Part shown: piece by piece, positions 1-64,000 of the stretch
Position numbering within the stretch: the first letter of the stretch is position 1
Layout of the letters: each line of letters starts with the position of its first letter
NCBI GenBank assembly: GCA_947258985.1
Contig: CAMYKI010000002.1
Location: 10,248 to 74,247 of the forward strand
Direction: 5' to 3'
DNA from: an uncultured Acidimicrobiaceae bacterium
GTDB lineage: Bacteria > Actinomycetota > Acidimicrobiia > Spongiisociales > UBA5794
DNA length: 64,000 bases
The notes under the pieces: model-generated
Told to the model about the DNA's origin: nothing
The model's input: the letters and a program-made list of their open reading frames with translations, nothing else
Databases searched by the model: none
Made by a program: the position numbers and the translations under genes

Positions 1-1
1 C

Positions 2-1204
2 GGTGCCCTACAGGTGTCTTCGTACGCCAACTGCCTTTCGGTCGAGCCTGTCTCGTCCGACGAAGCGCTCGACAAAATGCGGCTGGTCGTTGAGACGTCG
101 ATTTCGAGGATGTGGCCCGAGGAGGGAGACGCAGGTTTGCTTCTGTCTGGCGGAATCGACTCCGCGATGTTGGCTGTTGGCATCTCACGCTTCGTCGAGC
201 AACCGATCAAGGCCTTCACGTTCCGCTACGAGGAATACGAAGGGCATCTCAACGAGAGCGGAGCAGCTCGCATCGTCGCGGACCATCTCGGAATCCCTCA
301 CGAGGACATCCGGGTAGGGCCACACCAAATGATCGACGATCTCGACACCGCGGTCGCCCAATATGGCGAACCGTTCAACTGGGGTCTGCACTCGTACCGG
401 CTGGGGCCGATTGCTGAGCAGGGAATCAGCACTGTCTTCAGCGGCTCGGGGGCCGACGGGACAGATATCGCCAAACGTCATGCCGCGGCCTACCGCTTCA
501 ACGCGCTGCCCGGTGTTGTGCGCAAAGCAATGCGGACGGCCGTCCGTCAGGCACGCCCGTTGGGCTTGAGCCGCCAACAGAAAGCGGAGTGGGTCACCCG
601 CCGGGTCAATGGTCTTGCCGAACTCTTCTCGCCGGACAGCGAACTCAGCCAGATACGTCGAGGCGCACTTTATCGCGATGCCGAACTCGCCGAATATGGA
701 AGCCGGCTCCTCGAGTCCGTTTACGCCGCCGCCGCCACCGAATTGTCCGCCGAAGGGCGCTCGGCGATGACCGTGATGGACAAGAGGTTCACAGGTTCTG
801 AGGGAGGCGGGACATGGAATCGTGCCTTTACCCGAGGGAACGGTATGGAGGGTCGCTATCCGTTCAAGGACATCGCGTATTTCACTCTCGGGCTGGGGAC
901 TGTTGGTGTGAATGGCAAGGATCTCCTCCGCCAGCTTGCTCTTGAGTACCTTCCCGATGAGGTAGCCAACGCTCCAAAGGTCGCACAGGAGATGCCGGTC
1001 GGTCACTGGATTCGTGGCCCGCTGGCCGACATCGTGCGGGCAAGGCTTGCCGACCTGCCGGCTGGGATGTCCGCCATCTTCGACCCGGCCGGGGTCCGGG
1101 CGGCTGTGGATAGCCACGTTGCCGGATCCACCGACAACGGCTGGCTGATCATTTCGTTGCTGACAATGGAATCCTGGTTTCGGCAACAGCCACGCAGAGG
1201 CTGA
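2..1204 (+). CDS. Asparagine synthase-like protein, C-terminal PP-loop ATP-pyrophosphatase domain; 5' end probably truncated by the window edge
   Basis: PP-loop motif LLLSGGIDSAM near the N-terminus of the ORF; asparagine-synthetase-like downstream region. The reading frame is open back to nt 2, so the gene likely continues upstream. Confidence 0.55.
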   Translation, partial: GALQVSSYANCLSVEPVSSDEALDKMRLVVETSISRMWPEEGDAGLLLSGGIDSAMLAVGISRFVEQPIKAFTFRYEEYEGHLNESGAARIVADHLGIPHEDIRVGPHQMIDDLDTAVAQYGEPFNWGLHSYRLGPIAEQGISTVFSGSGADGTDIAKRHAAAYRFNALPGVVRKAMRTAVRQARPLGLSRQQKAEWVTRRVNGLAELFSPDSELSQIRRGALYRDAELAEYGSRLLESVYAAAATELSAEGRSAMTVMDKRFTGSEGGGTWNRAFTRGNGMEGRYPFKDIAYFTLGLGTVGVNGKDLLRQLALEYLPDEVANAPKVAQEMPVGHWIRGPLADIVRARLADLPAGMSAIFDPAGVRAAVDSHVAGSTDNGWLIISLLTMESWFRQQPRRG

Positions 1205-1316
1205 GCCGGGCTGGGACAAAGCTGATTGCGGCAATCTGGCGCGTCCGACTCCGGATGGGAGCGGTGGGCCGTTGCGGCGGGAAGATGGGTCCAGTGGCTC
1301 GGCCAATTCCCGGCGG

Positions 1317-3065
1317 CTAGCGAATCACCATGAGGACCGCGCCGCTGGTGACGGTGTCGCCCGGCTGGATCCTTGAGTCGATGATCTCGCCCTCCTTGGC
1401 GGACTTGATCTCGTTCTCCATCTTCATGGCCTCGAGGACACACAGCGGGTCACCCTCTTTGACATGATCACCGGCCGTCTTATGCACCTTCACGATGGTT
1501 CCCTGCATCGGTGCCGTTACCAGGCCGCTGTCGTCAGCGGGTGCGGATCGCTTCTCCAGTTTCGGAGGTCGGCGCCGTGGAGCGGCTTTCTGGCCGCCGG
1601 ATGTCGGAGCTGCCATCACCGGAGCCCAGAATCGAACCACGAAGCGTCTTCCCCCCACCTCGACGGTGATAGAGCGCTCCTCTTCCTCCTCTTCGGAAGG
1701 CAGGTGAGGGGCAATCTCCGTATCGAGGTTGGAGAAGTCGAGGCTGTCCTCCACAAAGCGGGTGGAGTACTTGCCGGTCTTGAACTGCTCGGTCTCGATT
1801 ATCGCAAGGTGGGCCGGAATGGTTGTAGCGAGTCCTGTGATTTCGAACGTTTTCAGGGCGTTTCGTCCTCTGCATATGGCCTCGGTGCGGTCACGGCCCC
1901 ATACGATCAGCTTGGCGATGAGGTTGTCGTAGTACTGGCTGATGGACGATCCGGCGGAGACCCCGCTGTCAACCCGTACTCCCGGACCTCCCGGCTCCCG
2001 GTATTCGACGATGGTCCCCGGATTGGGCATGAAACCCCTTGCCGGGTCCTCAGCGTTGATGCGGAACTCGATGGCATGACCCCGCGGCTCTGCGGAAGTG
2101 AACGTGAGTGGATCTCCGGCCGCTACTCGTAGCTGCTCTTTGACGAGATCGATTCCGGTCACTGCTTCGGTGATGGTGTGTTCCACCTGGATCCTGGTGT
2201 TCATCTCCAGGAAGTAGAAGTCGCCCGTCTGCGACATCAGGAATTCAACGGTGCCGGCTGAGACGTAGTCGGTGGCGCGGGCCACGGCCAGAGCGGCTTG
2301 CTCCAGGGCGGCGCGGTGTTTGTCGGTCAGCCCTGGAGCCGGGGTTTCTTCGACCAGCTTCTGGTGTCGCCGCTGCGCCGAGCAGTCGCGTTCTCCTACG
2401 AAGACGGCGTTGCCGTGGGTGTCGCAGATGATCTGCGCCTCGATATGCCGGGGATTCTCCAGGTACTTTTCGACGTAGACCTCGGGCCGTGCGAAGTAGG
2501 CGTCGGCTTCTCGCCGTGCTGAGTCGAAAGCAGCTTCCAGATCGGATTCCTCATAGACGACCTTCAGGCCCTTGCCCCCGCCCCCGTGGGCGGCCTTGAT
2601 AGCTACCGGGAAACCGTGCTCATTGGCGAACTCGACGACCTCCGCGGCCGATTGCAGGGGTTCGAGAGTTCCCGGGACCGCCTCGACCCCCGCATCCGCG
2701 ACCGCGACGCGAGATGCGATCTTGTCGCCCATCGTTGCTATGGCTTTCGGTGAGGGTCCAACCCAGATGAGCCCGGCCGCTGTAACCGCCTCCGCAAACG
2801 CGGCGTTCTCTGCGAGGAACCCGTATCCGGGGTGCACCGCGCTGGCGTCGGCGGAGCGCGCCACCTCGAGCACCCGTTCAACGTTGAGGTACGACTCGCC
2901 GGCGGGCGCCGGGCCGATGTTCCAGGCCTCGTCGGCGATATTGACGTGCATCGCGTTGCGATCGAGTTCCGAGTAGACGGCGATGGTCCGCAACCCGATT
3001 TCTTTGGCCGCTCTGATGACCCGGACCGCGATTTCGCCGCGGTTGGCGACTAGTACTGATTCCAC
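1317..3065 (-). CDS. accA: Acetyl/propionyl-CoA carboxylase alpha subunit (biotin carboxylase + C-terminal biotin carboxyl carrier domain)
   Basis: N-terminus MESVLVANRGEIAVRVIRAAKE (biotin carboxylase ATP-grasp); C-terminal biotinylation motif EAMKMENEI; 582 aa. Confidence 0.85.
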   Translation of the reverse strand: MESVLVANRGEIAVRVIRAAKEIGLRTIAVYSELDRNAMHVNIADEAWNIGPAPAGESYLNVERVLEVARSADASAVHPGYGFLAENAAFAEAVTAAGLIWVGPSPKAIATMGDKIASRVAVADAGVEAVPGTLEPLQSAAEVVEFANEHGFPVAIKAAHGGGGKGLKVVYEESDLEAAFDSARREADAYFARPEVYVEKYLENPRHIEAQIICDTHGNAVFVGERDCSAQRRHQKLVEETPAPGLTDKHRAALEQAALAVARATDYVSAGTVEFLMSQTGDFYFLEMNTRIQVEHTITEAVTGIDLVKEQLRVAAGDPLTFTSAEPRGHAIEFRINAEDPARGFMPNPGTIVEYREPGGPGVRVDSGVSAGSSISQYYDNLIAKLIVWGRDRTEAICRGRNALKTFEITGLATTIPAHLAIIETEQFKTGKYSTRFVEDSLDFSNLDTEIAPHLPSEEEEEERSITVEVGGRRFVVRFWAPVMAAPTSGGQKAAPRRRPPKLEKRSAPADDSGLVTAPMQGTIVKVHKTAGDHVKEGDPLCVLEAMKMENEIKSAKEGEIIDSRIQPGDTVTSGAVLMVIR

Positions 3066-3116
3066 GTGGTCATCCTAGGAGGTCGATCGGAGACGCTGCT
3101 TCCACTCCGCGCCGGT

Positions 3117-4667
3117 TCATAGCGGAATGTTCCCATGCTTTCGGGGTGGCATCGCCTCGCGCTTCGTGCGGAGCATTTCCATTGCGCGGATCAAACGGGG
3201 CCTGGTCTCTCTTGGTTCGATCACCTCATCCACAAACCCACGTTCTGCTGCGACATAGGGATTGTTGAACTGGTCCTCGTACTCCTGGATGAGCTCCTGG
3301 CCGCGGGTCTCCGAGTCATCGGATTCTGCGATGTCTCGCCTATGGATGATGTTGACGGCTCCCTGGGCGCCCATCACCGCGATCTGTGCCGTGGGCCAGG
3401 CGTAGACCACGTCTGCGCGTACCGACCTGGAGTTCATGACCACATAAGCGCCTCCGTAGGCTTTGCGAGTAATCACGGTGACCTTGGGAACTGTCGCTTC
3501 GGCGTATGCATAGAGCAGTTTGGCGCCGTGCCTGATGATGCCACCGTGTTCCTGCTCGATACCGGGGAGGAAGCCGGGTACATCGACAAACGTCACGAGT
3601 GGGATGTTGAACGCATCGCAGAATCGAATGAACCTCGCTGCTTTGCCGGACGACACGATGTCGAGAGTCCCCGCCAGGACGGCCGGCTGGTTGCCCACCA
3701 CGCCGATCGCATAGCCATCGATCCTGGCGAATCCGACAACGATATTCGCCGCATAGTGCTCGTGTACCTGATAGAACTCGCCGTCGTCGACCACCATTTC
3801 CACCAATTCGACCATGTCGTACGGGAGGTTGGTGTTGTTGGGAATAATGGACGTAAGGGATTCATCCATCCGATCCGGGCGGTCCATCGGGGTGAAGTAC
3901 GGCGGCACCTCCATGTTGTTCCGCGGAAGGAACGACAGCAGATAGCGAACCTCTTCCAGCGCGGCCCGGTCGTCTGCTGCGACAAAGTGAGTGACCCCTG
4001 ACTTCGTGCCGTGAGCGTGGGCACCCCCAAGATCTTCGAACGTGACGTCTTCGCCGGTGACCGTTCTGATCACGTCCGGTCCGGTGATGAAGAGATGCGA
4101 CAGGCCTTCCACCTGATACACAAAGTCGGTGATAGCGGGGGAGTAGACGGCGCCTCCGGCGCACGGACCCATCACCACTGAAATCTGGGGGATGACGCCT
4201 GAGGCCCGTACGTTGCGCTCAAAGATGCGCCCGTAGCCATCGAGCGCGGTCACGCCTTCCTGGATGCGGGCGCCGCCCGAATCCTTGAGCCCAATGATCG
4301 GCGCCCCGGTATCCATCGCAAGATCCATGACTTTGCAGATCTTGTCTGCGACTACCTCTCCGAGACTGCCGCCAAACGCGGTGAAGTCCTCTGCGAAGAT
4401 GAACACAGTGCGCCCATCGATCGTCCCCCAACCGGTTATCACCGCGTCGCCGAGGGGGCGCTTATCCTCGATGCCGAAGCCGGTCGCCTGGTGCTGGACG
4501 AGCATGTCCATCTCTTGAAAGGATCCCTTGTCGAGAAGCGCTTCGACTCTCTCTCGTGCGGTGAGCTTGCCGAGATCGTGTTGTCGATCCACGGCGCGCC
4601 GGCTGGCGGGCTCTTCTGCCCGTTCCCTCAGTTGGCGAAGCTGCTCGATTAGCTCGTCTGTAGTCAC
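3117..4667 (-). CDS. Acyl-CoA carboxylase carboxyltransferase beta subunit (propionyl-CoA carboxylase beta-like)
   Basis: 516 aa, typical PccB/AccD5 length and motifs (LGGSLGEVVADKICKVMDLAM, VMGPCAGGAVYSPA); directly downstream of the biotin carboxylase gene on the same strand. Confidence 0.8.
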   Translation of the reverse strand: MTTDELIEQLRQLRERAEEPASRRAVDRQHDLGKLTARERVEALLDKGSFQEMDMLVQHQATGFGIEDKRPLGDAVITGWGTIDGRTVFIFAEDFTAFGGSLGEVVADKICKVMDLAMDTGAPIIGLKDSGGARIQEGVTALDGYGRIFERNVRASGVIPQISVVMGPCAGGAVYSPAITDFVYQVEGLSHLFITGPDVIRTVTGEDVTFEDLGGAHAHGTKSGVTHFVAADDRAALEEVRYLLSFLPRNNMEVPPYFTPMDRPDRMDESLTSIIPNNTNLPYDMVELVEMVVDDGEFYQVHEHYAANIVVGFARIDGYAIGVVGNQPAVLAGTLDIVSSGKAARFIRFCDAFNIPLVTFVDVPGFLPGIEQEHGGIIRHGAKLLYAYAEATVPKVTVITRKAYGGAYVVMNSRSVRADVVYAWPTAQIAVMGAQGAVNIIHRRDIAESDDSETRGQELIQEYEDQFNNPYVAAERGFVDEVIEPRETRPRLIRAMEMLRTKREAMPPRKHGNIPL

Positions 4668-4720
4668 AACCGGCTCCGGGTAGTGTCGGCGTATCTATCT
4701 ATGACTCACTGGATCACGTA

Positions 4721-5401
4721 ATGGCTACACCCTACGTCACCGTCATTGTCGATGAGGTCGGTTCCACGCAGGACGCCGCCTCTGCAGAGTTGGAATCGAC
4801 CTCCCTTCCGGTGCTGATCGTAGCCAGCCGGCAGACCGGAGGGCGCGGTCGCAGCGGCAACGACTGGTGGTCGGCGCCCCGAGCAACGGCAGCTTCGTTG
4901 GCATTTCGTAACGAGGCCCTGGCGGTCGATGACAGCTTCACTCTCACTGTGGGGCTAGCCGTGGCAAGAGCGATCCGCGATGTCGCCGGGGTCGATGTCG
5001 GTCTCAAATGGCCAAACGACATCGAGCTCGGGTCGGCCAAGGTTGGTGGAGTTCTTGTCGAGCGGGATGATGTTCGGACCATTGTTGGCTGCGGAATCAA
5101 CCTGTGGTGGCCCGAACCACCCCAGGACGTTGCCGGACTGTTCCCGGAGGATCCAGGAACCGACGTCGGTCGCAGGCTGAGCGAGCACTGGGCCGGGGGA
5201 CTGCTGTCGAGGATTGTTGAGTGGGACAGGGATCTCTACAGGTCGCTGTGTGCAACTATTGGGTGTGAGGTGACATGGGAGCCATCGGGCATCGGTATCG
5301 CGATCGACGTCGATGCGGCTGGGAGGCTCGTTGTGGAAGCCGCCGGGAAGACGGTGACGCTGCAATCAGGGGCCGTCAGAGCGGTGCGTCGTACGAAATG
5401 A
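4721..5401 (+). CDS. birA: Biotin--[acetyl-CoA-carboxylase] ligase (ligase domain only, no N-terminal HTH)
   Basis: GRGRSGNDWWS and KWPNDIELG...KVGGVLVE motifs of the BPL/LPL catalytic domain; divergently adjacent to the carboxylase operon. Confidence 0.75.
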   Translation: MATPYVTVIVDEVGSTQDAASAELESTSLPVLIVASRQTGGRGRSGNDWWSAPRATAASLAFRNEALAVDDSFTLTVGLAVARAIRDVAGVDVGLKWPNDIELGSAKVGGVLVERDDVRTIVGCGINLWWPEPPQDVAGLFPEDPGTDVGRRLSEHWAGGLLSRIVEWDRDLYRSLCATIGCEVTWEPSGIGIAIDVDAAGRLVVEAAGKTVTLQSGAVRAVRRTK

Positions 5402-5449
5402 ATCGGGCGGTCCCCTGGTGAAGCAGGTGTGACCTTGTGAACCAGGCGT

Positions 5450-6532
5450 TTAGCGGCGCCGCTTGATCTTCGGTGGCTTCTTGCGGGCCGACCGGGTCTT
5501 GACCTGTTTTGCTCCAGATCGAGCGCGGTAGGTGTCGGCGATTTCTGTATCGCGCGCCCAATTGCTGAAGCGGCGCATCATGGACGGTTTCGGCGGCTTC
5601 GGTTGAGCGCTCCTGGCCGCCATGTTCTGCGCAACCTTGGTCCGTCGGACACGTGATCCCACGCCAGGACTTGCCGCAGCGCGCGATTTGGCATGGCGAC
5701 CGTCAGAGCGCGCCCCGGCTCCAGCCGCCACCCGATTGCCAAATCCCTGGTTCTGCGGTTGCAGCAGGGCGATGGTTGCTATGAGGGCGATCAGGGTCAG
5801 CCCGATGATGGTCAACCACCACCAGTTGGCTGAGAAAAACGTGTCGTCACTGTCGGGCGGCAGGACAACGGCGGCCAGCGTGGTCGTCGTCGCTGGGGCC
5901 GCGGTCGTGGTTGTCGTTGTCTCCGGCGCTGCCGTTGTGGCCGGCGCTGCCGTTGTCGTCGTTGTCGTTGTTGTCGTCGACGTGGTGGTCGTTACCGGTG
6001 GCTCGGTTGTGGTGGTTGTCGTGGTCGTTGGGGCCGCGGTGGTTGTCGGTGCCCGCGTAGTAGTCGTCGGCGCCCTCGTTGTAGTTGTTGTGGTGGTTGT
6101 CGTGGTCGTTGGGGCCGCGGTGGTTGTCGTCGGCACGATGGACACCGCGATGGTGCAGGAGCCTCCGCTGCCGTCGTTGGCGTTCTCGTTGACGCCAACC
6201 GATCCGCTTCCGGAAGCGGAGCCGCCGACGCTGATGGATACCGTTGCCGTCCACGCCCCGCCACCTTCGCCGATAGATCCGCCTCCCACGATGCTGGCGC
6301 CGGCGACACCGGACTTACCTCCGAGCGAAGCAAACGCGGCGCTGCTGGAATTGAAGCTCACTGTCACCGACCGGGATTCACCCTGGGGAATACTGACCGA
6401 AGGGCACGACGCTGTGGCGCCTGCCTCGGTAGCAGTGGTGAGCAGAATGCCGACCGCGCCGAGCAGGACTATGAACGCCATCACGATCGGATAGCGGGGT
6501 GTTGCTGTCGTTGCCTGGTTCCGAGTCACCAA
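5450..6532 (-). CDS. Thr/Pro-rich type-I membrane protein (signal peptide, long poly-Thr stalk, one TM, basic cytoplasmic tail)
   Basis: Hydrophobic N-terminal segment, about 120 aa of TTTTT/APTTT low complexity, WWWLTIIGLTLIALIATIALL TM, Lys/Arg-rich C-terminus. The antisense poly-Val ORF 5622-6494 is a mirror artefact. Confidence 0.5.
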   Translation of the reverse strand: MVTRNQATTATPRYPIVMAFIVLLGAVGILLTTATEAGATASCPSVSIPQGESRSVTVSFNSSSAAFASLGGKSGVAGASIVGGGSIGEGGGAWTATVSISVGGSASGSGSVGVNENANDGSGGSCTIAVSIVPTTTTAAPTTTTTTTTTTTRAPTTTTRAPTTTAAPTTTTTTTTEPPVTTTTSTTTTTTTTTAAPATTAAPETTTTTTAAPATTTTLAAVVLPPDSDDTFFSANWWWLTIIGLTLIALIATIALLQPQNQGFGNRVAAGAGARSDGRHAKSRAAASPGVGSRVRRTKVAQNMAARSAQPKPPKPSMMRRFSNWARDTEIADTYRARSGAKQVKTRSARKKPPKIKRRR

Positions 6533-6651
6533 TTCACCTGTCTTGGGTCCCCAAAGGTTAGACGCGATCGTTAGATGCGCGTTCCGAAGCTATCGGATTC
6601 GTGCCAGGCTTCTTGAGGTGTTTGGCGGTCGAAGCCCAATGCCGTTGAGTG

Positions 6652-7977
6652 CTATTCGGGAGCGTAGATGCGGCTGATCGAGCGGGCATTCCCGTAGAGT
6701 CGGATGCCGTTGCCAACGGCGAGGCTCAGGGGTCGGGCAAAGGTTTGCGTGACCCCGGCGGTAGCGGCTGCCGCTAGTTGGAGTGGCGCCGAGATGAGAC
6801 TCACTATCGCGATGAGGCGGGCCCGGCGGGCCGCCACGAGTTCCTGCAGAACCAACACGAGTGCGGCCATGAGGATGTTCGCCCCGATGGTCGCCGGCAC
6901 CAGCCAGGCGACCTCAAAAGCCTTGGGAATGAGCGTAGCCATTGGGTTGCCCGCCCAGTCCCAGCCGGCAAGTGCCGTGTAGCCAACAGCGGCAGCAACA
7001 ACGATGGCGTTAAAACGGAGATGAATGGTGCGTGACACGCTGCGGTCGCCGGCGAGGGCGGCGGTCATGATCTTTGGGCCGAGGACATATCCAAGACCGG
7101 TCCCAAGCACGAGAACGGGAACAGCGGCAATCCGCGCGGCCTCGGCAAACCCGAGGATTTCGGGGCCTGCAGCAAACGTGATTATCGATGCTCCCGCAAA
7201 GGCACTGATTGTCGGCGTTGCAACACCGACCAGTAGCCAGGAGCCGGATTGGGAGAGGCTCCGCATGTGAATTCGCTCCGGCGCCGTGCCAGCCGGGAGG
7301 GACATGCGAGCCAGCCCCAGACCCACGATCAAGGACACAGCATTGGCAATTGCCAAGGATCCGTAGGGGATCCACGCCCGGGGCGCATCTGTCGCCGTCA
7401 ATATCGCAATTGAGCCAACGACGGCCAGGACTTGTGTAATCGAGACGGCTGCGGCAGCCCAAGATTTATGGGCGATATGGAGCGTGCGGCGCACGTGATC
7501 TTGCGTCGGCCACAGGAAAGTTGTGACGCCCGCAGTGAGCGTTAAGGGCACGACGAGGGCCGCCTCGACGATCTGAATTGTTATCAGACTCGCAACGCCA
7601 ATTGCCATGGCACCGGCAAGTGAGGGTCCCAACGCAAGCGGCATGCTCTGCCTGATAATGCGGAGCCTGTCTTCGATAGGCCAGGCAACCGCAACGACCT
7701 CAGCCGGTATGTACACGAGATTGTTGGCAATGACCTGGCCGAAGTTGAATGCGGTGTAGAAGACGGCGTAAACGCCGAGGTCGGCATCGTCGAGGAGATT
7801 GGCCGCCACGAGGGCCGCAATGAATGTGGCCAGCGAGGACATAGCTGCATCGATGACTCCAGGGGAAATCCCGCGCGCACTTCTGGCACTTTCGACATCG
7901 AGGGCCGCCTCCATGTCCCACTGCTGCATCGCGGTTCCCACGTCAGTTTGCTGCGGAGTGTGTGGGAACTCGCTCAA
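6652..7977 (-). CDS. Polysaccharide biosynthesis protein / Wzx-like oligosaccharide flippase (MOP superfamily)
   Basis: 441 aa, about 12 predicted TM helices, paralogous to the CDS at 20978-22300; located in a glycan-assembly gene cluster. Confidence 0.6.
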   Translation of the reverse strand: MSEFPHTPQQTDVGTAMQQWDMEAALDVESARSARGISPGVIDAAMSSLATFIAALVAANLLDDADLGVYAVFYTAFNFGQVIANNLVYIPAEVVAVAWPIEDRLRIIRQSMPLALGPSLAGAMAIGVASLITIQIVEAALVVPLTLTAGVTTFLWPTQDHVRRTLHIAHKSWAAAAVSITQVLAVVGSIAILTATDAPRAWIPYGSLAIANAVSLIVGLGLARMSLPAGTAPERIHMRSLSQSGSWLLVGVATPTISAFAGASIITFAAGPEILGFAEAARIAAVPVLVLGTGLGYVLGPKIMTAALAGDRSVSRTIHLRFNAIVVAAAVGYTALAGWDWAGNPMATLIPKAFEVAWLVPATIGANILMAALVLVLQELVAARRARLIAIVSLISAPLQLAAAATAGVTQTFARPLSLAVGNGIRLYGNARSISRIYAPE

Positions 7978-9502
7978 CCTGAGGGAATCGGGTTTCGGTG
8001 AGCACCGGTAGCCGGTTCTGCTGATTCAGTATCACCAGTGCCGAACCGGCGCCGTAGAACGCCCAGAGCAGCATTGACACCTGGGCTCCCTCGAGCGTCG
8101 GATCAAAAACGGCATTCACCAGTATGGGTATCGGGGCGAGCATGATCCACGTCGCCAGCGCCGACTCTCGCGGCCGGTCCCTGTAGCGAAGCCGGCGCCG
8201 CAGTGTCTGCATCTCCGCCATCCAGGTGATCCACAGCATGGCCCAGAGGATGATCCCTACCCAGCCCATGCGAGCGAGCACACCGACATGAGAGTTGTGA
8301 GGATTGCGCAGCGGATGTGTGGGGTCGGTGGAGATGTCGTAGCGCTCGCCCAGATCGGGTCCCGGGCCAAATCCCATGATTGGGGAGTCGTTGGTGACGT
8401 CGTCGAGTACCTGCTCCCAGATATTGAGACGCCAAGCTGTCGTCTCCGTCTGCCGTTGCCCGCCTTCGTCCGGGTTGAAGATGCTGGTGATGTTCTTGGT
8501 GAACTGCTCGATCGATATGTCGCGGTCGTCGAACAGCTCGATCTTCACGTCGAAGACCAGTCCGATCGACGCAAAGAACACAAGAATGCCCATCATCATC
8601 ATGACCATCTCGGTCCTGCGCTTGCTCAACAAGAACAACAAGGCTGCGATCAGGGCCGCGCTCGACACCATCCCGCCGCGATTCTGCAGGCCGGTGAAGA
8701 CGATCACGAGAGTCGCCACTGAAGTCAGCCAGGCTCGTTGCCTGGAGGTGAATAGTTTGGAGTCGCCGTCGGCCATCCATAGGAATGCGATTCCGATAGC
8801 CGAGAGCACTGCCATGTTCCCGCTGCGGTGAAAGAAGAGGGGAACCTCGGAGTCCGGGACGTAGATACTTTCACCGACAATTCTGTGGACCACAGTCGCA
8901 AACGGGTACCAAATGAGGTAGATGGGTAAGAGCTTGGCGAACGCGATCAACCATTCGTTGACCCGTTGCGGCCGGCTCACGAAAAGCATCACCACGAAGA
9001 AGGCAACCATTCCGTAATACCAGATAGCCGAGTCCCTGATGGCGTCGAGGCCGTAGGGGAGTATCCCGACTGCAAGCAATACCGCCCCCCACACCATGAA
9101 TACCCGCAACGCCCTGAGCGAAGAACTCGACCGGATTAGGGTCGGTAGACCAGTGTTGGTGGTGAAGATCACCGCTATCCCGAGAGCGAGCACCATCTCA
9201 CCGACAAACAGTGGGGTCCCTGGAACGTGGATCCAGGCGAATGGGCGGTCAAACATGATGTAGCCGGCAAGGACGAAGAGAAGCGCCGTGTTGAGCCACT
9301 CTGTCTGCCGGGCCTCGGGACCAACCGCTTGGGCGGGGGAACTGGTGCGGTGGGTTGACTTACCGGCCAGTGGCCGTTCTCGGGGGCGTCTTGCGGCGAC
9401 GAGCGCTCCGGCGAAAGCAAGGACTGTCACGGCGAGGACAATCCTGGACGTCGAACCGGTATTGGCCGCTACGACGAGCGGTGCGATGGAGAGTTCGATC
9501 AT
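7943..9502 (-). CDS. O-antigen ligase / Wzy-like polymerase family polytopic membrane protein
   Basis: 519 aa multi-TM protein with a large periplasmic loop between late TM helices, typical of the Wzy_C/O-antigen ligase family; in an operon with the Wzx-like and Wzz-like genes. Confidence 0.5.
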   Translation of the reverse strand: MIELSIAPLVVAANTGSTSRIVLAVTVLAFAGALVAARRPRERPLAGKSTHRTSSPAQAVGPEARQTEWLNTALLFVLAGYIMFDRPFAWIHVPGTPLFVGEMVLALGIAVIFTTNTGLPTLIRSSSSLRALRVFMVWGAVLLAVGILPYGLDAIRDSAIWYYGMVAFFVVMLFVSRPQRVNEWLIAFAKLLPIYLIWYPFATVVHRIVGESIYVPDSEVPLFFHRSGNMAVLSAIGIAFLWMADGDSKLFTSRQRAWLTSVATLVIVFTGLQNRGGMVSSAALIAALLFLLSKRRTEMVMMMMGILVFFASIGLVFDVKIELFDDRDISIEQFTKNITSIFNPDEGGQRQTETTAWRLNIWEQVLDDVTNDSPIMGFGPGPDLGERYDISTDPTHPLRNPHNSHVGVLARMGWVGIILWAMLWITWMAEMQTLRRRLRYRDRPRESALATWIMLAPIPILVNAVFDPTLEGAQVSMLLWAFYGAGSALVILNQQNRLPVLTETRFPQVERVPTHSAAN

Positions 9503-9623
9503 GGCCGTTCCTGGATCCGGGGTGCACCCCGCAAATCACCTGCGGAGTCTTCGCCTTCTATTTGAGTGTCACTGTACCGACGACGGCGGGCCTGTGAATG
9601 CGATCCCCCTCCCAAAACTGGGC

Positions 9624-11396
9624 CTATTCCGCCGGGGTCTCGGCGCCGGATCCGCCACGGCCGAGAATCTCGCGTCGCAGGGGGGCGAAGTTGTATACGT
9701 AACCCATCACCGGTACTCGGACTACCGCCAGGTACTGCCGGAGTTCCTCTGCCGTGGCAATGTCGCCCTTGTGCGGGACGACCACAAGGACCTGTTGTCC
9801 CAGGCGGACCACCGCGGAGCCGTGCGCCAGACGCAATACCGGTGGTGCATCTATCAGTACGAGATCGAATGACTCTTCGAGGGCATCGATGAGACCGGAG
9901 GCTTTGGTCGTACCGAAGAAGTCGGGCATCTGGCTCGCCAGGGTGCCTCGTTTGAACAGGGTGAGGTTCGTGCCGTCTGCACCGGTGAGGGACTCTCCGA
10001 CGCTTGCGAGGTCGGCTTCGCCGGCAGCAACATCCGTCAAGCCCTCGCCGTCCAGCCCTTCGGTGCTGAGAAGCGTCGTGAGTGCGGGGTTGACAAAGTC
10101 GGCATCGACCACGGCGACACGATTGCCACCGCGAGCAGCCGCAAACGCTGTGTTGGCGGTCACAGTGGTCTTGCCGTCGGCAAGCGTGGCAGAGGCCACC
10201 ACCACAGTCTTGAACGCGACATCGTCGTCGGACGAGTGCTGTCTGAGAGCAATTCCGGTAGCTACGAACCGGAACGATTCGGCTGCGGCTGAGTTGGGAG
10301 CGTCGGTCGTCGGCAAGTCAGACGAGAGGCGTTCGTCGCCGAATATCGGAATGTCGGATATGAGCCCGGTCTGGAGGATTGCCTGGGGTTCGCGCCGGGC
10401 TCGGAAGCTGCGCCGGCGCCGCGCCAACGATTGGGCGATTGCCGCACCGAGCATGGCTCCGCCGAGGACGCCGAGGACAATGAACAGGACACCACTTGAA
10501 GCTTCGGCGGTTTCTGCCGGCGAAGAGAAGACAACGCCGTTGCCGGCGAGTTCGGCGTCGACGGCAAGTTGGTCTCGCCGCAGCTGCAGGGCGCTGAGCC
10601 GGCTGCGCACCTCATCCTGCTGGAGGACGATTGCGGCGGTTGCTTCCTCGTCCACTGTGAACGTTCCAACTGCGATACGGAGCACGTTGACCCGGTCCCG
10701 GAGCTCTTCACGTCGCCGAGCCGATGCCGCGATCTCCTCGGGTGTTGCAGTTATCGGGGGCGCTTCATAAGCCAACAGTTCTTCGATGGCTTGCTGCAGT
10801 TGCGCCTCGGCGAGGAGTTGCTCGTCGGAAACCTCCTGCAGAACAGCGAGCTCGATCGACAGCTCAACGAGTTGTGCTTTCTGCTCGGCAATCTTGAGGT
10901 CCAGCTCCGCCAGGGCATCGCTGAATGTCGCCTCAGCTCCCTCCTGGCTGATGGACTCGTATGCGTCCGAGGTTGCGTTGGCCGCAATCACGGCTACGTC
11001 GGCCGTCGGATGTGAATAGGAGATGAAGATGAGATCGGTGGCCTCGGCGGCGCCGACCGTGAGGTTCTCTAGGTATTCGTCGATGTCGATCACGATCGGA
11101 TTCTCGAGGTCTGCGAGGTCGGAAAGGGTGCGGCGAGCCACGGACCTCGATCTGATGATCTCAATCTGGTCGGCCACGTACCTTGCTGGATCAAGACGTT
11201 GCGTCTGATCGAAGACAATCGAAGAACGAGGGTCCTGCACTGCGATTGTCGTCGCCGCCGTCCAGGCTGCCGAGGTCTGCGCAAACCACCAACCCAGGCC
11301 ACCAAAGACCAGGATGAACGCAAGCACCAGCCATCGGTATCGCCATGCGGCGCCGGGCAGCGTCGGTTCGAGATTGAGGTTTGTGGGCGTCAGCAT
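9624..11396 (-). CDS. Polysaccharide co-polymerase (Wzz-like) fused to a BY-kinase/MinD-like P-loop ATPase domain
   Basis: N-terminal TM + long coiled-coil periplasmic region + second TM; C-terminal Walker A (SATLADGKTT), Walker A' (VAVVDADF) and Walker B (DLVLIDAPP). No C-terminal Tyr cluster. Confidence 0.7.
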   Translation of the reverse strand: MLTPTNLNLEPTLPGAAWRYRWLVLAFILVFGGLGWWFAQTSAAWTAATTIAVQDPRSSIVFDQTQRLDPARYVADQIEIIRSRSVARRTLSDLADLENPIVIDIDEYLENLTVGAAEATDLIFISYSHPTADVAVIAANATSDAYESISQEGAEATFSDALAELDLKIAEQKAQLVELSIELAVLQEVSDEQLLAEAQLQQAIEELLAYEAPPITATPEEIAASARRREELRDRVNVLRIAVGTFTVDEEATAAIVLQQDEVRSRLSALQLRRDQLAVDAELAGNGVVFSSPAETAEASSGVLFIVLGVLGGAMLGAAIAQSLARRRRSFRARREPQAILQTGLISDIPIFGDERLSSDLPTTDAPNSAAAESFRFVATGIALRQHSSDDDVAFKTVVVASATLADGKTTVTANTAFAAARGGNRVAVVDADFVNPALTTLLSTEGLDGEGLTDVAAGEADLASVGESLTGADGTNLTLFKRGTLASQMPDFFGTTKASGLIDALEESFDLVLIDAPPVLRLAHGSAVVRLGQQVLVVVPHKGDIATAEELRQYLAVVRVPVMGYVYNFAPLRREILGRGGSGAETPAE

Positions 11397-11483
11397 TACT
11401 GACCTTCAGTGGCTGGAGGAAAACAGGAGCGAGCGTACTACACCGCCGCGGTAGGCCCCCCGTGGTGACGCGTATCTGGTTAG

Positions 11484-11686
11484 GAGACCGTTGCACAAAG
11501 GCGGTGAGGCTCGCCGGTGCAGCGAAGTGTCTGCTCGCGGGGCGGTCGTCGGGTCGGAACTCGCATTGTGCAGCGGGCTTCCAGGAGACGGTTGAGCAAA
11601 GGCGGTGAGGCTCGCCGGTGCGACGAAGTGTCTGGTCGCGGGGTAGGCGTCGGGTCGGAACTCGCATTGTTCAACAGTCTCCCAAG
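11484..11686. repeat. Intergenic tandem duplication, 2 copies of a ~101-bp unit (~85-90% identity)
   Basis: Copy 1 begins gagaccgttgcacaaaggcggtgaggctcgccggtgcagcgaagtgtctgctcgcgggg...; copy 2 begins gagacggttgagcaaaggcggtgaggctcgccggtgcgacgaagtgtctggtcgcgggg...; lies between divergent glycan-synthesis operons. Confidence 0.85.
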
Positions 11687-11903
11687 ACACCGCGCACGGG
11701 CGGTTCGGCTGCCGAGGTCACGCGGGCCGGCGCCCGCCGATTGCCGAGGGAGTAGCTATGACATAGCCAAGGTTGGGCCGCGTGTGTCGCCATCAACCAT
11801 GGATGGCTTAGGATGCGCACGCTGGGGCGCATGGCCCAAGCGTGGTAGAGACCCAATAGGGGGCGGGGGAAGTGATCCCGCCTCGGTAGAGAGGTAGGGA
11901 CAG

Positions 11904-12923
11904 GTGAAGCTACTAATTTTTGGCGCCGGAGGTTTTATTGGCTCGAACCTCGCTGAGCACCTGATCGAACAGGGTGAACACGAGGTGGTAGGGCTCGACG
12001 TCACCGCCGACAAGCTTGCCGGGATCGAGGGCCCGAACTTCAAGTTCGTCAAGGGCAACATCGCCGACGCCGACCTGGCAAACAAGCTGGTGGCCGATTG
12101 CGACGTCGTCGTCGATCTAATCGCATACGCCAACCCGAGCATTTACGTCGAGAAGCCACTCGATGTTGTGCATCTGAACTTCTTCGAGAACATGAAGATT
12201 CTCGAGTACTGCCTCAGTCATCAGAAGCGATTGGTCCAGTACTCGACGTCTGAGGTCTACGGCAAGCGCACCCGGGATGAGAGCTACAGCGACGACCATT
12301 CCGATCTCGTCATGGGTCCTGTGCAGAAGCAGCGTTGGATCTATGCATCGTCGAAGCAGTTGCTCGAGCGGATCATCTACGCTCACGGCGTCCAAGGCGA
12401 TCTGGACTACTCGATCATTCGTCCATTCAACTTCGTCGGACCGCGGTTCGACTACCTGGTTCCGGCCGGGTCCAAAGGCGGTCCCCGTGTGTTCTCTCAT
12501 TTCCTCTCGGCGTTGCTGACCGGTGGCCCGATCCAACTTGTAGACGGTGGGGATAAGCACCGCTGCTTCACCCACATCAAGGACGCTTGTGAAGCCTTCA
12601 GCGCGATCCTCGAGAATCCGGCCGGCCATAACGAGATCTTCAACGTTGGCAATCCGGACACCAATACAACGATGCGTGGTTTGGCCAAGATGATGCAGTC
12701 GATCTACGGGGAGCTCACGGGAACGCATCCTGACAATGAGCTCATCGACATCGACGGCGAAGACTTCTATGGCAAGGGTTACGAGGACATGGATCGGGTT
12801 CCGCCGGACGTGACCAAGCTCATGGCGCTTGGCTGGAAGCCGACCCGTGATCTCGATACGATCTTCCGCGAGGCGATCCAGTACTACCTGGATCGTCCTG
12901 ATCTGACAGCGGCCATTCGGTAG
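11904..12923 (+). CDS. NAD-dependent epimerase/dehydratase (UDP-glucuronate decarboxylase / ArnA-dehydrogenase-domain-like short-chain dehydrogenase/reductase)
   Basis: Rossmann motif MKLLIFGAGGFIGSNL, catalytic YASSKQ (YxxxK) motif, 339 aa. Confidence 0.7.
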   Translation: MKLLIFGAGGFIGSNLAEHLIEQGEHEVVGLDVTADKLAGIEGPNFKFVKGNIADADLANKLVADCDVVVDLIAYANPSIYVEKPLDVVHLNFFENMKILEYCLSHQKRLVQYSTSEVYGKRTRDESYSDDHSDLVMGPVQKQRWIYASSKQLLERIIYAHGVQGDLDYSIIRPFNFVGPRFDYLVPAGSKGGPRVFSHFLSALLTGGPIQLVDGGDKHRCFTHIKDACEAFSAILENPAGHNEIFNVGNPDTNTTMRGLAKMMQSIYGELTGTHPDNELIDIDGEDFYGKGYEDMDRVPPDVTKLMALGWKPTRDLDTIFREAIQYYLDRPDLTAAIR

Positions 12924-12935
12924 TTAGGAGCCGCG

Positions 12936-15326
12936 GTGGGGTGGATTGAGGGGCGTCGAAGATGGGTCTGGCTGTCCGGGCTCGTCTTCGTCGCGCTCCT
13001 TTTGACTCCGGTCGGGGTATCCGGCGCGGTGCCGGTGTCGAGTGGCGACGATGTTCTGATCATCGCCGCCCACCCGGACGATGATGTGATCACCGCCGCG
13101 GGGATCATTGAGGATCAGCTCGACGTTGGCGGGACCGTCACCGTGGCTTACGTCACGAACGGAGATCGGTGCGAGTCGCAGAGCCAGGTGGACAACGGGC
13201 GCTGCTCTGAACTGCAACCGGGTATCGGGACGGTCCGCCAAGGCGAAGCGGTCGATGCAGAGCGCGAGTTGGGCACGGTCGTCGGTAGCGACGAGAGCAA
13301 CCTCATCTTCATGGGATATCCCAATGGCTTTGTCGATGCGGTGCGTTACGGATGGGCACTACCGGAACTCTTCCATGACGAGACCTACGCCTCGCGGGGC
13401 TTGGGGGGTACCGACTGGCACGACCACCGCACTGGGGATCATGCCGCCTATACCGCGCAGAATCTCCTGGACGATATGGAGGCAGTGATCGAGGCCCGTA
13501 AGCCTGATCACATCTTCACCCACATGCGCTGGGACCGGCACGAGGACCATAGGGGCACCTACTACGTGGTCATTGATGCCGTCGAAAACGTGCAGGATGG
13601 CGATCCGAGTTACAACCCCTATATCCACACCGCACTGGTCCACGTTAAGGATCCGGCGCAATGGGGCCAATGGCCGGCATCCTCCAACCCGACTACTCCG
13701 GTGAACGAGTACTCGGAGCTCGGCGAAGACACCAACGATGAACTCGTATGGGATCAGCGGGAGAGCTTCGAGGTGCCGCCCGAGATGCAATTGCCCTACT
13801 ACTCGGGATCCAATCCCAAGGCTGAGGCTATTGAGGAGCATTCCAGCCAACTGGCCGACGGCTTCATCCGCCGGTTTGCCCACAGCGACGAGGTCTTCTG
13901 GGTTGAGAAGCTGGGTGCGGCAGAAGGACGTGACGACAACCACAGCCTCGATGAGGGCGGCTCGATCGCCGTGTCGGCCTCCGGGTTGCTGCGCAACGAC
14001 GTACGCGGCATTGGTATGCCGTTCGGCGTTGCCCCGGGCATTGATCCGACACCCCTCGGTCCAATGAGCGCAGTGAAGGTGACGAACCCCTCCCATGGGT
14101 CGGTGACCGTTGGATCCGATGGCTCGTTTACGTACACGCACGACGGCTCGGAGGCGGCGACCGACTCCTTCACGTACCGACCGGTCCAGGGATCCACCAA
14201 CGGATCGGTTGCGACGGTGACCATCAACGTCAATCCGATCAACGACCCCCCGAGCGCCGTTGCCGATGGTCCGTACACGGTCGCAAACGGCGGGACCAGC
14301 GACCTTCCTGTGCTCGGCAACGACACCGACCCAGAGAACGATCCACTCACGGCCATCGCAGACGCCGGTCCGCAACACGGGACGTTGCTCCCCAAAAGCA
14401 GCGGTTTCGCGTATACCCACGATGGGTCGGCCACGACAAGCGATTCCTTCACCTATCACGTGCGCGATACCGGCGGGTTGACCTCCGGTCCGGTGACGGT
14501 CTCAATAGACATCATCGAGGAAGTTCCCGATCCGCTTTCGGTGACGATGTCCGGCCCCGCCTTCGGTTCGCCGGGCACGACCGCAACGTACACAGCCGCT
14601 GCCAGCGGCGGGTCCGGTTCGGCCACCATCTCATGGTCGGTCATGCGGTCGGGCGTTGAGGTCGACTCAGGGGAAGGCACCACCTTCGATTTCGAGCCGG
14701 ATTTGGCCGGGGCTCACACGGTTATGGCAACGGCCGAAGACGGCTCCGACACCGACAGCGATTCGCTGGGTTTGACCGTCATGGAAGACATCGTAGGAAA
14801 CGTCTTCGCTGCCGACATCCTCTGGCTCGCCGACGAGGGCATCACCTTCGGCTGCAATCCGCCGGTCAACGATCAGTTCTGTCCGAAGGCGCTGGTGACT
14901 CGTGGGCAGATGGCTGCTTTCCTCGTGCGTTTCCTCGGCCTGACGGCCAGCGACGATGCGATCAACTTCACCGATACCGTTGGCAATATCTTTGCCGGGG
15001 ATATCCGGAAGTTGGCGACCGCAGGTATCACCCGCGGGTGCAACCCACCGGCTAACACTGAGTTCTGTCCCAACTCCTCGGTGACCCGGGGTCAGATGGC
15101 AGCATTCCTAGTGCGGGCGCTGGGACTCACCGACGATGGCGGCGGCAACCTGTTCACCGATGACAATGGTTCGATCTTCGAATCCGACATCGATCGGCTG
15201 GCGACCGCTGGCGTGACCAAGGGCTGCAATGCCGAGGGCACGCATTTCTGTCCAAGCGGATCGGTGACCCGGGAGCAGATGGCCGCTTTCCTGCATCGTG
15301 CTGCAGACCTCCTTCCCGGCAGATAA
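12936..15326 (+). CDS. Secreted multidomain surface protein: PIG-L/LmbE-family deacetylase + cadherin-like/PKD-like repeats + C-terminal triple SLH-like cell-wall-binding module
   Basis: Signal peptide; AHPDDDVITAAG (PIG-L HPDDE-like motif) and His/Asp clusters (WHDHRTGDH, RHEDH); repeats DSFTYRPVQGS...VTINVNPINDPP (cadherin/VCBS-like); three C-terminal repeats of the pattern FxDxxxxIFxxDIxxLAxxGITxGCNPPxNxxFCPxxxVTRGQMAAFLVRAL. Confidence 0.7.
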   Translation: MGWIEGRRRWVWLSGLVFVALLLTPVGVSGAVPVSSGDDVLIIAAHPDDDVITAAGIIEDQLDVGGTVTVAYVTNGDRCESQSQVDNGRCSELQPGIGTVRQGEAVDAERELGTVVGSDESNLIFMGYPNGFVDAVRYGWALPELFHDETYASRGLGGTDWHDHRTGDHAAYTAQNLLDDMEAVIEARKPDHIFTHMRWDRHEDHRGTYYVVIDAVENVQDGDPSYNPYIHTALVHVKDPAQWGQWPASSNPTTPVNEYSELGEDTNDELVWDQRESFEVPPEMQLPYYSGSNPKAEAIEEHSSQLADGFIRRFAHSDEVFWVEKLGAAEGRDDNHSLDEGGSIAVSASGLLRNDVRGIGMPFGVAPGIDPTPLGPMSAVKVTNPSHGSVTVGSDGSFTYTHDGSEAATDSFTYRPVQGSTNGSVATVTINVNPINDPPSAVADGPYTVANGGTSDLPVLGNDTDPENDPLTAIADAGPQHGTLLPKSSGFAYTHDGSATTSDSFTYHVRDTGGLTSGPVTVSIDIIEEVPDPLSVTMSGPAFGSPGTTATYTAAASGGSGSATISWSVMRSGVEVDSGEGTTFDFEPDLAGAHTVMATAEDGSDTDSDSLGLTVMEDIVGNVFAADILWLADEGITFGCNPPVNDQFCPKALVTRGQMAAFLVRFLGLTASDDAINFTDTVGNIFAGDIRKLATAGITRGCNPPANTEFCPNSSVTRGQMAAFLVRALGLTDDGGGNLFTDDNGSIFESDIDRLATAGVTKGCNAEGTHFCPSGSVTREQMAAFLHRAADLLPGR

Positions 15327-15377
15327 TGCTCGGCGCGTCGTACGATGCGTGTATAGAACTCTTGAGAGGAAATCGTC

Positions 15378-17150
15378 ATGACTCGGGCTAGTGGGAAACG
15401 GCACCGACCGCTCATTCTCGTTATCGGCATCGCGCTCCTTCTCGGGGTGGTGGCCGCACCCGGTACTCCGGCCGCCGACGCCTCGTTTCCCGGCGGGAGC
15501 GACTGGATAGTCTTCACTGGAGCCGACGAGGCCGGGACCGGCGATCAAGAGATATGGGCAATTGCTGCCGACGAATCGACCAGACCTGTCAACCTGACCA
15601 AGAACCAGTTGCTCGAGGGCGATCCGGCCTTCTCTGCCGACGGATCTCGCCTGGCTTTCGCCCGAGATGTGGGCGGTTCTTCCGCCATCTACGTTGCCGA
15701 TTTCGATCCGACAGGTCCGGCACTCGGCCCCGCACTCAAGGTCAGCAGCGGACCGATCGATGGCGGGCCGACCTGGTCGCCGGACGGGACGACGGTCGCA
15801 TTTCAGCGGAAGATCATTACAACGATGGCTTCTGGCGCGGCCGACGCCGCTGCTCCAAAGGATTTGATCGACGGGTCCGGGAATTTCGTTGCCAGAGGGG
15901 TTGTCGTCGGCGATACCGTGAGGAACCTCTCGGATGGGTCTAGTGGCATTGCCGCCGCAGTGTCGCCGTCTACGGTTGCGATCGCTGGTGGCCTTGTCGG
16001 AGGGACCTCCAACTCGTGGAAAGCCGGCGACACATACGCCGTGGAGCGATCTCACCGGCAGATCTTCGCTGTGCCGGCCGATGGATCAAACGCCGCCGGT
16101 ACGCGCCTGTCTCCCTCGGGGTCGCAGTTGCTCTACGACGACCAAGAGCCGGCCTGGTCACCCGACGGCGCCTTGATCGCCTTCACCTCCACCCAGGAAA
16201 GCGGCAACTCGGATATCTTCACCATGGCGGCAAGTGGTGGTTCGCGGAAGAACCTCACCAACGTGGGGTCTCTCGACAACGTTGCCAGTCGTGCCAGTTG
16301 GGCGCCGGACGGGCAGAACATCGCTTTTCAAATCGCCGAGCCCAACGTCGCCGACCAGAACATCTACAGGATGTCGCGAACGGGCGCAGGTGTGACCTTG
16401 ATTACCGGTGCAGCTGTGAGTGGAACCGACAACGACGTGGAGCCGGCCTGGTCGCCAGATGGCGCCCGCATCGGTTTCCGACGCGGCGGAACCGGAGGCA
16501 ACAAGCTCTACGTGATCAACGACGACGGAAGCGGTGTGGCAACGCGACTCGGGTCCGGTTCGCTGCCGGCTTTCAATAGCGACCCCGAGTGGCGACCGGT
16601 CATGCTGCTCTCCGACATCAGCAGCAGCCCGTTCTTCTTCGACATCCTGTGGCTGGCCGGGCGCGAGATCACCAAGGGCTGCAACCCGCCGATAAACGAT
16701 CAATTCTGTCCAGGTTCTCTGGTTACGCGGGGTCAGATGGCAGCTTTCCTGGTGCGGTTCCTAGCGTTGACGGCGAGCGACTCGTCGATCAGCTTCACCG
16801 ACACGGCTGGCAACATCTTTGCCGGAGATATCCGAAAGCTGGCAACGGCCGGCATCACTCGGGGCTGCAACCCGCCGGCCAATACGGAGTTCTGTCCGCA
16901 TGACTCGGTGACGCGGGGTCAGATGGCGGCTTTCCTGGTTCGTGCGCTGGGCCTCACGGATGATGGTGGCGGGAATCTGTTCGCCGATGTCGATGGTTCG
17001 ATCTTTCAGGAAGATATCGACAGGCTGGCAACCGCCGGCATAACAAAGGGCTGCAACCCGCCGGCCAACACGCGGTTCTGTCCGTACAGTTCAGTTACTC
17101 GTGGGCAGATGGCGGCGTTCTTGCATCGTGCCGCCAAGCACCTACCCTGA
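15378..17150 (+). CDS. Secreted TolB-like beta-propeller protein with C-terminal triple SLH-like module
   Basis: Signal peptide; repeated PxWSPDGxxIAF blades (PTWSPDGTTVAF, PAWSPDGALIAF, ASWAPDGQNIAF, PAWSPDGARIGF); same three C-terminal SLH-like repeats as the preceding gene. Confidence 0.7.
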   Translation: MTRASGKRHRPLILVIGIALLLGVVAAPGTPAADASFPGGSDWIVFTGADEAGTGDQEIWAIAADESTRPVNLTKNQLLEGDPAFSADGSRLAFARDVGGSSAIYVADFDPTGPALGPALKVSSGPIDGGPTWSPDGTTVAFQRKIITTMASGAADAAAPKDLIDGSGNFVARGVVVGDTVRNLSDGSSGIAAAVSPSTVAIAGGLVGGTSNSWKAGDTYAVERSHRQIFAVPADGSNAAGTRLSPSGSQLLYDDQEPAWSPDGALIAFTSTQESGNSDIFTMAASGGSRKNLTNVGSLDNVASRASWAPDGQNIAFQIAEPNVADQNIYRMSRTGAGVTLITGAAVSGTDNDVEPAWSPDGARIGFRRGGTGGNKLYVINDDGSGVATRLGSGSLPAFNSDPEWRPVMLLSDISSSPFFFDILWLAGREITKGCNPPINDQFCPGSLVTRGQMAAFLVRFLALTASDSSISFTDTAGNIFAGDIRKLATAGITRGCNPPANTEFCPHDSVTRGQMAAFLVRALGLTDDGGGNLFADVDGSIFQEDIDRLATAGITKGCNPPANTRFCPYSSVTRGQMAAFLHRAAKHLP

Positions 17151-17323
17151 CCACTAGACCATTACGGATCATATCTAGCCGGTGAGGGGAGGAAGGCTCC
17201 AAAATACGGATTGTGGTTGAGTGTACTCTTAGAGCGGTGGGCCAGGTGAGCGTGCCACGTTCAGCCTTCCCGTTCTACCGGTAGGAAAATGGTTCTTAGT
17301 CAAGGAATTGTGAGGGATTTGTC

Positions 17324-19921
17324 ATGACTCATGTGGGCGTAAGTATGCGCCGGATGCTAACGGTGCTGTTGGCGGCGACGCTGCTATTTGGCCTCACGGC
17401 CACGGTGGCGATTCAGCCCGCCAATGCCGGCTTCCCCGGTGGTACCGGATGGATAGTCTTCGAGAACAACTTCAGCCTGTACACCGTCTCGGCCGAAGGG
17501 GGAACTCCGCAGCTGGCTGAGGCTTCGTTGTTCAACCTGGCGGATCCGGTGTTCTCGCCGGATGGCACCGAGGTTGCTTTTGCCCAGGACGTTGGTGGGG
17601 CGACCGGCTCGGCGGTCTTTGTTGCCGGGTTCAACTCGTCTACCGGGATGCTCGATCCGGTCGTCAACTGGGATCAGGTTTCCAGTGGTCCTGTTGACGG
17701 TGAACCAACCTGGTCGCCAGACGGAAGCATGATCGCCTATCACCGGCGTACCGTTACGACTCGGGCGACAGGTCAGGTCGATGGCATTGATATGGGCGAC
17801 GACGACAAGTTGATCGACTCCACCGCCGACTTCATCGCGGCCGGTGTGCAGTCGGGCGACACTGTGCGTAATCTCGACGACCTATCGAGCGGGGTCGTTA
17901 CCGGGCGAACCACGACCGAGGTGACCATCGGAGGTGGCCTCGCGGGAGGAACGCTCGATGCTTGGACGATCGGTGACGACTACATCATCACCTACACCTC
18001 AAATCGGCAGCTCTACTACTCGGACTCCGACGGCTCGGATTTGAACGGAACTGCTCTCAGCGCCAACGGCTGGTCGGATTCGTACCACGACCAGAATCCG
18101 TCGTGGTCGCCAGATGGCGATTACATCGCCTTTGAGACGACTCGGAATGGCAGTGCCGACATCTTCACGCTGGAGTTCGCCAGTCCCAACACCGTCAACA
18201 ATCGCACGGGAAGCATCACCCTGTTTGCCACGCGACCCAACTGGTCGCCGGACTCGACCCAGATTGCATTCCAGTCTAAGAACGACAACGCGGCTGGTCC
18301 TGAGAACATCTGGCGTGTCAACGCTTCCGGCACCCCTGCGTTCGTTCAGGTAACCAACGCCGCAAGCGATGACTTGTCGCCAGCGTGGTCGCCGGACGGA
18401 ACAGAGATTGCCTTCCGCAATGTTGGAAGCGCCGGTCTCCGCGCGGCGCCGGCAGACACTGCAACTCCCGGGGCGACGCGCCTGATCGCAGCGGATGTTG
18501 GTGGCAACTCCAACAGCGAACCGGACTGGCAGCCGGTTCTCACCGGTGTCGACGATGCTTACGCCGTCGATGAAGGTGGGACACTCGACGTGCTGCTAGT
18601 CGACGGTGTCCTGGCAAACGATCTCGCTTTGGTTGACGACCTAGGTGCGGTGACAGCGACCAGCTTCACCACGACCACCAACGGTGTTTTGACGCCGAAT
18701 GCCAACGGGACATTCACGTACGTACACGACGGCTCGGAGACAACCACCGACTCGTTCACATACGTGCCTGCGCAAGGCTCGCTCACCGGCGGTATCACGA
18801 CCGTGACCATCACGATCGACCCGGTTGACGAGGCCCCTGTGGCAGTCAACGACGGTCCGTTTGCGGTGGTCAATGCCGGGACGATCAATGAGGCTGCCCC
18901 GGGTGTGCTCGAAAACGACACCGACCCCGAGGGCGGGGCGCTGCGAGCCTTCTTGGTTGCCGACGCCAGTAACGGCGACCTGACACTCAACGAGAATGGC
19001 TCGTTTACCTATGTGCATGACGGGTCGAACACGACGGTCGACTCCTTCACCTACCAGGCCAAGGACGCCGGCGACAACACGTCGAACACGGCAACCGTGA
19101 CCATCGAGATTGGGCCGATCGATCCCGATCCGCCCACGCCGACCATCCTGGGACCTTCGTTCGGTCAGCTCGGAGAAGAAGTTACCTTCAACTCGACAAT
19201 CACCGACGGCTCCGGAGGTCCCCTCAACTACACCTGGACGGTGACCAGGGACGGCACAGCCGTTCCTCCCGTCGGCACGAGTACGACGTATAGCCTCACG
19301 CCAGCGTTGAGCGGTGTCTACGAGGTCGAACTCGTTGTTGTCGATAGCGCCGGCACGGGTACGGCCACGTTCAAGTTCACGGTGATGACGGACATCGCGG
19401 ATAGCGTGTTTGCCTCAGACATCGTCTGGCTCGCCAACGAGGGAATCACCAAGGGCTGCAATCCGCCCGTGAACGACCAGTTCTGTCCCGACGCGACAGT
19501 GACTCGTGGTCAGATGGCGGCCTTCCTGGTGCGCTTCCTCGGCTTGACCGAAACCGACCCCACGATCGCATTCACAGATACGGCGTCTTCGATCTTCGAA
19601 GATGACATTCTCAAGCTGGCGACAGCCGGGATTACTCGTGGCTGCAACATCGAGGGGACGGCGTACTGCCCGAATGACAGCGTGACCCGCGGTCAGATGG
19701 CAGCGTTCCTCGTGCGTGCACTCGAGTTGACCGACGATGGCGGAGGCGATCTATTCGCAGACGATGACGACTCGATCTTCGAATCCGAGATCGACAAGCT
19801 GGCTACGGCAGGCATCACCAGAGGGTGTAACCCACCGGCCAACACGAACTTCTGCCCGACGGGCACGGTAACCCGTGGTCAGATGGCAGCGTTCCTGCAT
19901 CGTGCCGACGGACTCGACTAG
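17324..19921 (+). CDS. Secreted TolB-like beta-propeller + cadherin-like/PKD-like repeat protein with C-terminal triple SLH-like module
   Basis: Signal peptide MRRMLTVLLAATLLFGLTATVA; PxWSPDG propeller blades; DSFTY...VTITIDPVDEAP cadherin-like repeats; three SLH-like repeats at the C-terminus. Confidence 0.7.
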   Translation: MTHVGVSMRRMLTVLLAATLLFGLTATVAIQPANAGFPGGTGWIVFENNFSLYTVSAEGGTPQLAEASLFNLADPVFSPDGTEVAFAQDVGGATGSAVFVAGFNSSTGMLDPVVNWDQVSSGPVDGEPTWSPDGSMIAYHRRTVTTRATGQVDGIDMGDDDKLIDSTADFIAAGVQSGDTVRNLDDLSSGVVTGRTTTEVTIGGGLAGGTLDAWTIGDDYIITYTSNRQLYYSDSDGSDLNGTALSANGWSDSYHDQNPSWSPDGDYIAFETTRNGSADIFTLEFASPNTVNNRTGSITLFATRPNWSPDSTQIAFQSKNDNAAGPENIWRVNASGTPAFVQVTNAASDDLSPAWSPDGTEIAFRNVGSAGLRAAPADTATPGATRLIAADVGGNSNSEPDWQPVLTGVDDAYAVDEGGTLDVLLVDGVLANDLALVDDLGAVTATSFTTTTNGVLTPNANGTFTYVHDGSETTTDSFTYVPAQGSLTGGITTVTITIDPVDEAPVAVNDGPFAVVNAGTINEAAPGVLENDTDPEGGALRAFLVADASNGDLTLNENGSFTYVHDGSNTTVDSFTYQAKDAGDNTSNTATVTIEIGPIDPDPPTPTILGPSFGQLGEEVTFNSTITDGSGGPLNYTWTVTRDGTAVPPVGTSTTYSLTPALSGVYEVELVVVDSAGTGTATFKFTVMTDIADSVFASDIVWLANEGITKGCNPPVNDQFCPDATVTRGQMAAFLVRFLGLTETDPTIAFTDTASSIFEDDILKLATAGITRGCNIEGTAYCPNDSVTRGQMAAFLVRALELTDDGGGDLFADDDDSIFESEIDKLATAGITRGCNPPANTNFCPTGTVTRGQMAAFLHRADGLD

Positions 19922-19971
19922 CAAGAGACAGACACCAAACTGACAATGGGCCCCGCTTGCGGGGCCCATTG

Positions 19972-21066
19972 CTATTGCAGGGAGATACGTCGGGTGCGAC
20001 GTGCTTGAGGAGACAGTCGCTGATCCCAGACTCTCTTGGCGACGTGTATCGGCCCGGTGAGGGCGGCCGCAAGCAAGCGGATAGCCGTGCGCAGCGTGTC
20101 CCCCTGGGCGTATGCCAAACCGGCCTGGCGATAGTTGTACTGCGAGGCGTCCTCCATCCAGATGCGCAGCTTGTGCCACCACGGCGAATTCGCCTCGGTG
20201 GTGACGAACTCCTCGCGGGACGGGAGTGGGACACCGCCAAGGCGAGCGCGGCGCCGAGCCTCCAAGTAGCGATGGGTTCTCCTGCCCTCACGGAAGCGAA
20301 GCATCACATTGCTCGATGAGTAGATCCGGTACAGCAGTAACGGTTCGGGCATCGCGATGATCGCCCCATGGTCCGCCATCCGATCACAGAACTCCAGGTC
20401 GCCCGCTGTCCGCAGGCTGCCGTCGAAACCGCCCACCTTCTCGAAGAGCTCGCGGCGATACATGGCGGTGCCACCGAACACCAAGGTTGGTTCTCCTCTG
20501 CGGCGTAGTTCCTCGAATTCGGCAACCGTCGTTGGTCCCGTCGGGGAGAGACTCAGTATCTCCTCGCTGTCGTTGGCGTGCGAAACGTAGCTGCCGAGTA
20601 CAGCGATCTCGGGTCTGGCCTCTAGCAATTCCACCTGCTTCTCGAGCCGCGTCGGCAGCGAGACATCGTCCGCATCCATACCCGCAAGTAGCGGTGCCCG
20701 GGCCATTGCCGCAGCCCGGTTGGTGGTGGCGTACTGACCGCGGTTCTCCTCGTTGCGGAATCCGTGAACTCGTTTGTCCTTGGTGGCATATGTTTGGATG
20801 AGATCCCAAGTACCGTCAGTCGATTGATCGTCACCGACGATGAGCTCGATATCGGCGAGCGTCTGTTCGAGGATGCTGTCGATGGCCCTGGCGATGTAGG
20901 GCTCGGCGTTGTAGGCCGGCATCAGGACGCTGACAACAGGAACGCGTTCCGTCTTGCGCTTCGGTTTTGCTGCAACGTCAGTCAAGGGATCGCTCCCGGA
21001 TCGAATTGGCCTCGAGATTGGATTCTGAATCGAACTCCGGCTGCGACACCGTCGCACCTTCGGCAT
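19972..21066 (-). CDS. Family 2 glycosyltransferase (GT-A fold)
   Basis: VSVLMPAYNAEPYIARAIDSILEQT...IVGDDQSTDGT and a DAD(D) motif. The true start is probably downstream of the annotated ORF start, which overlaps the upstream flippase gene by 88 nt. Confidence 0.75.
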   Translation of the reverse strand: MPKVRRCRSRSSIQNPISRPIRSGSDPLTDVAAKPKRKTERVPVVSVLMPAYNAEPYIARAIDSILEQTLADIELIVGDDQSTDGTWDLIQTYATKDKRVHGFRNEENRGQYATTNRAAAMARAPLLAGMDADDVSLPTRLEKQVELLEARPEIAVLGSYVSHANDSEEILSLSPTGPTTVAEFEELRRRGEPTLVFGGTAMYRRELFEKVGGFDGSLRTAGDLEFCDRMADHGAIIAMPEPLLLYRIYSSSNVMLRFREGRRTHRYLEARRRARLGGVPLPSREEFVTTEANSPWWHKLRIWMEDASQYNYRQAGLAYAQGDTLRTAIRLLAAALTGPIHVAKRVWDQRLSPQARRTRRISLQ

Positions 21067-22300
21067 AGAGGCGTTTCAGCCAGTAAGTGCCGCCTGCAAC
21101 CCGGAGAAGACCTTCCAGAATGTAGCCCAGCGGCCGGGCAAACGCGCCGGTCGTCCCGGCGGTAACCGCGGCAAGCGGCAGAGCCGGCGCCGCAACAACC
21201 GAAATGAATGCCAGCGTCCGGGCCTTGCCTCCGCCCAGCAGCTCGCGGCTGAGGATGAGATAGAGGGCGATCAGAACATTCCCAAGCACCGTCGCTGCGG
21301 CGAGGCCGCCGATCACATATGCCGAAGGGATTAGGTAGGCCATGGGATTGAGGCTCCACGACCAGCCGGCGATCGTCGCGTACGCCACGCCGCCGAGAGC
21401 CATCAGGGCTAGGTAGACGTTCCGATTGGAGCGTGCGGCCACAGCATCCCGGTCGGCCCCGGCACGCACCGCACGCGGCCCTAGAACGGCCATGAGGCCA
21501 ACAGAGAAGACCGTGATCGGCTGGGCAACCTGTCGCGCCGCCTCGGCGTAGCCGTAAGCTTCTGGACCGGCGAGGTCGGTGATGATGTTGGCCGAGATGA
21601 AGGCCAGCGTTGCCGGGGTTGCGGCACGGAGCACGAGCCATTTCCCGGACGCAGCCAGGCTGCTGAACGTCATCGAAGTCCGGTCCTGTACCTTGCCGAG
21701 GTGGCCTTGCGCCAGGAGATAGGCAACGGAGAGGGAGACGACGTTGGCGGTCGCCAGTGATCCAAACGGGATCCAGGCACGGGGGACGTCCGAAAGGAAC
21801 ATGACGGTGATGGTGACCGCGATCGTCACCAATTGGACCGTCGACACAACGACTGCAAGCCACGACTTCTCCGCGATATGCAGGAGCTGTCGCACGTGAT
21901 CCTGCATCGGCGAGACCACGATGATGACGGCCGTTGGAACCGCCAACGCCACAATGACGTCTGTAGATGTCAGGTCCTGGGTCAGGAGCGCTGTGACGGG
22001 AGCAACCATCGCAGTGACGAGACCCGGCCCAATCGCCAGCCCGAGGCTTCTTCTCGTGACACTCAGCCGTTCTGCGAGCGGCTTGCTCACCGCAACAACC
22101 TGGGCGGGGACGAGGATCAGCTCGGAAAGGACAATCGAGCCCAGGAAGAATGCCGCAAAGAAGATGCCATAGACACCGCGGTCGACATCGCTGAGCAAGT
22201 TGAGGCCGGCAAGGCCTGCGCCGAAGGTCGCGATCGAAGCCAGCGCGGCGTCGACGACACCTGCAGCCAGTAGCTTCTTCCGCAACGGTCCCTTGCTCAT
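20978..22300 (-). CDS. Polysaccharide biosynthesis protein / Wzx-like flippase (second copy)
   Basis: 440 aa polytopic membrane protein paralogous to CDS 6652-7977 (shared motifs around DLGVY/DRGVYGIFFAAF and the downstream helices). Confidence 0.6.
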   Translation of the reverse strand: MSKGPLRKKLLAAGVVDAALASIATFGAGLAGLNLLSDVDRGVYGIFFAAFFLGSIVLSELILVPAQVVAVSKPLAERLSVTRRSLGLAIGPGLVTAMVAPVTALLTQDLTSTDVIVALAVPTAVIIVVSPMQDHVRQLLHIAEKSWLAVVVSTVQLVTIAVTITVMFLSDVPRAWIPFGSLATANVVSLSVAYLLAQGHLGKVQDRTSMTFSSLAASGKWLVLRAATPATLAFISANIITDLAGPEAYGYAEAARQVAQPITVFSVGLMAVLGPRAVRAGADRDAVAARSNRNVYLALMALGGVAYATIAGWSWSLNPMAYLIPSAYVIGGLAAATVLGNVLIALYLILSRELLGGGKARTLAFISVVAAPALPLAAVTAGTTGAFARPLGYILEGLLRVAGGTYWLKRLYAEGATVSQPEFDSESNLEANSIRERSLD

Positions 22301-22332
22301 GGACGCCGCCTCATCACTTTCTGCCGTTGTGC

Positions 22333-23985
22333 CTAGTAGGCCTGCCCAACCTTGTCGGCTACGCGGAGGGCCCAGGCAACGGTGGTAAGGAGCGGATTCG
22401 CGTAACCGCTCACCGGGAACACCGACGAGTCGGCAATGTACAGGTCGGCCACGGTATGGGCACGACCTTCGGGATCGACCACGCCGAGCTTAGGGTCGGT
22501 CGCCATCCTCGCGGTTCCGAGATGGTGGTGTCCGCCGCGGAGACCGGGCCCCCAATCAGCAGAGTCGGCTTTGAACGCAGGTTCCGGGACCAGGTGTCCG
22601 AGTCCAGACGACTCGAGCTGACTCCCGATGATTCTCTGCGCCTTGACGATGGAATCCTTGTCGATACGGCTCAGTCGCCACTCGAGGTTGATCCGGGGCA
22701 TGCCCAGCGCATCGGTCTTCGATGCGTTGAGCGTCATCCGGCTGTCCCGATTCGGCGATTGCTCGCTCTGGGTGTACAACGCCAACTGTTTCGGCCGACG
22801 GAGCGCTTCGTGGTAGATCACCTGCATGATCTCCGGAGTTCCCTTGATCAGTCGCATCGTGAGACGTTTGGAATCCTCCGGCAGCGACTTGGTTCTGATC
22901 TGGCGGTACATCTGGCTGGGAGACCGGAGGTTGCCGACGGCGAGCTTGAAGGCCTGATAGGCATCAGATTCCTCGCGGCTCACCGGGCTGACGGTGCGAA
23001 GATGCGTAGAGAAGTTGAGTAGGTGCTCCGACTCCTGCTTCTCCCGACTGACCGTGTAGGCCACCTTCATTGCTCCCGCCGGCCTTTGTAGTGCCAGTCG
23101 GGCGCGGACACCCCCGAAACCCTTGTCGATTGCATCGAGACCGGGCCGGTTGGTCTTTGTCTGGGGGAACAACTCGATTCTCCCGGTGACCAGATGTGGA
23201 TGCTCCATGAAATAGCGTCCAACCACGTCGTTCTCGTTGGCGAGCCCGGCGGGATTGGCGCGCTGAGAAGCCAGCAGCAAACGGCTCGTCTCCAGAGCGC
23301 CGGCGGCGAGCACAACGGCCCTGGAGCCAACTGTGAACTCATTGCCTTCGAGAGTTGCAACCCTGACTCCGGTTGCCTTCGTGCCGGCCTCATCGCTGAG
23401 GACCTCTACAGCGGTAGCGTTGGTGATCGTTGTTATCTGGCGGGAAGTCTCGAGCTGCTCTCGGTATACGTTGCCGAACTTCGTTGGAGGGCTCCCCTCC
23501 CAGAGAGCGATCTCGACGTCCTTTCCGACGAATGGATCGACGTACACGGGGGGCAGGTTGCTGCCCTCCTCCGGCGCCCATTGCATCTTGTCGAGCTGGC
23601 AGAGGCGGGCCGCATCGGAGTAGTAGGGCAGGAATTCGTCGTATGAGATCGGCCACCCACTGTTGGGGACCCAGGGTCGGCCATCGAAGTCGATGCGATC
23701 CATCGGGCGACACCAGCCCGCCCACTTGTGGCTGGACCCTCCGAGGACACGGTGGCGGGTCAGAGTGAGGTCGTAGTAATCCAGGCCGACGTTGTCTCCC
23801 GCGTTGAGCTCCTGTGGTTCGGGCTCCGTCGCCACGCCGCCGCTCTCGAGGAGAACGATGTTGAGTGCAGTCGTACGAGCCAGTCGGAGGGCGAGGCCGA
23901 TTCCTGCGGGTCCCCCGCCCACAACGCAAATATCGGTTTCGAGCTGTGTTCCACGAGGGATCTGAGCGCCACCCTGGATGGCCAT
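22333..23985 (-). CDS. GMC-family FAD-dependent oxidoreductase (choline dehydrogenase-like)
   Basis: N-terminal FAD fingerprint ICVVGGGPAGIGLALRLA; 550 aa; GMC C-terminal region with conserved His. Confidence 0.65.
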   Translation of the reverse strand: MAIQGGAQIPRGTQLETDICVVGGGPAGIGLALRLARTTALNIVLLESGGVATEPEPQELNAGDNVGLDYYDLTLTRHRVLGGSSHKWAGWCRPMDRIDFDGRPWVPNSGWPISYDEFLPYYSDAARLCQLDKMQWAPEEGSNLPPVYVDPFVGKDVEIALWEGSPPTKFGNVYREQLETSRQITTITNATAVEVLSDEAGTKATGVRVATLEGNEFTVGSRAVVLAAGALETSRLLLASQRANPAGLANENDVVGRYFMEHPHLVTGRIELFPQTKTNRPGLDAIDKGFGGVRARLALQRPAGAMKVAYTVSREKQESEHLLNFSTHLRTVSPVSREESDAYQAFKLAVGNLRSPSQMYRQIRTKSLPEDSKRLTMRLIKGTPEIMQVIYHEALRRPKQLALYTQSEQSPNRDSRMTLNASKTDALGMPRINLEWRLSRIDKDSIVKAQRIIGSQLESSGLGHLVPEPAFKADSADWGPGLRGGHHHLGTARMATDPKLGVVDPEGRAHTVADLYIADSSVFPVSGYANPLLTTVAWALRVADKVGQAY

Positions 23986-24019
23986 GATTGCTCCTTAGTT
24001 CCTACCACTGTTTGTATGC

Positions 24020-25222
24020 CTACCGTTGCTGCAGGGCCGTGAGAACGGCGTCCTCGAGCTCTGCCACCGCAGCTCTCCGATCCAAGAGGGGCCGGTCATC
24101 GACCGGGGGAGCCTCGAAATGTTGATCGATAGCAGCCGCAAAGCCCGACGCTACTGCATCTAGTGCACCCGGCGGCACCCGGATGACCCTTTCTTGGTCG
24201 GTGGTGGATCGGGCGATCGAGGCGGCGCCCCCATGGTCGAGCACGATCAAGCGTCTTGCAGTGAGCATTGCTTCTGCGAGTGCGAGACCACCTTCCTCGC
24301 GCAGGCCTGTGAATATGACCGTGGTCGCGCCCCGCATGAGCTTCACCGCGTCGGTGCGTTCAACCCATCCGGTAAACGTGATCCGGTCGGAGATTCCCAG
24401 CCGAACAGCCAGCTCCTCGAGCGATTTCCGCTGCGGGCCGTCTCCAACCATCTTGAGGGTGACGTCGCTGCTGGTTCTGGCGAGGGCTTGGATCACCAGG
24501 TGGGGTCCCTTGCGGCTCTCCATCGGGGACACCCACAACGCAAACCGGCCGTCTTCCTCCTTGGCCGATTCTGGTACCACGCTGAAAAGAGCGTGGTTCA
24601 GGATGCGGTTGTCGATCCGGGCCGCGGCCGGTAGGAGTCTGCGGCTTTCTTCGTTTTGGAGAAGCCGCTCAGTGGCACGATTCGCCGAACGGCGAGAGGC
24701 CGGGAGCATCGCGACGAGCCTCACGGCGATGAGGTCGAGCAACTCTTGAAAGACACCGGCGAGGCCCAGGAGTTTCCACAGGGGACGGGGGGTGGTGACG
24801 CCTCCTCCAACGGGACCCCAAATGCTGGGCACGCCGAGGGTGGTTGCCGGCGTAGGGAGCCATGCGGCGGCAAATGTTGCGTGGGCCGCCGCATCGATCT
24901 CGCTGGAATCGACGATATCCCGACCGACCCGTCTTGCCCTGCGCTGCCAGAGCAGATAGAGGATGAACTCGACAATACGGTGCCAGCGCATGTAATTGCC
25001 TACCGCCGGATCAGGCACTTCCACGAACTTGATGGTGCTGTCGGGGTTGTCCTGCTCCCAGTCTCGGATTTCCTCGAAGTAGCGGTTGCCGATCAACACG
25101 GTCAAGTCGGCGAACTCGGCGAGAGCGGTTACGACTCCCCAGCCTGCTCCGTACTCGGATCCGCGAACTGGCGAACAGGCATAGGCGATGACGAGGAGCG
25201 AAGGCCTCTGGTTGTCAGCCAT
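24020..25222 (-). CDS. Group 1 glycosyltransferase (GT4-like, GT-B fold)
   Basis: 400 aa; C-terminal TFTGW...FTGLREEGGLALAEAM (EX7E-like motif). Confidence 0.65.
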   Translation of the reverse strand: MADNQRPSLLVIAYACSPVRGSEYGAGWGVVTALAEFADLTVLIGNRYFEEIRDWEQDNPDSTIKFVEVPDPAVGNYMRWHRIVEFILYLLWQRRARRVGRDIVDSSEIDAAAHATFAAAWLPTPATTLGVPSIWGPVGGGVTTPRPLWKLLGLAGVFQELLDLIAVRLVAMLPASRRSANRATERLLQNEESRRLLPAAARIDNRILNHALFSVVPESAKEEDGRFALWVSPMESRKGPHLVIQALARTSSDVTLKMVGDGPQRKSLEELAVRLGISDRITFTGWVERTDAVKLMRGATTVIFTGLREEGGLALAEAMLTARRLIVLDHGGAASIARSTTDQERVIRVPPGALDAVASGFAAAIDQHFEAPPVDDRPLLDRRAAVAELEDAVLTALQQR

Positions 25223-26837
25223 CGGAGCGCGTACTTCCGGCGCCCTGGCCGGTGGCCATCCACTCGTCGAAGGTCAGATCCTCTCCATCCCAGGCAAACG
25301 CTTCGTGGCCTGCGCCGACATAGGTGTTGGTCTCGAAGACGATGTTGCGGTCGGTGAAGACCGAAGGGTCGCCCATGTCCTGTACGACCCCGCTCTGTCC
25401 GTACCACATAGTGATCGTGTTGTTGTAGACGCGGACATTCTCGAGCCGCCGCAACTCTCCGTCGCTCTCCCGACGCTGTTGGATTCCGGTAATGCCGTCG
25501 GCGTTATTGGTGACCACGTTGTCATAGACGTCAACATCGCTCGAAGCAGCGACGAGGATCCCCGCGCCCCATAGCCAGTCACCCATTATGAAGCCGTTGT
25601 CGTACACCTCGTTGTTGCGGATGACTGCGTCGAATGAGATCTCGTGGAAGATTCCAGGGGCGTTGTTGCTGTAGACGATGTTGTTCTCATACGTCGTGTC
25701 GTAACAGTTGATATCGGTCCAGAGCCCGGGACCAAGGTTGTGATGAGCCGTCACATCTCGGATGACGAGTCCTACTGTCTCCTTGAATTTGGCGCCGGCC
25801 GCTTCCCAGCCCCAGTTGAAGCCACGTAGGTTGTTGTGGTTGATCTCTGTTGATTCGACGAGGATTCCTTCTCCGCCGTCGGCTGTAATGCCTTGCTGGC
25901 CGTTGTGGTGGAGGTGGACGTTGCGGATTGTGGTCTGATTTCCGGCCCGAATCCCCGCGCCATGATTCAGCCTCACTTCGACATCTTCAATCAGCCAGCC
26001 AGAGCCGAGCTGTCCCAGGGACCTCTCCGACTGAATAGCGCCTCGTTGCGCCATCGAGGCGAATTTCTCGACGATCATGTTCCGGATGGTGACGTCGGCG
26101 GCATCGCTTCGGAAAGCACTCTCGGTCAGGCTCACCTCAACTTTGCGGCCTGCCGGGTCGTCACCGATGACGATGGTGCTGCCGTTTGACCACCACTTGC
26201 CCGAGTCGACCTCGGTGCGCTCGTCGACGCGCCACAACATGGCATCGTCGATGAAGAGATCGTTTCGCAGCCTGCAGGCCTCATAGCCGTCGATGCATTC
26301 ACCATGACCGTCCATATTCAGCCGAGGGCCGTTGGTCTCCCAGGTGTTGTCGCCGGCGGTGAAGTCATCGAGCAGCACCGAGCCGTTGAGAATGGTGCCC
26401 TCCATGCCCTCAAACGACATGCCGTTCTTTGGTTCGGCTCGGTTGGGGCGGTGGATGCCGGGCAAGAGGAGGAATGCTGTGCCTTCGGGGCTTTGTGCGA
26501 CGAGCGCAGCAAAGTCGTCGTCGGGTGAAACAACGATCGTCCCCTCGCTCACCTCTGGTGGAGTTGTGTCGACAGGGCTCGCGGTGGTTGTAGTCGCGTC
26601 GAGCTCCGGCGGCGGCAGCGTTCGGGGCGGGATCGATGTCGGTGGGATGGTTGTGGTCGGAGCAGCTGTTGTCGTCGGCGGCACCGTCGTCGAAGGACCG
26701 GCCGCCGTCGTTGAGGTCGTGGTGTCCGGAGGTACCGTTTCAGTGCTGTCCGTACCGCTACACCCGGTCAACAGGAGTCCGACTGCCAGGCTGGCCACCA
26801 TGAGTCGATGTCGTGTTCGGTTGCGCCCCAGCCCCAT
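25215..26837 (-). CDS. Secreted lipoprotein with Thr/Pro-rich linker and right-handed parallel beta-helix domain (pectate-lyase/NosD-like; putative polysaccharide lyase or hydrolase)
   Basis: Lipobox LLTGCSG; TTTSTTAAGPSTTVPPTTT linker; repeated NN-containing beta-helix turns (IRNNEVYDNG, HHNLGPGLWTD); paralogous to the catalytic part of CDS 28865-30574. Confidence 0.6.
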   Translation of the reverse strand: MGLGRNRTRHRLMVASLAVGLLLTGCSGTDSTETVPPDTTTSTTAAGPSTTVPPTTTAAPTTTIPPTSIPPRTLPPPELDATTTTASPVDTTPPEVSEGTIVVSPDDDFAALVAQSPEGTAFLLLPGIHRPNRAEPKNGMSFEGMEGTILNGSVLLDDFTAGDNTWETNGPRLNMDGHGECIDGYEACRLRNDLFIDDAMLWRVDERTEVDSGKWWSNGSTIVIGDDPAGRKVEVSLTESAFRSDAADVTIRNMIVEKFASMAQRGAIQSERSLGQLGSGWLIEDVEVRLNHGAGIRAGNQTTIRNVHLHHNGQQGITADGGEGILVESTEINHNNLRGFNWGWEAAGAKFKETVGLVIRDVTAHHNLGPGLWTDINCYDTTYENNIVYSNNAPGIFHEISFDAVIRNNEVYDNGFIMGDWLWGAGILVAASSDVDVYDNVVTNNADGITGIQQRRESDGELRRLENVRVYNNTITMWYGQSGVVQDMGDPSVFTDRNIVFETNTYVGAGHEAFAWDGEDLTFDEWMATGQGAGSTRSDG

Positions 26838-27154
26838 TACTGCCTCTGCTATCGCCGTCGTGATTGCCAGGAGTGCGGACTCCGCGAGGTGAGCCGCCCC
26901 CCGGGCACGCTAGCAGCGAGCGCTCATTGTGCGGACGAAGCGGTCATGGGGTGGCCGAGGGTGGGGGCGGTGCTGACCAGCTGTGTCCGATTGAATACCC
27001 ACCGCGGCGACAATGCCAGCACATGCTGGTAACTAGTCACTAGAGTAAGGGGTGAAATAGCCAGTCACCGGTTGTGATTTCGGCCCTAGGATGAGGTCGG
27101 GCTAGTTAGTAGTACGTCCGGGCTTTTGGACGAACGCGATAGGGGGCATCGGGG

Positions 27155-27859
27155 ATGCTGCAGGGTAGGACTGAACGTTCATCCATTGATGACGTAGTAG
27201 TTACAGGCGATGTGGCCGGCCAGCCGCATCTACACGTGGTTCCCGCGATTGCGCCGAGAGGCGCATATCAGCGGTTTGTGAAACCGACCATCGACCGTCT
27301 TGGGGGCATTGTGCTGTCGCTGTTGACGGCTCCCATCTTGATGGTGGTGATTCCGCTCATTTGGATCAAGCTGGGCCGGCCGGCGATCTTCAAGCAGAAG
27401 CGGATAGGCCTGGGTGGCAAGGATTTCACGGTCTTCAAATTGCGGACAATGCGACCGGATCGGCGTGCGAACGTCCTGCAGTGGGACGGGGTCGACCGTC
27501 GGGTCAATCACAAGTCACCCGATGATCCACGTCACGTACCGCTCGGGCGGTTCTTGCGCAAGTGGAGCCTCGACGAGCTGCCACAGTTCTGGAATGTCGC
27601 TCTTGGACACATGAGTCTCGTCGGACCGCGTCCCGAGTTGCCTGCGCTGGTTGACAAGTATGAGCCGTGGCAGCATCGCCGCCATGCGGTGAAGCCGGGA
27701 ATCACTGGTCTGTGGCAGGTGTCGGAGAGGGGCGATGTGCCGATGCATGAAGCCACCGATATCGACATCGAATATGTCGACACGGTCAGCCTTCGCATGG
27801 ACATGCGAGTCATGGTGATGACCATTCCGGCAGCGCTGGGCAGCAACAAAGGCCACTAG
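27155..27859 (+). CDS. Polyprenyl-phosphate sugar phosphotransferase (bacterial sugar transferase, EpsL/WbaP C-terminal domain type)
   Basis: Single TM then [18 protein letters not shown]...[24 protein letters not shown], hallmark of the bacterial sugar transferase family. Confidence 0.8.
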
Positions 27860-27900
27860 TCGGGCCTACCGACCGGGACCCCATTGATCATCTTGGGTTC

Positions 27901-28746
27901 TTGATTGAGGCGCGTGTATCGTTCCCGACTTCGGCAGCGCGGTCTGACGTTCGCCATAAGCCACCAGGAGGATTCGTGACCTTCCCCGACAAAGCACCCG
28001 TGGTCGGCATACCGATTTCGGTCACCTCGTATGACGAGGTGCTGGACGCGCTCTCGAACCGGCCCGAGGACAGAGCGACCATCGTTGCCGTGTGCAACGT
28101 TCACTCGGTCATGTCGGCGCGTCGCGAAACCGCGCTTGCGGAGGCGATAGGCGCCGCGGAGATCGCGACTCCCGACGGCGTACCGATTGTCTGGGGTCTC
28201 CGCGCCCTTGTCCGTCGTGACCAGGAAAGGGTGTATGGGCCCGAACTCATGCGGAGAGCGATGGTCGAGTCGGATCGCCTCGGATGGGCCCACTACCTCT
28301 ACGGGAGCACTCCAGAGACACTGCAGCAGCTTCAGGAAGCGATCGCCGAGATTGCCCCCGAGGCAAACATTGTCGGGTCGTTCTCGCCACCATTCCGACC
28401 GATGGATGAGGCGGAGACCGATGAGTCGCTCGAAGCCATCAGGAACAGCGGAGCCGACGTTGTTTGGGTGGGACTGGGCATGCCAAAGCAAGAGCTTTGG
28501 ATGGACAGTATCCGCGAGGACCTTCCGGGCGTTGCGATGCTCGGAGTGGGCGCTGCATTTGACTTCCTCGCTGGTACCAAGAAGCAAGCGCCAGCATGGA
28601 TGCAGAAGGCAGGGCTCGAGTGGCTTTTCCGGCTTATCCAGGAGCCGCGCCGACTGTGGCGAAGATACGTCTGGAACAACCCTGCCTACGCCGTTCTACT
28701 GCTCATGCAGGTAATGCGCAGCAAGCTCCGCCGCCCCAGTTCCTAG
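27901..28746 (+). CDS. WecB/TagA/CpsF family glycosyltransferase (GT26; N-acetylmannosaminyl-transferase-like linkage-unit enzyme)
   Basis: VVGIPISVTSYDEVLDAL...IVAVCNVHSVM...GVGAAFDFLAGTKKQAP, typical of GT26. The true start is probably an internal GTG near 27976. Confidence 0.75.
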   Translation: MIEARVSFPTSAARSDVRHKPPGGFVTFPDKAPVVGIPISVTSYDEVLDALSNRPEDRATIVAVCNVHSVMSARRETALAEAIGAAEIATPDGVPIVWGLRALVRRDQERVYGPELMRRAMVESDRLGWAHYLYGSTPETLQQLQEAIAEIAPEANIVGSFSPPFRPMDEAETDESLEAIRNSGADVVWVGLGMPKQELWMDSIREDLPGVAMLGVGAAFDFLAGTKKQAPAWMQKAGLEWLFRLIQEPRRLWRRYVWNNPAYAVLLLMQVMRSKLRRPSS

Positions 28747-28864
28747 AGGACTCGTTCTGGGCTAGGAGCCTGCTGAGCAATGTCAGTTTGGTCTCGCAGC
28801 AGCGTCTGTGACGGGGCGTTTTTCGTGGCCGTGCGAGTCCACACGCCATTTGCCCAGCAGTCTC

Positions 28865-30574
28865 TTAGTCATCGTGGCCGTAGGACTGCCACTCCGACCA
28901 GGAGATCTTCTTGTTCATCCACCACCACCCAACGTCGCCGGTGTAGGTGTTGCCCTCGTAGCGGATGTTTGAGGAGTAGATGCTGTTGTTGCCGACATCT
29001 TGAGCGGCGCCTGAGAGGCCACTGTCGATGATGGTGTTGTCGTGGACGTAATTGTTTTTGAGCGTCCACTCGCCGTAGTCCCCGGACCCGCGGCTCTGCC
29101 GGGTCATGCTGATGCCGTTGAAGTTGCCTTCGATGACGTTGCCGTAAACCTCGACGTTCTGTGACGTCGCAATCATGATGCCGCCACCCCACATCCACGC
29201 GTCGTGGTCAAAGCCATTGCGGCGGATCACATTGTTCCGAATTATTGCGTCGTAGCTGATCTCATGGAAGATCCCATTTGCGTAGTTGTCCTCGATGAGA
29301 TTGTCCTCGTACACAGTCCCGATGTTGTCGTGGTCGGTCCAGATTCCCGGGCCATGGTTGTGATGGGACCAGTTGCCGCGGATAACGAGGTCGGTGGTAT
29401 CCCACATCTTGCCGCCGCCGGCCTCGATGCCCCAGTTCCACTTGTCCTCATAGTTGTTGTAGGCAATCTCGTTGTCTTCGAGCAGGCCGCCATCGGTGTA
29501 GCGCACGCTCAGGCCGGATCGACCGTTGTGGTGAATGTTGTTGCCGCGTACGACCGGGTCACCCTTCTCCAGGTAGATGCCGGCGACGCGGTTGTGGTGG
29601 ATTTCGCACGACTCGATCAGCCAGTCACCGCCCAGACCGACAACGGCGCCACGCCATTGGTTCCCGGTGCTGTAGTTGCGGATCTCGAGGTTGGTGATCG
29701 AAACGCCCTTGGCCCCGGAACTGAATGCGTACGACACCGCATTGTCGCCATCCATGACTGCGCCCGAGTCACCAATGAATGCCTGATAATCCTTCGGACT
29801 GACGCTCTGGCGATGGTGCTCGCCGTGGATCATGAAGACGGTACCCGCCGGGTTGGAGGAGGCGATGCTTCCGATGTTGTCGCCGGGGTAAATGTGAACG
29901 TCGACATCGGTGGTGTCTACCCGCACCGGGGGTTCAATTGGCCTGAGGCCTTCCGCGCGTCCGAGGAAAGAGGCCATGGCGTCGCGGCGCACCGGCTGGC
30001 CCGGGCAGTAGCGATCGTTCGTCGGCGGATTGCACCCGAGAGTGATTCCGCTGGCGCGGAGCTTCTCGATCTCGTCCTCGAATATCGAACTGTTGTCGTC
30101 GCTGAACGGGTCGCCGGAAGTGGACCCGCCCAGGCCATACGCTCGAACCAGGAAGGCGGCCATCTGCCCTCGGCTCACGATATCGCCGGGGCAGTACCTG
30201 TTGTTGGCTGGTGGGTTACATCCCCCCGTGATGCCCGCGGCGGCCAGACTATTGATGGAATCCTCAAATACCGAGGTGTTGTCATCGTTGAACCAGTCCT
30301 GGCTCCCTGCCGCCGGGAGGTCCAGCGTCCTCACGAGAAACGCCGCCATCTCGCCGCGAGTGACGTTGCGGTCCGGGCAGTAGTGGTCGTTCAACGGGGG
30401 GTTGCAGCCGGCGGTGATGCCTTCCGCCGCAATGGCTTCGATATAGCCCTCGTGGATGTTGGAATCGTCATCGACAAATGTTCCTCCGGGAGGAAGAGCA
30501 CTGGCCGCGGCGGCGGGAATGAGCATCGCGAGAGTGATTCCGAGAACGGCGAGAGGGCGTGCAAGAGTGGACAT
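28865..30574 (-). CDS. Secreted protein: N-terminal triple SLH-like module + right-handed beta-helix (polysaccharide lyase/hydrolase-like) domain
   Basis: Signal peptide MSTLARPLAVLGITLAMLIPAAAASA; three SLH-like repeats (GITAGCNPPLNDHYCP...VTRGEMAAFLVRTL); beta-helix domain paralogous to CDS 25215-26837. Confidence 0.7.
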   Translation of the reverse strand: MSTLARPLAVLGITLAMLIPAAAASALPPGGTFVDDDSNIHEGYIEAIAAEGITAGCNPPLNDHYCPDRNVTRGEMAAFLVRTLDLPAAGSQDWFNDDNTSVFEDSINSLAAAGITGGCNPPANNRYCPGDIVSRGQMAAFLVRAYGLGGSTSGDPFSDDNSSIFEDEIEKLRASGITLGCNPPTNDRYCPGQPVRRDAMASFLGRAEGLRPIEPPVRVDTTDVDVHIYPGDNIGSIASSNPAGTVFMIHGEHHRQSVSPKDYQAFIGDSGAVMDGDNAVSYAFSSGAKGVSITNLEIRNYSTGNQWRGAVVGLGGDWLIESCEIHHNRVAGIYLEKGDPVVRGNNIHHNGRSGLSVRYTDGGLLEDNEIAYNNYEDKWNWGIEAGGGKMWDTTDLVIRGNWSHHNHGPGIWTDHDNIGTVYEDNLIEDNYANGIFHEISYDAIIRNNVIRRNGFDHDAWMWGGGIMIATSQNVEVYGNVIEGNFNGISMTRQSRGSGDYGEWTLKNNYVHDNTIIDSGLSGAAQDVGNNSIYSSNIRYEGNTYTGDVGWWWMNKKISWSEWQSYGHDD

Positions 30575-30674
30575 AATGTGGGCGACCCTACCCGACCCCG
30601 GGTGTTACCCGAACTAAGAAAACGATAAGAATTATTGATTCGACTGACTAGTCATTCGCCCGGTGGCGCAGGAC

Positions 30675-32183
30675 TTACCAGGTAGCAGAGCGCCCATTCC
30701 GGGGGAGCAGGCCACGGCCCATGCCCTCGTAAACCAGGCCGGCCTCACGAACCCGCTTTGCGTCAAACGCATTGCGCCCGTCCACGATGAGGTCGCCTCG
30801 CATCCGTGCTGCGACGTCGTCGAAATCCAGGTCCCGCAACTCGTCCCACTCGGTGAGAAGTACGACGGCATCGGCTCGATCAACCAACGAGTATGCATCG
30901 GTTGCTGTTTGCAGGTTGGGAAGCTCTGGAATCTGCTTCACCAGTGGGTCATAGGCCCGGACGATGGCACCCTTTTCGAGTAGTTCGCGGGCGACGGTGA
31001 TCGCCGGCGCATCTCTCGTGTCATCTGTGTTGGGCTTGAAGGCCAGGCCCAACAGGGCCACGCGGCTGCCCCGCAGGGGACGCAGGTGCTGCTGCAGTTT
31101 CCGGACGAGCCGTCTCCTCTGATGCAGATTGACCTGTTGCGCTGCCTCGAGGATCAGCGGTTCCTGACCGTGGGCGCGGGCCGTCGCCGCCAGCGCCTCG
31201 ACGTCTTTGCCGAAACACGATCCACCCCAACCAACGCCGGCTTGGAGGAACTTGGACGAGATCCGCGAATCGAGGCCGATGGCGTGAGCTACCTCGTCGA
31301 CGTCGGCGTCGACCCATTCGCAAATCTCGGCGATCTCGTTGATGAAGCTGATCTTGGTCGCGAGGAACGCATTGGCCGCATACTTGATCGTTTCAGCTGT
31401 AGACCGGTCGGTCGTTACCAGAGCGGGCCGTCGATCCGGTGCTCCGCCGGGGAACGTCTGGTCGAGAATCGGGCCGTAGGTCGAGGCAACGGTTCTCACC
31501 GCGTCGGCGTTGTCGCCACCGAGGACTATCCGTTCCGGATGCAGGAAGTCGTTGACCGCGCTGCCCTCACGGAGAAACTCCGGGTTGCTGACGACGCTGA
31601 ACACATCTGGTTCGACGACGTCGGGGAGCACGGCCTCGATTGTCGACGTCAGCCAGTTGCCGCTGCCGACCGGGACGGTGCTCTTAGTGACGATGACGTG
31701 AGGGGAGTGCATCGCCTTTCCGATTGACTTGGCCGCGGCAGTGACGCTGGTCACGTCAGGGTGCCCGTTCGGGCCGGGCGGTGTGTCGACGCAGAGAAAG
31801 ACCACATTGGACTTGCCCATCGCCTCGTCAAAATCGTCCGTGAAAGTGAGGCGTCCGGCCTCGATACCGGCACGAAGACGTTCATCGAGTCCTGGTTCGA
31901 AGAAGTAGGAAGACCCGCTCTGCAGCTTCGCCAGCTTCTCCTGATTGATCTCGACACCGATCACATCGTGGCCGATTGCCGCCATGCAGGCCGCCACCAC
32001 GGTCCCAACGTATCCGCTGCCGATAACGGCAATGCCGGAATCTCTGTTGTCGTTCACCCTATACCCCCGTATATTCCCGACCTGGCCATTCCGCGGATCG
32101 TTCTCCGCGGACCATTTCCATGTCACGCTGAGTATACGTCCGGGAACGCTTAGTGAGCTTTCGTTTCCCCCAACGAAACCCAA
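30675..32183 (-). CDS. Nucleotide-sugar dehydrogenase (UDP-glucose / UDP-ManNAc dehydrogenase family)
   Basis: IAVIGSGYVGTVVAA Rossmann motif, catalytic Cys region GGSCFGKD, C-terminal GLAFKPNTDDTRDAPA. The annotated ORF has an unlikely ~40-aa N-terminal extension, so the real start is probably internal. Confidence 0.75.
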   Translation of the reverse strand: MGFVGGNESSLSVPGRILSVTWKWSAENDPRNGQVGNIRGYRVNDNRDSGIAVIGSGYVGTVVAACMAAIGHDVIGVEINQEKLAKLQSGSSYFFEPGLDERLRAGIEAGRLTFTDDFDEAMGKSNVVFLCVDTPPGPNGHPDVTSVTAAAKSIGKAMHSPHVIVTKSTVPVGSGNWLTSTIEAVLPDVVEPDVFSVVSNPEFLREGSAVNDFLHPERIVLGGDNADAVRTVASTYGPILDQTFPGGAPDRRPALVTTDRSTAETIKYAANAFLATKISFINEIAEICEWVDADVDEVAHAIGLDSRISSKFLQAGVGWGGSCFGKDVEALAATARAHGQEPLILEAAQQVNLHQRRRLVRKLQQHLRPLRGSRVALLGLAFKPNTDDTRDAPAITVARELLEKGAIVRAYDPLVKQIPELPNLQTATDAYSLVDRADAVVLLTEWDELRDLDFDDVAARMRGDLIVDGRNAFDAKRVREAGLVYEGMGRGLLPRNGRSATW

Positions 32184-32380
32184 CCTGGGTCATGATCTAG
32201 CCCAATCGGCGGGATCGCTGACGAGTAGGATTGTAGGGCAAAGCACCGGCGGCCCGCTACGCCGGATCTAACTCGGTATCGACTACCGGAGATCCCGGTA
32301 AATCGCTCGACGGCTATCGTGCGGGACCGCGCTGCTGATGGGCGTAGATCGCGGGTAGGACAAGCGGTTGATAGTCAAGG

Positions 32381-34213
32381 TTGCTGATGGATAGAACACC
32401 GATATACGATGCTCAAGAAGAGCTCGAGCCGACCGTTGCCGGGGCCGCCTGGCAGTACCGGTGGCTCGTCCTGCTTCTGGCGGTCGCTTTTGCCGGCTTG
32501 GCCTATCTATACGCCAGCCGAGCGGAGTCGTGGACTTCGACGGCCTCCATTGCGGTCGAAGACCCTCGCGTGTCAAACCTCTTCACCGTGGGGTACGACG
32601 CGACGCCAGAACGGTACGTTCGCAGCCAGGCCGAGATCGTGTCGTCCCGGGCGGTTGCAGGCCGCGCCGTCGAGATTGCGGCAGCCGCGGACCCGTCGGT
32701 GGATGTGACAGTCAACTACATCGTTGAAGAAGGGCTCTCGGTCAACTCCGGCGGTGACAGCGATCTGATCACCCTGACCTATGAGGACATTACGGAATAC
32801 CGTGCCATCACGGTGGTCAATGCCGTCGCGACCGCGTACCAGGAGGTTGGCAGAGAGGCTGCCATCACCGAGTTCGATAGCGCGATTCTCGAACTCGAGA
32901 CCTCCATTGCTTCTCTCACCTCGGAACTGCTCGGCGTTCAGGATGAAATTCGCCGACTGCGCACCAGTGATGCCAATCGTCTTGCTCTCGAGGACCAGCT
33001 CGACTCGGCCATAGCCCGTCTGCTCGTGTTTCAGCCCAGCCGGGCGTCGGCGGACATCCTCGCGGTGAATGAGAGCTCCGCCCGCTTGAACGAAATGCGG
33101 CTCGAAATCGACACCATCCAGGCAGCCCTTGCCCGGCAGAACACGAACGTCGAGCTGCAGGCGTTGGAGAACCTCCAGGCCGACATCCGGCAGCGTCTTG
33201 TGGGGTTGCAGCTGGTTCGAGATCAGCGTGAAGTAGACGCCCAGTTGTCGCTGAGCGGAGTCGTCTTCTCCGACCCGGCCGACAAGGCTGTGCCGGGCTC
33301 TGTTGGTGTTCTGGTGCTGGGCGGATTCCTCTTCGGCGCAATCGTTGGTTCGGCGATTGCTCTTCCACTTTCCAGAGGGCGTCGTCGATTCGGTTCTCGC
33401 GGCGAACCCGAGAAGCTGCTTGGGATCCCGCTCGTCGCGGATGTGCCAAGTTTCCTCGACGAACGATTGACTACCAATCTCCCGGTTGTCGAAGCACCGG
33501 CGAGCGCTTCCGCCGAGTCGTATAGATTTGTGTCGGCGGCTGTCGCTCTCCAGCAGGATCGGTTGTTCGGTGAGCAGGATGCTGCGGTGTTCACGACGGT
33601 CGTGTTCACGTCCCCGGCGGTATCCGCCGGCAAGACGACTGCTGTGGCGAACACCGCTTTTGCTGCCGCCCTCGGGGGAAAGCGTGTGCTCGTTATCGAC
33701 GCCGACTTCTCCAGCCAGAGCCTCACCACGATGCTCGTGGACTCGCAAGTCCCCGAGCTTGGTCTGGCCGACGTCATCCAGGGCGCTGCCTCGCTCGGGG
33801 AAGCGGTTGTCAGTGTTGACCTCGAGGCGTCGGGCTCTTTGGATCTTCTTTCTTCCGGCACATCCGCGGTGTCGGCCGCCGATCTTCTGTCGCTCCCTGC
33901 GACCGGAGGGTTGTTCGGAGGGCTCTCGCATCACTACGACCTGGTGCTGATCGACTCGCCTCCGGTCTCAACAGTGGCCTACGCGACGACCCTGGTTCGG
34001 TTGGCCGAACGTGTGGTCGTCGTCTTCGCCCACGGCCAAGAGTTGCAGAGCGCTCAGGAGCTGCGACGTCAACTCGATACCATCGCGACTCCGGTCCTCG
34101 GCTATGTATACAACTTCGCCCCCCTCCGGGTTGAGATGACCCTCGCAGTGGGCTCTGCCAGCGACTACCGGCGCCGTGCATCCGAGTCGGAATCGACCTC
34201 CGCTGACAACTAG
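32381..34213 (+). CDS. Polysaccharide co-polymerase (Wzz-like) + BY-kinase/MinD-like ATPase domain (second copy)
   Basis: Paralogue of CDS 9624-11396: same architecture, Walker A SPAVSAGKTT, A' VLVIDADF, B DLVLIDSPP; a single Tyr in the C-terminal tail. Confidence 0.7.
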   Translation: MLMDRTPIYDAQEELEPTVAGAAWQYRWLVLLLAVAFAGLAYLYASRAESWTSTASIAVEDPRVSNLFTVGYDATPERYVRSQAEIVSSRAVAGRAVEIAAAADPSVDVTVNYIVEEGLSVNSGGDSDLITLTYEDITEYRAITVVNAVATAYQEVGREAAITEFDSAILELETSIASLTSELLGVQDEIRRLRTSDANRLALEDQLDSAIARLLVFQPSRASADILAVNESSARLNEMRLEIDTIQAALARQNTNVELQALENLQADIRQRLVGLQLVRDQREVDAQLSLSGVVFSDPADKAVPGSVGVLVLGGFLFGAIVGSAIALPLSRGRRRFGSRGEPEKLLGIPLVADVPSFLDERLTTNLPVVEAPASASAESYRFVSAAVALQQDRLFGEQDAAVFTTVVFTSPAVSAGKTTAVANTAFAAALGGKRVLVIDADFSSQSLTTMLVDSQVPELGLADVIQGAASLGEAVVSVDLEASGSLDLLSSGTSAVSAADLLSLPATGGLFGGLSHHYDLVLIDSPPVSTVAYATTLVRLAERVVVVFAHGQELQSAQELRRQLDTIATPVLGYVYNFAPLRVEMTLAVGSASDYRRRASESESTSADN

Positions 34214-34287
34214 GGACGGTTGGTACGATTCGCCTCCAACGGACCTACCCTTGACCAGTCGACGAATCGATCTACCCGCGAGGAGCC

Positions 34288-35679
<1,392 letters not shown>

Positions 35680-35813
35680 GCTGACGGCCGGGTGCCCGGG
35701 ACGTCGGCACTGAGTTCGCGGCGCTAACACGGCCCCCGCCGGCTTCTTGCGTACGGTGCTCCGGCATGCCGAAGTGGTGTCCGCCAGAACGTGGTCTGAG
35801 GTTCGCTCGCCGA

Positions 35814-36751
35814 CTACCCCCGAGAGTGATCCTCCCACCAGGTGATTGTCTTGGCGAGGCCCTCTTCGAGGGTGGTAGCCGCTTCGAACTCAAACAGCTT
35901 GGCGGCCCGGGACGTGTCCAGCTTGCGGCGCGGTTGACCGTCGGGCTTCGATGTATCCCACCGCACCCGTCCTTCGTATCCGGTCAGCTTGGCTATCAAC
36001 TCGACGAGGTCCCTGATGGCGATTTCGTGGCTGGTGCCGACGTTCACCGGTTGATCCCCGTCATAGGCCTCGGTGGCCATCAGGATGGCCCGGGCCGCAT
36101 CCTCGACGTACAAGAACTCTCGCGACGCCGAACCGGTGCCCCAGGCAACGACCTCGGGGGAGCGCTCGTCTCGTGCCGTGATGAACTTCCGAATCAGTGC
36201 CGGAATGACGTGCGAACTCTCGAGGTCGAAATTGTCGCGCGGACCGTACAGGTTGACCGGGAGCAAGTAGATGCCGTTCAGGTCGTATTGCTGTCGGTAC
36301 GCCTGCAGCATCACCAGCAGGCTCTTCTTGGCCACCCCGTATGGGGCGTTGGTCTCCTCCGGGTATCCGTTCCAGAGATCCTCTTCGCGGAAGGGCACTG
36401 GAGCGAACTTGGGATAGGCGCACACCGTGCCCACCTGCACGAATTTTTCGATCCTCTGCCGCCGCGCTTCCTCGATGAGGTGCAACCCCATGGCCATATT
36501 GGCGTAGAAGTACCTGCCGGGGTTGGCACGATTGGCGCCGATGCCCCCGACTTCCGCCGCCAGATGAATCACCATGTCTGGCTTGGAGTCTGCATAGAGC
36601 TGCCGAACCGCTTCCTGCTCGGTCAGGTCGTAGTCGACGCTTCGGGGGATGATGAGGTCTCCGGCACCTGCATCCGTCAGCTGCTCACACAGAAAGGAAC
36701 CGAGGAATCCGGCTCCGCCGGTTACGACGATGCGCTTGTCACCGAGGGAGG

Positions 36752-36755
<4 letters not shown>
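35814..36755 (-). CDS. fcl: GDP-L-fucose synthase (GDP-4-keto-6-deoxy-D-mannose 3,5-epimerase/4-reductase)
   Basis: [14 protein letters not shown] Rossmann motif; YxxxK (PYGVAKK); conserved NLYGPRDNF...[11 protein letters not shown]. Start reassigned to TTG at 36753-36755, which overlaps the gmd stop (TTGA); the annotated ORF extends to 36884. Confidence 0.75.
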
Positions 36756-37792
<1,037 letters not shown>

Positions 37793-37956
37793 GACATTAT
37801 CTCCTGTTCCATACCGAGCGCGTCAAAGCGCTGTCAGCTGATCGTCTCCTGGCCCTCACGCCGCATGACACGGCGAAGGAGTGGCCACCGAATCTAGTCC
37901 CGGCCCCCTGCTTCGGGTAGCGAAATGAACCACGCTGGCTCATGAGCCGGGCTGCT

Positions 37957-38844
37957 TCACTCATCGAGGTCGTCGACCGTCTTGGGCCAGTCGTCCTTGA
38001 GCAGACGGCTCAAAGAACGGTCGGCGAGGATCTTCCCCCCGGTCTGGCATCCGGGGCAATAATTGGTCTCTCGGGACGCATAGACGATGCGCTGCACCGT
38101 GGTGCCACAGACGGGACATGGCTCGCCGTACTTGCCGTGTACGGCCATGCCGGGATGAAACGCAGTCACCTTCTCCGGGAAGCCGTCGCCCGTGTCCTGT
38201 CGACGAATGACTATCCACTCCTCGAGGGTGTCCCTGCATGCCTCAAAGAGAATCGCTATTTCCTCAGGGGAAAGGTTGGAGTTCATCTGCATCGGGGAAA
38301 GGCGTGCCCGATGCAGGATCTCGTCGGCAAAAGCTCCGCCGATCCCGGAGATACGTCGGGCGTCGGTCAGGGCCCGTTTCAGCGTATGTCGCTCCGCCGT
38401 CAGGGCCTGCGAGAAGTCGTCGAGTGATGCCGTGGTCAATTCGATCCCGCCGGGGTCCAGGTCACGCAGCCCCTCTTCGCCCGACACCACGTTTAGCGAA
38501 GCTCTTCGTTTCGAACCTGCTTCCGTGAGGATCACCGTCCCGGGTGCGAAATCGAAAGCGGCCAAACCGACCCTGCCGGGGATCTTCTTCCGCTCTTCGT
38601 GCCAATGGAGCCTGCCGGCGACCATCAGGTGCAGCACCAGAAAGAGGTGCCCTTCCAGCTCGAAGACGATTCGCTTGCCCATCCGGCCTAACGAAACCAG
38701 CTTCTTGCCGAAGGCTTCTTCGAGAGGCGGGTCGAAGGTTCGCAGCAAGGAGAAGGACCGTATGCGGACTTCTTCCAGGACGGTTCCACCGATCCGCTTG
38801 TCGAGCGCCTCGATGTAGGTGACGATCTCGGGTAGTTCAGGCAT
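37957..38844 (-). CDS. Formamidopyrimidine-DNA glycosylase / endonuclease VIII family (Fpg/Nei)
   Basis: N-terminal MPELPEI (catalytic Pro2/Glu3), H2TH region, C-terminal zinc finger CPVCG...CPGCQ. Confidence 0.8.
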   Translation of the reverse strand: MPELPEIVTYIEALDKRIGGTVLEEVRIRSFSLLRTFDPPLEEAFGKKLVSLGRMGKRIVFELEGHLFLVLHLMVAGRLHWHEERKKIPGRVGLAAFDFAPGTVILTEAGSKRRASLNVVSGEEGLRDLDPGGIELTTASLDDFSQALTAERHTLKRALTDARRISGIGGAFADEILHRARLSPMQMNSNLSPEEIAILFEACRDTLEEWIVIRRQDTGDGFPEKVTAFHPGMAVHGKYGEPCPVCGTTVQRIVYASRETNYCPGCQTGGKILADRSLSRLLKDDWPKTVDDLDE

Positions 38845-39545
38845 TAGCGGAACAGGTCTTCATCGGCCGGCCGGACGAGATCGGTTGCTCGCCCTAATCC
38901 GGGTGTCCAGTCGACACCGCGCACAATTGCTGCCGGGATCTGTGCTGATTTGCCCATGGCCAGATCGGCTGCGGCGGCAACCTCGTCAACGATCGCTATC
39001 TCTGTGGCTTCCATGATCCGGCCGTTGGCATCGGCCCTTCCCTTGTGATCGTCGATCGAGGCGATACCAGAAACCCCGATGGCTACGTCGGTCTGGCCGC
39101 GCCGCCAGGGGCGACCGAACGTATCGCTGATGACAACCGGTACATCGAGAGATGTCGCTTGCTTGATCTTCATCCTGATGCTGTGGGCGGAGCGGTCCGG
39201 ATCTATCGGAAGCAGCACCGCGCGGCCATCGGTGACGTTGGAGCGGTCCACTCCGGCGTTGGCGCAGATGAAACCGTGACGGGTTTGGGTGATGATCAGG
39301 TCGCCACGCCGCCTGATGATGGCCCGGGCTTCCGCTTTCACCGCAGCTCGATATGCGGTCTCATCTTGGGCGTCGATGAACCGTCCTTCTGCCTTGGACA
39401 CGATCTTGTGGGTTACGACAAGGATGTCGCCCGGCTGCAGATCGATCTGCTCGTCCGCAAGCGCCCGCAGGACCAGCGCGGCGACATCGGACCCGCGTTC
39501 GACCTCGGGAATTCCGTGGATCGGGATGATCTCAATGGAGTTCAT
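38844..39545 (-). CDS. cofE: Coenzyme F420-0:L-glutamate ligase (CofE-like)
   Basis: 233 aa; MNSIEIIPIHGIPEV...GDILVVTHKIVSKAEGR, typical CofE N-terminus; adjacent to cofD. Confidence 0.65.
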   Translation of the reverse strand: MNSIEIIPIHGIPEVERGSDVAALVLRALADEQIDLQPGDILVVTHKIVSKAEGRFIDAQDETAYRAAVKAEARAIIRRRGDLIITQTRHGFICANAGVDRSNVTDGRAVLLPIDPDRSAHSIRMKIKQATSLDVPVVISDTFGRPWRRGQTDVAIGVSGIASIDDHKGRADANGRIMEATEIAIVDEVAAAADLAMGKSAQIPAAIVRGVDWTPGLGRATDLVRPADEDLFR

Positions 39546-40456
39546 GGCGCCATCGTATCGACCAGCCAGGAGGCGAAGGCGCCCCCGGCCGCCGGATCGG
39601 CGATGCGAGTGTCGTGTGCCACGACGCGGGTGGTTGCGGTCGACAGCTTCTCATCGATGACGTCGGCACTATCCACCACCAGCATCTCGAGGAGGCCTTC
39701 GTATGCCTTCAGCACCCCCTGGGTGCCCGCCGGCAGACCCAGCGAGGCCATTACCTTCTCGGCCGGTCCCTTCAGGGCTTTTCCGCCGAAGAGCGGGCTG
39801 ACCGCGACTACGGGTCGGGCGTCGGCAACGGCATCCCGGATTCCGGGAACCGCCAGGATGGGCCATATCGAAAGTGGGGGGTTGGATGGGGCGACGACTA
39901 TGAGGTCGGCCGCCCCAATCGCTTCGAGCACTCCCGGCGCAGGTCGGCTATCTGCTGAACTCACATATTCGAGGGCCCTCACGACATCTTGATGTTTGCG
40001 CCGAACAAAATATTCCTGGAAGGAGATGGTCCTTCCATCCGGCAAATTGACCATCGTGCGCATCTGGTCATCGGTCGCGGGGACGATGCAGATGTCGGTT
40101 CCCAGCGACAAGCCCAGGTCACGGGTGAAAGAAGACAGCGACGTTCCCTTGCGCAGAGCTTCGGTACGACGCAGACAAGTGGCGAGGTCCTTGTCTCCCA
40201 ATCGGAATGATGTGTCGACTCCTCTCGCGGCCATTTCCTCCATCACGTGGAACGTGTCGTCGGCTATGCCCCAGCCCTGCGGCCCTTCGATTCCTGCAAG
40301 CGTGTAGGTCACCGTGTCGAGGTCCGCGGCAACATGCACGCCGTAGATAAAGTCGTCGTCGCCCACGTTTACGATTACCGTCAGCCGCCCGGGTGCGATC
40401 ACGCGGGAGAGGGCTCTTGCCATGCGGGCACCCCCGACGCCACCGCACACCACCAC
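39542..40456 (-). CDS. cofD: 2-phospho-L-lactate transferase (CofD/FbiA-like, LPPG:FO transferase)
   Basis: 304 aa; MVVCGGVGGARMARAL, the Gly-rich N-terminus of the CofD/UPF0052 family; 4-nt overlap with cofE. Confidence 0.65.
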   Translation of the reverse strand: MVVCGGVGGARMARALSRVIAPGRLTVIVNVGDDDFIYGVHVAADLDTVTYTLAGIEGPQGWGIADDTFHVMEEMAARGVDTSFRLGDKDLATCLRRTEALRKGTSLSSFTRDLGLSLGTDICIVPATDDQMRTMVNLPDGRTISFQEYFVRRKHQDVVRALEYVSSADSRPAPGVLEAIGAADLIVVAPSNPPLSIWPILAVPGIRDAVADARPVVAVSPLFGGKALKGPAEKVMASLGLPAGTQGVLKAYEGLLEMLVVDSADVIDEKLSTATTRVVAHDTRIADPAAGGAFASWLVDTMAP

Positions 40457-40475
40457 TACGTCAAGATTGCGATAG

Positions 40476-43271
40476 ATGAGTCACGACTCCAGAATGCGGC
40501 CTATGTCACCTGCTTCAGGGAAACTCGAATCAGTCGTTGTGGCTGCCGTTCTTGCAATCGACGATGCCGACATTGCCGAGACGATCTCCCGCGTCCGGGG
40601 CCAAGTGTACGAGACCTCCCGCATTGTCGTGGTCGGCGCCGGTGGTAGAGGCCGACAAGCCGCCGACGGTGTCGGCGTCGAGTGGATGAGCGCTGTTCCG
40701 CAGCTTCTCGAGTCCATCGACGGGTCGGTGACCCACATCTGGTTCCTCTACGCGGGGGCACAACCGCGCCCCGACGCTCTCGAAGCCCTGGTGCATGATG
40801 CGGAACGGACAGATGCGGCGGTTGCCGGTTCGAAACTCGTTGAGGCAGACAATCCAGAGCGCTTGATCGCTGTCGGTATCGCCACAGATGTCTTCGATGT
40901 TCCGTATCTGGGAATGGAAGAGGACGAGATCGATGCCGGGCAGTACGACGTTGTGCGCGATGTCGCGGCTGTCGCCGGAGTGTCGCTGCTCATTCGGCGT
41001 GATCTGGCACGCGGCGTCGGCGGGCCCGATCCAAAACTGCCCCCAGAGGCTGCTGCAATCGATATCTGCCAGCGAGCCCGGCTGCGTGGTGCCAGGATCG
41101 TGGTTGTTCCTTCTTCCGAGGTTCTTTTCCACTCTGAACGGTTCCGAGCGGAATCGTGGCGAGAGAGGGCCGGACGGATTCGGGCGATGCTCAAGGTGTA
41201 CAGCCTGCTCACCTTGATCTGGGCCATCCCGCTGCGATTCCTCATAGGTCTTGCGGAATCGATCGTCAGCCCGTTCCTGGGCCGCTGGGTTCTCTTCGAC
41301 TTCATCAGGGCTTGGCTGTGGAACCTATTCATGCTCCCGTCGCTTGTACGGGAACGGTTCACCGCGAGGAAGGGTAAGGTCTTCGGTGACGCCGAGTTGT
41401 TCCGATATCAGATGCGAGGATCGGCGCGGATCTCCGAACTGTCGGGTGAAATCGGAGGGCGGTTGCGGGCCCGAATCGACAGCGGGGAAGGGCCGACCAT
41501 TGCCTCGATCAGCAACGATCTGAGGCAGCCGGCCTTCATTGTTGGTGTCGTCACGGTGCTCACCTCGTTGCTTGCCGTACGTTCGCTGTGGTCGGCCGGG
41601 TGGCCGGCCGTCGGCTACAGCCTGCCGCTTTCAGACTCCGGCACAGCCGCTGTCGATGCCTACGCCGGAGGGTGGAATCCCGGTGGATTCGGATCGGTCG
41701 AGCCGCTTGCGCCCTTGATCGGTTTCGCCGGTGTCGTTCAGACGATCGTGCTGGGCTCTCCGACTGCGACTGCCTGGTTGCTCAGCCTTGTCGCCGTCGT
41801 GGCAGGAGTATGGGGCACCATCCGGCTTCTGCGTGGGTGGGAGATCGAGGTTGTCGCGAGCTGGGCAGCCGGGATAGTGCTTGTTGCCGGACCGGCAACC
41901 CAGGCCATTGGAGATCGGACCGCCATCGGGCAGCTTCTGGCGGTCGGGGTGCTGCCATGGGCTTTGCGAGTTGTCGACTCGCGGTGGCCGTGGAGCTGGC
42001 TGCGTCGTCTGGGCAGAATCGCCGCTGCCGCCTGGGTCATCGGTCTGCTTGGCGTGCTGGCGCCGCCTCTTCTAGTCGCCCCGGTGGCCATTCTGCTGGT
42101 GAGGCTCGTGCTGAGACCGCTTGACCGTGCGACGTGGAGATCGATTGCGATTGCCGTTCTGGGGACGCTGCTTGCCCTGCCGATGCTCTTGCCGTGGCTG
42201 ACCGTGATCGATCTCGATGCCTATCTTGCGGCTGGGACCGAGTACTGGATTCCCGCCATCATCCCGGCAGGTGCCGCAATGGTTGCTTTCCTCGCTGGAG
42301 TCATCTCCAGTGGCGGCAAACGACTCGACGCCATCATCCTCGGTGGTGTGCTGATCGGTCTCGGCGGTGTGGCCGCACGAGGGGTCGATCTCGGTCTCGG
42401 TCGCGAGATCGCAGTCTCCGGTCTGGCCATCGCCGCTCTGGGCTCGGCCTTCCTGGTGGGTGGCGTGCTCGACTCGTTGCGGGCTGATGACATTCACGGG
42501 GTCAAACGCATCATTGCTGGTCTCGGTGCGATGGGTGCGGTGATTCTGGTTGCCACCTCCATCTTCCCCCTCTACGGAGGGCGGGCCGGCCTCCCCGGGG
42601 ACAGTTTCACGGAGCCGCTGCGCTTCACGACCGCCGCCGATGGAGAAGCTGAGGCATCACGCATCCTGTTGGTCGGACCCGCGGCGACATTGCCCGGCGA
42701 GTCTCAGGTTGTAAGAGGTGCTGCCTACAGGGTTGTGTCTGCGCCTGTGCCGATGCTGTGGGAGGCGTACCTGCCTGTGCCGAGCGCAGTCGACGACGCT
42801 CTGGAAGCGGAACTGCTAGACCTCATCGAAGGTCAGGAAGCACGCGCCGGTGAGGCCCTTGCCGAGTTCGGGATCCGCTGGGTGGTCGTCACCGGCGAAA
42901 CGCCGCTCCAGGCGGTGTTTGACGGTCAGCTCGACTTGATTCCGCTGGGAGGGGCAAAGAGACCGACGTTCCTCGTCGATTCTCCAACCTCCTATAGGGC
43001 ACAAATCGGCGAAGGACAGCCCTGGAGCCGCATCGGAACCGGGTATGGCGGCGTCGCTGATTCGGGCGAGCGTGTACTGATTGCCGAGACTGCGAACTCG
43101 CGGTGGGGTCCCGGACCGTGGGCGCAATCGGGGTGGGGCAACGAGGTCTCCGCCGGCACGGGAACAGTCGAGTTCGATCCGATTTCGTTGCGCCGCTCCC
43201 TGGCGTACATGGCGGCGGGCCTGTTCGCATTCCTACTCGTCTTCTCAGCGTTTGCCAGGAGGCAGAGATGA
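40476..43271 (+). CDS. Large membrane protein: N-terminal cytoplasmic GT-A-like (family 2 glycosyltransferase-like) domain + ~15-TM C-terminal domain
   Basis: 931 aa; N-terminal 250 aa resemble a GT2 fold (VVVAAVLAIDDADIAE...); the remainder is highly hydrophobic; stop overlaps the start of the next gene (ATGA). Confidence 0.45.
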   Translation: MSHDSRMRPMSPASGKLESVVVAAVLAIDDADIAETISRVRGQVYETSRIVVVGAGGRGRQAADGVGVEWMSAVPQLLESIDGSVTHIWFLYAGAQPRPDALEALVHDAERTDAAVAGSKLVEADNPERLIAVGIATDVFDVPYLGMEEDEIDAGQYDVVRDVAAVAGVSLLIRRDLARGVGGPDPKLPPEAAAIDICQRARLRGARIVVVPSSEVLFHSERFRAESWRERAGRIRAMLKVYSLLTLIWAIPLRFLIGLAESIVSPFLGRWVLFDFIRAWLWNLFMLPSLVRERFTARKGKVFGDAELFRYQMRGSARISELSGEIGGRLRARIDSGEGPTIASISNDLRQPAFIVGVVTVLTSLLAVRSLWSAGWPAVGYSLPLSDSGTAAVDAYAGGWNPGGFGSVEPLAPLIGFAGVVQTIVLGSPTATAWLLSLVAVVAGVWGTIRLLRGWEIEVVASWAAGIVLVAGPATQAIGDRTAIGQLLAVGVLPWALRVVDSRWPWSWLRRLGRIAAAAWVIGLLGVLAPPLLVAPVAILLVRLVLRPLDRATWRSIAIAVLGTLLALPMLLPWLTVIDLDAYLAAGTEYWIPAIIPAGAAMVAFLAGVISSGGKRLDAIILGGVLIGLGGVAARGVDLGLGREIAVSGLAIAALGSAFLVGGVLDSLRADDIHGVKRIIAGLGAMGAVILVATSIFPLYGGRAGLPGDSFTEPLRFTTAADGEAEASRILLVGPAATLPGESQVVRGAAYRVVSAPVPMLWEAYLPVPSAVDDALEAELLDLIEGQEARAGEALAEFGIRWVVVTGETPLQAVFDGQLDLIPLGGAKRPTFLVDSPTSYRAQIGEGQPWSRIGTGYGGVADSGERVLIAETANSRWGPGPWAQSGWGNEVSAGTGTVEFDPISLRRSLAYMAAGLFAFLLVFSAFARRQR

Positions 43272-44659
43272 AACGTCTCGTCGGTCTGATACTTGTCGCG
43301 GCGGCGGTGGCGACAGCATTTGTGCTGCCCGAGCCGGACCCGGATCCCGGCCCTGATTTCACCGGACCTGAGATTCGGGAGTCGGTCGCCCCGGCCGCGG
43401 CAAGCGTCTGGTACTGCCCGTGGGTTGCCAGCGGAGCACTGCGAGACTCGACAGCGATGCTCGCCACGAAGGTCCCGGTGACCGCCGAGCTGACTCTCCC
43501 CCAACAGATTGCCGACGAGGCCCCCGATGTTGGTGAGGTGAGACTGGATGATGCCGGCGCCCTCGTTGTGGCCATCGGAGAGATCGTGCGTCGCGGCGAT
43601 ACCCCCTTGTTCGTGGAATTCGACGACGGCCCCGCCGCCGCGGCGGCGGTGATCACAAGCGCCGAGCTCGTCACCGGCGATACGTGCGTCGCCCGCATCC
43701 CGAAGGTGTGGGAGCTTCCGGGAGGAACCACTCGCGAAGGGCGCAACATGACGTTGCGTCTGTTCAATCCGTTCCCTGAGTTGGCAAAGGTGAGCGTGAG
43801 CGGAGCGAGCGAATCGGGGGAGACCGGGCTGGTCGATCTGCAGAATCTCGACGTCGAGGGCCGAACATGGCAAGACGTGAGTCTGAATGCGCTTGTTCCG
43901 CTGCTCGATGATTTGGCTCTGACTGTGACTTCTAGCGAGGGTTTTGTAATCCCGTCGCTTGCGGTGGGGGGCGCCACGGACGAAGCGAGCTGGCCGGGGA
44001 CCGCTCCCGCGACCATGTGGGAATTCCCTATCGCCACGCCTCGGCCCGACTTTGCGCCATCTCTGATGCTGTCCAACTCGGGATCGGAACCGGTGACGGC
44101 GACCATCGATGTCTACACATCTACAGGAGCGACGATCGGAGCCAGGGAGGTTGAGGTCGATCCGAGCATCCCGCGGCGAGTGGACCTGAGTGATCTCGTC
44201 GTCGACTCGTTGGGCATCAGGGTCCGTTCTAGCGCTCCGCTCGCGGGAGTAGTGATAGCCGAGGAGTCGACGGCGATTCTCGAGCCGACCGACGAGGAAG
44301 GCGAGATCGAGGAGGGGGAGGCTCAGGGCGATCGTATCGCGGGGACGATCGGCGTGTCCTCACCAGCAGTCGAGTGGCTTGTGCCGGGACTCCAGGGTGT
44401 CGCCGGCGGCGAGTCGACGGTCTGGCTGCTGAACACCGGTGCCGATACTGCGACTGTGACGCTGCAGCCGCTTGGTCTGCGAGATCTGCCCGCTTCAAAA
44501 CAATCGGTGATGCCCGGATCGTTACTCGGGGTACCGCTTGGCCATGACGTTGCCGTTGGCGGCTATCGCGTGGAATCCTCTTCGCCGATATCCGTGGCGT
44601 GGAGTGTCGAAGCGGAATCAGGGATCATGTTTGTGACAGGGACAGTCGTGGGTGGATAG
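43268..44659 (+). CDS. Secreted hypothetical protein (signal peptide; translationally coupled to the upstream membrane GT-like gene)
   Basis: Start reassigned to ATG 43268 (MKRLVGLILVAAAVATAFVLPEPDPDP); the longer annotated ORF from 43103 overlaps the upstream gene in another frame. Confidence 0.5.
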   Translation: MKRLVGLILVAAAVATAFVLPEPDPDPGPDFTGPEIRESVAPAAASVWYCPWVASGALRDSTAMLATKVPVTAELTLPQQIADEAPDVGEVRLDDAGALVVAIGEIVRRGDTPLFVEFDDGPAAAAAVITSAELVTGDTCVARIPKVWELPGGTTREGRNMTLRLFNPFPELAKVSVSGASESGETGLVDLQNLDVEGRTWQDVSLNALVPLLDDLALTVTSSEGFVIPSLAVGGATDEASWPGTAPATMWEFPIATPRPDFAPSLMLSNSGSEPVTATIDVYTSTGATIGAREVEVDPSIPRRVDLSDLVVDSLGIRVRSSAPLAGVVIAEESTAILEPTDEEGEIEEGEAQGDRIAGTIGVSSPAVEWLVPGLQGVAGGESTVWLLNTGADTATVTLQPLGLRDLPASKQSVMPGSLLGVPLGHDVAVGGYRVESSSPISVAWSVEAESGIMFVTGTVVGG

Positions 44660-45029
44660 CACCGTTCTCCGCGTGCTCGCCCTGATTGCGGTGCTCCTCA
44701 TTGCAGGGACTATTGCCCTGGTGACGCGTCGTGCCCGACCGCATCACCCACCGTTGATCATCGACGGCCTTGACCTTCCGGCGGGGATTGTTGTGTTTAC
44801 CTCAACCGACTGTCCGCGGTGTCGCGAGGTGCTCGAGCTCGTGAAGACGGTCGATGTGCCGTTGCGCGAGATCACCTATGAAATCGAGGGCGATCTACAG
44901 CGGCGTGCAGGTGTCGTTGGCGTGCCGGTGACCCTGATAATTGCTGATTCGGGGAACCTCGTCGCCCAACTTCCGGGACGTTTCAGGCGACGAGCGTTGG
45001 TACGGGCGGTCGATAGGGCCGGGTTCTAG
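44652..45029 (+). CDS. Membrane-anchored thioredoxin/glutaredoxin-like protein (CPRC motif)
   Basis: N-terminal TM (VLALIAVLLIAGTIALV), then VVFTSTDCPRCREV...GVVGVPVTLI; 8-nt overlap with the preceding gene. Confidence 0.55.
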   Translation: MDSTVLRVLALIAVLLIAGTIALVTRRARPHHPPLIIDGLDLPAGIVVFTSTDCPRCREVLELVKTVDVPLREITYEIEGDLQRRAGVVGVPVTLIIADSGNLVAQLPGRFRRRALVRAVDRAGF

Positions 45030-45091
45030 CGGCCCTACTGGCAGGAGAATCCACCGCGGAACGGGCCCCACGCACTAGCGTCTGCAGCCTG

Positions 45092-45313
45092 ATGGAATTC
45101 ACCTGCTCCCGCTGCCGATCGGACGCCGAGTCGATCATGTCGTTCGACTACCCGAGCCGCCTCATGTGGCTGATGGATATCGACGGTCCGCTCGAGCCCG
45201 GTGCTGGCTACCTCTACTGCGCCCATCATGCGGCTCGACTCAGCCCTCCGGTTGGATGGACCTTGGTGGATCGGCGCTCGCCGATGGCCCGTCTGTTCAC
45301 GGTACCGGCGTAG
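45092..45313 (+). CDS. DUF3499-like small Cys-containing protein (actinobacterial conserved, usually near manB/whiB)
   Basis: 73 aa, CSRC...YCAHHAARLSPPVGWTLVD pattern resembling the DUF3499 family; synteny with the manB region. Confidence 0.45.
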   Translation: MEFTCSRCRSDAESIMSFDYPSRLMWLMDIDGPLEPGAGYLYCAHHAARLSPPVGWTLVDRRSPMARLFTVPA

Positions 45314-45321
45314 GGCTGGCG

Positions 45322-45609
45322 ATGCCCATCGACCGGGATGTTCTCGAAGCAGTTCGGGAGATGGAAGAGCCCGAGCTCCGCCGACTCCTCATCCTCGCAC
45401 GCGCTCGACTCGAGCAGCGGGGGGTTTTTGGGACCACGGCAGAGCCCGAGGTGAAGCTGCGGAGACAGATGGTCAAATGTGGCAAACAGAGTTGTACGCG
45501 TTGCCCGCATGGTCCCTACTGGTATGCCTACTGGTGGGAGCAGGGCAAGCGCCGGTCCCGATACGTCGGGAAGCTGGACGAGCTTCCCGAGTTGGCCGGC
45601 GGGATTTGA
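45322..45609 (+). CDS. Small hypothetical protein with C-terminal Cys4 zinc-ribbon-like motif
   Basis: MPIDRDVLEAVREMEE...KCGKQSCTRCPHGPYWYAYWW; start reassigned from the longer annotated ORF 45166. Confidence 0.35.
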   Translation: MPIDRDVLEAVREMEEPELRRLLILARARLEQRGVFGTTAEPEVKLRRQMVKCGKQSCTRCPHGPYWYAYWWEQGKRRSRYVGKLDELPELAGGI

Positions 45610-45703
45610 GCCGAACCGGTTGTTTCGACGATTCGGCTCTCCCTGGGTCGGGTGATCGCGAAATCCGCATCTCAAGGCCCTGGTCTCGACTACTCTTCCG
45701 AAC

Positions 45704-45907
45704 ATGAATAGACGAAGAGGTGTGCCCGTTGAGCCGTTGCAGTGTGCAACGTGCGGTGCAAACGATGTCATCCAGATCGAGTTGACGCTCCCCGACGGCA
45801 CGGAAGTCAATTTCTGCTCCTGCCATCAATGTGAAGCACGGTGGTGGGATCGTGACGGGGAACCGTTGGAACTCGATGTTGTGCTCGAACTGGCGCGCAA
45901 CACCTGA
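45704..45907 (+). CDS. Small zinc-ribbon protein (hypothetical)
   Basis: 67 aa with CATCG...CSCHQC Cys4 arrangement. Confidence 0.35.
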   Translation: MNRRRGVPVEPLQCATCGANDVIQIELTLPDGTEVNFCSCHQCEARWWDRDGEPLELDVVLELARNT

Positions 45908-46002
45908 GAATCCGCCTTGTGCCCTGGCCGATCGACGTGCTGAGAAGCGCTATCCATGCCCGATTGTGAGCGCAACCGTCAGACCCCACTAGCCTCTCGC
46001 CG

Positions 46003-48207
46003 GTGACGACTTCCGATTCGCTGCGCTCCTCCACCCGGGGCGGCCGCCTCCTGGCCGTTCTTGCCGTCGCGTTGCCGACGGTGTTGATCCTGCTGGTGAT
46101 GGCAGGTCTGGTGGCGAGAGTGAGCCCTCAAGACGCATTCCCGTTCTTCAATCTCGAGTTTCATTGGCCGTCGCTCCTGCTGGCCAATACCCCAACCGGT
46201 GGAGACATGGGTGCGCATGTCGTGCTCCCGCAGGTGCTGCGCGACAACCTGCTCCCGACGGGCCGAGTGCTTGGCTGGAGCAACTACTGGTACGCCGGCT
46301 ATCCGGTGTTCTATTTCTACTTCCCGCTGCCGGCGCTCTTCACGGTCTTCCTCGATGTGTTTGTGCCATACGGCGTGGCCTTCAAAATCACCACAATCGT
46401 TGGCCTGCTCGGCATGCCGTTTGCGGCCTACTACTTGATTCGATCGGTGGGGTTGGCTCGGCCCGTCGCAGCCGTTTCAGCGGCCTTCGGCTCGATGTTC
46501 GTGTTCATGGAGAGCTTCAGCATATTTGGGGCCAACATCAAGTCCACGCTGGCGGGGGAGTTCTCGTTCTCCTGGTCATTTGCCCTTTCGTTGATCTACC
46601 TGGGTGTGGTGATTCGGAACGTGCGCGAGGGCCGACGGTTCAGCCCGCTGGCGGGAGTACTGCTCGCGCTCACGGCAATGAGTCACATTGTGACCACGAT
46701 TGTTGTCGTCGTTGTATCCCTTCCGCTGCTATTGCGCCGGCGAGGGGGCTCGACGCTTCTGCCCAGTTGGATCCTCGGATTCGGTGTCGCCGCGTTTTGG
46801 GCGCTGTCGGTCTTCGTTCGCACATTCGGTGGATTGAACACAGATATGGGTTGGACGCCGTTGACGGGTATCCGCGGTGCCGGTATCTCCAACGTGGGGA
46901 CTCCGTTGCCAAACGAATTCATACCCATCTTTGCTCTCGGCATCATCGGCATGGTGTGGGCGCTCCTGCGCCGCGAAGACGTCGGCGTCCTCTTGACTAT
47001 GACCGTGCTCCCGCTGTTTGGATATCTGCTGATCGCCGAGCAGGGTTGGACGATCCTCTACAACGCCCGATTGCTCCCGTACTGGTTCATGGGGATCTTC
47101 CTCTTCGCCGGGATCGCGGTTGGATTGGGGGCAACCCGTCTGGCGCGCTGGCTGCCCAATCGTGACGAGAATATGGTCGTCGGCGGAGTTCTCGCTGTTG
47201 GTCTCACCCTTGCGGTCACGATCATCGGGGTCCACGACATCCCCGGTTGGGTCAACTGGAACTACCAGGGTTACGAGGGCAAGGCCGCCTACCCCGAACT
47301 CGAGTCGATCATGGTGGCAGTGGACCAGCTTCCTGAGGGTCGGGTCATGTGGGAGTACGACAAGGACGTTCAGAGTCAGTATGGGACACCGATGGCGCTG
47401 ATGCTGATCCCGTACTGGAGCGAAGACCACGACACCATGGAAGGGGTCTTCTTTGAATCGTCGCTGACAACGCCGTTCCACTTCCTCAACCAGTCGGAGA
47501 TGAGCAAGTCGCCGTCGCAGCCGGTGCGGGGCCTCACCTATCGGACGTTTGCGCTCGACAGGGGCATCGAGCATTCAAAGTTGTACAACCTGGAGTACTA
47601 CGTCACGCAAAGCGAAGAGATGACGACGGAGGCCAACCGGCTCGGGCTCGAGCCTCTGGTCCAAGCCGAGGCGTTCTCCCTCTTCGCCCTTCCCAAATCG
47701 GATGCCGTCGATGTCGCTGCGTTTACGCCGATGGTGTACGACGGCGAGGAAGATTTCACCGACGTAGCCATCAATTGGTACGACGAGATGGATTCGCTGG
47801 ACAGATGGATTGTCGCCTCCGGGCCCGCCGAGTGGCCCCGGTTTGATGATCTCGCCGGGCCCTATGACGAGGGCGAGCCGATCGAAGCTGCCGACGGAGC
47901 CGTCAGCGACGTCGTAATCGAAGACCACAGGATCTCCTTCAAGACCACCGCCGTTGGTGTGCCCCACCTCGTTAAGATCTCGTACTTCCCGAATTGGCAG
48001 GCTGTCGGCGCCGAGGGGCCATATCGTGCTGCGCCTTCCCTGATGTTGGTCGTTCCGACCCAGGAGGAAGTTTCGCTGGAGTTCGCCCGCACGTGGACCG
48101 AGAATGTAGGAACGCTGCTCACGCTAATCACGCTGGCGTTTCTCGTCTGGTGGGTTGTGGAGAGGCGTTCTCTGCGCAGGCGCAAAGCCGCTCGAAGCGA
48201 GGTCTAG
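46003..48207 (+). CDS. Large polytopic membrane protein with C-terminal extracytoplasmic domain (GT-C-like / YfhO/DUF2079-like putative glycosyltransferase)
   Basis: 734 aa; ~13 TM helices in the first ~400 aa, then a soluble domain and a terminal TM; immediately followed by GtrA-like and GT2 (GtrB-like) genes. Confidence 0.45.
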   Translation: MTTSDSLRSSTRGGRLLAVLAVALPTVLILLVMAGLVARVSPQDAFPFFNLEFHWPSLLLANTPTGGDMGAHVVLPQVLRDNLLPTGRVLGWSNYWYAGYPVFYFYFPLPALFTVFLDVFVPYGVAFKITTIVGLLGMPFAAYYLIRSVGLARPVAAVSAAFGSMFVFMESFSIFGANIKSTLAGEFSFSWSFALSLIYLGVVIRNVREGRRFSPLAGVLLALTAMSHIVTTIVVVVVSLPLLLRRRGGSTLLPSWILGFGVAAFWALSVFVRTFGGLNTDMGWTPLTGIRGAGISNVGTPLPNEFIPIFALGIIGMVWALLRREDVGVLLTMTVLPLFGYLLIAEQGWTILYNARLLPYWFMGIFLFAGIAVGLGATRLARWLPNRDENMVVGGVLAVGLTLAVTIIGVHDIPGWVNWNYQGYEGKAAYPELESIMVAVDQLPEGRVMWEYDKDVQSQYGTPMALMLIPYWSEDHDTMEGVFFESSLTTPFHFLNQSEMSKSPSQPVRGLTYRTFALDRGIEHSKLYNLEYYVTQSEEMTTEANRLGLEPLVQAEAFSLFALPKSDAVDVAAFTPMVYDGEEDFTDVAINWYDEMDSLDRWIVASGPAEWPRFDDLAGPYDEGEPIEAADGAVSDVVIEDHRISFKTTAVGVPHLVKISYFPNWQAVGAEGPYRAAPSLMLVVPTQEEVSLEFARTWTENVGTLLTLITLAFLVWWVVERRSLRRRKAARSEV

Positions 48208-48708
48208 GTGAGGAATTACGTCAAGTCGCTGTTTACCCCAACGGCCATCCGGCAGTTGATGAAGGTAGGCCTCGTCGGGGTGTTCAACACGATCGTTTCG
48301 TTTGCTTTGTTCAACCTGTTCTTGAGCATGCTTGGGGGAACAAAGGAAGTTGACGAAGGCTTCAATTGGGAACAGTTCTGGGCGATAGCGCTCTCCTTTC
48401 TGATTGGTACGGTCGTTTCGTACCTGCTCAACCGGCGTTGGACGTTCGAGTTGAGCGACCAGCCCGAGGAGTTGCGGAGAGAAAGCGTTCACTTCTTCCT
48501 GATCAACGTGGCGGCGTGGGCAGTTACCCAGTTCGTCGTCGGTTCGGCCGATTGGCTGTGGGGTCCCCTTACCCGCATGCAGCAGAACTTCTTCTATCTG
48601 GCAGCGTCGGGATTGATCATCATCCCGAAGTTCGCCGGATACCGGGACATCGTTTTCCGCAAGGCTATCGATGCGGAGTCCGACACGGAGCAGCTCACTT
48701 CCATCTGA
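48208..48708 (+). CDS. GtrA-family membrane protein (polysaccharide synthesis/flippase accessory)
   Basis: 166 aa, 4 TM, VGLVGVFNTIVSFALFNL and NVAAWAVTQFVVGS typical of GtrA; GTG start abuts the stop of the upstream gene. Confidence 0.65.
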   Translation: MRNYVKSLFTPTAIRQLMKVGLVGVFNTIVSFALFNLFLSMLGGTKEVDEGFNWEQFWAIALSFLIGTVVSYLLNRRWTFELSDQPEELRRESVHFFLINVAAWAVTQFVVGSADWLWGPLTRMQQNFFYLAASGLIIIPKFAGYRDIVFRKAIDAESDTEQLTSI

Positions 48709-49417
48709 AGCTGCGGAGCCAGATCCTGATGGTGTCGCGGCCCATCTCCCACAGCGTTCCCAGGGAGAGCCCGCCAGACGAACCGGGCGCAAGCACGACT
48801 GGTTCCTCTGCCATCGTTGATCCGGCCCTTCGCATCCGGACAAGCAACTCGAGGTCAAAGGCGTAGCGCTCGGTCTCGAGCCGGGGCAGCGTGTCCTCTA
48901 GCGCTTCACGCCGGAAGACTTTGAGGCCGGTCTGGGTCTCCCGGACGGGGAGTCGAAACAGGATTCGGTTGACGGTGGCGAAAATCAGGCTCAGAATCCG
49001 ACGCAGCGCGGGATAGCGTCCGGGGACCATTGCCGACCGCTTCGCTCCTACCAGGGCATCGACCTTGCTTGCGTAGAACGCATCGAGTAATCCGGGCAGT
49101 TGCTCCGGGGGTAGGTCGAGATCGGCATCGAGAAATATGACCGTCTGCCCAACGGCGTGGGAGAACCCCTCCTTGAGCGCACCTCCCTTGCCGCGATTGA
49201 CCTCGTACCCCACGACTGAGACGACGCCTGTCGCTGATGCGGCTTTCTCGGCAAACCCGCGGGTGTCGTCCGTGCTGCCGTCGTCGATGACGATGATTTC
49301 CGGCATATCCCAATCGGCGACAACCGAAACGACGCGCTCGATGTTGTCGCTGATTGTCGTTTCGAGTTGGTAGGCCGGCATGAGGATCGAAACGCCGGGA
49401 TAAGTCGGGGGGGACAT
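48695..49417 (-). CDS. Polyprenyl-phosphate glycosyltransferase (GT2; GtrB/Dpm1-like)
   Basis: VSILMPAYQLETTISDNIERV...IIVIDDGSTDDT...FLDADLD; 240 aa, typical of GtrB/DPM1-like GT2 enzymes. Confidence 0.7.
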   Translation of the reverse strand: MSPPTYPGVSILMPAYQLETTISDNIERVVSVVADWDMPEIIVIDDGSTDDTRGFAEKAASATGVVSVVGYEVNRGKGGALKEGFSHAVGQTVIFLDADLDLPPEQLPGLLDAFYASKVDALVGAKRSAMVPGRYPALRRILSLIFATVNRILFRLPVRETQTGLKVFRREALEDTLPRLETERYAFDLELLVRMRRAGSTMAEEPVVLAPGSSGGLSLGTLWEMGRDTIRIWLRSFRWK

Positions 49418-49479
49418 AGGTTGCGGAGCTTAGTCCAAGCCGCTTCTGGCGGGTCCAGGTCATTCTCGGTGTTCCCTCG

Positions 49480-51024
49480 ATGCCAGAGGTGCTCGCTTAC
49501 AATCAGCACATGAATCTATCAACGATCTTCAAGGCGTACGACGTGCGCGGCACAGTTCCGGACCAACTCAACGAGGCAGCGGCGAAGCGTATCGGCGCGG
49601 CATTCGCTCGGTTCGCCGCTGCTGAGCGAATCGCCGTCGGCCGGGATTGCCGGGAATCGTCACCCGGACTGGCGGCAGCCCTGATCGAGGGCATCGTGAG
49701 CCAGGGAGTGGCAGTTGATGACCTCGGCATGATTACAACCGACATGGTGTACTACGCAGCCGGTTCCATGGATCAGCCCGGGGCGATGATTACAGCCAGC
49801 CACAATCCGAAGGGCTACAACGGCATCAAACTGTGTCTGGCCGGAGCAGCGCCTGTCGGGGCGGAAACTGGTCTCGAGGACGTGCGAGCGATGGCAGAAG
49901 CAGGTCTCGAGGCCGAGGGCAACCCGGGCGACGTGCGGCGAGTCGATCCGCTGGACGGTTATGTCGATCACTTGATGTCGATAGTGGACGTGAACAAGAT
50001 CGGGTCGCTTCGCGTTGCCGCCGACGGCGGTAACGGTGTCGCAGGTGTCGCCGTACCCGACGTGTTCGCTCGCATCCCGGCCCAGCTCACCGGGCTGTAC
50101 CTCGAACCGGACGGGACCTTCCCCAACCACCATCCGGATCCGCTCCGACCCGAAAACCTGGCGGATCTCGAAGCCCTGCTTCAGTCCGAACCGCACGACC
50201 TCGGGGTGGCTTTCGATGGCGACGCCGACCGAGCGTTCTTCATTGACGATCAGCTGCAGTCGCTACCCGGCAGCACGGTGACCGGGATCATTGCCAACTG
50301 GTTCCTGCAGAAGAATCCTGGTTCGGGGATCGTTCATAACCTGATCTGCTCCAAAGCGGTGCCGGAGACGGTCCGCGCTGCCGGCGGAGAGCCGGTTCGC
50401 ACCAGGGTCGGTCATTCGTACATCAAACAGGTGATGAAAGAAACGGGAGCGATCTTCGGCGGCGAGCATTCGGGCCATTACTACTTCCGTGACAACTACT
50501 GCGCAGACTCGGGCATCCTGGCAATGCTGGTGCTGCTTCAGGTCCTCTCCGAGGACGGTCGGCCCCTCTCTCATCTGCGACGTGACTTCGAACCGTACGC
50601 GCAGTCCGGAGAGATCAACTTCGATGTTGCCGACAAGGACGAGGCCATCGAGGCCATAGGTGAAGCCTTCCCGGAGGCCACCACCGACAGACTCGATGGG
50701 CTCACCATCGACCTCGGGAATCGCTGGCTCAACGTGAGGCCGTCAAACACCGAACCGGTGCTTCGCCTCAATGTCGAGGCACCGACCGATCGTGGGGTGG
50801 AGACTCTTGTGGGCCGGGTCCGCGACATCGTGCAGAGTCCACCGGCCGCCGCAGCAGGGTTGCTGCCCGAGGGATTACTCGACATCATGCAGTGCCCCTC
50901 GTGCACCGGCACTCTGTCTGAGATCGAGGACCCCCCGTCGCTGCTGTGCGGCGGCTGTGGCTTGAGGTACCCGGTGGAAGACGGAATCCCGGTCATGCTG
51001 ATCGAGGAAGCCACTCAGACATAG
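49480..51024 (+). CDS. manB: Phosphomannomutase/phosphoglucomutase fused to a C-terminal Trm112-like zinc-ribbon domain
   Basis: Active-site TASHNPKGYNGIK, GDADR metal-binding loop, GGEHSGHYYF sugar-binding loop; the last ~50 aa (MQCPSCTGTL...LLCGGCGLRYPVEDGIPVMLIEEA) match the Trm112/YcaR consensus. Confidence 0.8.
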   Translation: MPEVLAYNQHMNLSTIFKAYDVRGTVPDQLNEAAAKRIGAAFARFAAAERIAVGRDCRESSPGLAAALIEGIVSQGVAVDDLGMITTDMVYYAAGSMDQPGAMITASHNPKGYNGIKLCLAGAAPVGAETGLEDVRAMAEAGLEAEGNPGDVRRVDPLDGYVDHLMSIVDVNKIGSLRVAADGGNGVAGVAVPDVFARIPAQLTGLYLEPDGTFPNHHPDPLRPENLADLEALLQSEPHDLGVAFDGDADRAFFIDDQLQSLPGSTVTGIIANWFLQKNPGSGIVHNLICSKAVPETVRAAGGEPVRTRVGHSYIKQVMKETGAIFGGEHSGHYYFRDNYCADSGILAMLVLLQVLSEDGRPLSHLRRDFEPYAQSGEINFDVADKDEAIEAIGEAFPEATTDRLDGLTIDLGNRWLNVRPSNTEPVLRLNVEAPTDRGVETLVGRVRDIVQSPPAAAAGLLPEGLLDIMQCPSCTGTLSEIEDPPSLLCGGCGLRYPVEDGIPVMLIEEATQT

Positions 51025-51085
51025 ATGGCGGGCTGCTTCCTGAGCAGCGGCCGCGAATGGAAGCCCGCCGAAACGAGTTAGCGTT

Positions 51086-52366
51086 GTGCCGAGTGCGCAC
51101 AAAATGAGAGGATTCGCCGTGGAATATGACATCGCAGATCAGTCACTTGCAGAACTGGGTGGTCGCCGCATTGAGTGGGCTGCCCGGCGCATGCCGGTTC
51201 TAGGGGCGATCCGGGAGCGCTTCGAACGGGAGCAGACGTTGGCCGGAGTAACGATCGGCGCTTGTATGCATGTCACCACCGAGACCGCCAATCTGATGCT
51301 GGTTCTTCGGGCAGGGGGCGCTGCCGTGACTCTGTGCGCATCGAATCCGTTGTCCACTCAGGACGACGTTGCCGCGGCTCTCGTGGCTGAGGGGATTCCT
51401 GTCTATGCGATCCGTGGAGAAGACGCCGGCACCTTCTACCGACATATCGATGCCGTCCTCGATACCAACCCCGATCTGGTATTCGACGATGGCGCCGACA
51501 TGACGACCGTGCTGCATGAGGCCCGATCTGATCAGCCGATCCTCGGAGGCATGGAGGAAACGACGACCGGTGTGATTCGGCTGCGGGCCATGGCGAGCGA
51601 CGACGTCCTCCGATTCCCGGTCGTTGCTGTAAACGACTCCGATACGAAGCACCTCTTCGACAACCGGCATGGCACCGGCCAGTCATCCCTCGACGGCATC
51701 TTGCGCGCATCAAACATCCTCTTTGCCGGAAAGAACGTTGTCGTCGCCGGATATGGTGATTGCGGCTTGGGCATCGCCCAGCGAGCGGACGGGCTTGGGG
51801 CAAAGGTAATCGTCGTTGAGTCGAATCCCGTGCGTGCTCTAGCCGCCGCAATGGATGGTCATCGGGTGATGACGACGGATGAAGCGGGACCGCTCGGGGA
51901 CGTGTTCATCACGGCGACGGGCGACATTCATGTCTTCCGCAAGCAACACTTCGACGTAATGAAGGACGGCGTCATCCTCGCCAACGCCGGTCACTTCGAC
52001 GTCGAGATCGACTTGAAAGCCCTATCCGAGATGGCGGTCGGCTACCGCGAGCTCCGAGACAATCTGGGGGAGTACACACTGGAGGACGGCCGTAGGCTGC
52101 TGGTTGTTGCCGAGGGCCGATTGGTCAATCTCGGCGCTGCCGAAGGCCACCCGGCGGACGTCATGGACATGTCGTTCGCTGACCAGGCTCTGGCTGCGGA
52201 GTGGCTCAAGGAGAACGGCGCCTCCCTAGAACCGAAGGTTTACGTTCTCCCGCAGGACCTTGATCACGAGGTCGCCAGGCTCAAGCTCGAAAGCATGGGC
52301 GGCGGGCTGGAGCAACTCACTGACGAGCAGATCGAATACCTCAACTCCTGGCAGCACGGAACATAA
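51086..52366 (+). CDS. ahcY: Adenosylhomocysteinase (S-adenosyl-L-homocysteine hydrolase)
   Basis: DYKVADISLA-like N-terminus ([20 protein letters not shown]), [21 protein letters not shown]-binding [10 protein letters not shown]; the start could be GTG 51086, ATG 51104 or GTG 51119. Confidence 0.85.
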
Positions 52367-52385
52367 GCCTCGCTCGGCGGGGGGT

Positions 52386-53321
52386 CTAGTCCCGCGCTGC
52401 CGATGCAAGGGGCCAGGGGCCTGCTGTTCGCAGATCGACCAGTACCTGGTCGGCGTCTCCGCGTCGGCTGCGTGCCTGGTCGAACAGAAGCTGGACATCA
52501 GTTGGGCCGAGCTTCTCCTTGCGCAACAACTCGTCGCGGATGGCAATGATCACGTGGCGATTCTCGAGCATGAGGCGCATGCTGTCGCGCTTGGAATCTC
52601 GAAGTAGGGCCTCGAGTTCTTTCCTGGTCCTGGCGTCCTCGAGGACTCTCTCAATGAACCGGGGTCGTCTCAAGCGCCCCGTCGCCATTGAAACAAGTGA
52701 TCCGGCCATGCCGAATCTACCCACCATGTCGGCGCCCAGTTCGGTAGCCCGGGCGAGGTCTTCGGCGGCGTGAGAACTGGAGTCTCCCGTGAATATCTCC
52801 TCAGCGGTCATTCCGGAGAGGATGTGGGCAAGCCGGTCTTGCATGGACTGCTGCGTCAGTAGAGGCACAATCGCGGTCTGCGTGACGCACGGACCGTGCA
52901 GGTGCATTCTGCCGAGCCGGCTGGGATCATCAAGGAAGCTGGCCACGATGTGGCCGGCCTGATGTGTCGCCAGGGCAAAACGCATTGATGGCGTACCGGT
53001 TCGCGCAAAGAACATTGCGACCGGAGTGCGCCAGACCAGATAGAGGGCGACCACTCCCACCGATCCGACGGCGATAGCGATGATCGTTTCGGGAGCGGCG
53101 GTATCGCGGCCGGTCCGCACAAAATCGATCCAGAGCCACACGTTGATGAGCGCGAGTGACGTGAATACCGCCACTAAGAGGATTCGGCGCCGGTGTCTCG
53201 AACCGGCTACCGCCCGGATTCCCGCCTGCATTTTTCTTGCCCCCAAGAACTGTTCGCCATTCCTATGACACCCTAGGTCACATTTAGTGGCGGCACAGCT
53301 ACATTTGGTGGCCACCCGCAT
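52386..53321 (-). CDS. FtsH-like peptidase M41 domain membrane protein lacking the AAA module; zinc-site HExxH replaced by HQxxH (probable pseudo-protease)
   Basis: Two N-terminal TM helices, then ATHQAGHIV (vs FtsH YHEAGHA), ...AAEDLARATELGADMVGRFGM (vs FtsH ASNDIERATEIARxMVTxWGM) and C-terminal helical region; no Walker A/B. The true start is probably an internal Met (MQAGIRAV). Confidence 0.55.
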   Translation of the reverse strand: MRVATKCSCAATKCDLGCHRNGEQFLGARKMQAGIRAVAGSRHRRRILLVAVFTSLALINVWLWIDFVRTGRDTAAPETIIAIAVGSVGVVALYLVWRTPVAMFFARTGTPSMRFALATHQAGHIVASFLDDPSRLGRMHLHGPCVTQTAIVPLLTQQSMQDRLAHILSGMTAEEIFTGDSSSHAAEDLARATELGADMVGRFGMAGSLVSMATGRLRRPRFIERVLEDARTRKELEALLRDSKRDSMRLMLENRHVIIAIRDELLRKEKLGPTDVQLLFDQARSRRGDADQVLVDLRTAGPWPLASAARD

Positions 53322-53358
53322 GGACTAGTCCGTCACCCCCTGGCGGTACGTTGTCCGC

Positions 53359-53922
53359 ATGCTGCTCTGTCTTTCCTGCATGACCTGGTGTGAGGGTTCG
53401 CTATGTGGCTGGTGCCGGTCTTGCCTCGAGGAGGTATCTCGGTGCCGGCTGCCGAGCGGCATTGAAGTAACGCCGGCCTTTGCGCACGTGGGCGTTGCTC
53501 GGACGCTGGTTCATCGACTCAAGTACGACGGGCTCTCGACGGCGGGCGAGGTCTTTGCTGCCGCTCTGGCAGCACGAATCCCTCCCGGCGCCCGGGCTCT
53601 GGTCCCGGTGCCGCGATCGACCCTTCGCAGGATGCGATATGGAATCGACCCTGCGATGGCTCTGGCGGAACTGCTGCGCCGTCGTACCGGATTGGAGATT
53701 GCTCCTGTGCTACGGCCTCCGCTGTGGTGGCCGGCCCATGCGGGTTCGCGGCGCAAGACACGGCAGACCCCCAGGTTCGAGGTTGTGGGGTCGATTCCCG
53801 CCGGAGGTGTTCTCGTCGACGACGTTCTCACCACTGGCGCCACCCTCACCGGTGCGGCGAATGTCTCGGGCATTGGTCTGGCAGTTACCGCGACCCGTGC
53901 GGGGCGGGGCCTGTCGGGGTAG
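53359..53922 (+). CDS. ComF/GntX-family phosphoribosyltransferase-domain protein
   Basis: N-terminal Cys4 (CLSC...CGWC), C-terminal PRTase motif VLVDDVLTTGATL; conserved position upstream of hpf. Confidence 0.7.
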   Translation: MLLCLSCMTWCEGSLCGWCRSCLEEVSRCRLPSGIEVTPAFAHVGVARTLVHRLKYDGLSTAGEVFAAALAARIPPGARALVPVPRSTLRRMRYGIDPAMALAELLRRRTGLEIAPVLRPPLWWPAHAGSRRKTRQTPRFEVVGSIPAGGVLVDDVLTTGATLTGAANVSGIGLAVTATRAGRGLSG

Positions 53923-54085
53923 GATTGACAAAAGGGCTACCCGAGTCAGGCCGACCCGTGGAGTAGGTGTGCGCGGAGCACTCGACAGATCTCCCCAGCA
54001 ACCGAACGAACACGCCGGTCAGGGGTGGCCCGTTTTTCGCGCCGGCCGGTGCCGGCACCCACTCGGCAACTTGAAAGGAGCCAAG

Positions 54086-54637
54086 GTGGACGTACGCGTA
54101 CACGGTAAGAACATGCGGGTTGGGGACAATGTCCACGACATAGCCGTCGACAAGATCGGTCGCGCCGGAAGGATCTTCGACGACGGTTCGGTCGCAGACG
54201 TGGAGTTCTCAGAGTTGCGGAATCCGCGTTCAGCAGGAGAGCGATTCAAGGTCGAGATAACCAGCCACACTGCAGGTCACACCGTACGCGTTGCTTCGCA
54301 AGCACCCGACGCCGTTTCGGCTGTCGATTTGGCTGCCGATAAGTTCGAAAGACAGTTGCGTCGCCTCAAGGAACGGCTCATACAGAGATCGCGAAATCGA
54401 GATCACAAAATGCTCAATGGTGCGCCATCCGTGTCCGATGAAGAGCAGGATGAAGGGCCAGGAAATATCGTCAGGACCAAGAGGTTTGCGATGAGGCCCA
54501 TGACACCGGAGGAAGCTGGATTGCAGATGGAGATGCTCGGACATGACTTCTTCTTCTTCCTTGACGCCGAGAGCGGCAAGTACTGCGTCCTCTACCACCG
54601 TGACGACGGCAACCTAGGACTGATAGAGCCCGAATGA
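54086..54637 (+). CDS. hpf: Ribosome hibernation-promoting factor (long HPF/RaiA)
   Basis: VDVRVHGKNMRVGDNVHDIAVDKIGRAG...AADKFERQLRRLKERL; start reassigned to GTG 54086 preceded by aaaggag. The annotated 385-aa ORF from 53480 is an upstream read-through artefact. Confidence 0.75.
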   Translation: MDVRVHGKNMRVGDNVHDIAVDKIGRAGRIFDDGSVADVEFSELRNPRSAGERFKVEITSHTAGHTVRVASQAPDAVSAVDLAADKFERQLRRLKERLIQRSRNRDHKMLNGAPSVSDEEQDEGPGNIVRTKRFAMRPMTPEEAGLQMEMLGHDFFFFLDAESGKYCVLYHRDDGNLGLIEPE

Positions 54638-55284
54638 CACGTCTCCTTGTAGTCGATGATGTTCCCCTCTTTAGGGCTGGGTTGACCGCCGCCCTCAACG
54701 AGGCAGGTTTCGACGTTGTCGGTGAAGCCGGCAACGCCGAAGACGCTGTTGCGCAAGCTGAGGTTCTGCAACCGGACCTGGTTCTGCTCGACGTTCTGAT
54801 GCCGGGCCTTTCCGGCCTCGACGTTGTTGGCAAGATCGTGGCCGTTTCCGAGAAGTCTCAGGTCATCTTGCTCACAGGCAGCGAGTCTGAAGAAGACATG
54901 ATCTCCGCGATCAAGTCGGGGGCGCGCGGCTACATCGTCAAGGACATGCCCTTTGCCCATCTGGTCGATCTGATCAGGGCGGTTGCAGAGGGCGGAGCTG
55001 CGTTTTCTCCGAAGATGGCGGGGAAGATGGTCGACGTGTTGCGGCAACTGCTCCGCCACCAGGAGTTGTTCAAGTCCCGCAAGCCGACTCTCACCGGACG
55101 TGAGATCGAGGTGCTGCAGTTGGTAGCCCGGGGCATGACCAGCCGGGCGATCGGCGAGAGGCTCTTCATTTCCGAGAATACGGTGAAGAACCATATCCGG
55201 AACATCCTCGACAAACTGGGTTTGCACTCCCGTAACGAGGCCGTGCTCTACGCAGTTAGAGAAGAGTTCATCACCCTGGATTAG
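54634..55284 (+). CDS. Two-component response regulator, NarL/LuxR family (REC + HTH_LuxR)
   Basis: MTRLLVVDDVPLFRAGL...DLVLLDVLMPG (phospho-acceptor Asp) and C-terminal LTGREIEVLQLVARGMTSRAIGERLFISENTVKNHIRNIL. Confidence 0.8.
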   Translation: MTRLLVVDDVPLFRAGLTAALNEAGFDVVGEAGNAEDAVAQAEVLQPDLVLLDVLMPGLSGLDVVGKIVAVSEKSQVILLTGSESEEDMISAIKSGARGYIVKDMPFAHLVDLIRAVAEGGAAFSPKMAGKMVDVLRQLLRHQELFKSRKPTLTGREIEVLQLVARGMTSRAIGERLFISENTVKNHIRNILDKLGLHSRNEAVLYAVREEFITLD

Positions 55285-55285
55285 G

Positions 55286-55306
55286 CGGATTCGCTTTGCG
55301 AATCCG
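55286..55306 (+). terminator. Perfect 9-bp inverted repeat (cggattcgc ttt gcgaatccg) immediately after the response-regulator stop codon
   Basis: Seen directly in sequence; no strong T-tract follows, so it is either an intrinsic-terminator-like hairpin or a palindromic protein-binding site. Confidence 0.4.
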
Positions 55307-55336
55307 TTCGCAGTTCCTCCGGAACCGCGGCGGCCG

Positions 55337-55452
55337 GGGAAAGGCTTCGGTAGTCCGGGTGTTTCGTTTCGTCTAGCGCACCTTTGCTTTGGAAATCGCG
55401 GGGTTGGGAATAGCCTTCGATAGTTCGGGTGTTGTTGTTGGTCTAGCGCACC
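55337..55452. repeat. Two direct copies (~47 nt each, 69-bp period) ending in the exact 12-mer gtctagcgcacc, 22 nt upstream of the secA start
   Basis: Copy 1 gggaaaggcttcggtagtccgggtgtttcgtttcgtctagcgcacc; copy 2 gggaatagccttcgatagttcgggtgttgttgttggtctagcgcacc. Confidence 0.7.
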
Positions 55453-55474
55453 CTCCTCCTACAATGCGGTACCC

Positions 55475-58117
<2,643 letters not shown>

Positions 58118-58176
58118 TAGGGCTTGCCTGTTACTCGAGGTTGGGTGCACGAACCGTGTGACTGCGACTCAGGCAA

Positions 58177-58668
58177 TTGGGTCAAGATGTTCCGTGGGAA
58201 GGTCTACGCAGGGACGCCGGCCGGGTAGGAATACAAGCATTGGCCTGCGTTCTCGGTTCTCCGTACCATTGCTTGATGGGTACAGCTGAAGCAGAGTTGA
58301 TAATCTTGACCCGAGAGGATGACGGCCTCATCGTCGGACGGGAACGCAACTTTGATGTCCCTCGCACCGTCGACCGAGTCGCTGAGGCGGTCGACGTCAC
58401 GTGGAAGCTCGCTGGACGCCGGCCCTGTGTCGCGATATGGGATATGCGGGGTTCCCCACGACCCAGACCGGAGAGCTGGGAGTTGTTTATCCGCAGGATT
58501 CCCGGGATCTTCCGGGCTTTGGCAATCATCGTGGATGAGGATGCGAAACGAGCGCTCGGCGCCTTTCCGATGGCAATCGATTCTCTGCTCATCCCGGTTC
58601 GCATGTTTGTTGATGAGGATGAGGCGAGGAACTGGATAGCCCCCCTCGCCAAACCCGACCCCGCCTGA
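58177..58668 (+). CDS. Hypothetical protein (start uncertain; internal M at MGTAEAELIIL possible)
   Basis: ORF of 163 aa with codon usage consistent with coding; no recognisable motif. Confidence 0.3.
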   Translation: MGQDVPWEGLRRDAGRVGIQALACVLGSPYHCLMGTAEAELIILTREDDGLIVGRERNFDVPRTVDRVAEAVDVTWKLAGRRPCVAIWDMRGSPRPRPESWELFIRRIPGIFRALAIIVDEDAKRALGAFPMAIDSLLIPVRMFVDEDEARNWIAPLAKPDPA

Positions 58669-58729
58669 GCGAGGGTCCCGACGAACTTGTGCTGCTTGTC
58701 CGCTGAGTCTGGCTTTGCCATCCTCGGAT

Positions 58730-58803
58730 GGACTCGCCAAGCGGCTCTGTCTGCGCGGACTCGCCAAGCGGCTTTCTCTGCGCGGATTCGCCAGGCCGCG
58801 CCC
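58730..58803. repeat. 27-bp tandem repeat, ~2.7 copies (ggactcgccaagcggctctgtctgcgc)
   Basis: ggactcgccaagcggctctgtctgcgc / ggactcgccaagcggctttctctgcgc / ggattcgccaggccgcgccc; intergenic, ~70 nt upstream of prfB. Confidence 0.8.
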
Positions 58804-58872
58804 TATTGAGCTGAGTTCGGCCCTGCCGAACTCAAACCTGAGCGAAGCTCAGGCGGCTACCATCCCACCGCC

Positions 58873-59983
58873 ATGAATGACATCGATCCCCGGGCTCTGC
58901 TCCAAGAAATCCGCTCTCGCCTCGACGACGCCAGGAGGTTCCTTTGACGTCGCCGGCAAGGAGATGGAGCTCGTAGAGCTACGCGAGCTTGCGTCGGCCC
59001 CCGACCTGTGGAACGACCAGGATCGGGCGAAGGAGGTCACCCAGAAACTCGCCCGCTACGAAGGGATGATCGAAAACATCGCGGCTCTCGATTCCCGGAT
59101 CGACGATGCCGAGGTGCTGCTGGAGTTGGCGGCTGAAGAAGACGATGCGGCGACGGCCGCAGAAGTTGCCGCCGAGGTTGTGGCTCTCGACGGCGCGTTG
59201 ACGCTGCTCGAGCGAGAGAGCCTGTTTTTCGGCGAGTACGACGACCGGCCGGCGATCCTCAGTGTTCACGCCGGAGCTGGTGGGGTTGACGCACAGGATT
59301 GGGCAGAGATGCTGCTGCGCATGTATGTGCGCTATCTGGAGCGGACTCCGTTCAAGGTGGAGATAGACGAAATCCAGCCCGGGGACGAGGCCGGCATCAA
59401 ATCGGCAACACTGACGGTCAAGGGTGACCATGCCTACGGCTCGTTTGAGGGCGAGCGTGGCGTGCACCGCCTCGTGAGAATCAGTCCGTTCGATTCAGCG
59501 GCCCGGCGACACACTTCGTTTGCCGGTGTCGACGTGATTCCCGAAGTCGACACCACCGACGTCGAGATCAACCAGGAGGATTTGCGGATCGATACCTACC
59601 GATCGCAAGGTGCGGGCGGGCAGCACGTCAACACATCCGATTCGGCCGTGCGCATCACGCACCTTCCGACGGGTGCCGTCGTCGCCTGCCAGAACGAGCG
59701 CTCCCAGCTGCAGAACAAGAACAGGGCGATGCAATTGTTGGCAGCCAGACTTGCTGAGCTGGCGCGTCAGGACCGTCTCGACGAGATTGACTCGATACGG
59801 GGGGAGCAGACCGAAGCGGGGTGGGGTCGGCAAATCCGATCGTATGTCATGCAGCCCTATCAGATGGTCAAGGATCTGAGAACCGATCTCGAAGTCGGGA
59901 ACATCAGCGGTGTCCTCGACGGGGATCTCGACCGATTTGTCGACTCCTACCTACATTGGCGAAGGGCTCAGCAGGAGGACTGA
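58873..59983 (+). CDS. prfB: Peptide chain release factor 2, with programmed +1 ribosomal frameshift
   Basis: Frame-0 ATG 58873 encodes MNDIDPRALLQEIRSRLDDARRFL then in-frame TGA; +1 frame continues DVAGKEMELVELRELASAPDLWNDQ... through GGQ and SPF-like decoding region to 59983. The annotated ORF from 58877 is the +1 frame with a fortuitous ATG. Confidence 0.85.
58931..58948 (+). promoter_or_regulatory. prfB autoregulatory +1 frameshift site: internal Shine-Dalgarno-like AGGAGG, 3-nt spacer, slippery CTT followed by UGA-C
   Basis: ccaggaggttcCTTTGAC: ctt at 58942-58944, tga at 58945-58947, C at 58948 (weak stop context); matches the canonical bacterial RF2 frameshift cassette. Confidence 0.85.
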
Positions 59984-60258
59984 CCGGGCCGCTTTGGTGG
60001 CGGCCTTGTGTTGTGCTTGGTGTGCAGTTTCCATCGGAGAATGCACACGTGCCGCCTTGACGGCACGCCTCAATTCGGTCGCCGGGTGTGCCGAAACACG
60101 AGGAAGCGGGTTCCGATCGTGCGATGAGGCATCGGCCCTCAGCCCCCGATACCTTGGTGTATCCACCGTACGCAGTTAGCATTCCGCTTCGGCGGCGGAG
60201 AAGGGGAGAAGAAAGCGACTCTTGCGGTCGGTGCGCTCCGACCCGCAAAGGGAGTTTC

Positions 60259-61263
60259 ATGATCCGTCTCCATAACGTCACCAAGGTCTACGACAAGAGC
60301 GTCGTGGCCCTGCGAGAGGTCGGCCTCGAAGTCGCCAAGGGCGAATTCGTGTTCCTCGTCGGCCCCTCTGGTTCCGGCAAATCCACGTTGCTCAGGTTGA
60401 TGATGCGCGAAGACCGCCCTGACTCCGGAGAAGTGTGGGTAGCGGGTAAACACGCTTCCTCTCTTCCCTCCTGGAAGGTCCCCCACCTGCGGCGCTCGAT
60501 CGGAACGGTTTTCCAGGACTTCAAGCTACTGCCCAACAAGACCGTGTACGAGAATGTGTCCTTTGCCCTCGAGGTAACCGGCCGCTCTCGCCATGTTGTT
60601 CGTACCCAGGTACCTCAGGTTCTCAAACTCGTAGGGTTGTCCGACAAGGCCGATCGCCAGCCGCGCCAACTCTCCGGTGGTGAGCAACAGCGTGTGTCGA
60701 TCGCACGTGCTTTTGTCAATCGCCCATTGATTCTTCTTGCCGACGAGCCAACCGGGAACCTCGACCCTGCGACCTCGGTGGGGATCATGCGCATCCTGGA
60801 CCGGATCAATCGGACGGGTACCACCGTGGTAATGGCCACGCACGATCACGCCATCGTCGATGCGATGCGGCGGCGAGTGGTGCAACTCGAAGAGGGGCGG
60901 GTCATCCGTGATCAGCGGAGCGGTGCGTATGAGATCCGTGTGCAATCAAACGTTCGGCGTGCCGAGGAGTCGCTCGCCGACGACCTTCCTGAGATCGAAG
61001 ATGAGACTGTGCAGGAGGTGGCTGAGCCTGCGACCGCTGAGACAGAGGCGGTCGAATCGGAGAAGGTCGGTCAGGAAGTGACCGAAACCGATACGGCGGA
61101 GTTGGAACCATCCGACCTCGAGCCTGCCGACGAGGAGTCTGCCGAGGAGCAGCCTGCCGACGAGGACTCTACCGACGAGGACTCTGCCGACGAGGACTCT
61201 GCCGACGAACCCGTCTCCGCAGAGGCCGTGTCCGATGAGGGCAAAACGGAGGACGAGTCCTGA
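60259..61263 (+). CDS. ftsE: Cell-division ABC transporter ATP-binding protein FtsE, with ~100-aa acidic low-complexity C-terminal extension
   Basis: [43 protein letters not shown] (Walker A), [14 protein letters not shown] (signature), [12 protein letters not shown] (Walker B); start reassigned to ATG 60259 preceded by ggag. The tail is Glu/Asp-rich with 15-nt repeats. Confidence 0.85.
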
Positions 61264-62144
61264 TGCGTATTGCATACGTCCTCAACGAGGCCTTCAACAA
61301 CATCCGCCGCAATGGTCTGGTAGTGCTCGGCGCCGTCCTTGCGGTATTTGTCTCGCTATTCCTGACGTTTGGAACCCTCATCTTCGGTGAGATCGCCAGG
61401 GTCAACACCGAACGTTGGCAAGAAGATGTGAGAGTGATCGGATTCATCCGGGTCGACTTCCGGGACGTCTCTGCCCTCCAGGCCGAGATCGAGAGCTGGG
61501 AGGAAGTCGAGGCGGTCATCTACTTCAATCCGGCGGAAGCACTCGAGGAAGCCCGGGAGCTTTTCAAGGACGATCCTCGTCAGTTGCAGCTCATCGAGGA
61601 AGATCCGTCGATCATCCCTGCCTCGCTGCGTGTTCGGCCGGTGGACCTCAACGACTATGACACGATCAAACAGAGACTCACGAACTCGCCGGGAGTGTCG
61701 GATGTGATTTCCGCCGATGAAGCCGTACAGCAGATTGCAGCGATTCGCGACGGTCTGCGTGTCTTCTTCTGGGTGCTGGCGGTGGCCCTTGGCGTGGCCG
61801 CGATCGCTTTGATTGCCAACACCATTCATATGGCTATTTATGCGCGCCGTGAGGAGCTCGAGATAATGCATCTGGTAGGTGCGAGCAACTGGTTCGTTCG
61901 CACTCCGTTCCTCATTGAGGGCGTCGTTGAGGGCGTGCTCGGGTCGGGCCTTGCCGTGGCGACGGGTATCGGCCTGTACAACTTGGCACGCGACCGACTT
62001 GCTGATTTGCCGGAATTTATCGACCTGACCATCGACAATGCCTTTCTGCTGAAGTGGGGTCTCCTCATGATCGGGTTTGGCGCAATCGTTGGGATCATTG
62101 GGAGCGGCATCTCGCTGGCGGTGCACAAGTACGTCCGGACATGA
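61263..62144 (+). CDS. ftsX: Cell-division permease FtsX
   Basis: 293 aa, 4 TM, large extracellular loop after TM1, conserved N-terminal [18 protein letters not shown]; start overlaps the ftsE stop. Confidence 0.85.
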   Translation: MRIAYVLNEAFNNIRRNGLVVLGAVLAVFVSLFLTFGTLIFGEIARVNTERWQEDVRVIGFIRVDFRDVSALQAEIESWEEVEAVIYFNPAEALEEARELFKDDPRQLQLIEEDPSIIPASLRVRPVDLNDYDTIKQRLTNSPGVSDVISADEAVQQIAAIRDGLRVFFWVLAVALGVAAIALIANTIHMAIYARREELEIMHLVGASNWFVRTPFLIEGVVEGVLGSGLAVATGIGLYNLARDRLADLPEFIDLTIDNAFLLKWGLLMIGFGAIVGIIGSGISLAVHKYVRT

Positions 62145-63325
62145 GACGCATCCTGGCGGCCGGACTTGCCGTTGCTCTGTTGCTCCCCGCCGGTGTCGCC
62201 GGCGCCTACGACCTGAACAATGAGCTCGGCGACATCAACCGCCGCATTGATTCCATCAACCAGCAGATCGCGTCCGCGAACACATCTCGGTCGTCGGTGG
62301 TCGGCGACATAGTGAAGACCCGAGATGACCTGGCACTTCGTCAGGCGGAGCTGGCGGTGACCGAGGGCGAGTTGACCGACACCGAGAACCGGCGACTGGA
62401 GCGTCAGGGAGAGCTGGACGAGCTGCGGGGCCAGCTACAGCAGTCCTATCAGGACCTGGCGGAGACGAGGAACCGGCTCGACGACACCCGGGACGAGGCA
62501 AAAGAACTCGTCCGCGCTGCGTACGTTGGGTCGACCGAGGGTCGGGAGAGCGTCGCTTTCAGTGCCGAATCTGTGACCAGTGTCTACGTCGGACTCCAGT
62601 ATCTGGCGATGCTCACAGCCGACAGCGATCGAGCGATGCTGGCTTATGAGTCGCTGCGTACCCAGGAAGAGCGGCAGCAAACGCGGATCGCGGCGGACGA
62701 AACCGACGTCGCCCAGCAGGTGATCGAACTCGAGGTCATCGAAGCCGATCTGGCGGTTCTGGTCGAGGATCAGGCGGAGGAAGCAGCGGTTGTGGCTGCC
62801 GAGCTGACAGACCTGGCGGCAAGGCTCGACCGGATTGATGACAGCATCGCAGAGTTCAGCGATGAACTCGATGGGCTGGAGCAAGAGCAGGCGCGTGTTG
62901 AGGGGCTCATCGAGGAGGAAGCTTCCAAGGAAGGGACCGCACCCGGCATCCTGGTTCGACCGGTACCCGGGGCCATTACCTCGTCGTTTGGAATGCGAGT
63001 CCATCCGATCCTCGGTTACGCCCGCATGCACACCGGCATCGACATGAGCGCCCCCTACGGTCAGACGATCAAGGCGGCGGCGTCGGGTCGGGTGATCCTG
63101 GCGGGCATCTACGGGGGATATGGCAATACGGTGATCATCGACCACGGCGGGGGCATGACAACGCTCTATGCCCACCAGTCGGAGTTGAGCGTGTCATACG
63201 GGCAAGAGGTGGCTGCCGCCGACACGATCGGCTACATCGGGACCTCGGGGCTGTCGACCGGGCCTCACCTCCACTTCGAGGTGCGCCTTTCTGGCAAGCC
63301 CGTGAACCCGGCGAACTACCTCTGA
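62141..63325 (+). CDS. M23-family peptidoglycan endopeptidase with N-terminal coiled-coil (EnvC/RipC-like FtsEX partner)
   Basis: Signal peptide MRRILAAGLAVALLLPAGVAGA; long heptad-rich region; C-terminal HTGIDM...GNTVIIDHGGGMTTLYAHQS...GPHLHFEV; ATGA overlap with ftsX. Confidence 0.8.
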   Translation: MRRILAAGLAVALLLPAGVAGAYDLNNELGDINRRIDSINQQIASANTSRSSVVGDIVKTRDDLALRQAELAVTEGELTDTENRRLERQGELDELRGQLQQSYQDLAETRNRLDDTRDEAKELVRAAYVGSTEGRESVAFSAESVTSVYVGLQYLAMLTADSDRAMLAYESLRTQEERQQTRIAADETDVAQQVIELEVIEADLAVLVEDQAEEAAVVAAELTDLAARLDRIDDSIAEFSDELDGLEQEQARVEGLIEEEASKEGTAPGILVRPVPGAITSSFGMRVHPILGYARMHTGIDMSAPYGQTIKAAASGRVILAGIYGGYGNTVIIDHGGGMTTLYAHQSELSVSYGQEVAAADTIGYIGTSGLSTGPHLHFEVRLSGKPVNPANYL

Positions 63326-63777
63326 TGGCCGGACGCAAGGTGGTTGCCACCAATCGGAAGGCTCGGTACGACTTCGAGATCCTGGACACCATCGAGTGCG
63401 GCATGGTGCTGAGCGGCTCGGAGGTCAAGAGCCTGCGCGAAGCCCAGGTCCAGCTGAAGGATGCTTATGCCGACATCCGGGACGGTGAGGTCTGGCTGGA
63501 GCGAGTCCACATCGCCCCCTACAGTTTCGCCCTCGGTGGCGGGCACGATCCGGAACGCCCCCGCAAGCTGCTGCTACACAGACGCGAGATCGATCGCCTC
63601 GTCGGCAAGGTCAACGAAGTCGGGTTGACGCTGGTGCCCCTCCAGATCTACTTCACGGATGGCAAAGCCAAAGTCGAACTGGCCCTCGCCAAAGGCCGGC
63701 GCACCTATGACAAGCGGCAGAAGATCCGTGAACGCATGGAACGTCGCGAAATGGATCGAGCCAAGAGACGTCGCTAG
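63325..63777 (+). CDS. smpB: SsrA-binding protein
   Basis: MAGRKVVATNRKARYDFEILDTIECGMVLSGSEVKSLREA, near-canonical SmpB; 150 aa. Confidence 0.9.
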   Translation: MAGRKVVATNRKARYDFEILDTIECGMVLSGSEVKSLREAQVQLKDAYADIRDGEVWLERVHIAPYSFALGGGHDPERPRKLLLHRREIDRLVGKVNEVGLTLVPLQIYFTDGKAKVELALAKGRRTYDKRQKIRERMERREMDRAKRRR

Positions 63778-63782
63778 CCCAT

Positions 63783-63994
63783 CTACGTCTGCGCTGTCAT
63801 CGTCTCCAGCTGGGCGAAGATCTGATCGACGTTCTCGGTGCCTAGGGCCCCGGCAACCCGCAGCACGACGGTGCCATCGGCATCCACTACAACCCAGAAC
63901 GGGAAGGCGCTCGTACCGAAGAGTTGCGAGACCGCGCCGGTCTCGTCGACCACCACCGGAAATGGGAACTCCTCTGCGTCGAGGTAGGGGATGA
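63783..63994 (-). CDS. Thioredoxin-fold thiol-disulfide oxidoreductase (TlpA/redoxin-like), 3' end only, continues beyond the window
   Basis: Minus-strand translation ends ...FGTSAFPFWVVVDADGTVVLRVAGALGTENVDQIFAQLETMTAQT*, typical of the C-terminus of TlpA/ResA-like redoxins. Confidence 0.4.
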
Positions 63995-64000
63995 GCGGGT

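Follow-up and report, generated by a model that had tools for sequence, protein, structure and literature searches.

What do the genes between birA and asnS in this uncultured Acidimicrobiia (actinobacterial) genome make, and are they native to it? The locus (5450-34213) lies in a 64-kb window, the whole stretch of DNA analysed here. A sequence-only reading had listed its gene content, which Pfam and NCBIfam matches largely bear out, and had taken it for an inserted island. We put at roughly 60% the probability that it is instead a native, lineage-conserved Wzx/Wzy-dependent pathway for an acidic cell-surface heteropolysaccharide, together with wall-tethered enzymes acting on the exported polymer. 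The locus is bordered as follows:

4721..5401, + strand: birA (biotin-protein ligase), left flank marker (Pfam BPL_LplA_LipB, 3.7e-17; TIGR00121, 108 bits against a cut-off of 83)
34288..35679, + strand: asnS, right flank marker (tRNA-synt_2, 4e-62)
35814..37792, - strand: fcl and gmd, GDP-L-fucose synthesis (GDPFucSynFcl, 298 bits; GDP_Man_Dehyd, 1e-145)

The position of birA is kept in relatives, and in L088, L092 and L094 asnS again lies directly 3' of the PCP gene. These matches confirm fcl and gmd just outside the locus, as had been noted; they occupy the same place in L092 and L094 and probably feed the same polymer.

A Wzx/Wzy-type assembly line

6652..7977, - strand: Wzx-like MOP flippase paralogue 1 (multi-TM; adjoins the Wzy gene, also in relatives)
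7943..9502, - strand: Wzy_C-domain membrane protein (Pfam Wzy_C, 3.8e-18, 66 bits against a cut-off of 31.7)
9624..11396, - strand: PCP (Wzz) and P-loop ATPase fusion 1 (Pfam Wzz, 26.6 bits; ParA/AAA_31)
19972..21066, - strand: GT2 glycosyltransferase (Glycos_transf_2, 1.9e-37)
20978..22300, - strand: Wzx-like MOP flippase paralogue 2 (AF2 model, Foldseek and family profile matches)
24020..25222, - strand: GT4 glycosyltransferase (Glycos_transf_1, 1.5e-20)
27155..27859, + strand: small polyprenyl-phosphate sugar-1-phosphate transferase (Bac_transf PGT), the initiating enzyme (Bac_transf, 4e-57)
27901..28746, + strand: GT26 glycosyltransferase of the WecG/TagA/CpsF family (PF03808, 3e-60)
32381..34213, + strand: PCP (Wzz) and P-loop ATPase fusion 2 (Wzz, 30 bits; AAA_31)

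Domain assignments support the complete Wzx/Wzy-type glycopolymer assembly line proposed earlier. The initiating transferase was confirmed as Bac_transf, with TIGR03025 matching across the catalytic domain (243 bits), and the GT2 and GT4 transferases were confirmed by their Pfam domains; the top NCBIfam matches of the GT2 enzyme, EpsE and TuaG, are both under cut-off. The GT26 protein had been described as a TagA-like linkage-unit enzyme. Its WecG/TagA-family membership stands (TIGR00696, 161.7 bits against a cut-off of 69), but the TarA equivalog model reaches 89.8 bits, under its cut-off of 350, and since the initiator is a Bac_transf PGT and not TagO, the data do not point to a canonical TagO/TagA linkage unit.

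The predicted Wzy/ligase-like polymerase corresponds to the Wzy_C protein, the sole polymerase/ligase candidate of the locus. The two flippase ORFs, 42% identical to each other, themselves have no Pfam or NCBIfam match. In their family alignment (n = 41), however, Polysacc_synt is matched by 6 members, Polysacc_synt_3 by 3 and MatE by 1, and the AF2 model of the protein at 20978-22300 (pLDDT 92.5) finds its best PDB matches by Foldseek in WzxE (9g9p/9g9n, TM 0.68-0.73), followed by MATE and MurJ, which bears out the two Wzx flippases postulated before. The two Wzz/P-loop fusions, 40% identical, are likewise real. Both score under the TIGR01007 cut-off of 108 bits (fusion 1, 70.7; fusion 2, 81.8), and fusion 1 has Walker A (ATLADGKT) and Walker B (LVLIDAPP) motifs. 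BY-kinases are defined by a C-terminal tyrosine cluster, which is absent from both fusions and from four homologues; the earlier BY-kinase label was therefore rejected, and autophosphorylation is probably absent, judging from the protein sequences. Two flippases and two co-polymerases exceed the need of one pathway.

Sugar-nucleotide and oxidoreductase genes

11904..12923, + strand: UDP-glucuronate decarboxylase (UXS / ArnA C-terminal domain-like; NF008872, 307.8 bits against a cut-off of 294)
22333..23985, - strand: GMC-family FAD oxidoreductase (GMC_oxred_C, 2.5e-23, and GMC_oxred_N)
30675..32183, - strand: UDP-glucose 6-dehydrogenase (three UDPG_MGDP_dh domains)

The first of these, previously called an epimerase/dehydratase, is instead a UDP-glucuronate decarboxylase: it scores above the NCBIfam threshold for UDP-4-keto-pentose/UDP-xylose synthase and reaches 291 bits with ArnA. 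The nucleotide-sugar dehydrogenase proved to be UDP-glucose dehydrogenase (TIGR03026, 427 bits against a cut-off of 190; TuaD-like, 435 bits), whose true start probably lies ~45 codons into the ORF. The GMC oxidoreductase was recovered by Pfam as claimed, and in relatives its gene always adjoins the flippase gene. The closest NCBIfam neighbours of the locus proteins are the teichuronic-acid/EPS enzymes TuaD, TuaG, EpsA, EpsE and EpsH. Enzyme specificities were read from family-level matches under equivalog cut-offs.

SLH-domain and β-helix proteins

12936..15326, + strand: secreted PIG-L (LmbE/CE14-type) deacetylase with cadherin-like/Big_9 domains and 3 SLH repeats (PIG-L, 9e-22; Big_9; Cadherin_4; SLH)
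15378..17150, + strand: TolB-like PD40 β-propeller with 3 SLH repeats (PD40, 7e-34; SLH)
17324..19921, + strand: PD40 β-propeller with cadherin-like and PKD domains and 3 SLH repeats (Pfam)
25215..26837, - strand: right-handed β-helix lipoprotein (lipobox LTGC; T/P-rich linker; Beta_helix, 6e-23)
28865..30574, - strand: 3 SLH repeats with a β-helix domain (Pfam SLH and Beta_helix)

The locus is an ordinary-type Wzx/Wzy surface-polysaccharide cluster, and its less ordinary part is the SLH-domain enzymes carried along. All 12 SLH repeats of the window lie in four locus proteins (3 each), in agreement with the earlier placement of all four inside the locus. An isolated triple repeat matches Pfam SLH in 3 stretches (E 8e-11) and also the solved SLH domains of SbsB (4aq1, 1e-6) and Sap (3pyw, 2e-5), showing that proteins first described as SLH-like are true SLH homologues. 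The repeats are a Cys-pair variant (GC-x8/9-[FY]CP) that keeps SLH-Gly29 (GITxG) and SLH-Arg43 (TRGQ), with SLH-Trp13 replaced by Phe or His. The SLH regions of the two propeller proteins are 73% identical, and the protein at 15378-17150 matches the TolB model at 1e-28, under its cut-off. The AHPDD and HxDH motifs of the PIG-L protein are visible in the translation.

The β-helix lipoprotein is a paralogue of the SLH-β-helix protein (41% identity). The family profile of the latter matches AlgE4 (2pyg, 1.4e-5) and AlgE6 (2.9e-5), and its AF2 model (pLDDT 95.3) resembles tailspike, AlgE4/6, PL6 lyases and AlgG, with modest TM scores of 0.45-0.62. By profile and modelled fold, the β-helix proteins resemble polyuronide C5-epimerases/lyases, a putative activity; this likeness to mannuronan C5-epimerases/lyases fits a uronic-acid polymer, and the locus has a UDP-glucose dehydrogenase. 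As the database protein P0388 has 553 aa, the true start of the SLH-β-helix gene is probably near 30526.

In several relatives, the PIG-L-SLH, PD40-SLH and SLH-β-helix genes are kept inside the locus. This conserved placement argues for a functional coupling of the SLH proteins to the polymer pathway. The SLH-domain enzymes probably tailor the polymer, and their SLH modules may tether them to a polymer of the wall, perhaps the one that the locus makes.

Proposed pathway and known systems

The scheme below combines gene identities with an inferred order of steps and inferred sugars. UDP-glucose dehydrogenase would produce UDP-GlcA, part of which the UXS/ArnA-like decarboxylase would turn into UDP-xylose or UDP-4-keto-pentose, while the adjacent gmd and fcl would yield GDP-fucose. 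Synthesis of the repeat unit would begin with the small Bac_transf PGT, acting on polyprenyl phosphate, and continue with the glycosyltransferases of families GT26 (WecG/TagA), GT4 and GT2; the GMC flavoenzyme may oxidise a sugar. A Wzx-like MOP flippase would then export the lipid-linked units for polymerisation by the Wzy_C protein, with the two Wzz co-polymerases fused to P-loop ATPases setting chain length and export. Outside the membrane, the polymer may be trimmed, epimerised, de-N-acetylated or organised by the SLH-anchored and lipid-anchored β-helix proteins (AlgE/PL6-like epimerase or lyase), the SLH PIG-L deacetylase and the two SLH TolB-like propellers. The best reading of the product is thus a teichuronic-acid/EPS-like acidic heteropolysaccharide, with predicted SLH-tethered tailoring enzymes.

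The Bacillus subtilis teichuronic acid operon tuaABCDEFGH encodes a Bac_transf protein (TuaA), a MOP flippase (TuaB), GT4 enzymes (TuaC/H), a UDP-glucose dehydrogenase (TuaD), a Wzy_C-type polymerase (TuaE), a Wzz-like protein (TuaF) and a GT2 enzyme (TuaG). The locus shares this parts list, and for the window proteins TuaD and TuaG rank among the top NCBIfam matches; by this likeness, the locus would make a wall polymer that is acidic and free of phosphate. In contrast to tua, the locus falls far short of the equivalog thresholds (435 bits where 700 are required, 88 where 400 are), shows no LCP ligase in the window, and adds the GT26, the UXS-like decarboxylase, the GMC oxidoreductase, the P-loop ATPase on Wzz, the β-helix enzymes and four SLH proteins. 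Wzx/Wzy EPS/capsule loci with a PCP-BY-kinase (Gram-positive CpsC/CpsD, E. coli Wzc) have the same PGT, glycosyltransferases, Wzx, Wzy and PCP with P-loop ATPase, but differ in the tyrosine cluster, missing here as in the four homologues, and in that the locus modifying enzymes are tethered by SLH modules; as expected of a monoderm, the locus has no outer-membrane export component. Alginate AlgG/AlgE and PL6 lyases offer a parallel for an extracytoplasmic β-helix enzyme on a uronic-acid polymer, the locus enzyme being a putative one.

Is the product an SLH ligand?

The SLH/pyruvylated-SCWP system of Paenibacillus alvei and Bacillus anthracis comprises TagO, TagA, CsaB, Wzx/Wzy-like and LCP proteins (PMC6030368, PMC6081394). 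The sequence-only reading invoked this logic, by which the locus would make a peptidoglycan-linked SCWP that is the (pyruvylated) SLH ligand and so encode both anchor and anchored proteins. We consider this doubtful, although several features agree with it: the TagA-family GT26, the true triple SLH modules with Gly29 and Arg43, the residues that bind the pyruvate ketal (PMC6081394), and SLH genes that are clustered with the polymer genes and stay there in relatives. The syntenic locus of one relative, GCA_024223445.1, even carries a CsaB-like pyruvyl transferase (Pfam 1e-28; sole NCBIfam match CsaB, TIGR03609, 8e-35, equivalog cut-off not reached), so that the SCWP/SLH logic is not far-fetched; SLH/CsaB co-occurrence is reported in a few Actinobacteria (bioRxiv 10.1101/2021.05.31.446380).

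However, Pfam and NCBIfam found no PS_pyruv_trans, LCP ligase or TagO/WecA in the 64-kb window, tblastn with the pyruvyl transferase of GCA_024223445.1 gave no match there, and this gene is absent at the GMC-flippase junction in contigs of four other relatives (L086, L089, L090 and L094/L095, the last pair carrying the same protein from two samples and counted as one). Pyruvylation by the locus is therefore not conserved, though the SLH proteins are. A Bac_transf PGT initiates in place of TagO, the CsaB and TarA scores stay under their equivalog cut-offs, the SLH repeats have the Cys pair and Phe or His for Trp13, and it is enzymes and propellers that are anchored instead of an S-layer protein.

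One pathway or two

The flippases and PCP-ATPases are duplicated and diverged (40-42% identity), and a third flippase paralogue is present in L086. In L094, the right half occurs alone, adjoining cytochrome genes, so the halves are separable and might serve two polymers: a left system of Wzx1-Wzy-PCP1-UXS with SLH proteins and a right one of PGT-GT26-GT4-GMC-Wzx2-GT2-β-helix-Ugd-PCP2. We judge two such side-by-side systems improbable. By Pfam, the Wzy lies in the left half and the PGT and glycosyltransferases lie in the right, with no Wzy candidate there and neither PGT nor glycosyltransferase on the left, so that neither half is self-sufficient. The modules are adjacent in the window and wherever a relative's contig spans both (GCA_024223445.1 and JGI 3300037692, one contig each; GCA_024228555.1 was seen on the left side only), and in L089 the right module runs straight into the SLH-protein/UXS genes. 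Such complementary halves favour one pathway plus tailoring enzymes, the second of the two alternatives that the sequence-only reading had offered.

Conservation of the locus in relatives

One relative MAG, GCA_024223445.1, shows synteny over the entire birA-asnS interval, and large parts of the interval are syntenic in the Acidimicrobiia contigs JGI 3300037692, ERZ25039549, PVMS01136067 and ERZ27256991. Variation among relatives is confined to the middle of the locus, where gene content differs. Sequence identity between relatives is lower for the locus proteins (44-77%) than for pccB, accA and gmd (83-93%); birA itself, however, is only 54-58% identical, so high divergence is not special to the locus. 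A horizontally acquired accessory island inserted between birA and asnS, as first claimed, is hardly credible, since GC is 0.60-0.63 throughout, GC3 (0.734 against 0.737) and codon usage (RSCU r=0.96) match those of the flanks, no tRNA gene was found, the Pfam matches include no domain of an integrase or transposase, and both junctions (birA side and asnS side) and the order of genes recur in relatives with no more than 89-93% identity in pccB.

Two further features complete the locus:

5450..6532, - strand: Thr/Ala/Pro-rich membrane protein (signal anchor, mucin-like tract, TM segment and basic tail, from translation and hydropathy)
11482..11683, + strand: tandem 101-nt duplicated hairpin element in a divergent intergenic region

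The coding strand of the N-terminal part of the membrane protein is uncertain; only residues ~220-348 are conserved in relatives (55-59% identity). The hairpin element has no Rfam match, and its 101-nt copies fold at -48 kcal/mol each, with z-scores of -2.45 and -4.02.

A Wzx/Wzy-type locus between birA and asnS

Pfam and NCBIfam scans of the window proteins gave the gene order of the birA-asnS interval (the locus), and the gene list drawn from the sequence-only reading was essentially right, save for the corrections reported here. An open reading frame (ORF) at 35766-37055 (+) was dropped as a gene, the region being accounted for by fcl on the opposite strand.

Gene content and order of the locus and its borders
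Upstream of birA: accA, pccB
4721-5401: birA
5450-6532 (-): Thr-rich membrane protein
6652-7977 (-): multi-TM protein, flippase 1
7943-9502 (-): Wzy_C protein
9624-11396 (-): Wzz + P-loop fusion, first (PCP1)
11904-12923 (+): UDP-glucuronate decarboxylase-like SDR (UXS-like); passes NF008872 (307.8 bits, cut-off 294)
12936-15326 (+): PIG-L deacetylase with cadherin-like domains and SLH
15378-17150 (+): PD40 β-propeller-SLH protein, first
17324-19921 (+): PD40 β-propeller-SLH protein, second
19972-21066 (-): GT2
20978-22300 (-): multi-TM protein, flippase 2
22333-23985 (-): GMC oxidoreductase
24020-25222 (-): GT4
25215-26837 (-): β-helix lipoprotein
27155-27859 (+): Bac_transf PGT (Bac_transf E 4e-57; TIGR03025 243 bits, catalytic domain)
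27901-28746 (+): WecG/TagA-family GT26
28865-30574 (-): SLH-β-helix protein
30675-32183 (-): UDP-glucose dehydrogenase (Ugd)
32381-34213 (+): Wzz + P-loop fusion, second (PCP2)
34288-35679: asnS, followed by fcl, gmd, fpg, cofE and cofD

The locus is a gene cluster on the textbook Wzx/Wzy plan, combined with SLH-anchored proteins, from a class that has received little study. It has three small peculiarities: its SLH repeats are a Cys-pair variant, its PCP-ATPases have no Tyr tail, and its PIG-L deacetylase is secreted. Marine, freshwater and sludge communities are rich in Acidimicrobiia, and to our knowledge the cell envelope of these bacteria is essentially uncharacterised. The locus is a concrete, conserved candidate for a major surface polymer of the class and brings with it a group of predicted tailoring enzymes docked on the wall.

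An initiating polyprenyl-phosphate sugar-phosphate transferase is present, recognized by Pfam as Bac_transf and by NCBIfam through TIGR03025. The two multi-TM proteins, which had been called Wzx, are paralogues (42% identical) and matched no Pfam or NCBIfam model. A homologue search found 117 relatives, many named 'O-antigen/teichoic acid export membrane protein' by JGI, and among 41 aligned family members Polysacc_synt was matched by six, Polysacc_synt_3 by three and MatE by one. The AF2 model built from this alignment (pLDDT 92.5, pTM 0.89) had the lipid III flippase WzxE as its best PDB match (9g9p/9g9n, TM 0.68-0.73), followed by MATE transporters and MurJ; the family profile found no match among PDB sequences. 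The flippase assignment therefore holds at the level of fold and family. The Wzy candidate carries a Wzy_C domain (66 bits, cut-off 31.7). As this domain is common to polymerases, WaaL ligases and PglL-type O-oligosaccharyltransferases, no activity can be assigned from it, and the protein is a candidate Wzy polymerase.

Directly after birA lies the gene at 5450-6532 (-) for a mucin-like, Thr/Ala/Pro-rich membrane protein, of which relatives keep only the C-terminal TM segment and basic tail. The GC1/GC2/GC3 values of an antisense ORF (5622-6494, +) are more typical, which makes it uncertain which strand encodes the repetitive part. We also considered PglL-like O-glycosylation of this protein by the adjacent Wzy_C protein, an idea kept at low probability, as conservation in relatives does not extend to the Thr-rich tract.

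Both co-polymerases had been labelled BY-kinases. Their Wzz domains score 26.6 and 30.0 bits (Pfam cut-off 25.5), and their translations show a long extracytoplasmic region between two TM segments. The Walker A, A' and B motifs are also there, reading ATLADGKT, VVDAD and LVLIDAPP in the first fusion and SAGKT, VLVIDAD and LVLIDSPP in the second. A defining feature of BY-kinases is a tyrosine-rich C-terminal cluster that is autophosphorylated. No such cluster was found in either fusion or in four homologues from relatives, the tails '...APLRREILGRGGSGAETPAE' and '...LAVGSASDYRRRASESESTSADN' holding 0-1 Tyr beyond the conserved GYVYN strand, and the TIGR01007 scores (70.7 and 81.8 bits) fall below the cut-off of 108. 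Both proteins should properly be named PCP-P-loop ATPase fusions, and are predicted to work like BY-kinase co-polymerases, without the defining Tyr cluster.

A predicted uronic-acid polymer and its tailoring enzymes

The β-helix family profile matched the A-modules of the mannuronan C5-epimerases AlgE4 (2pyg, 1.4e-5) and AlgE6 (5lw3, 2.9e-5). The AF2 model (pLDDT 95.3) matched, at TM 0.45-0.62, a phage tailspike depolymerase, AlgE4/AlgE6, PL6 alginate lyases, AlgG and chondroitinase B. With a UDP-glucose dehydrogenase encoded in the same locus, these profile and fold matches point to a predicted extracytoplasmic epimerase or lyase activity on a uronic-acid-containing polymer.

Together, we favour, with a probability of about 0.6, a single Wzx/Wzy pathway that makes an acidic heteropolysaccharide and is coupled to tailoring enzymes tethered by SLH modules or by lipid. 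The polymer would contain GlcA, and probably a pentose and fucose. This organisation is similar to that of the B. subtilis teichuronic-acid operon and of EPS loci.

SLH repeats and the secondary-cell-wall-polymer model

Twelve SLH repeats were found in the window, every one within four locus proteins. Whole proteins score 30-37 bits against Pfam SLH (cut-off 20.8), and the isolated trimer matched it in three separate stretches (E 8e-11). In phmmer searches the trimer found the solved SLH trimers of SbsB (4aq1, 1e-6) and Sap (3pyw, 2e-5), with 2-3 repeats aligned. Given these matches, what had been described as SLH-like repeats are true SLH homologues, and the doubt that they might fail on homology falls away.

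The repeat consensus is F-x-D-x5-[IV]F-x2-[DS]I-x2-LA-x-AGIT-x-GC-NPP-x-N-x2-[FY]CP-x4-TRGQMAAFL. In SpaA and Sap the ligand is contacted by SLH-Trp13, SLH-Gly29 (GIIxG) and SLH-Arg43 (TRAE) (PMC6081394). In the window repeats, GITxG is kept in 10 of 12, with GVTKG (Gly29 retained) and REITKG in one each, SLH-Arg43 is retained in all 12 (TRGQ, TREQ, TRGE, SRGQ, RRDA), and the SLH-Trp13 position is Phe or His. Each repeat carries a Cys pair, unlike the Firmicute SLH proteins SpaA and Sap. This variant is very widespread, not rare: of 1.84 billion representatives searched in full with HMMER, 37,339 match at E<=1e-3 and 1,953 at the stricter E<=1e-30, and 148 of the best 150 matches have the Cys-pair motif, mostly in three copies.

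The SLH-encoding 3' ends of three adjacent genes (14813-15306, 16640-17133 and 19417-19907) share 62-78% DNA identity. Their SLH regions are 73-78% identical as protein, compared to 40-53% for the rest of the proteins, a contrast suggestive of gene conversion or of a recent reshuffling of this anchor.

The sequence-only reading had seen in the TagA-like enzyme and SLH anchors the logic of secondary-cell-wall-polymer (SCWP) systems. The strongest point for this logic is a gene at 18128-19255 of L092, the right side of the syntenic locus in GCA_024223445.1. It lies between the GMC oxidoreductase and flippase genes, is accompanied by an extra GT4 and encodes a CsaB-like protein of 375 aa, matching PS_pyruv_trans (1e-28, 101.5 bits) and, as its sole NCBIfam match, CsaB (TIGR03609; 8e-35, 120.6 bits, below the cut-off of 213). 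The same gene is also the strongest point against the generality of the logic. Tblastn with this pyruvyl transferase had no match in the window or among the other relatives' loci examined, and it and the extra GT4 are confined to the syntenic locus of GCA_024223445.1, being absent from the loci L086, L089, L090 and L094/L095. Conservation within the locus thus covers the SLH proteins and leaves out the pyruvyl transferase, which weakens the generality of the SCWP logic. The GT26 reaches the WecG/TagA/CpsF superfamily model (161.7 bits, cut-off 69) and stays below the TarA (89.8, cut-off 350) and WecG (122.6, cut-off 323) equivalogs. Initiation in the locus is assigned to Bac_transf; none of the large ORFs of the 64-kb window has a PS_pyruv_trans, LCP or TagO/WecA domain, leaving a TagO/WecA GlcNAc-1-P transferase and an LCP ligase absent from its proteins. 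A strict model in which an SCWP is the SLH ligand is rather unlikely, its defining enzymes being missing from the window. Over the whole locus, the sequence-only observation is largely confirmed and its interpretation supported in part. SLH/CsaB has been reported in 'a few examples within Actinobacteria' (bioRxiv 10.1101/2021.05.31.446380), and domain counts show SLH to be common in that phylum (PMC6801904); our literature search found no paper on SLH domains in Acidimicrobiia.

More speculatively, and at decidedly long odds, the locus might be a self-contained Acidimicrobiia envelope module, in which a Cys-bridged SLH variant would bind the non-pyruvylated, uronic-acid-rich wall polymer that the locus makes, the epimerase/lyase, de-N-acetylase and TolB-like organisers would dock on their own substrate, and optional pyruvylation, through the CsaB-like gene of one relative, would act as a strain-variable switch of anchoring strength. 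If true, this SLH anchoring chemistry would be unlike the Firmicute pyruvyl-ManNAc paradigm. Whether SLH anchoring invariably depends on pyruvylation is a question that the Cys-pair variant could help to address.

Conservation of the locus in relatives

Homologues of the acyl-CoA carboxylase β subunit (pccB) that are 89-93% identical come from MAGs named 'Acidimicrobiia bacterium', and homologues of the locus proteins bear this name too, which places the window in an uncultured member of the Acidimicrobiia (Actinomycetota). Contig JAAEOG010000902.1 of GCA_024223445.1 keeps the window gene order across the birA-asnS interval with a few differences. Its left side (L081) reads birA, flippase 1, Wzy, PCP1, UXS, PIG-L-SLH, and its right side (L092) GT2, flippase 2, GMC, GT4, β-helix, PGT, GT26, SLH-β-helix, Ugd, PCP2, asnS, then fcl, gmd, fpg, cofE and cofD; the two sides do not meet, the stretch between PIG-L-SLH and GT2 lying outside both. 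The order is also kept in JGI 3300037692 (L083, L086), ERZ25039549 (L089) and ERZ27256991 (L094), and the asnS junction in PVMS01136067 (L088), the sole locus returned by a metagenome scan that had the window's PCP2 as its query. Identity to the window is 44-77% within the locus, and in flanking genes runs from 54-63% (birA, cofD) to 90-93% (gmd, pccB). In a more distant genome (pccB 83%) the neighbourhood differs.

The middle of the locus differs between relatives, much as it does in O-antigen and capsule loci: an added epimerase and GT2 occur in L086 and L089, a third flippase paralogue in L086, and the pyruvyl transferase and GT4 in L092. On L094, cytochrome c/b genes (19734-21635) come after the right half (asnS to GT2) in place of the SLH-protein/Wzy half, indicating that the locus consists of two separable modules. 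Two independent polymers, one of the two options that the paired flippases and co-polymerases had suggested, are improbable. The halves are complementary: the right has the PGT and GTs without a Wzy, and the left the candidate Wzy without a PGT or GTs, which favours the single pathway.

The first proposal of an island inserted between birA and asnS, read as one acquired horizontally, is effectively refuted, since both junctions and the gene order are kept in relatives within this clade, so that the locus counts as native and conserved and not as an insertion. Nor is its composition atypical: GC stays at 0.60-0.63 over the full 64-kb window and does not shift at 5.4 or 34.2 kb, GC3 is 0.734 in locus genes and 0.737 in flanking genes, and RSCU correlates between them at r=0.96. 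Scans of the window found no tRNA and no Rfam family, and no integrase or transposase domain was among the Pfam matches of its proteins. An asnS search gave only 55-65% matches, from other phyla; this is not evidence for horizontal transfer of asnS, since in relatives the gene has the same position and is 81-83% identical.

Other elements in the window

In the 508 nt that separate the divergent first PCP-ATPase and UXS-like genes, a 101-nt unit occurs twice in tandem (11482-11683, +; 86% identity). On the + strand both copies form one long hairpin each (-48.7 and -48.3 kcal/mol, z-scores -2.45 and -4.02), and several stem differences look compensatory. The element had no Rfam match and was not found by blastn against the relatives' loci.

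Adjoining cofD, 40476-44659 (+) encodes a 931-aa protein followed by a DUF5719 protein. The former had no significant Pfam or NCBIfam match, only a faint GT2-like one (E 0.013); L092 and L094 have a 921-aa gene in the same place beside cofD. A 734-aa ORF at 46003-48207 (+), with good coding GC3 (0.77) and no Pfam or NCBIfam match, comes before a gene for a GT2 (48695-49417, -) and one that is phosphomannomutase-like (49480-51024).

Beyond accA, at 14-1204 (+), the window has an asparagine-synthase-like gene where L081 and L083 have a methylmalonyl-CoA mutase, indicating that gene order has changed locally beyond the carboxylase genes.

Follow-up and report, generated by a model that had tools for sequence, protein, structure and literature searches.

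The question raised by this locus is what a triplicated, cysteine-bearing module shared by four exported proteins does at the surface of an Acidimicrobiia-like actinobacterium, and what it might hold on to there. The window, i.e. the whole 64-kb stretch of DNA that was analysed, contains the four ORFs listed in an earlier note on this DNA at the very positions given there, namely A (12936-15326, plus strand), B (15378-17150, plus), C (17324-19921, plus) and D (28865-30574, minus), each with three tandem repeats of ~60 aa that, as that note had also described, lie at the C-terminus of A, B and C and at the N-terminus of D. CDS A (796 aa) joins a signal peptide, read by eye from the sequence as MGWIEGRRRWVWLSGLVFVALLLTPVGVSGA, to a PIG-L/LmbE-type deacetylase (Pfam PIG-L, 78 bits), two cadherin-like/Big_9 domains (Big_9, 69.5 bits; Cadherin_4, 63.8 bits), a PKD-like domain and the C-terminal triplet (aa 613-796, 14772-15323, plus; Pfam SLH, 36.9 bits), with cysteine pairs at residues 640/649, 702/711 and 764/772. 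CDS B (590 aa) consists of a signal peptide, a PD40/TolB-like beta-propeller (Pfam PD40, 115.5 bits; NCBIfam TolB propeller, 101 bits, under the cutoff) and a C-terminal triplet (aa 408-590, 16599-17147, plus; SLH, 33.8 bits; pairs 435/444, 497/506 and 559/568), the one that was modelled. CDS C (865 aa) carries behind its signal peptide a PD40 beta-propeller (80.8 bits), two cadherin-like domains (Cadherin_4, 74.6 bits), a PKD domain (29.3 bits) and the C-terminal triplet (aa 685-865, 19376-19918, plus; SLH, 37.2 bits; pairs 712/721, 774/782 and 835/844). In CDS D (569 aa) the signal peptide is followed directly by the triplet (aa 30-214, 29933-30487, minus; SLH, 29.8 bits; pairs 57/66, 119/128 and 181/190) and this by a right-handed beta-helix (NosD-like) domain (Beta_helix, 88.4 bits; NosD, 41.9 bits). 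Each of the four sequences can be seen to open with a charged n-region, followed by a hydrophobic core and then an Ala-rich cleavage site, which points to an extracytoplasmic location. The window also encodes a beta-helix paralogue of the D cargo devoid of SLH repeats (25215-26837, minus; 41% identity to that cargo), which carries in their place a signal of the lipoprotein type (LLLTGC) and a linker rich in Thr and Pro. A promoter/terminator scan of positions 11300-20300 was uninformative.

Several lines of evidence support the earlier reading of these repeats as true S-layer homology (SLH) domains, the family described by Pfam PF00395 and PROSITE PS51272. All four proteins score above the gathering cutoff of PF00395 (29.8-37.2 bits against 20.8), the Pfam SLH model is also matched by 82 of 86 related ORFs, and a profile built from the family, hereafter Cys-SLH, retrieves SbsB (3.2e-15) and Sap (2e-13) with alignments spanning all three repeats. 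The AF2 model of the B triplet (pLDDT 95.7, pTM 0.90) shows six helices in a 2+2+2 pattern and is predicted to have the pseudo-threefold, three-pronged SLH fold, a spindle made of a three-helix core bundle and three lobes, and a Foldseek search of the PDB with this model returned Sap (3PYW) as the top match, SpaA being found as well; all 15 best matches were SLH trimers of Sap or SpaA, with TM scores of 0.64-0.84. Columns invariant or nearly so across the window repeats are F.D, I, GIT.GCN, CP, V(T)R and MA.FL.R. These include two ligand-contacting SLH residues: SLH-Gly29, the second Gly of the GIIxG motif (here GITxG), whose backbone flips when ligand binds, and SLH-Arg43, at the N-terminal end of the core helix, are each kept in 12/12 window repeats and in 448 of 451 related repeats. 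The TRAE-type motif reads VTRGQ or, alternatively, TREQ, TRGE or RRDA. At the aromatic stacking position SLH-13, canonically Trp and occasionally Tyr, the window repeats have Phe (11 of 12) or His (D1), and across the 451 repeats the position is occupied by Phe in 84%, His in 13% and Tyr in 1%, never by Trp; it stays aromatic but without the canonical residue.

The best structural match to the B triplet is Sap of Bacillus anthracis (PDB 3PYW, 6BT4; Foldseek E 5.7e-9, TM 0.78/0.81), in which three tandem repeats likewise form a three-pronged spindle presenting a TRAE-type Arg, a GIIxG Gly and an aromatic residue per groove, and in which the module also sits at the end of an exported protein. 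The two nevertheless share only 22-23% identity, the places of the two cysteines are taken by other residues in Sap (Asn and Glu in its first repeat), the loop between its helices is shorter by 2-3 residues, and it uses Trp and TRAE where Cys-SLH uses Phe and TRGQ. SpaA of Paenibacillus alvei (PDB 6CWC, 6CWH, 7SV3) adopts the same fold (TM ~0.7), tolerates TRAQ as a motif variant and has its active grooves defined by Gly29 and Arg43; however, only two of its grooves are competent, whereas Gly and Arg are kept in all three Cys-SLH repeats, and its groove loop (residues 44-54) is flexible, with open and closed states, the closed one seen when ligand is bound, whereas that of Cys-SLH is Pro-rich and lies between two invariant cysteines. 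SbsB of Geobacillus stearothermophilus (PDB 4AQ1), the best profile match (E 3.2e-15 over all three repeats), lacks the Cys pair and has a shorter loop (GK-TETKFG against GCNPPxNDxFC). More remote are the OmpM-type tethers of Negativicutes and Deinococcus/Thermus (PDB 8BYM, 8BYS), members of the same Pfam family that the profile hits weakly (E 0.01-0.08); their SLH domain lacks the Cys pair and is joined to a coiled coil plus a porin in diderms, whereas the Cys-SLH proteins are soluble exoproteins with a tandem triplet, from a presumed monoderm. The CWB2 triple module of Clostridioides difficile is an analogous trimeric wall binder that grips an anionic wall polymer through conserved arginines (PMC6081394), but it belongs to another fold and family and was not matched in any of our searches. 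A-D are not filed as lattice-forming S-layer proteins: SpaA and the Firmicute SbsB are lattice proteins, whereas the Cys-SLH cargo consists of enzymes, propellers and cadherin-like or adhesin-like domains, and nothing in it points to lattice formation.

What sets the variant apart is its cysteine pair. The pattern G-C-x7/8-C-P occurs in 12/12 window repeats, with eight intervening residues in all except A3 (GCNAEGTHFCP) and C2 (GCNIEGTAYCP), which have seven. The pair proved to be conserved well beyond the window: both cysteines are present in 451/451 repeats, neither being ever lost singly, from 157 ORFs in 84 loci that include the window and related loci, and a stricter regular expression recovered it in 309 of 333 repeats from the top 120 database matches. 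In a new set of 135 representatives at 50% identity, every protein had at least one Cys-pair repeat and 117 had exactly three. Few other cysteines occur in the window proteins, the pairs accounting for 6/8, 6/6, 6/6 and 6/7 of those in A, B, C and D, respectively, and the total count is even in 111 of the 135 representatives. The first Cys stands immediately after the flip Gly and the second immediately before a conserved Pro, so enclosing a proline-rich groove loop (C-N-P-P-x-N-D-x-F-C-P) that exceeds that of classical SLH by 2-3 residues. We infer that the two cysteines probably form an intradomain disulfide stapling this groove-lining loop. In Actinobacteria the Cys pattern of exported proteins is biased towards even numbers and a Dsb-like system is present, whereas Firmicutes keep Cys out of theirs (PMC2823432); a staple of this kind would be affordable in the former, where exported proteins are oxidised, and disfavoured in the latter. 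A pair that is absolutely invariant and adjoins the ligand-binding Gly could also be read as functional, whether by coordinating a metal or by acting as a redox switch through which the proteins are attached or released as ambient redox conditions change, and its placement in the groove wall, as deduced from PMC6081394, would let the oxidation state alter groove geometry. Nonetheless, two thiols by themselves make a poor metal site, which is judged unlikely because the loop offers no conserved His, Asp or further Cys as accompanying ligands; the proteins lie outside the cytoplasm of a lineage in which disulfides are routinely made, and a structural staple is what one would typically expect from even Cys counts and from a short, Pro-rich loop whose base is closed. 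We therefore regard a functional site as very improbable and favour a structural disulfide.

The modules of the paralogues were also compared with one another. A2 and B2 share 92% of their amino acids and 81% of their nucleotides; for this pair dS is ~1.2, dN 0.046 and dN/dS 0.04, and the other positional repeat pairs show dS of 0.85-2.0 and dN/dS of 0.1-0.25. The contention of the earlier note that corresponding repeats differ at many synonymous sites is thus confirmed, although the two ranges quoted there as an example (14950-15057 and 16798-16905) are offset by 21 nt relative to each other and only 34% identical when compared directly; long-term purifying selection, also proposed there, is supported by the low dN/dS at high dS. 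The SLH modules are 66-92% identical between paralogues against ~40% for the cargo, as would be expected too had gene conversion homogenized the repeats, and the rare short loop, found in repeat 3 of A and repeat 2 of C, could mean short-tract exchange. However, synonymous sites of corresponding repeats are near saturation (dS 0.85-2.0, dN/dS 0.04-0.25) and therefore any conversion must be ancient; the same residues are kept across hundreds of distinct genomes, and no long identical nucleotide tracts were seen between the paralogues, of which even the best pair reaches 81% nucleotide identity. Gene conversion was rejected as the source of the similarity on the basis of this synonymous divergence, and we consider it hardly credible beside purifying selection.

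The signature also extends far beyond these four genes, since the search for further proteins bearing it retrieved ~1,900 clusters at 50% identity. The best 80 loci all derive from metagenome-assembled genomes (MAGs), source MAGs with a class-level name are almost always Acidimicrobiia, and some genomes harbour many copies; complete Acidimicrobiia chromosomes with the variant include OZ244213.1 and OY970200.1. Exactly three repeats occur in 142 of the 157 ORFs, and the module is terminal, at the C-terminus in 102 and at the N-terminus in 30. The cargo of related ORFs is extracytoplasmic and varied, including wall hydrolases (Peptidase_M15_4, SpoIID, M23), subtilases, polysaccharide deacetylases and PD40/GSDH propellers. 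The statement that SLH triplets are uncommon in high-GC Actinomycetota does not really hold: Actinobacteria rank among the SLH-richest phyla in published counts (PMC6801904, PMC6081394) and the variant itself is very abundant in Acidimicrobiia MAGs. The presence of SLH in Actinobacteria is already known, and Cys-SLH proteins are automatically annotated as 'S-layer homology domain-containing protein'; what is new here is a little-studied cysteine version of this known anchor, common in uncultured Acidimicrobiia. Our literature searches on S-layer homology in Acidimicrobiia found no paper, those combining SLH, disulfide and cysteine gave nothing relevant, and those for 'GCNPP' yielded unrelated acronyms only. 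We know of no organism carrying the variant that has been studied by experiment.

Taken together, we consider it likely that the SLH triplet with a disulfide-stapled groove loop attaches Sec-exported proteins of this Acidimicrobiia-like actinobacterium to the wall non-covalently, as a general anchor. The three repeats would fold into the SLH spindle and act as a modular attachment device, in the window for the PIG-L deacetylase/cadherin protein A, the beta-propeller proteins B and C and the beta-helix enzyme D. Anchoring would most likely follow the Sap and SpaA model: every groove between repeats would offer the Arg of TR(G/A)(Q/E), the flip Gly in GITxG and an aromatic residue, here Phe, to an anionic sugar, pyruvylated or otherwise, of a wall-bound secondary glycopolymer.

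Where such a polymer might come from is suggested by the genomic surroundings. Pfam and NCBIfam annotation places A-D within a cell-surface glycan gene cluster (5450-34213) that comprises genes for a Wzy-like protein (7943-9502, minus), two Wzz/BY-kinases (9624-11396, minus; 32381-34213, plus), an NAD-epimerase (11904-12923, plus), GT2 (19972-21066, minus) and GT1 (24020-25222, minus) glycosyltransferases, a GMC oxidoreductase (22333-23985, minus), a Bac_transf protein (27155-27859, plus), a WecG/TagA/CpsF glycosyltransferase (27901-28746, plus) and a TuaD-like UDP-glucose 6-dehydrogenase (30675-32183, minus; 435 bits). Judging by this context, the flanking cluster could supply the wall ligand, and its WecG/TagA-family transferase recalls the tagA gene that, together with tagO and csaB, clusters with SpaA genes (PMC6801904). 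A steady linkage of Cys-SLH to glycan clusters was nonetheless rejected: such genes lie nearby in only ~10-12 of ~80 loci, the WecG/TagA gene in no other locus, and therefore the arrangement in the window is not a general rule.

The proven ligand of Sap is terminal 4,6-Pyr-ManNAc, made with CsaB, and the earlier note had associated SLH triplets with pyruvylated polymers and a csaB-type pyruvyl transferase. For Cys-SLH this link is tentative: CsaB-like genes were found in 2 of ~79 related ±10-kb neighbourhoods but csaB was not found in the 64-kb window, even with a 109-sequence PF04230 profile run with filters off (--max). E. coli WcaK, used as a phmmer query against every stop-to-stop window ORF of at least 120 aa, did not detect it, and neither did phmmer and hmmsearch with the CsaB-like domain of one related locus (L038). 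Pfam likewise revealed no pyruvyl transferase among 32 selected ORFs of at least 200 aa in the interval from 1 to 44.7 kb; the other ORFs of such length there (mostly shadow ORFs overlapping the selected ones) and everything beyond 44.7 kb were covered by the phmmer, hmmsearch and PF04230-profile searches alone. Nor did csaB appear near Cys-SLH genes in two neighbourhoods on long contigs (P0081 and P0040). In the two positive loci (L038 and L050), a GT2 + CsaB-like pyruvyl transferase fusion lies directly upstream of tandem Cys-SLH genes; its CsaB-like domain scores 60.8 bits with PF04230 and 80-83 bits with TIGR03609, under the cutoff of 213, and close relatives of the enzyme form ~45 clusters against ~1,900 for Cys-SLH.

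Because Trp is replaced by Phe/His and TRAE by TRGQ and the groove loop is remodelled, Cys-SLH may differ from Sap and SpaA in ligand specificity. It is therefore conceivable, though in our view unlikely, that the same fold and mode of anchoring serve an anionic wall glycan other than the pyruvylated ManNAc polymer, e.g. a uronic-acid (teichuronic-like) one. The remodelled, stapled loop and the change from Trp to Phe would then reflect a new specificity for a polymer supplied by the flanking cluster, in which A-D are embedded alongside a UDP-glucose 6-dehydrogenase, the WecG/TagA/CpsF transferase and Bac_transf; UDP-sugar dehydrogenase genes lie near Cys-SLH genes in 6 further loci, pyruvyl transferases are missing from the window and rare in related neighbourhoods, and the OmpM SLH of Negativicutes, which binds cadaverinated peptidoglycan, offers a precedent for a shift in ligand. 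On the other hand, Arg43 and Gly29, with which SpaA and Sap hold the carboxylate of pyruvate, are ~99% conserved, CsaB-like genes directly adjoin Cys-SLH arrays in both positive loci, a csaB gene may lie away from SLH genes and the search of this genome covered 64 kb of it, and glycan genes accompany only the minority of loci given above. A bolder version, which we put forward as speculation and hold to be slightly more doubtful still, is that the Cys-stapled triplet constitutes a distinct SLH specificity class that anchors the Acidimicrobiia exoproteome to a non-pyruvylated, uronic-acid-type wall glycopolymer such as the flanking cluster would encode, with the proline-rich, disulfide-locked loop pre-organising a site unlike that of Sap and SpaA. 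If true, this would be a third class of SLH ligand, after the pyruvylated secondary polymers of the cell wall and polyaminated peptidoglycan, and the dominant surface-display mechanism of a widespread uncultured actinobacterial class.

The Cys-SLH variant, which we read foremost as a wall anchor of the Sap/SpaA type, does not overturn the present understanding of SLH domains; it rather presents one fold built in two ways, without cysteines in Firmicutes and with a putative disulfide in Actinobacteria. A dedicated subfamily HMM would better its annotation, the invariant Cys pair beside the ligand-binding Gly provides a clean experimental handle, and a compact stapled triplet could make a robust surface-display tag. 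Acidimicrobiia, most of which are uncultured, occur widely across marine, freshwater, soil and sludge communities, and to our knowledge their cell envelope is essentially unstudied. In these bacteria a single conserved module would probably represent a general route for displaying enzymes, wall hydrolases and adhesin-like proteins.

The four ORFs that encode SLH-like repeats lie where the earlier note had placed them, with three tandem repeats of ~60 aa each, C-terminal in A (12936-15326, + strand, 796 aa), B (15378-17150, +, 590 aa) and C (17324-19921, +, 865 aa) and N-terminal in D (28865-30574, - strand, 569 aa); a search of the window with a repeat HMM (hmmsearch) found no further copies. 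The interpretation of these repeats as an S-layer-homology (SLH) wall-binding module is supported by Pfam, by the predicted fold and by the conservation of a Cys pair. All four proteins exceed the gathering score of the Pfam SLH model PF00395 (29.8-37.2 bits vs 20.8), which is also matched by 82 of 86 related ORFs surveyed. NCBIfam holds no dedicated model for the Cys variant, its sole match over the repeats being to a NEAT/LRR model, at the end that contains SLH. Searches of PDB sequences retrieved the SLH regions of SbsB and Sap, both with a single sequence (1e-6 and 2e-5, respectively) and with a family profile (3e-15 and 2e-13) whose alignment spans all three repeats. The AlphaFold2 model of the B triplet, computed from a 113-sequence alignment (pLDDT 95.7, pTM 0.90), has two helices per repeat, and a Foldseek search of the PDB gave SLH trimers as the top 15 matches, every one from Bacillus anthracis Sap (3PYW, TM 0.78/0.81; also 6BT4) or Paenibacillus alvei SpaA (TM ~0.7). 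Within the limits of computation, these results establish that the repeats belong to the SLH family, with a predicted three-pronged spindle fold; A-D carry genuine SLH triplets, of a lineage-specific form distinguished by a Cys pair.

Every one of the 451 repeats surveyed in 157 ORFs keeps this pair, the loss of a single cysteine never being seen. Among 135 additional 50%-identity representatives, all have at least one Cys-pair repeat, 117 have exactly three and 111 have an even Cys count. In the window the repeat pairs account for 6 of 8 cysteines in A, 6 of 6 in B and in C, and 6 of 7 in D. The uniform spacing of eight residues described previously applies to 10 of the 12 repeats (G-C-x8-C-P), the third repeat of A (GCNAEGTHFCP) and the second of C (GCNIEGTAYCP) having x7. 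This short loop, GCN(A/I)EGTx(F/Y)CP, thus occurs at different triplet positions (~15210-15245 in A and ~19640-19675 in C), and contains EGT(x)F, which is similar to the DGTF of canonical SLH repeats; loops of this length were present in only 7 of 309 repeats from the top database matches. Such a loop may represent a step between the classical form and NPPxNDxF, or may have arisen by short-tract exchange. To our knowledge, the characterised SLH proteins of monoderms are all from Firmicutes. Cys-SLH proteins are exported, the N-termini of A-D (read directly) all resembling Sec signal peptides, and Actinobacteria stabilise exported proteins by disulfides whereas Firmicutes exclude cysteine from them (PMC2823432). 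On this indirect evidence, the pair most likely forms an intradomain disulfide that staples a loop of the module.

The position of this loop bears on ligand binding. In ligand-bound crystal structures of SpaA and Sap, pyruvylated ManNAc is held in a groove built of three elements, among them the backbone at SLH-28/Gly29, where the second Gly of GIIxG flips upon binding, and a stacking Trp13 contributed by the third repeat (PMC6081394). HMM alignments and the 451-repeat survey place Gly at position 29 and Arg at position 43 in 448 repeats each, the latter mostly within T-R-G-Q, and both are kept in all 12 repeats of A-D; position 13 is Phe (84%) or His (13%) and never Trp. The retention of Gly and Arg suggests that all three grooves of each window protein are potentially competent, whereas SpaA has only two competent grooves. 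The first Cys is SLH-30, directly after the flip glycine, and the second directly precedes the conserved Pro (SLH-36/37), positions at which classical repeats carry Tyr/Asn/Lys and Arg/Lys/Glu/Gly, respectively, separated by a loop 2-3 residues shorter. The equivalent loop of SpaA (residues 44-54) is flexible and sets the groove open or closed (PMC6081394); the Cys-SLH proteins have C-N-P-P-x-N-D-x-F-C-P at this site, and a disulfide at the base of such a proline-rich loop would rigidify the groove wall.

The repeats of A, B and C are positionally orthologous: identities are 66-79% among first, 75-92% among second and 68-74% among third repeats, and 43-66% between repeats of one protein. The SLH modules are conserved far better than the cargo of the same paralogues (~40% identical). 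The synonymous divergence claimed earlier is borne out by the second repeats of A and B (protein 92%, DNA 81%, dS ~1.2, dN/dS 0.04), the remaining positional pairs giving dS 0.85-2.0 and dN/dS 0.1-0.25; the two nucleotide ranges originally compared are, however, mutually offset by 21 nt.

The Cys-SLH triplet is very common in databases, with 6,257 matches in a 90%-clustered database (word prefilter), 37,331, 11,973 and 1,938 50%-identity representatives at E<=1e-3, 1e-10 and 1e-30, respectively, and, in a scan with each GTDB species represented by a single genome, 460 confirmed relatives. The best 79 loci come from MAGs labelled Acidimicrobiia or Acidimicrobiaceae (47), Actinomycetota (7), unclassified bacterium (22) and Acidobacteriota or Bacteroidetes (3, possibly mis-binned), with no cultured isolate among them; several genomes carry many loci, e.g. 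at least six in MFD05684.bin.2.275. One locus labelled 'uncultured Bacteroidetes' (L055, contig CAVVHP010000010.1) has Wzz, Wzy, GT2, GT1, epimerase and GMC homologues in common with the window; it appears syntenic by gene content, and its contig probably belongs to Acidimicrobiia and was mislabelled or mis-binned. Proteins of the Cys-SLH kind are already listed by NCBI as 'S-layer homology domain-containing protein [Acidimicrobiia bacterium]', reviews count Actinobacteria among SLH-rich phyla (PMC6801904; PMC6081394) and SLH/CsaB has been noted in 'a few examples within Actinobacteria' (bioRxiv 10.1101/2021.05.31.446380). Therefore, the premise that SLH domains are uncommon in the phylum was overstated. 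Our literature search found no paper on a Cys-containing SLH variant or on SLH in Acidimicrobiia.

The triplet is mostly terminal, being C-terminal in 102 ORFs, N-terminal in 30 and elsewhere in 13. Its extracytoplasmic cargo in the 86-ORF survey includes PD40 (9 ORFs) and GSDH (8) propellers, Cadherin-like/Big_9 (8), Peptidase_M15_4 (5), SpoIID (4), subtilases (Peptidase_S8, 3), CAP (2), and polysaccharide deacetylase, VanW and Peptidase_M23 (1 each), and one locus, L050, encodes four neighbouring Cys-SLH proteins with M23, GSDH, M15_4+FG-GAP and SpoIID. By analogy with Firmicutes, such peptidoglycan-hydrolase fusions and cargo promiscuity would be expected of a general wall-targeting anchor. 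In the window, A carries behind its signal peptide a PIG-L/LmbE-type deacetylase domain (12936-13600, +; PF02585, 78 bits) that has a separate Cys pair (C79/C90). The family members characterised so far (MshB, BshB, Mca) are cytoplasmic proteins; probably anchored to the wall by SLH, this one may be an extracellular glycan de-N-acetylase. A beta-helix protein at 25215-26837 (-), which shares 41% identity with D's cargo domain, lacks an SLH triplet and has in its place a signal of lipoprotein type (LLLTGC) and a long linker rich in Thr and Pro, so that the same enzyme type appears to be displayed via two anchoring modes within 2 kb.

All four genes lie within a Wzy-type glycan cluster, where an NAD-epimerase gene is followed in the same orientation by A, B and C (gaps of 12, 51 and 173 bp). 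The cluster includes a Wzy-like gene, GT2 and GT1 glycosyltransferases, Bac_transf, a WecG/TagA/CpsF transferase, UDP-glucose 6-dehydrogenase, two divergent Wzz/BY-kinase-like (P-loop) paralogues that flank it (9624-11396, -; 32381-34213, +) and, among the glycosyltransferases, a GMC oxidoreductase unusual in such clusters (22333-23985, -). Four sizeable ORFs in or beside it had no Pfam match even at E<=1 (5450-6532, 6652-7977 and 20978-22300, all -; 35766-37055, +); that at 20978-22300, by appearance a multi-pass membrane protein, may be a flippase.

The classical anchoring mechanism requires the pyruvyl transferase CsaB. No such transferase was found in the 64-kb window by Pfam (32 selected ORFs of at least 200 aa, 1-44.7 kb), nor, among all stop-to-stop ORFs of at least 120 aa, by phmmer with E. 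coli WcaK, by a search with a lineage-specific seed or by an unfiltered search with a PF04230 profile of 109 members. As a speculative alternative, the triplet may use its altered groove to recognise a different anionic polymer, e.g. a glycan with uronic acid made by the surrounding cluster, OmpM being a precedent for a shift of SLH ligand. On the side of the pyruvylated ligand, two of ~79 related +/-10-kb neighbourhoods (L038 and L050) encode a GT2-pyruvyl-transferase fusion of ~870 aa, with three tandem Cys-SLH genes immediately downstream. The transferase domain of the fusion reaches 60.8 bits with PF04230; among pyruvyl-transferase models it matches CsaB best (80-83 bits, short of the equivalog cutoff of 213; WcaK ~20). 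The few close relatives of the enzyme (~45 clusters at >=43% identity) are from Acidimicrobiia or Actinomycetota MAGs. These genes indicate that pyruvylation is present in the clade and sometimes genetically linked to Cys-SLH genes. The two regions are syntenic (L038 3970-12597; L050 7215-15775, with GSDH, Peptidase_M15_4+FG-GAP and SpoIID as cargo of the trio), with an M23-SLH gene and a UDP-sugar dehydrogenase nearby, and the arrangement is the best candidate in the clade for a cassette combining SLH proteins with ligand synthesis.

The Cys-SLH triplet is an apparently undescribed variant of a well-known module rather than a new system, and databases already contain it in large numbers, labelled generically as SLH. 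Most likely it acts as a non-covalent wall anchor, stapled by disulfides, by which Acidimicrobiia attach their exoproteome, and the variant would be of greater interest if its ligand were other than a pyruvylated polymer.

Follow-up and report, generated by a model that had tools for sequence, protein, structure and literature searches.

Post-export de-N-acetylation of polysaccharides is credited to CE4 enzymes in bacteria (PgaB, IcaB, PelA, PgdA) and to CE18 enzymes in fungi. To our knowledge, all LmbE/PIG-L enzymes that have been studied biochemically act at the cytoplasmic side, on small soluble or lipid-linked substrates. LmbE enzymes are defined by an HXD1D2+H metal motif, with a His2-Asp set of ligands, D1 as general base and a ligand spacer of 97–148 residues (PMC4101496). 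In SLH domains, residues SLH-Gly29 (GIIxG) and SLH-Arg43 (TRAE) belong to the ligand site (PMC6081394). The terminal unit of the secondary cell wall polymer (SCWP) bound by the B. anthracis SLH domains is pyruvylated, O-acetylated and de-N-acetylated (PMC5568421).

Here, a gene located in the window (the whole 64,000-nucleotide stretch of DNA that was analysed) is predicted to encode an exported, wall-anchored zinc LmbE/PIG-L amidohydrolase. We infer that its substrate is the wall polysaccharide or exopolysaccharide of its own cluster, which it would most likely de-N-acetylate; we give this reading a probability of about 0.55. The reading frame encodes 796 residues from a GTG start codon, and begins 12 nt past the stop of the upstream gene (stop at 12921–12923). 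Four independent metagenome contigs carry calls of the identical protein. The protein consists, in order, of a signal-peptide-like N-terminus, an LmbE/PIG-L domain, two Ig-like domains, a PKD-like domain and three SLH repeats (Table 1). Pfam profiles Big_9 and Cadherin_4 each match twice, while the PKD-like domain stays below the Pfam cut-off (E=0.001, 19.5 bits versus 23.5), spanning profile positions 2–79 of 80. The preliminary description had proposed a PIG-L domain fused to cadherin/PKD-like repeats and an SLH-like triplet, and the ORF occupies exactly the interval given; Pfam recovers the architecture, weakly so for PKD.

Table 1 Features of the PIG-L gene and of its neighbourhood (positions are those of the window).
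Feature	Position	Strand	Basis or remark
Whole gene: exported PIG-L/LmbE deacetylase (predicted), two Ig-like, PKD-like and three SLH repeats	12936..15326	+	ORF, Pfam, sequence
Ribosome-binding site AGGAG	12926..12930	+	5 nt ahead of GTG; sequence read directly
Signal-peptide-like N-terminus, aa 1-31, MGWIEGRRRWVWLSGLVFVALLLTPVGVSGA followed by VP	12936..13028	+	heuristic, sequence features
LmbE/PIG-L catalytic domain, aa ~38-325	13047..13910	+	Pfam PF02585, AF2, Foldseek
H46-P-D48-D49-D50: metal ligands H46, D49; general base D48	13071..13085	+	alignment, homolog conservation
H202-E-D204-H205: third metal ligand H205	13539..13550	+	H202, D204 match MshB His144, Asp146
Two Big_9/Cadherin_4-type Ig-like stalk domains, aa ~345-525	13968..14510	+	Pfam
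PKD-like domain, aa ~534-614	14535..14777	+	weak alone; homologous to PKD of 17324..19921 cassette
SLH repeat 1: GITFG ... C-x8-C ... VTRGQ	14787..14942	+	profile, alignment, AF2/Foldseek
SLH repeat 2: GITRG ... C-x8-C ... VTRGQ	14967..15128	+	profile, alignment, AF2/Foldseek
SLH repeat 3: GVTKG ... C-x7-C ... VTREQ	15153..15311	+	profile, alignment, AF2/Foldseek
UDP-4-keto-pentose/UDP-xylose synthase, like ArnA C-terminal domain	11904..12923	+	NF008872, 307.8 bits vs cut-off 294; apparently co-transcribed upstream gene
PD40/TolB-like beta-propeller, C-terminal SLH triplet as in PIG-L protein	15378..17150	+	downstream gene; profiles
PD40 propeller, two Big_9, PKD and three SLH	17324..19921	+	downstream gene
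Priming phosphoglycosyl transferase (Bac_transf)	27155..27859	+	glycan cluster
WecG/TagA/CpsF-family glycosyltransferase	27901..28746	+	glycan cluster
Beta-helix protein, signal peptide, N-terminal SLH triplet of same Cys-pair type	28865..30574	-	glycan cluster

The PIG-L profile (PF02585) matches residues 41–215 with E=9.2e-22 and a score of 78.3 bits (cut-off 28.2). The AF2 model of the catalytic domain has a pLDDT of 91.1, and all 42 Foldseek matches in the PDB with E<=1e-3 are LmbE enzymes, at target-normalised TM scores of 0.51–0.67. They include MshB (2.9e-10), Dac, BC1534/BshB, LnmX, Orf2*/Dbv21, GalB and TT1542. Solved LmbE structures are only 13–19% identical to the domain, and PDB matches at the sequence level are weak (best E=5e-4), the top ones being diacetylchitobiose deacetylases. 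None of the NCBIfam equivalog cut-offs is reached: BshB1 scores 28.3 bits versus 182.5, and BshB2 21.6 bits versus 195.25 in a match confined to the N-terminal 40 residues. On profile scores, the PIG-L protein falls outside the named equivalogs BshB1, BshB2, MshB and Dac. The proposal of a non-CE4 fold agrees with these results, as Foldseek retrieves LmbE enzymes and the Pfam NodB domain of CE4 enzymes (PF01522) has no match in the PIG-L protein. The N-terminal ~180 residues had been assigned to the PIG-L domain from AHPDDDV and downstream His/Asp clusters. AHPDDDV is located at residues 45–51 and HEDH at residues 202–205. The size must be corrected to ~290 residues (~38–325), as further conserved blocks towards the C-terminus, NPK..AI..H.SQ and DEVFW among them, are part of the LmbE fold. 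Other conserved blocks of the catalytic domain, TYASRGLGGTDWHDY, WP and W..RE.F.VP, are specific to the clade.

H46-P-D48-D49 and H205 align with HPDD and HPDH of Pyrococcus Dac, TT1542 and BC1534. The alignment to known structures, proposed earlier as a check of the zinc ligands, thus recovers H46, D49 and H205 together with the general base D48. Among 61 homologs, H46 and D49 are invariant, and conservation reaches at least 90% for D48 and H205. Around the substrate site, R101 aligns with BshB Arg53 (MshB Arg68), and H202 and D204 with MshB His144 and Asp146; in the same set, these three either do not vary or reach at least 90% conservation. The position of MshB Asp95 is occupied by Asn130, in GYPNG, where the clade consensus is GYPDG and most members have Asp. 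The metal-ligand spacer measures 156 residues. Overall, the LmbE catalytic domain is intact, with its His2-Asp metal site, its general-base Asp and, at the substrate site, R101, H202 and D204, next to Asn130 in place of Asp95.

At the N-terminus, a basic n-region (RRR) precedes a hydrophobic core of 14 residues and a small, AXA-like -3/-1 site (VSGA/VP). Judged from these sequence features, the expected signal peptide is supported, with n-, h- and c-regions of the export type. Neither outcome that had been named as refuting the idea, loss of the zinc-binding triad or lack of a cleavable signal peptide, was observed, and the earlier interpretation is supported. A similar N-terminal feature is found in 57 of 64 related loci, whereas cytoplasmic-type Paenibacillus relatives lack it. 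The RR is often conserved among close homologs, so the export route may be Sec or Tat. All eight cysteines occur in short-range pairs, C79/C90 and a further pair in each SLH repeat. Ig-like and SLH modules likewise belong outside the cytoplasm. An uncleaved N-terminal membrane anchor, with a cytoplasmic catalytic domain acting on a lipid-linked precursor, could be imagined from DnpA, a PIG-L member of an LPS cluster for which a cited paper reports membrane localisation, and from the coupling with nucleotide-sugar and priming genes. However, the downstream SLH, Ig-like and PKD modules work outside the membrane, a second transmembrane segment is missing, the cysteines occur in pairs and the h-region is followed by an AXA-like cleavage site, which makes this arrangement very improbable. 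As to the statement that PIG-L enzymes are normally cytoplasmic, it holds for the characterised enzymes (PMC4101496), but exported PIG-L proteins are common among uncultured bacteria.

The C-terminal triplet, called SLH-like at first, is a genuine SLH trimer (PF00395/PROSITE PS51272) according to profile, AF2 model, Foldseek and the presence of Gly29 and Arg43. The SLH profile (PF00395) scores 36.9 bits in the full protein and 44.9 bits, over three stretches, in the isolated triplet (cut-off 20.8). The triplet profile matches Sap (3PYW, E=1.3e-14), as well as the SLH domains of SbsB and SpaA. The AF2 model of the triplet (pLDDT 94.8) superimposes on B. anthracis Sap 3PYW with TM scores of 0.77/0.80 and an rmsd of 2.5 Å over 177 columns, and on SpaA-SLH with TM scores of 0.69–0.82. 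The predicted fold is a three-pronged spindle with pseudo-threefold symmetry. SLH-Gly29 and SLH-Arg43 are found in all three repeats (GITFG/GITRG/GVTKG and TRGQ/TRGQ/TREQ), and do not vary across alignments of 17 and of 50 triplets. The stacking residue SLH-Trp13 is absent: Val or Ile stands opposite the Sap Trp, with an invariant Phe one position on. No ORF of the window matches PS_pyruv_trans (CsaB). Two unannotated ORFs of the cluster were considered for CsaB and rejected, 6652..7977 being a Wzx-like multi-TM protein and 5450..6532 a Thr-rich surface protein.

The PIG-L gene lies within a Wzx/Wzy-type glycan cluster that contains Wzy_C, two Wzz/BY-kinases, GT2, GT1, Bac_transf and a WecG/TagA-family GT, together with UDP-glucose dehydrogenase, a GMC oxidoreductase and beta-helix enzymes. 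With the UDP-4-keto-pentose/UDP-xylose synthase gene and two PD40 propeller genes that carry the same anchor, it forms an apparent operon. Between the second propeller protein (17324..19921) and the PIG-L protein, the stalk-plus-anchor cassettes share 56% identity. A promoter and terminator scan was uninformative, with no promoter-like site and three terminator-like sites versus 5.6 expected; Rfam has no match at 11–20.5 kb. The synthase–PIG-L pair is conserved across Acidimicrobiia, with synteny kept at 33–65% identity. Nor do the scanned window ORFs of at least 220 aa show any CE4 domain that could take the deacetylase role in this cluster. The window yielded no gene of an N-acetyl-hexosamine pathway (WecB, GlmU-type), and the N-acetyl sugar in the cluster product accordingly counts as presumed.

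This setting also bears on a peptidoglycan de-N-acetylase, which would strip acetyl groups from GlcNAc or MurNAc residues in the murein of the cell itself, like PgdA or PdaA, for lysozyme resistance or autolysin control. Wall anchoring by SLH, the intact N-deacetylase site and the lack of a CE4 domain in the scanned window ORFs of at least 220 aa would all fit. On the other hand, the three-domain stalk sets the enzyme apart from its anchor point, and the conserved place of the gene is within a heteropolysaccharide cluster and not beside murein genes, the M23 peptidase and FtsEX genes lying at 60–63 kb, about 45 kb away. We regard a murein substrate as improbable. Between the two substrates first suggested, glycopolymer and peptidoglycan, the surrounding genes speak for the glycan of the cluster itself.

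The PIG-L gene is tightly coupled to the synthase gene. Deacylation of an N-acyl aminopentose from an ArnA-like route (Ara4N-type) was considered and kept at low probability, as aminotransferase and N-acyltransferase genes are absent from the window and from loci L004 and L005; DegT is present only in L007 and L010. The same tight coupling would suit another chemistry, such as a Mca-like amidase, removal of another N-acyl group (e.g. formyl from an aminopentose) or a GalB-like hydratase, and the LmbE superfamily does include amidases and a hydratase (PMC4101496). A glycan-binding head is conceivable too: some paralogs (P0006, P0043, P0052, P0061, P0067) have lost catalytic motifs, so the LmbE scaffold can persist without catalysis. 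The PIG-L protein, however, retains every catalytic residue, and neither an aminotransferase nor a formyl- or acetyltransferase occurs in the window, L004 or L005. A different reaction, or none at all, is accordingly given little weight.

For de-N-acetylation of the cluster's glycan, the following sequence of events is proposed. The protein would be exported and its signal peptide cleaved near A31. The SLH trimer would then bind a peptidoglycan-linked secondary wall polymer, and the stalk would keep the enzyme at a distance of some nanometres, within the wall or the exopolymer layer. At this place, the amino sugars of the surface glycan that the Wzx/Wzy-type cluster produces would lose N-acetyl or other N-acyl groups, leaving free amines. 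Since the protein combines an export signal, a stalk and a cell-wall anchor, a surface sugar polymer is probably edited from outside.

PIG-L and SLH are combined in 27 database clusters; the architecture is recurrent, not singular. The signal-peptide-bearing PIG-L clade spans Acidimicrobiia, Acidobacteriota, Gammaproteobacteria, Myxococcota, Nitrospirota, Desulfobacterota and others. No characterised member of this clade was found, nor any paper on an exported LmbE enzyme, the latter being weak evidence in a literature search that covered few subscription journals. A profile search that included Big_9 columns (from three full-length homologs) gave 37,336 matches with E<=1e-3 and is uninformative on the catalytic clade; giant tandem-Ig adhesins dominate its best 150 matches because the alignment held these columns. 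A few useful matches show a PIG-L domain inside proteins of 1,000–2,000 residues. A Thermodesulfovibrionales homolog is located in a Wzm/Wzt glycan cluster. Gram-negative members have mixed neighbours, e.g. glycogen synthase, GlmS and acyltransferases, so the link to glycan clusters is not universal; as a general rule outside Actinomycetota it is not supported, contexts being mixed in Thiodiazotropha, Methylobacter, Vicinamibacterales, Leptospirales and Nitrospirota.

Many clade members bear carbohydrate-binding-type modules (e.g. F5/8 type C, DUF7402). This would suit a surface-displayed deacetylase that scavenges foreign N-acetylated glycans, such as chito-oligosaccharides or the walls of other microbes, as an extracellular counterpart of the archaeal diacetylchitobiose deacetylases, which are also the best PDB matches at the sequence level. 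At this locus, however, glycoside hydrolases, sugar transporters and catabolic genes are not adjacent; the neighbours are biosynthetic and their synteny is conserved. Scavenging is hence an unlikely role for the PIG-L protein.

If editing of the cluster's own glycan is correct, an exported, wall-tethered LmbE enzyme encoded among glycan genes would bring a new fold to post-export de-N-acetylation. It would also open a way into the cell envelope, so far hardly studied, of the Acidimicrobiia, which are abundant and mostly uncultured. A disulfide-bridged SLH anchor, present on thousands of proteins, is evidently what this envelope depends on. As a bolder and rather doubtful extension, the signal-peptide PIG-L clade might be a third extracytoplasmic family of glycan de-N-acylases beside CE4 and CE18, and the Acidimicrobiia enzyme might edit the very secondary wall polymer bound by the Cys-bridged SLH anchors, thereby setting which surface proteins stay. 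In this reading, the fixed pairing of PIG-L with the synthase is a hint that the target residue, or its neighbour, could be pentose-derived and possibly N-acylated. The exported PIG-L activity is a sequence-based prediction, for one protein among many similar ones, and the family is readily testable, with a soluble domain of ~300 residues and clear active-site mutants.

Compared with known LmbE enzymes of CAZy family CE14 (MshB, BshB, PIG-L, archaeal diacetylchitobiose deacetylase, teicoplanin deacetylase), the protein shares the fold, the HXD1D2+H zinc site, the general-base Asp, the conserved Arg and the His-x-Asp-His motif; presumably it also hydrolyses an N-acetyl amide in their carboxypeptidase-like manner. 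Unlike the characterised members, which are soluble cytoplasmic enzymes or enzymes of the ER face, and act on small molecules, it has a signal peptide, a stalk and an SLH anchor. Its proposed role resembles that of CE4 (PgdA, PgaB, IcaB, PelA, HfsH) and CE18 (Agd3) enzymes, namely metal-dependent N-acetyl removal after export; as in these systems, the putative wall-polymer or exopolysaccharide deacetylase is encoded inside a biosynthetic cluster. The analogy with CE4 is functional only, the Rossmann-like LmbE fold being unrelated to the NodB barrel. P. aeruginosa DnpA (PA5002), a predicted GlcNAc de-N-acetylase, is also a PIG-L superfamily member in a surface-glycan (LPS) cluster, but is membrane-localised, has no stalk or wall anchor and was not detected as a close relative. 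Finally, the anchor resembles that of Firmicutes SLH proteins (B. anthracis Sap, P. alvei SpaA/SlhA, G. stearothermophilus SbsB) in its three tandem repeats, its three-pronged spindle and the Gly29 of GIIxG and Arg43 of TRAE kept in each repeat. It differs in being C-terminal instead of N-terminal, in having TRGQ or TREQ for TRAE and Val/Ile plus a following Phe for SLH-Trp13, in a loop three residues longer that carries an invariant Cys pair (GC-x7/8-CP), and in its host, an actinobacterium of the Acidimicrobiia.

In the product of 12936..15326, the LmbE active site is intact and is joined to an Ig-like stalk and a true SLH trimer; the gene belongs to a conserved glycan cluster. It starts with GTG, preceded by AGGAG 5 nt upstream, and the upstream gene's stop codon lies only 12 nt before this start. 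Four independent metagenome contigs encode a residue-identical protein, with the same neighbours. The preliminary description had placed a PIG-L domain, adhesin-like repeats and an SLH-like triplet here; these features are real and lie where it put them, the ORF being exact, the PIG-L, Big_9 and SLH domains being recovered by Pfam and the AHPDDDV motif being found.

Features of the PIG-L protein and of genes in the window
Feature	Position	Strand	Evidence or remark
PIG-L gene	12936..15326	+	ORF call, 796 aa
PIG-L domain	aa 41-215		Pfam, E=9.2e-22, 78.3 bits vs cut-off 28.2
AHPDDDV	aa 45-51		Sequence
HEDH	aa 202-205		Sequence
Two Big_9/Cadherin_4 domains	aa ~345-525		Pfam
PKD-like segment	aa 534-614		Full-length PKD match but sub-threshold, E=0.001 (segment run alone)
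SLH	C-terminus		Pfam, above cut-off on whole protein
SLH	C-terminal 186 aa alone		Pfam, 44.9 bits, three stretches
Mucin-like protein	5450..6532	-	Signal peptide, long poly-Thr/Pro/Ala tracts, C-terminal transmembrane segment, highly basic tail; no Pfam match
Multi-pass membrane protein	6652..7977	-	Paralog of 20978..22300; no Pfam/NCBIfam match
Bifunctional UDP-4-keto-pentose/UDP-xylose synthase	11904..12923	+	Equivalog cut-off reached, 307.8 bits vs 294
PD40/TolB-like (Tricorn-like) beta-propeller	15378..17150		Downstream; C-terminal SLH triplet of the same Cys-pair type
Second PD40 beta-propeller	17324..19921		Downstream; C-terminal Cys-pair SLH triplet
Multi-pass membrane protein	20978..22300	-	Paralog of 6652..7977; no Pfam/NCBIfam match
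GMC-family oxidoreductase	22333..23985	-	Weakly similar to mycofactocin MftG and pyranose oxidase
Second beta-helix (NosD-like) protein	25215..26837	-	Lipoprotein signal (LLLTGC); long Thr/Pro-rich linker replacing SLH
Small priming phosphoglycosyl transferase	27155..27859		
ORF overlapping priming transferase/WecG-family region	27856..28587	-	Probably spurious
WecG/TagA/CpsF-family glycosyltransferase	27901..28746		Follows priming transferase
Beta-helix protein	28865..30574	-	Signal peptide, then N-terminal Cys-pair SLH triplet
Large ORF	35766..37055		429 aa; no Pfam match
Large ORF	40476..43271		931 aa; no Pfam match
DUF5719 protein	43103..44659		
Large ORF	46003..48207		734 aa; no Pfam match

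The protein belongs to the LmbE/PIG-L superfamily. With 61 homologs as input, AlphaFold2 modelled aa 1-345 at a mean pLDDT of 91.1. The model has 42 matches in the PDB at E<=1e-3, every one to an LmbE-superfamily enzyme, including MshB (2.9e-10), Pyrococcus Dac, BC1534/BshB, LnmX, the teicoplanin and A40926 deacetylases, GalB and TT1542, which bears out the non-CE4 fold proposed earlier. Sequence identity to the matched structures is 13-19%; the best sequence match to a solved structure, a diacetylchitobiose deacetylase, is weak (E=5e-4), and its alignment pairs HPDD with HPDD and HEDH with HPDH. The catalytic domain extends to about aa 325, taking in a C-terminal K..A...H.SQ block common to Dac. 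The superfamily is defined by an HXD1D2+H motif, in which the metal is bound by both His and by D2, with D1 serving as general base (PMC4101496). Aligned to this motif, the protein keeps the expected zinc ligands H46, D49 and H205 and the base D48. Arg68, Asp95, His144 and Asp146 (MshB numbering) are substrate-site residues (PMC4101496); in profile alignments, R101 aligns with BshB Arg53 (MshB Arg68), H202 and D204 align with MshB His144 and Asp146, and N130 takes the Asp95 position, the only tested defining feature that differs. In the 61-sequence alignment, H46, P47, D49 and D204 are invariant, and D48, D50, R101 and H205 reach a conservation of at least 90%. No NCBIfam equivalog cut-off is reached (BshB1, for example, gives 28 bits vs 182), so the protein is a distant but intact superfamily member, orthologous to no named enzyme.

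The N-terminus contains an n-region with three Arg, a hydrophobic core of 14 residues (Kyte-Doolittle about 2.2-2.5) and Pro25, and small residues at -3 and -1 (S-G-A before V-P), 7 residues ahead of the first beta-strand of the enzyme; the signal peptide put forward in the preliminary description has its expected elements. With the zinc ligands kept and these elements present, neither of the two outcomes which that description named as refuting its interpretation occurred. A single signal-peptide heuristic was run on 79 loci from species-representative genomes. It found a signal-peptide-like N-terminus directly before HPDDD in 57 of the 64 loci that are >=30% identical, and none in the control, Paenibacillus relatives of 263-278 aa (22-24% identity). 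All eight cysteines form short-range pairs, C79/C90 in an enzyme loop and one pair per SLH repeat, an arrangement typical of exported proteins. Together, these sequence features predict an exported protein; beside them, a membrane-anchored enzyme facing the cytoplasm is very improbable. Since close homologs frequently keep an Arg-Arg pair, the route of export may be either Sec or Tat.

The model of the C-terminal triplet (AlphaFold2, pLDDT 94.8) superposes on Sap-SLH (3PYW; TM 0.77/0.80, rmsd 2.5 Å) and also on ligand-bound SpaA-SLH. For SpaA, three determinants for binding pyruvylated ManNAc were described, SLH-Gly29, SLH-Arg43 and SLH-Trp13 (PMC6081394). Gly29 is kept in all three repeats (GITFG, GITRG, GVTKG), as is Arg43 (TRGQ, TRGQ, TREQ); Val/Ile stands in for Trp13, and the next position holds an invariant Phe. 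In every repeat, moreover, a loop is slightly extended and bears an invariant Cys pair. By fold, profile, Gly29 and Arg43, though not by Trp13, the protein belongs to the SLH family, and the earlier wording "SLH-like" gives way to a true SLH of a Cys-bridged variant. This variant is very common (>5,248 matching database proteins); its taxon-named carriers are mostly Acidimicrobiia, and the domains joined to it include plastocyanin, subtilisin, CAP and Excalibur.

The gene lies inside a surface-glycan cluster (~5.4 to 34.2 kb of the window) encoding Wzy_C, two Wzz/BY-kinase proteins, two membrane proteins resembling Wzx, glycosyltransferases of the GT2 and GT1 types, the priming phosphoglycosyl transferase with the adjacent WecG/TagA/CpsF-family transferase, a UDP-glucose 6-dehydrogenase, one GMC oxidoreductase and two beta-helix proteins. 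In Firmicutes, TagA-type enzymes add the ManNAc that later becomes the pyruvylated SLH ligand. Because three more products carry a Cys-pair SLH triplet, the cluster supplies four wall-anchored proteins of its own; the second PD40 protein and the PIG-L protein have the whole stalk-plus-anchor cassette in common (56% identity). The NosD-like protein is a paralogous beta-helix head on a different anchor. Both multi-pass proteins, of a type that related loci also keep beside Wzy_C and GT2, are probably divergent flippases of the Wzx type. The GMC oxidoreductase is conserved in such Acidimicrobiia clusters (loci L004, L005, L006, L007, L018, L063, L065, L069, L073), a hint that the polymer contains an oxidised sugar. 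Neither a CE4 nor a CsaB-type pyruvyltransferase domain was found in the window ORFs of >=220 aa scanned.

With a profile as query, 92 protein clusters were recovered, nearly all metagenome- or MAG-derived. PIG-L, Big_9 and SLH are combined in 17 of them (catalytic-domain identity 41-62%), PIG-L, Calx-beta and SLH in nine, and PIG-L, F5/8-type-C, PKD and SLH in one; the remainder include C-termini with FG-GAP/VCBS-like repeats or F5/8-type-C/DUF7402 modules. Four homologs (P0015, P0018, P0035, P0038) end in about six FG-GAP/VCBS-like GNPGDxPxxGDWDGDG repeats replacing SLH, which may serve this lineage as a further anchor that binds the wall or calcium. In species-representative genomes, nearly all MAGs, members of the clade are spread over Acidimicrobiia, Acidobacteriota, Gammaproteobacteria (Thiodiazotropha, Methylobacter), Myxococcota, Desulfobacterota, Nitrospirota, Leptospirales and others. 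A Thermodesulfovibrionales homolog sits in a Wzm/Wzt glycan cluster, and other Gram-negative members have mixed gene contexts. Gram-negative members at L025 and L021 are ~1,000-1,650 aa long and join PIG-L, F5/8 type C and PKD to 3-4 DUF7402 domains; in Vicinamibacterales, two genes of this PIG-L/DUF7402 type lie in tandem. Exported PIG-L enzymes seem to have in DUF7402 a partner domain dedicated to them.

In Acidimicrobiia, the ArnA-C-like, cytoplasmic synthase is encoded almost always directly upstream of the gene for the predicted exported enzyme, as in the window and at loci L004, L005, L007, L011-L018, L024, L061, L063, L069 and L073. The pair is kept in 13 of 16 Acidimicrobiia loci of the species-representative scan and on three further contigs, with a 4-nt overlap between its genes in one contig. 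One subclade has the order Bac_transf, synthase, PIG-L; genes for GMC oxidoreductase, Bac_transf, Wzz, beta-helix and PD40 proteins usually lie close by, and an aminotransferase is absent near the pair at most loci examined.

We favour, at a probability of about 0.55, a protein that is exported, SLH-held on the wall and de-N-acylates the cluster's own polysaccharide after export. SLH binding to the secondary wall polymer would hold it in place, and stripping the exported polysaccharide of N-acetyl (or other N-acyl) groups would expose amines. In B. anthracis, the terminal SCWP unit undergoes pyruvylation, O-acetylation and de-N-acetylation (PMC5568421), a precedent for such chemistry on the very ligand of SLH. 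The predicted wall location would also suit de-N-acetylation of peptidoglycan or scavenging of foreign glycans; next to the recurrent glycan-cluster setting, we consider each of these unlikely. Five homologs (P0006, P0043, P0052, P0061, P0067), judging by their motifs, are probable pseudoenzymes: the active site is degenerate (GPGSD, HPGGD, NPGAD), with NYTDDY replacing DxHxDH. Such homologs mostly carry Calx-beta stalks and SLH anchors, and at times share a contig with an intact paralog (P0043 with P0048; P0045 with P0052). Motifs that decay when unneeded, often beside an intact copy, are an argument for enzymatic activity of the intact copies. For the present protein, a different acyl chemistry or a role without catalysis seems slightly less likely still than either alternative substrate.

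Elsewhere, post-export polysaccharide de-N-acetylation is the role of CE4 enzymes; the role proposed here is alike, but the protein is not CE4. It shares a superfamily with MshB, BshB and Dac, yet is an orthologue of none. P. aeruginosa DnpA, the nearest glycan-cluster LmbE case, is reported to be membrane-localised and of unknown substrate. The LmbE superfamily review makes no mention of secretion (PMC4101496), and the literature searched, with partial coverage, yielded no exported LmbE enzyme. The PIG-L/stalk/SLH architecture is recurrent and already present in databases under generic labels ("LmbE family N-acetylglucosaminyl deacetylase", "VCBS repeat-containing protein", "Ig-like domain-containing protein"). 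The predicted exported clade, as a whole uncharacterised, is unlike every studied LmbE enzyme in location and context.

Follow-up and report, generated by a model that had tools for sequence, protein, structure and literature searches.

FtsH is the universal membrane-anchored AAA protease. In all crystal structures its protease domain is six-fold symmetric (PMC7949044); the zinc histidines of the T. maritima enzyme are His423 and His427 (PMC12067869), and the zinc pattern of the E. coli enzyme is HExxHx74D (PMC11266112). Members of the M41 family that have left proteolysis are described from plants: FtsHi1-5 are presumed unable to cleave and to have a non-proteolytic function (PMC11266112, PMC8197885). 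The FtsHi proteins have kept the AAA motor and lost zinc-binding His (PMC11266112, Table 2), and they are the only M41 case given in a 2024 review of metallopeptidase pseudo-enzymes (PMC11266112). The same review lists ADAM7, in which the motif reads HQLGH, so that the zinc ligands are retained and the general base is changed (PMC11266112, Table 2). Our full-text literature search on AAA-less, stand-alone or pseudo M41 proteins returned only plant FtsHi papers and generic FtsH papers and no description of AAA-less bacterial M41 proteins, which, given its incomplete coverage, is absence of evidence only. The "ternary systems" of FtsH treated in PMC7159879 are a matter of AAA domains and have no connection with such proteins.

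In this study, we followed up an M41-like gene in a 64-kb stretch of bacterial DNA, here called the window. Our analysis identified a new bacterial family of motor-less M41 pseudo-proteases with a traceable origin, built on a fold that was already known.

The M41-only gene and its protein

The maximal ORF present in the window spans 52386-53321 on the minus strand and encodes 311 aa. We take the coding sequence to be most likely 52386-53231 (281 aa) and not 52386-53321, because the homologues, which are about 280 aa long, and the gene callers start at MQAG (Met31, nucleotide 53231), because the 30 codons upstream of Met31 show no protein-level conservation among the homologues, and because an in-frame TAG lies two codons upstream of 53321. 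The residue numbers of the membrane helices, His90, Cys115, Asp158 and the other mapped parts are counted from Met31. The mapped features are as follows.

52386-53231, minus strand: likely coding sequence, 281 aa plus stop, with a membrane hairpin and an M41 pseudo-protease domain (coordinates checked by translation)
53232-53321, minus strand: 30-codon 5' extension of the maximal ORF, probably untranslated; G-rich just before the ATG at 53231
53118-53183, minus strand: transmembrane helix 1, residues 17-38 (Kyte-Doolittle peaks, charge count, paralogue alignment)
53088-53117, minus strand: outside loop of 10 residues between the transmembrane helices
53031-53087, minus strand: transmembrane helix 2, residues 49-67 (hydropathy)
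52992-53030, minus strand: linker of 13 residues (68-80) with a near-invariant WRxP junction (family and paralogue alignments)
52425-52991, minus strand: FtsH-type M41 peptidase fold, residues 81-269 (Pfam, PDB sequence searches, AlphaFold2 with Foldseek)
52950-52964, minus strand: HQAGH, residues 90-94, codons CAT CAG GCC GGC CAC
52887-52889, minus strand: Cys115 (family alignment, profile alignment to T. maritima FtsH)
52797-52805, minus strand: AEE motif, residues 143-145, conserved as in GGRAAEE of FtsH (phmmer, family alignment)
52758-52760, minus strand: Asp158, invariant, on the third zinc ligand of FtsH (the Asp of AANDIERAT)
52428-52445, minus strand: C-terminal VLVDLR motif, residues 263-268, common to the family and the full-length paralogue clade

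An earlier note, made from the DNA letters alone, had described a protein with two N-terminal transmembrane helices and a stand-alone M41 domain that had lost its catalytic Glu and had no AAA module, and each of these features was recovered here. Hydropathy analysis placed the two helices at the residues listed above. Helix 1 carries a WLW motif that is common to the full-length paralogue in the alignment, and it is preceded by an Arg-rich N-terminus (RHRRR); in total, five Lys or Arg residues precede helix 1 and three follow helix 2. Because of these flanking charges and the positive-inside rule, both termini should be cytoplasmic, and the M41 domain should face the cytoplasm.

The M41 assignment was confirmed by several searches. 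Pfam Peptidase_M41 (PF01434) matched residues 149-277 with 50.2 bits against a gathering cut-off of 29.9 (E 3.7e-13), and the same domain is precomputed on all 72 homologues retrieved from the protein databases. A phmmer search of the PDB retrieved T. maritima FtsH (E 2e-9) as well as the A. aeolicus, T. thermophilus and E. coli FtsH structures and human AFG3L2. In the T. maritima alignment, HQAGH falls on HEAGH and AAEDLARATELGADMV falls on AANDIERATEIARNMV, and the alignments to PDB FtsH entries placed AAEDLARATELGADMVGRFGM on AANDIERATEIARNMV.QLGM; since AAEDLARATELGADMV and AAEDLARATELGADMVGRFGM align with AANDIERATEIARNMV, the Asp that serves as third zinc ligand is conserved. The His and Gln residues thus occupy the zinc-site positions, as the earlier note had proposed, and a chance HxxxH was ruled out by these phmmer and profile alignments to solved FtsH structures. 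At the level of structure, the family alignment yielded an AlphaFold2 model (mean pLDDT 75.9) whose top Foldseek matches were all FtsH, AFG3L2 or YME1, the best being 2ce7 (E 2e-7, probability 1.0), with TM scores of 0.72-0.74 when normalised to the isolated protease domain 2di4. PDB matches to a TAL effector (Hax3) at residues 62-124 had zero passing stretches and were rejected as compositional. By sequence and fold, the protein belongs to the M41 domain family, though as a non-peptidase homologue.

What is missing is the motor. The FtsH model TIGR01241 was matched only at positions 421-595 of 598, with 48 bits against a cut-off of 600 bits, and the protein has no AAA match in Pfam. When two full-length paralogues were compared with all six frames of the 64-kb window by tblastn, only 52443-52994 matched, with no AAA similarity in any frame and no FtsH gene in the window. 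A frameshifted ftsH pseudogene was rejected on three grounds: the TAG two codons upstream of the ORF, the divergent comF-like gene that starts at 53359, 38 nt beyond the maximal ORF, and the lack of AAA similarity in six frames.

The active site is altered at a single position of the zinc motif. Both zinc His residues of HQAGH are kept, and the catalytic Glu is replaced by Gln91, whose codon CAG is one substitution away from Glu (GAG), His or Arg. Across the family, the zinc ligands H90, H94 and D158 are invariant. The HQxxH form is not the family state: of the 77 family sequences, 52 have His at the general-base position, 19 have Gln, five have Arg and one has Glu. On a neighbour-joining tree without support values, Gln, His and Arg interchange repeatedly, and Glu is confined to P0075, the member that branches first. 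A site that still binds but no longer catalyses would be expected to look like this, with metal ligands that never change beside a base position that is free to vary, and the domain probably still binds zinc. Engineered Glu-to-Gln protease-dead variants typically have just such a site, competent in binding and dead in hydrolysis.

Two further changes lie beside this site. Cys115 is present in all 76 members that lack the Glu and is missing from P0075, the sole HEAGH member. Profile alignment puts it on G449 of T. maritima FtsH, at the end of the RISIIPRG strand, and the eight T. maritima residues that follow G449 (YKALGYTL, 450-457) are deleted in the window protein. We take this segment to be the lid helix, or active-site switch, over the FtsH cleft; the lid helix is reportedly the subject of a paper by Suno et al. 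from 2012, which PMC7949044 cites. At the other end of the domain, the VLVDLR motif, where AlphaFold2 confidence is low, may be a docking or strand-addition motif.

Distribution, selection and origin of the family

The protein had appeared to be an isolated bacterial oddity, a view that did not survive wider searches. Among 5.8 billion proteins searched, we found 72 homologues; almost all of them are M41-only and 277-306 aa long, and those with a taxon label came from Acidimicrobiia or Actinomycetota MAGs. In an exhaustive profile search of 1.84 billion representatives, only about nine clusters at 50% identity scored above E 1e-50, and the next matches lay at E 1e-33. Scanning 185,579 GTDB species genomes yielded 12 loci, all in MAGs, the closest of which is no nearer than 49% to the window; the taxon-labelled loci are again Acidimicrobiia or Actinomycetota, except for one MAG labelled Gemmatimonadales. 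In all, about 77 homologues make up one narrow family of proteins of about 280 aa. The NCBIfam search gave only partial FtsH matches and no family-specific model.

The gene also has a fixed neighbourhood. The order manB, ahcY, M41 gene (on the opposite strand), comF-like gene, hpf, GerE-type response regulator gene and secA is fixed, with synteny conserved in loci L001-L004. Several details of this neighbourhood were observed in passing. The phosphomannomutase at 49480-51024 (plus strand) carries a C-terminal Trm112p-like zinc-ribbon (residues 466-502, Pfam E 1.4e-6), and in locus L017, from MAG GCA_964347305.1, the Trm112p-like part is a separate gene of 58 aa (10782-10958); this looks like a lineage-specific fusion or split. 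The ComF-like ORF at 53359-53922 (plus strand) encodes 187 aa that include a PRTase-like VLVDDVLTTGATL motif and are rich in Cys at the N-terminus; no Pfam family matches it at E<=1e-3, and none is recorded for its homologues in L001-L004. Within 54086-55284 (plus strand), the hpf stop overlaps the start of the GerE-type response regulator gene by 4 nt (54634-54637). The hpf-regulator order is conserved in L001-L004 and L017, with secA after the regulator in the window and in L001-L003; the conserved order and the 4-nt overlap suggest a co-transcribed ribosome-hibernation and regulator unit. GC content is uniform across the window (59-65%), no tRNA genes and no Rfam families at the gathering threshold were found in its 64 kb, and a promoter and terminator scan gave nothing relevant.

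The M41-only gene is under purifying selection, yet it evolves 2-10 times faster than its neighbours. In the closest pairs, dN/dS (Nei-Gojobori) was 0.16-0.19 at dS of 0.8-1.35, compared with 0.014-0.095 for ahcY, hpf and the response regulator gene across these genome pairs. About 37 alignment columns are invariant, including H90, G93, H94, C115, A143, E144, D158 and the VLVD of VLVDLR. The faster evolution suggests a non-essential or lineage-specific role.

The nearest AAA-bearing relatives belong to a clade of Actinomycetota FtsH paralogues of 600-660 aa (for example P0094, P0089, P0099 and P0223, the product of L017). To our knowledge, this short-loop clade with its [VI]DLR motif is uncharacterised. 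Its members have an Arg-rich N-terminus, a short-loop transmembrane hairpin, GRSP after helix 2, an AAA domain with GPPGTGKT and a second region of homology (SRH), and HEAGH; the [VI]DLR motif is frequent at their C-termini, and the Cys of the M41-only family is lacking. When the family was aligned with the paralogues, the hairpin and the xR(S/T)P junction matched and an AAA module of about 330 aa was missing. The junction at this gap reads WRxP in the family and GRSP in the paralogue, and similarity starts again about 10 residues ahead of the zinc motif.

One genome connects the two groups by position. In L017, a full-length paralogue ending in VLVDLR, split by a 10-N assembly gap, occupies the same chromosomal slot on the opposite strand, flanked by ahcY (plus one acetyltransferase gene) on one side and by comF-like, hpf and response regulator genes on the other. 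This same-slot arrangement was seen in one MAG only: other Actinomycetota carry the paralogue elsewhere, and no further full-length paralogue was found in the ahcY/comF slot, P0307, P0079, P0299 and P0263 lying elsewhere or on fragmented contigs. The L017 product, P0223, is the best AAA-containing match both to P0061 and to P0075 (42%, E 1e-36 for the latter). P0075 itself is AAA-less, keeps HEAGH, has no Cys and is syntenic (L004); it is a single sequence from a 5.6-kb contig. In the neighbour-joining tree, which carries no support values, the family is monophyletic and sister to the paralogue clade, and the HEAGH member branches first.

Because the same-slot paralogue of L017 shares the transmembrane hairpin and the VLVDLR motif, the most likely origin of the family is an internal deletion that removed the AAA module, after which the catalytic Glu was lost. 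Together, P0223 in the same slot and the AAA-less HEAGH protein P0075 suggest the order of events, with AAA deletion first, and then Glu loss, lid shortening and Cys gain.

Other features of these relatives were also observed. Members of the paralogue clade (L017 7105-9041; P0089, P0094, P0099 and P0105) have an insertion in the AAA domain, a Walker B motif written IEEID and a very short periplasmic loop. The VLVDLR or xIDLR motif is seen again at the C-termini of P0223, P0082, P0084, P0085 and P0091, in some cases as tandem copies. Two sporadic M41-only proteins from metagenomes fall outside the family: P0167 (269 aa), which has an N-terminal transmembrane region and HEAGH and forms a singleton cluster, and P0086 (223 aa), which has HGAGH. 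The M41-only architecture is thus not unique to the Acidimicrobiia clade, and FtsH-like genes may have lost the AAA module on more than one occasion.

Proposed function and competing explanations

Taken together, we propose that the family is a conserved, membrane-tethered, non-catalytic pseudo-protease, derived from the full-length paralogue, whose zinc-binding ring acts by binding; we give this whole scheme somewhat better than an even chance. The ancestor would have been an Actinomycetota FtsH paralogue of full length that already lay in this chromosomal slot. Internal deletion would have taken the AAA module of about 330 aa and left the transmembrane hairpin, the M41 domain and the VLVDLR tail, and the catalytic Glu would later have been lost, the lid segment partly deleted and a Cys fixed beside the metal site. 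By analogy with FtsH, the M41 domain probably assembles into a six-fold ring, which the tether of 13 residues would keep close to the inner face of the membrane. Such a ring would probably bind zinc, but it could perform neither hydrolysis by Glu-activated water nor substrate unfolding or translocation; because neither activity would be possible, it would act by binding. The ring might serve as a holdase, a trap or a docking platform; its clients might be membrane proteins, bound by their extended cytoplasmic segments, or partners of the ancestral protease, recognised through the transmembrane hairpin and the VLVDLR tail. In this way, the M41-only protein could modulate membrane-protein quality control instead of performing it. 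We favour an autonomous binding platform or holdase over the other readings.

The earlier note had suggested a scaffold or regulator of a real FtsH, which is plausible. The protein could enter mixed hexamers through M41-M41 contacts, diluting the motor and protease sites, or it could compete for substrates or partners, as a decoy or adaptor, through its hairpin and VLVDLR tail. The M41 domains are the constant six-fold platform of FtsH rings (PMC7949044), the hairpin, the post-helix-2 motif and VLVDLR are all retained from the full-length paralogue, and YqgP, a catalytically dispensable membrane protease that acts as an FtsH adaptor (PMC7231995), offers a precedent. However, only 13 residues link helix 2 to the M41 domain, compared with a linker of about 20 residues plus a whole AAA ring in FtsH, so that co-planar mixed M41 rings would be strained, though possible, and the tblastn search found no FtsH gene in the window. 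We regard action through a real FtsH as doubtful, although it is the main rival of the binding-platform reading. It seems unlikelier still that the protein has remained a peptidase, that is, an ATP-independent membrane-tethered oligopeptidase that uses another base (His, Gln or Arg at position 91, Glu144 or Cys115). Strict conservation of the zinc triad and the AEE motif would also be compatible with residual or altered catalysis; moreover, an active AAA-less form may exist or have existed, as the same-slot P0075 keeps HEAGH without an AAA module, and P0167 combines a transmembrane region, an M41 domain and HEAGH in an unrelated protein. Against this, the base position toggles between His, Gln and Arg and has switched repeatedly on the tree, which argues against a specific catalytic role, and the lid or edge segment beside the cleft is partly deleted. 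Replacing the Glu of HExxH by Gln is the textbook way to inactivate such a site. ADAM7, with its HQLGH, is classed as a pseudo-peptidase (PMC11266112).

That the gene is a decaying, functionless remnant of an ftsH paralogue, or an artefact of ORF calling, is highly improbable. Both hallmark activities have been lost and the gene evolves faster than its neighbours, as such a remnant would, but more than 70 sequences, with identities as low as about 40%, have an unbroken ORF of constant length. Some 37 columns are invariant, dN/dS is about 0.17, and the gene keeps its place in the genome in at least 12 species-level MAGs.

Returning to the preferred binding ring, we also considered a more specific and speculative arrangement, which we think unlikely to hold as a whole. 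The invariant Cys could complete a closed His2-Asp-Cys metal site, with a built-in "cysteine switch", in a ring pressed against the membrane that would capture cytoplasmic tails or sense zinc or redox state, and that could gate a true FtsH. If this were true, the closed-site ring would be a new type of bacterial membrane pseudo-protease, and the tails that it captures rather than degrades would belong to membrane or secretory proteins.

The suggested stepwise series, from a full-length paralogue through an AAA-less HEAGH form to AAA-less forms with His, Gln or Arg and a Cys, could be used to probe what the M41 ring does alone, such as oligomerisation, peptide binding and membrane docking. It could also reveal how AAA proteases give rise to pseudo-enzymes. 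The pattern of domain loss is unusual and the evolutionary path clean, but practical impact is limited, since only a small uncultured clade has the family.

Comparison with known systems

The protein resembles bacterial FtsH (MEROPS M41; TIGR01241) in its two-helix N-terminal membrane anchor, in the cytoplasmic position of what corresponds to the catalytic part, in the M41 fold with the HxxxH and Asp zinc triad and the AEE motif, and in its C-terminal helical region. It differs in having no Walker A or B motif and no SRH, Gln in place of Glu, the 8-residue lid deletion and an extra invariant Cys; moreover, FtsH has a periplasmic domain of about 75 aa, whereas the loop of the window protein is only 10 aa long. 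The protein is not an FtsH: the AAA module is absent, the score falls far below the equivalog cut-off and the periplasmic domain is lacking.

The full-length Actinomycetota paralogues are closer. They share the short-loop hairpin, the W-rich helix 1, the xR(S/T)P junction, the M41 domain and the [VI]DLR or VLVDLR motif with the family, as well as the same chromosomal slot in L017, but they are 600-660 aa long, with an intact AAA domain and HEAGH, and lack the family Cys.

Among pseudo-metallopeptidases with HQxxH, such as ADAM7, the likeness lies in retained zinc ligands and a general base that alone is altered. ADAM7 is another clan member with another architecture, and the window family varies between His, Gln and Arg instead of holding a fixed Gln. 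The cysteine switch of pro-MMPs and ADAMs serves as an analogy only: a Cys thiol capping a His-coordinated zinc would close the site, and the family Cys appears exactly where the Glu is lost, next to the cleft. However, this Cys lies within the domain itself, whereas that of pro-MMPs and ADAMs is in a removable prodomain.

The likeness to plant FtsHi that the earlier note had drawn stands in the loose sense of an M41 pseudo-protease, but the anatomy is reversed. In the Ycf2-FtsHi import motor the AAA motor is the functional part, and the window protein is bacterial and far smaller; a counterpart of the Ycf2-FtsHi chloroplast complex is not expected, because the window is bacterial, with relatives in Acidimicrobiia-type MAGs. 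The window family is the mirror image of FtsHi: it has lost the motor and kept the His-His-Asp triad. It thus appears to have taken the opposite path within bacteria, in which the motor was deleted, the metal site was preserved, the base was lost, and the product is under selection.
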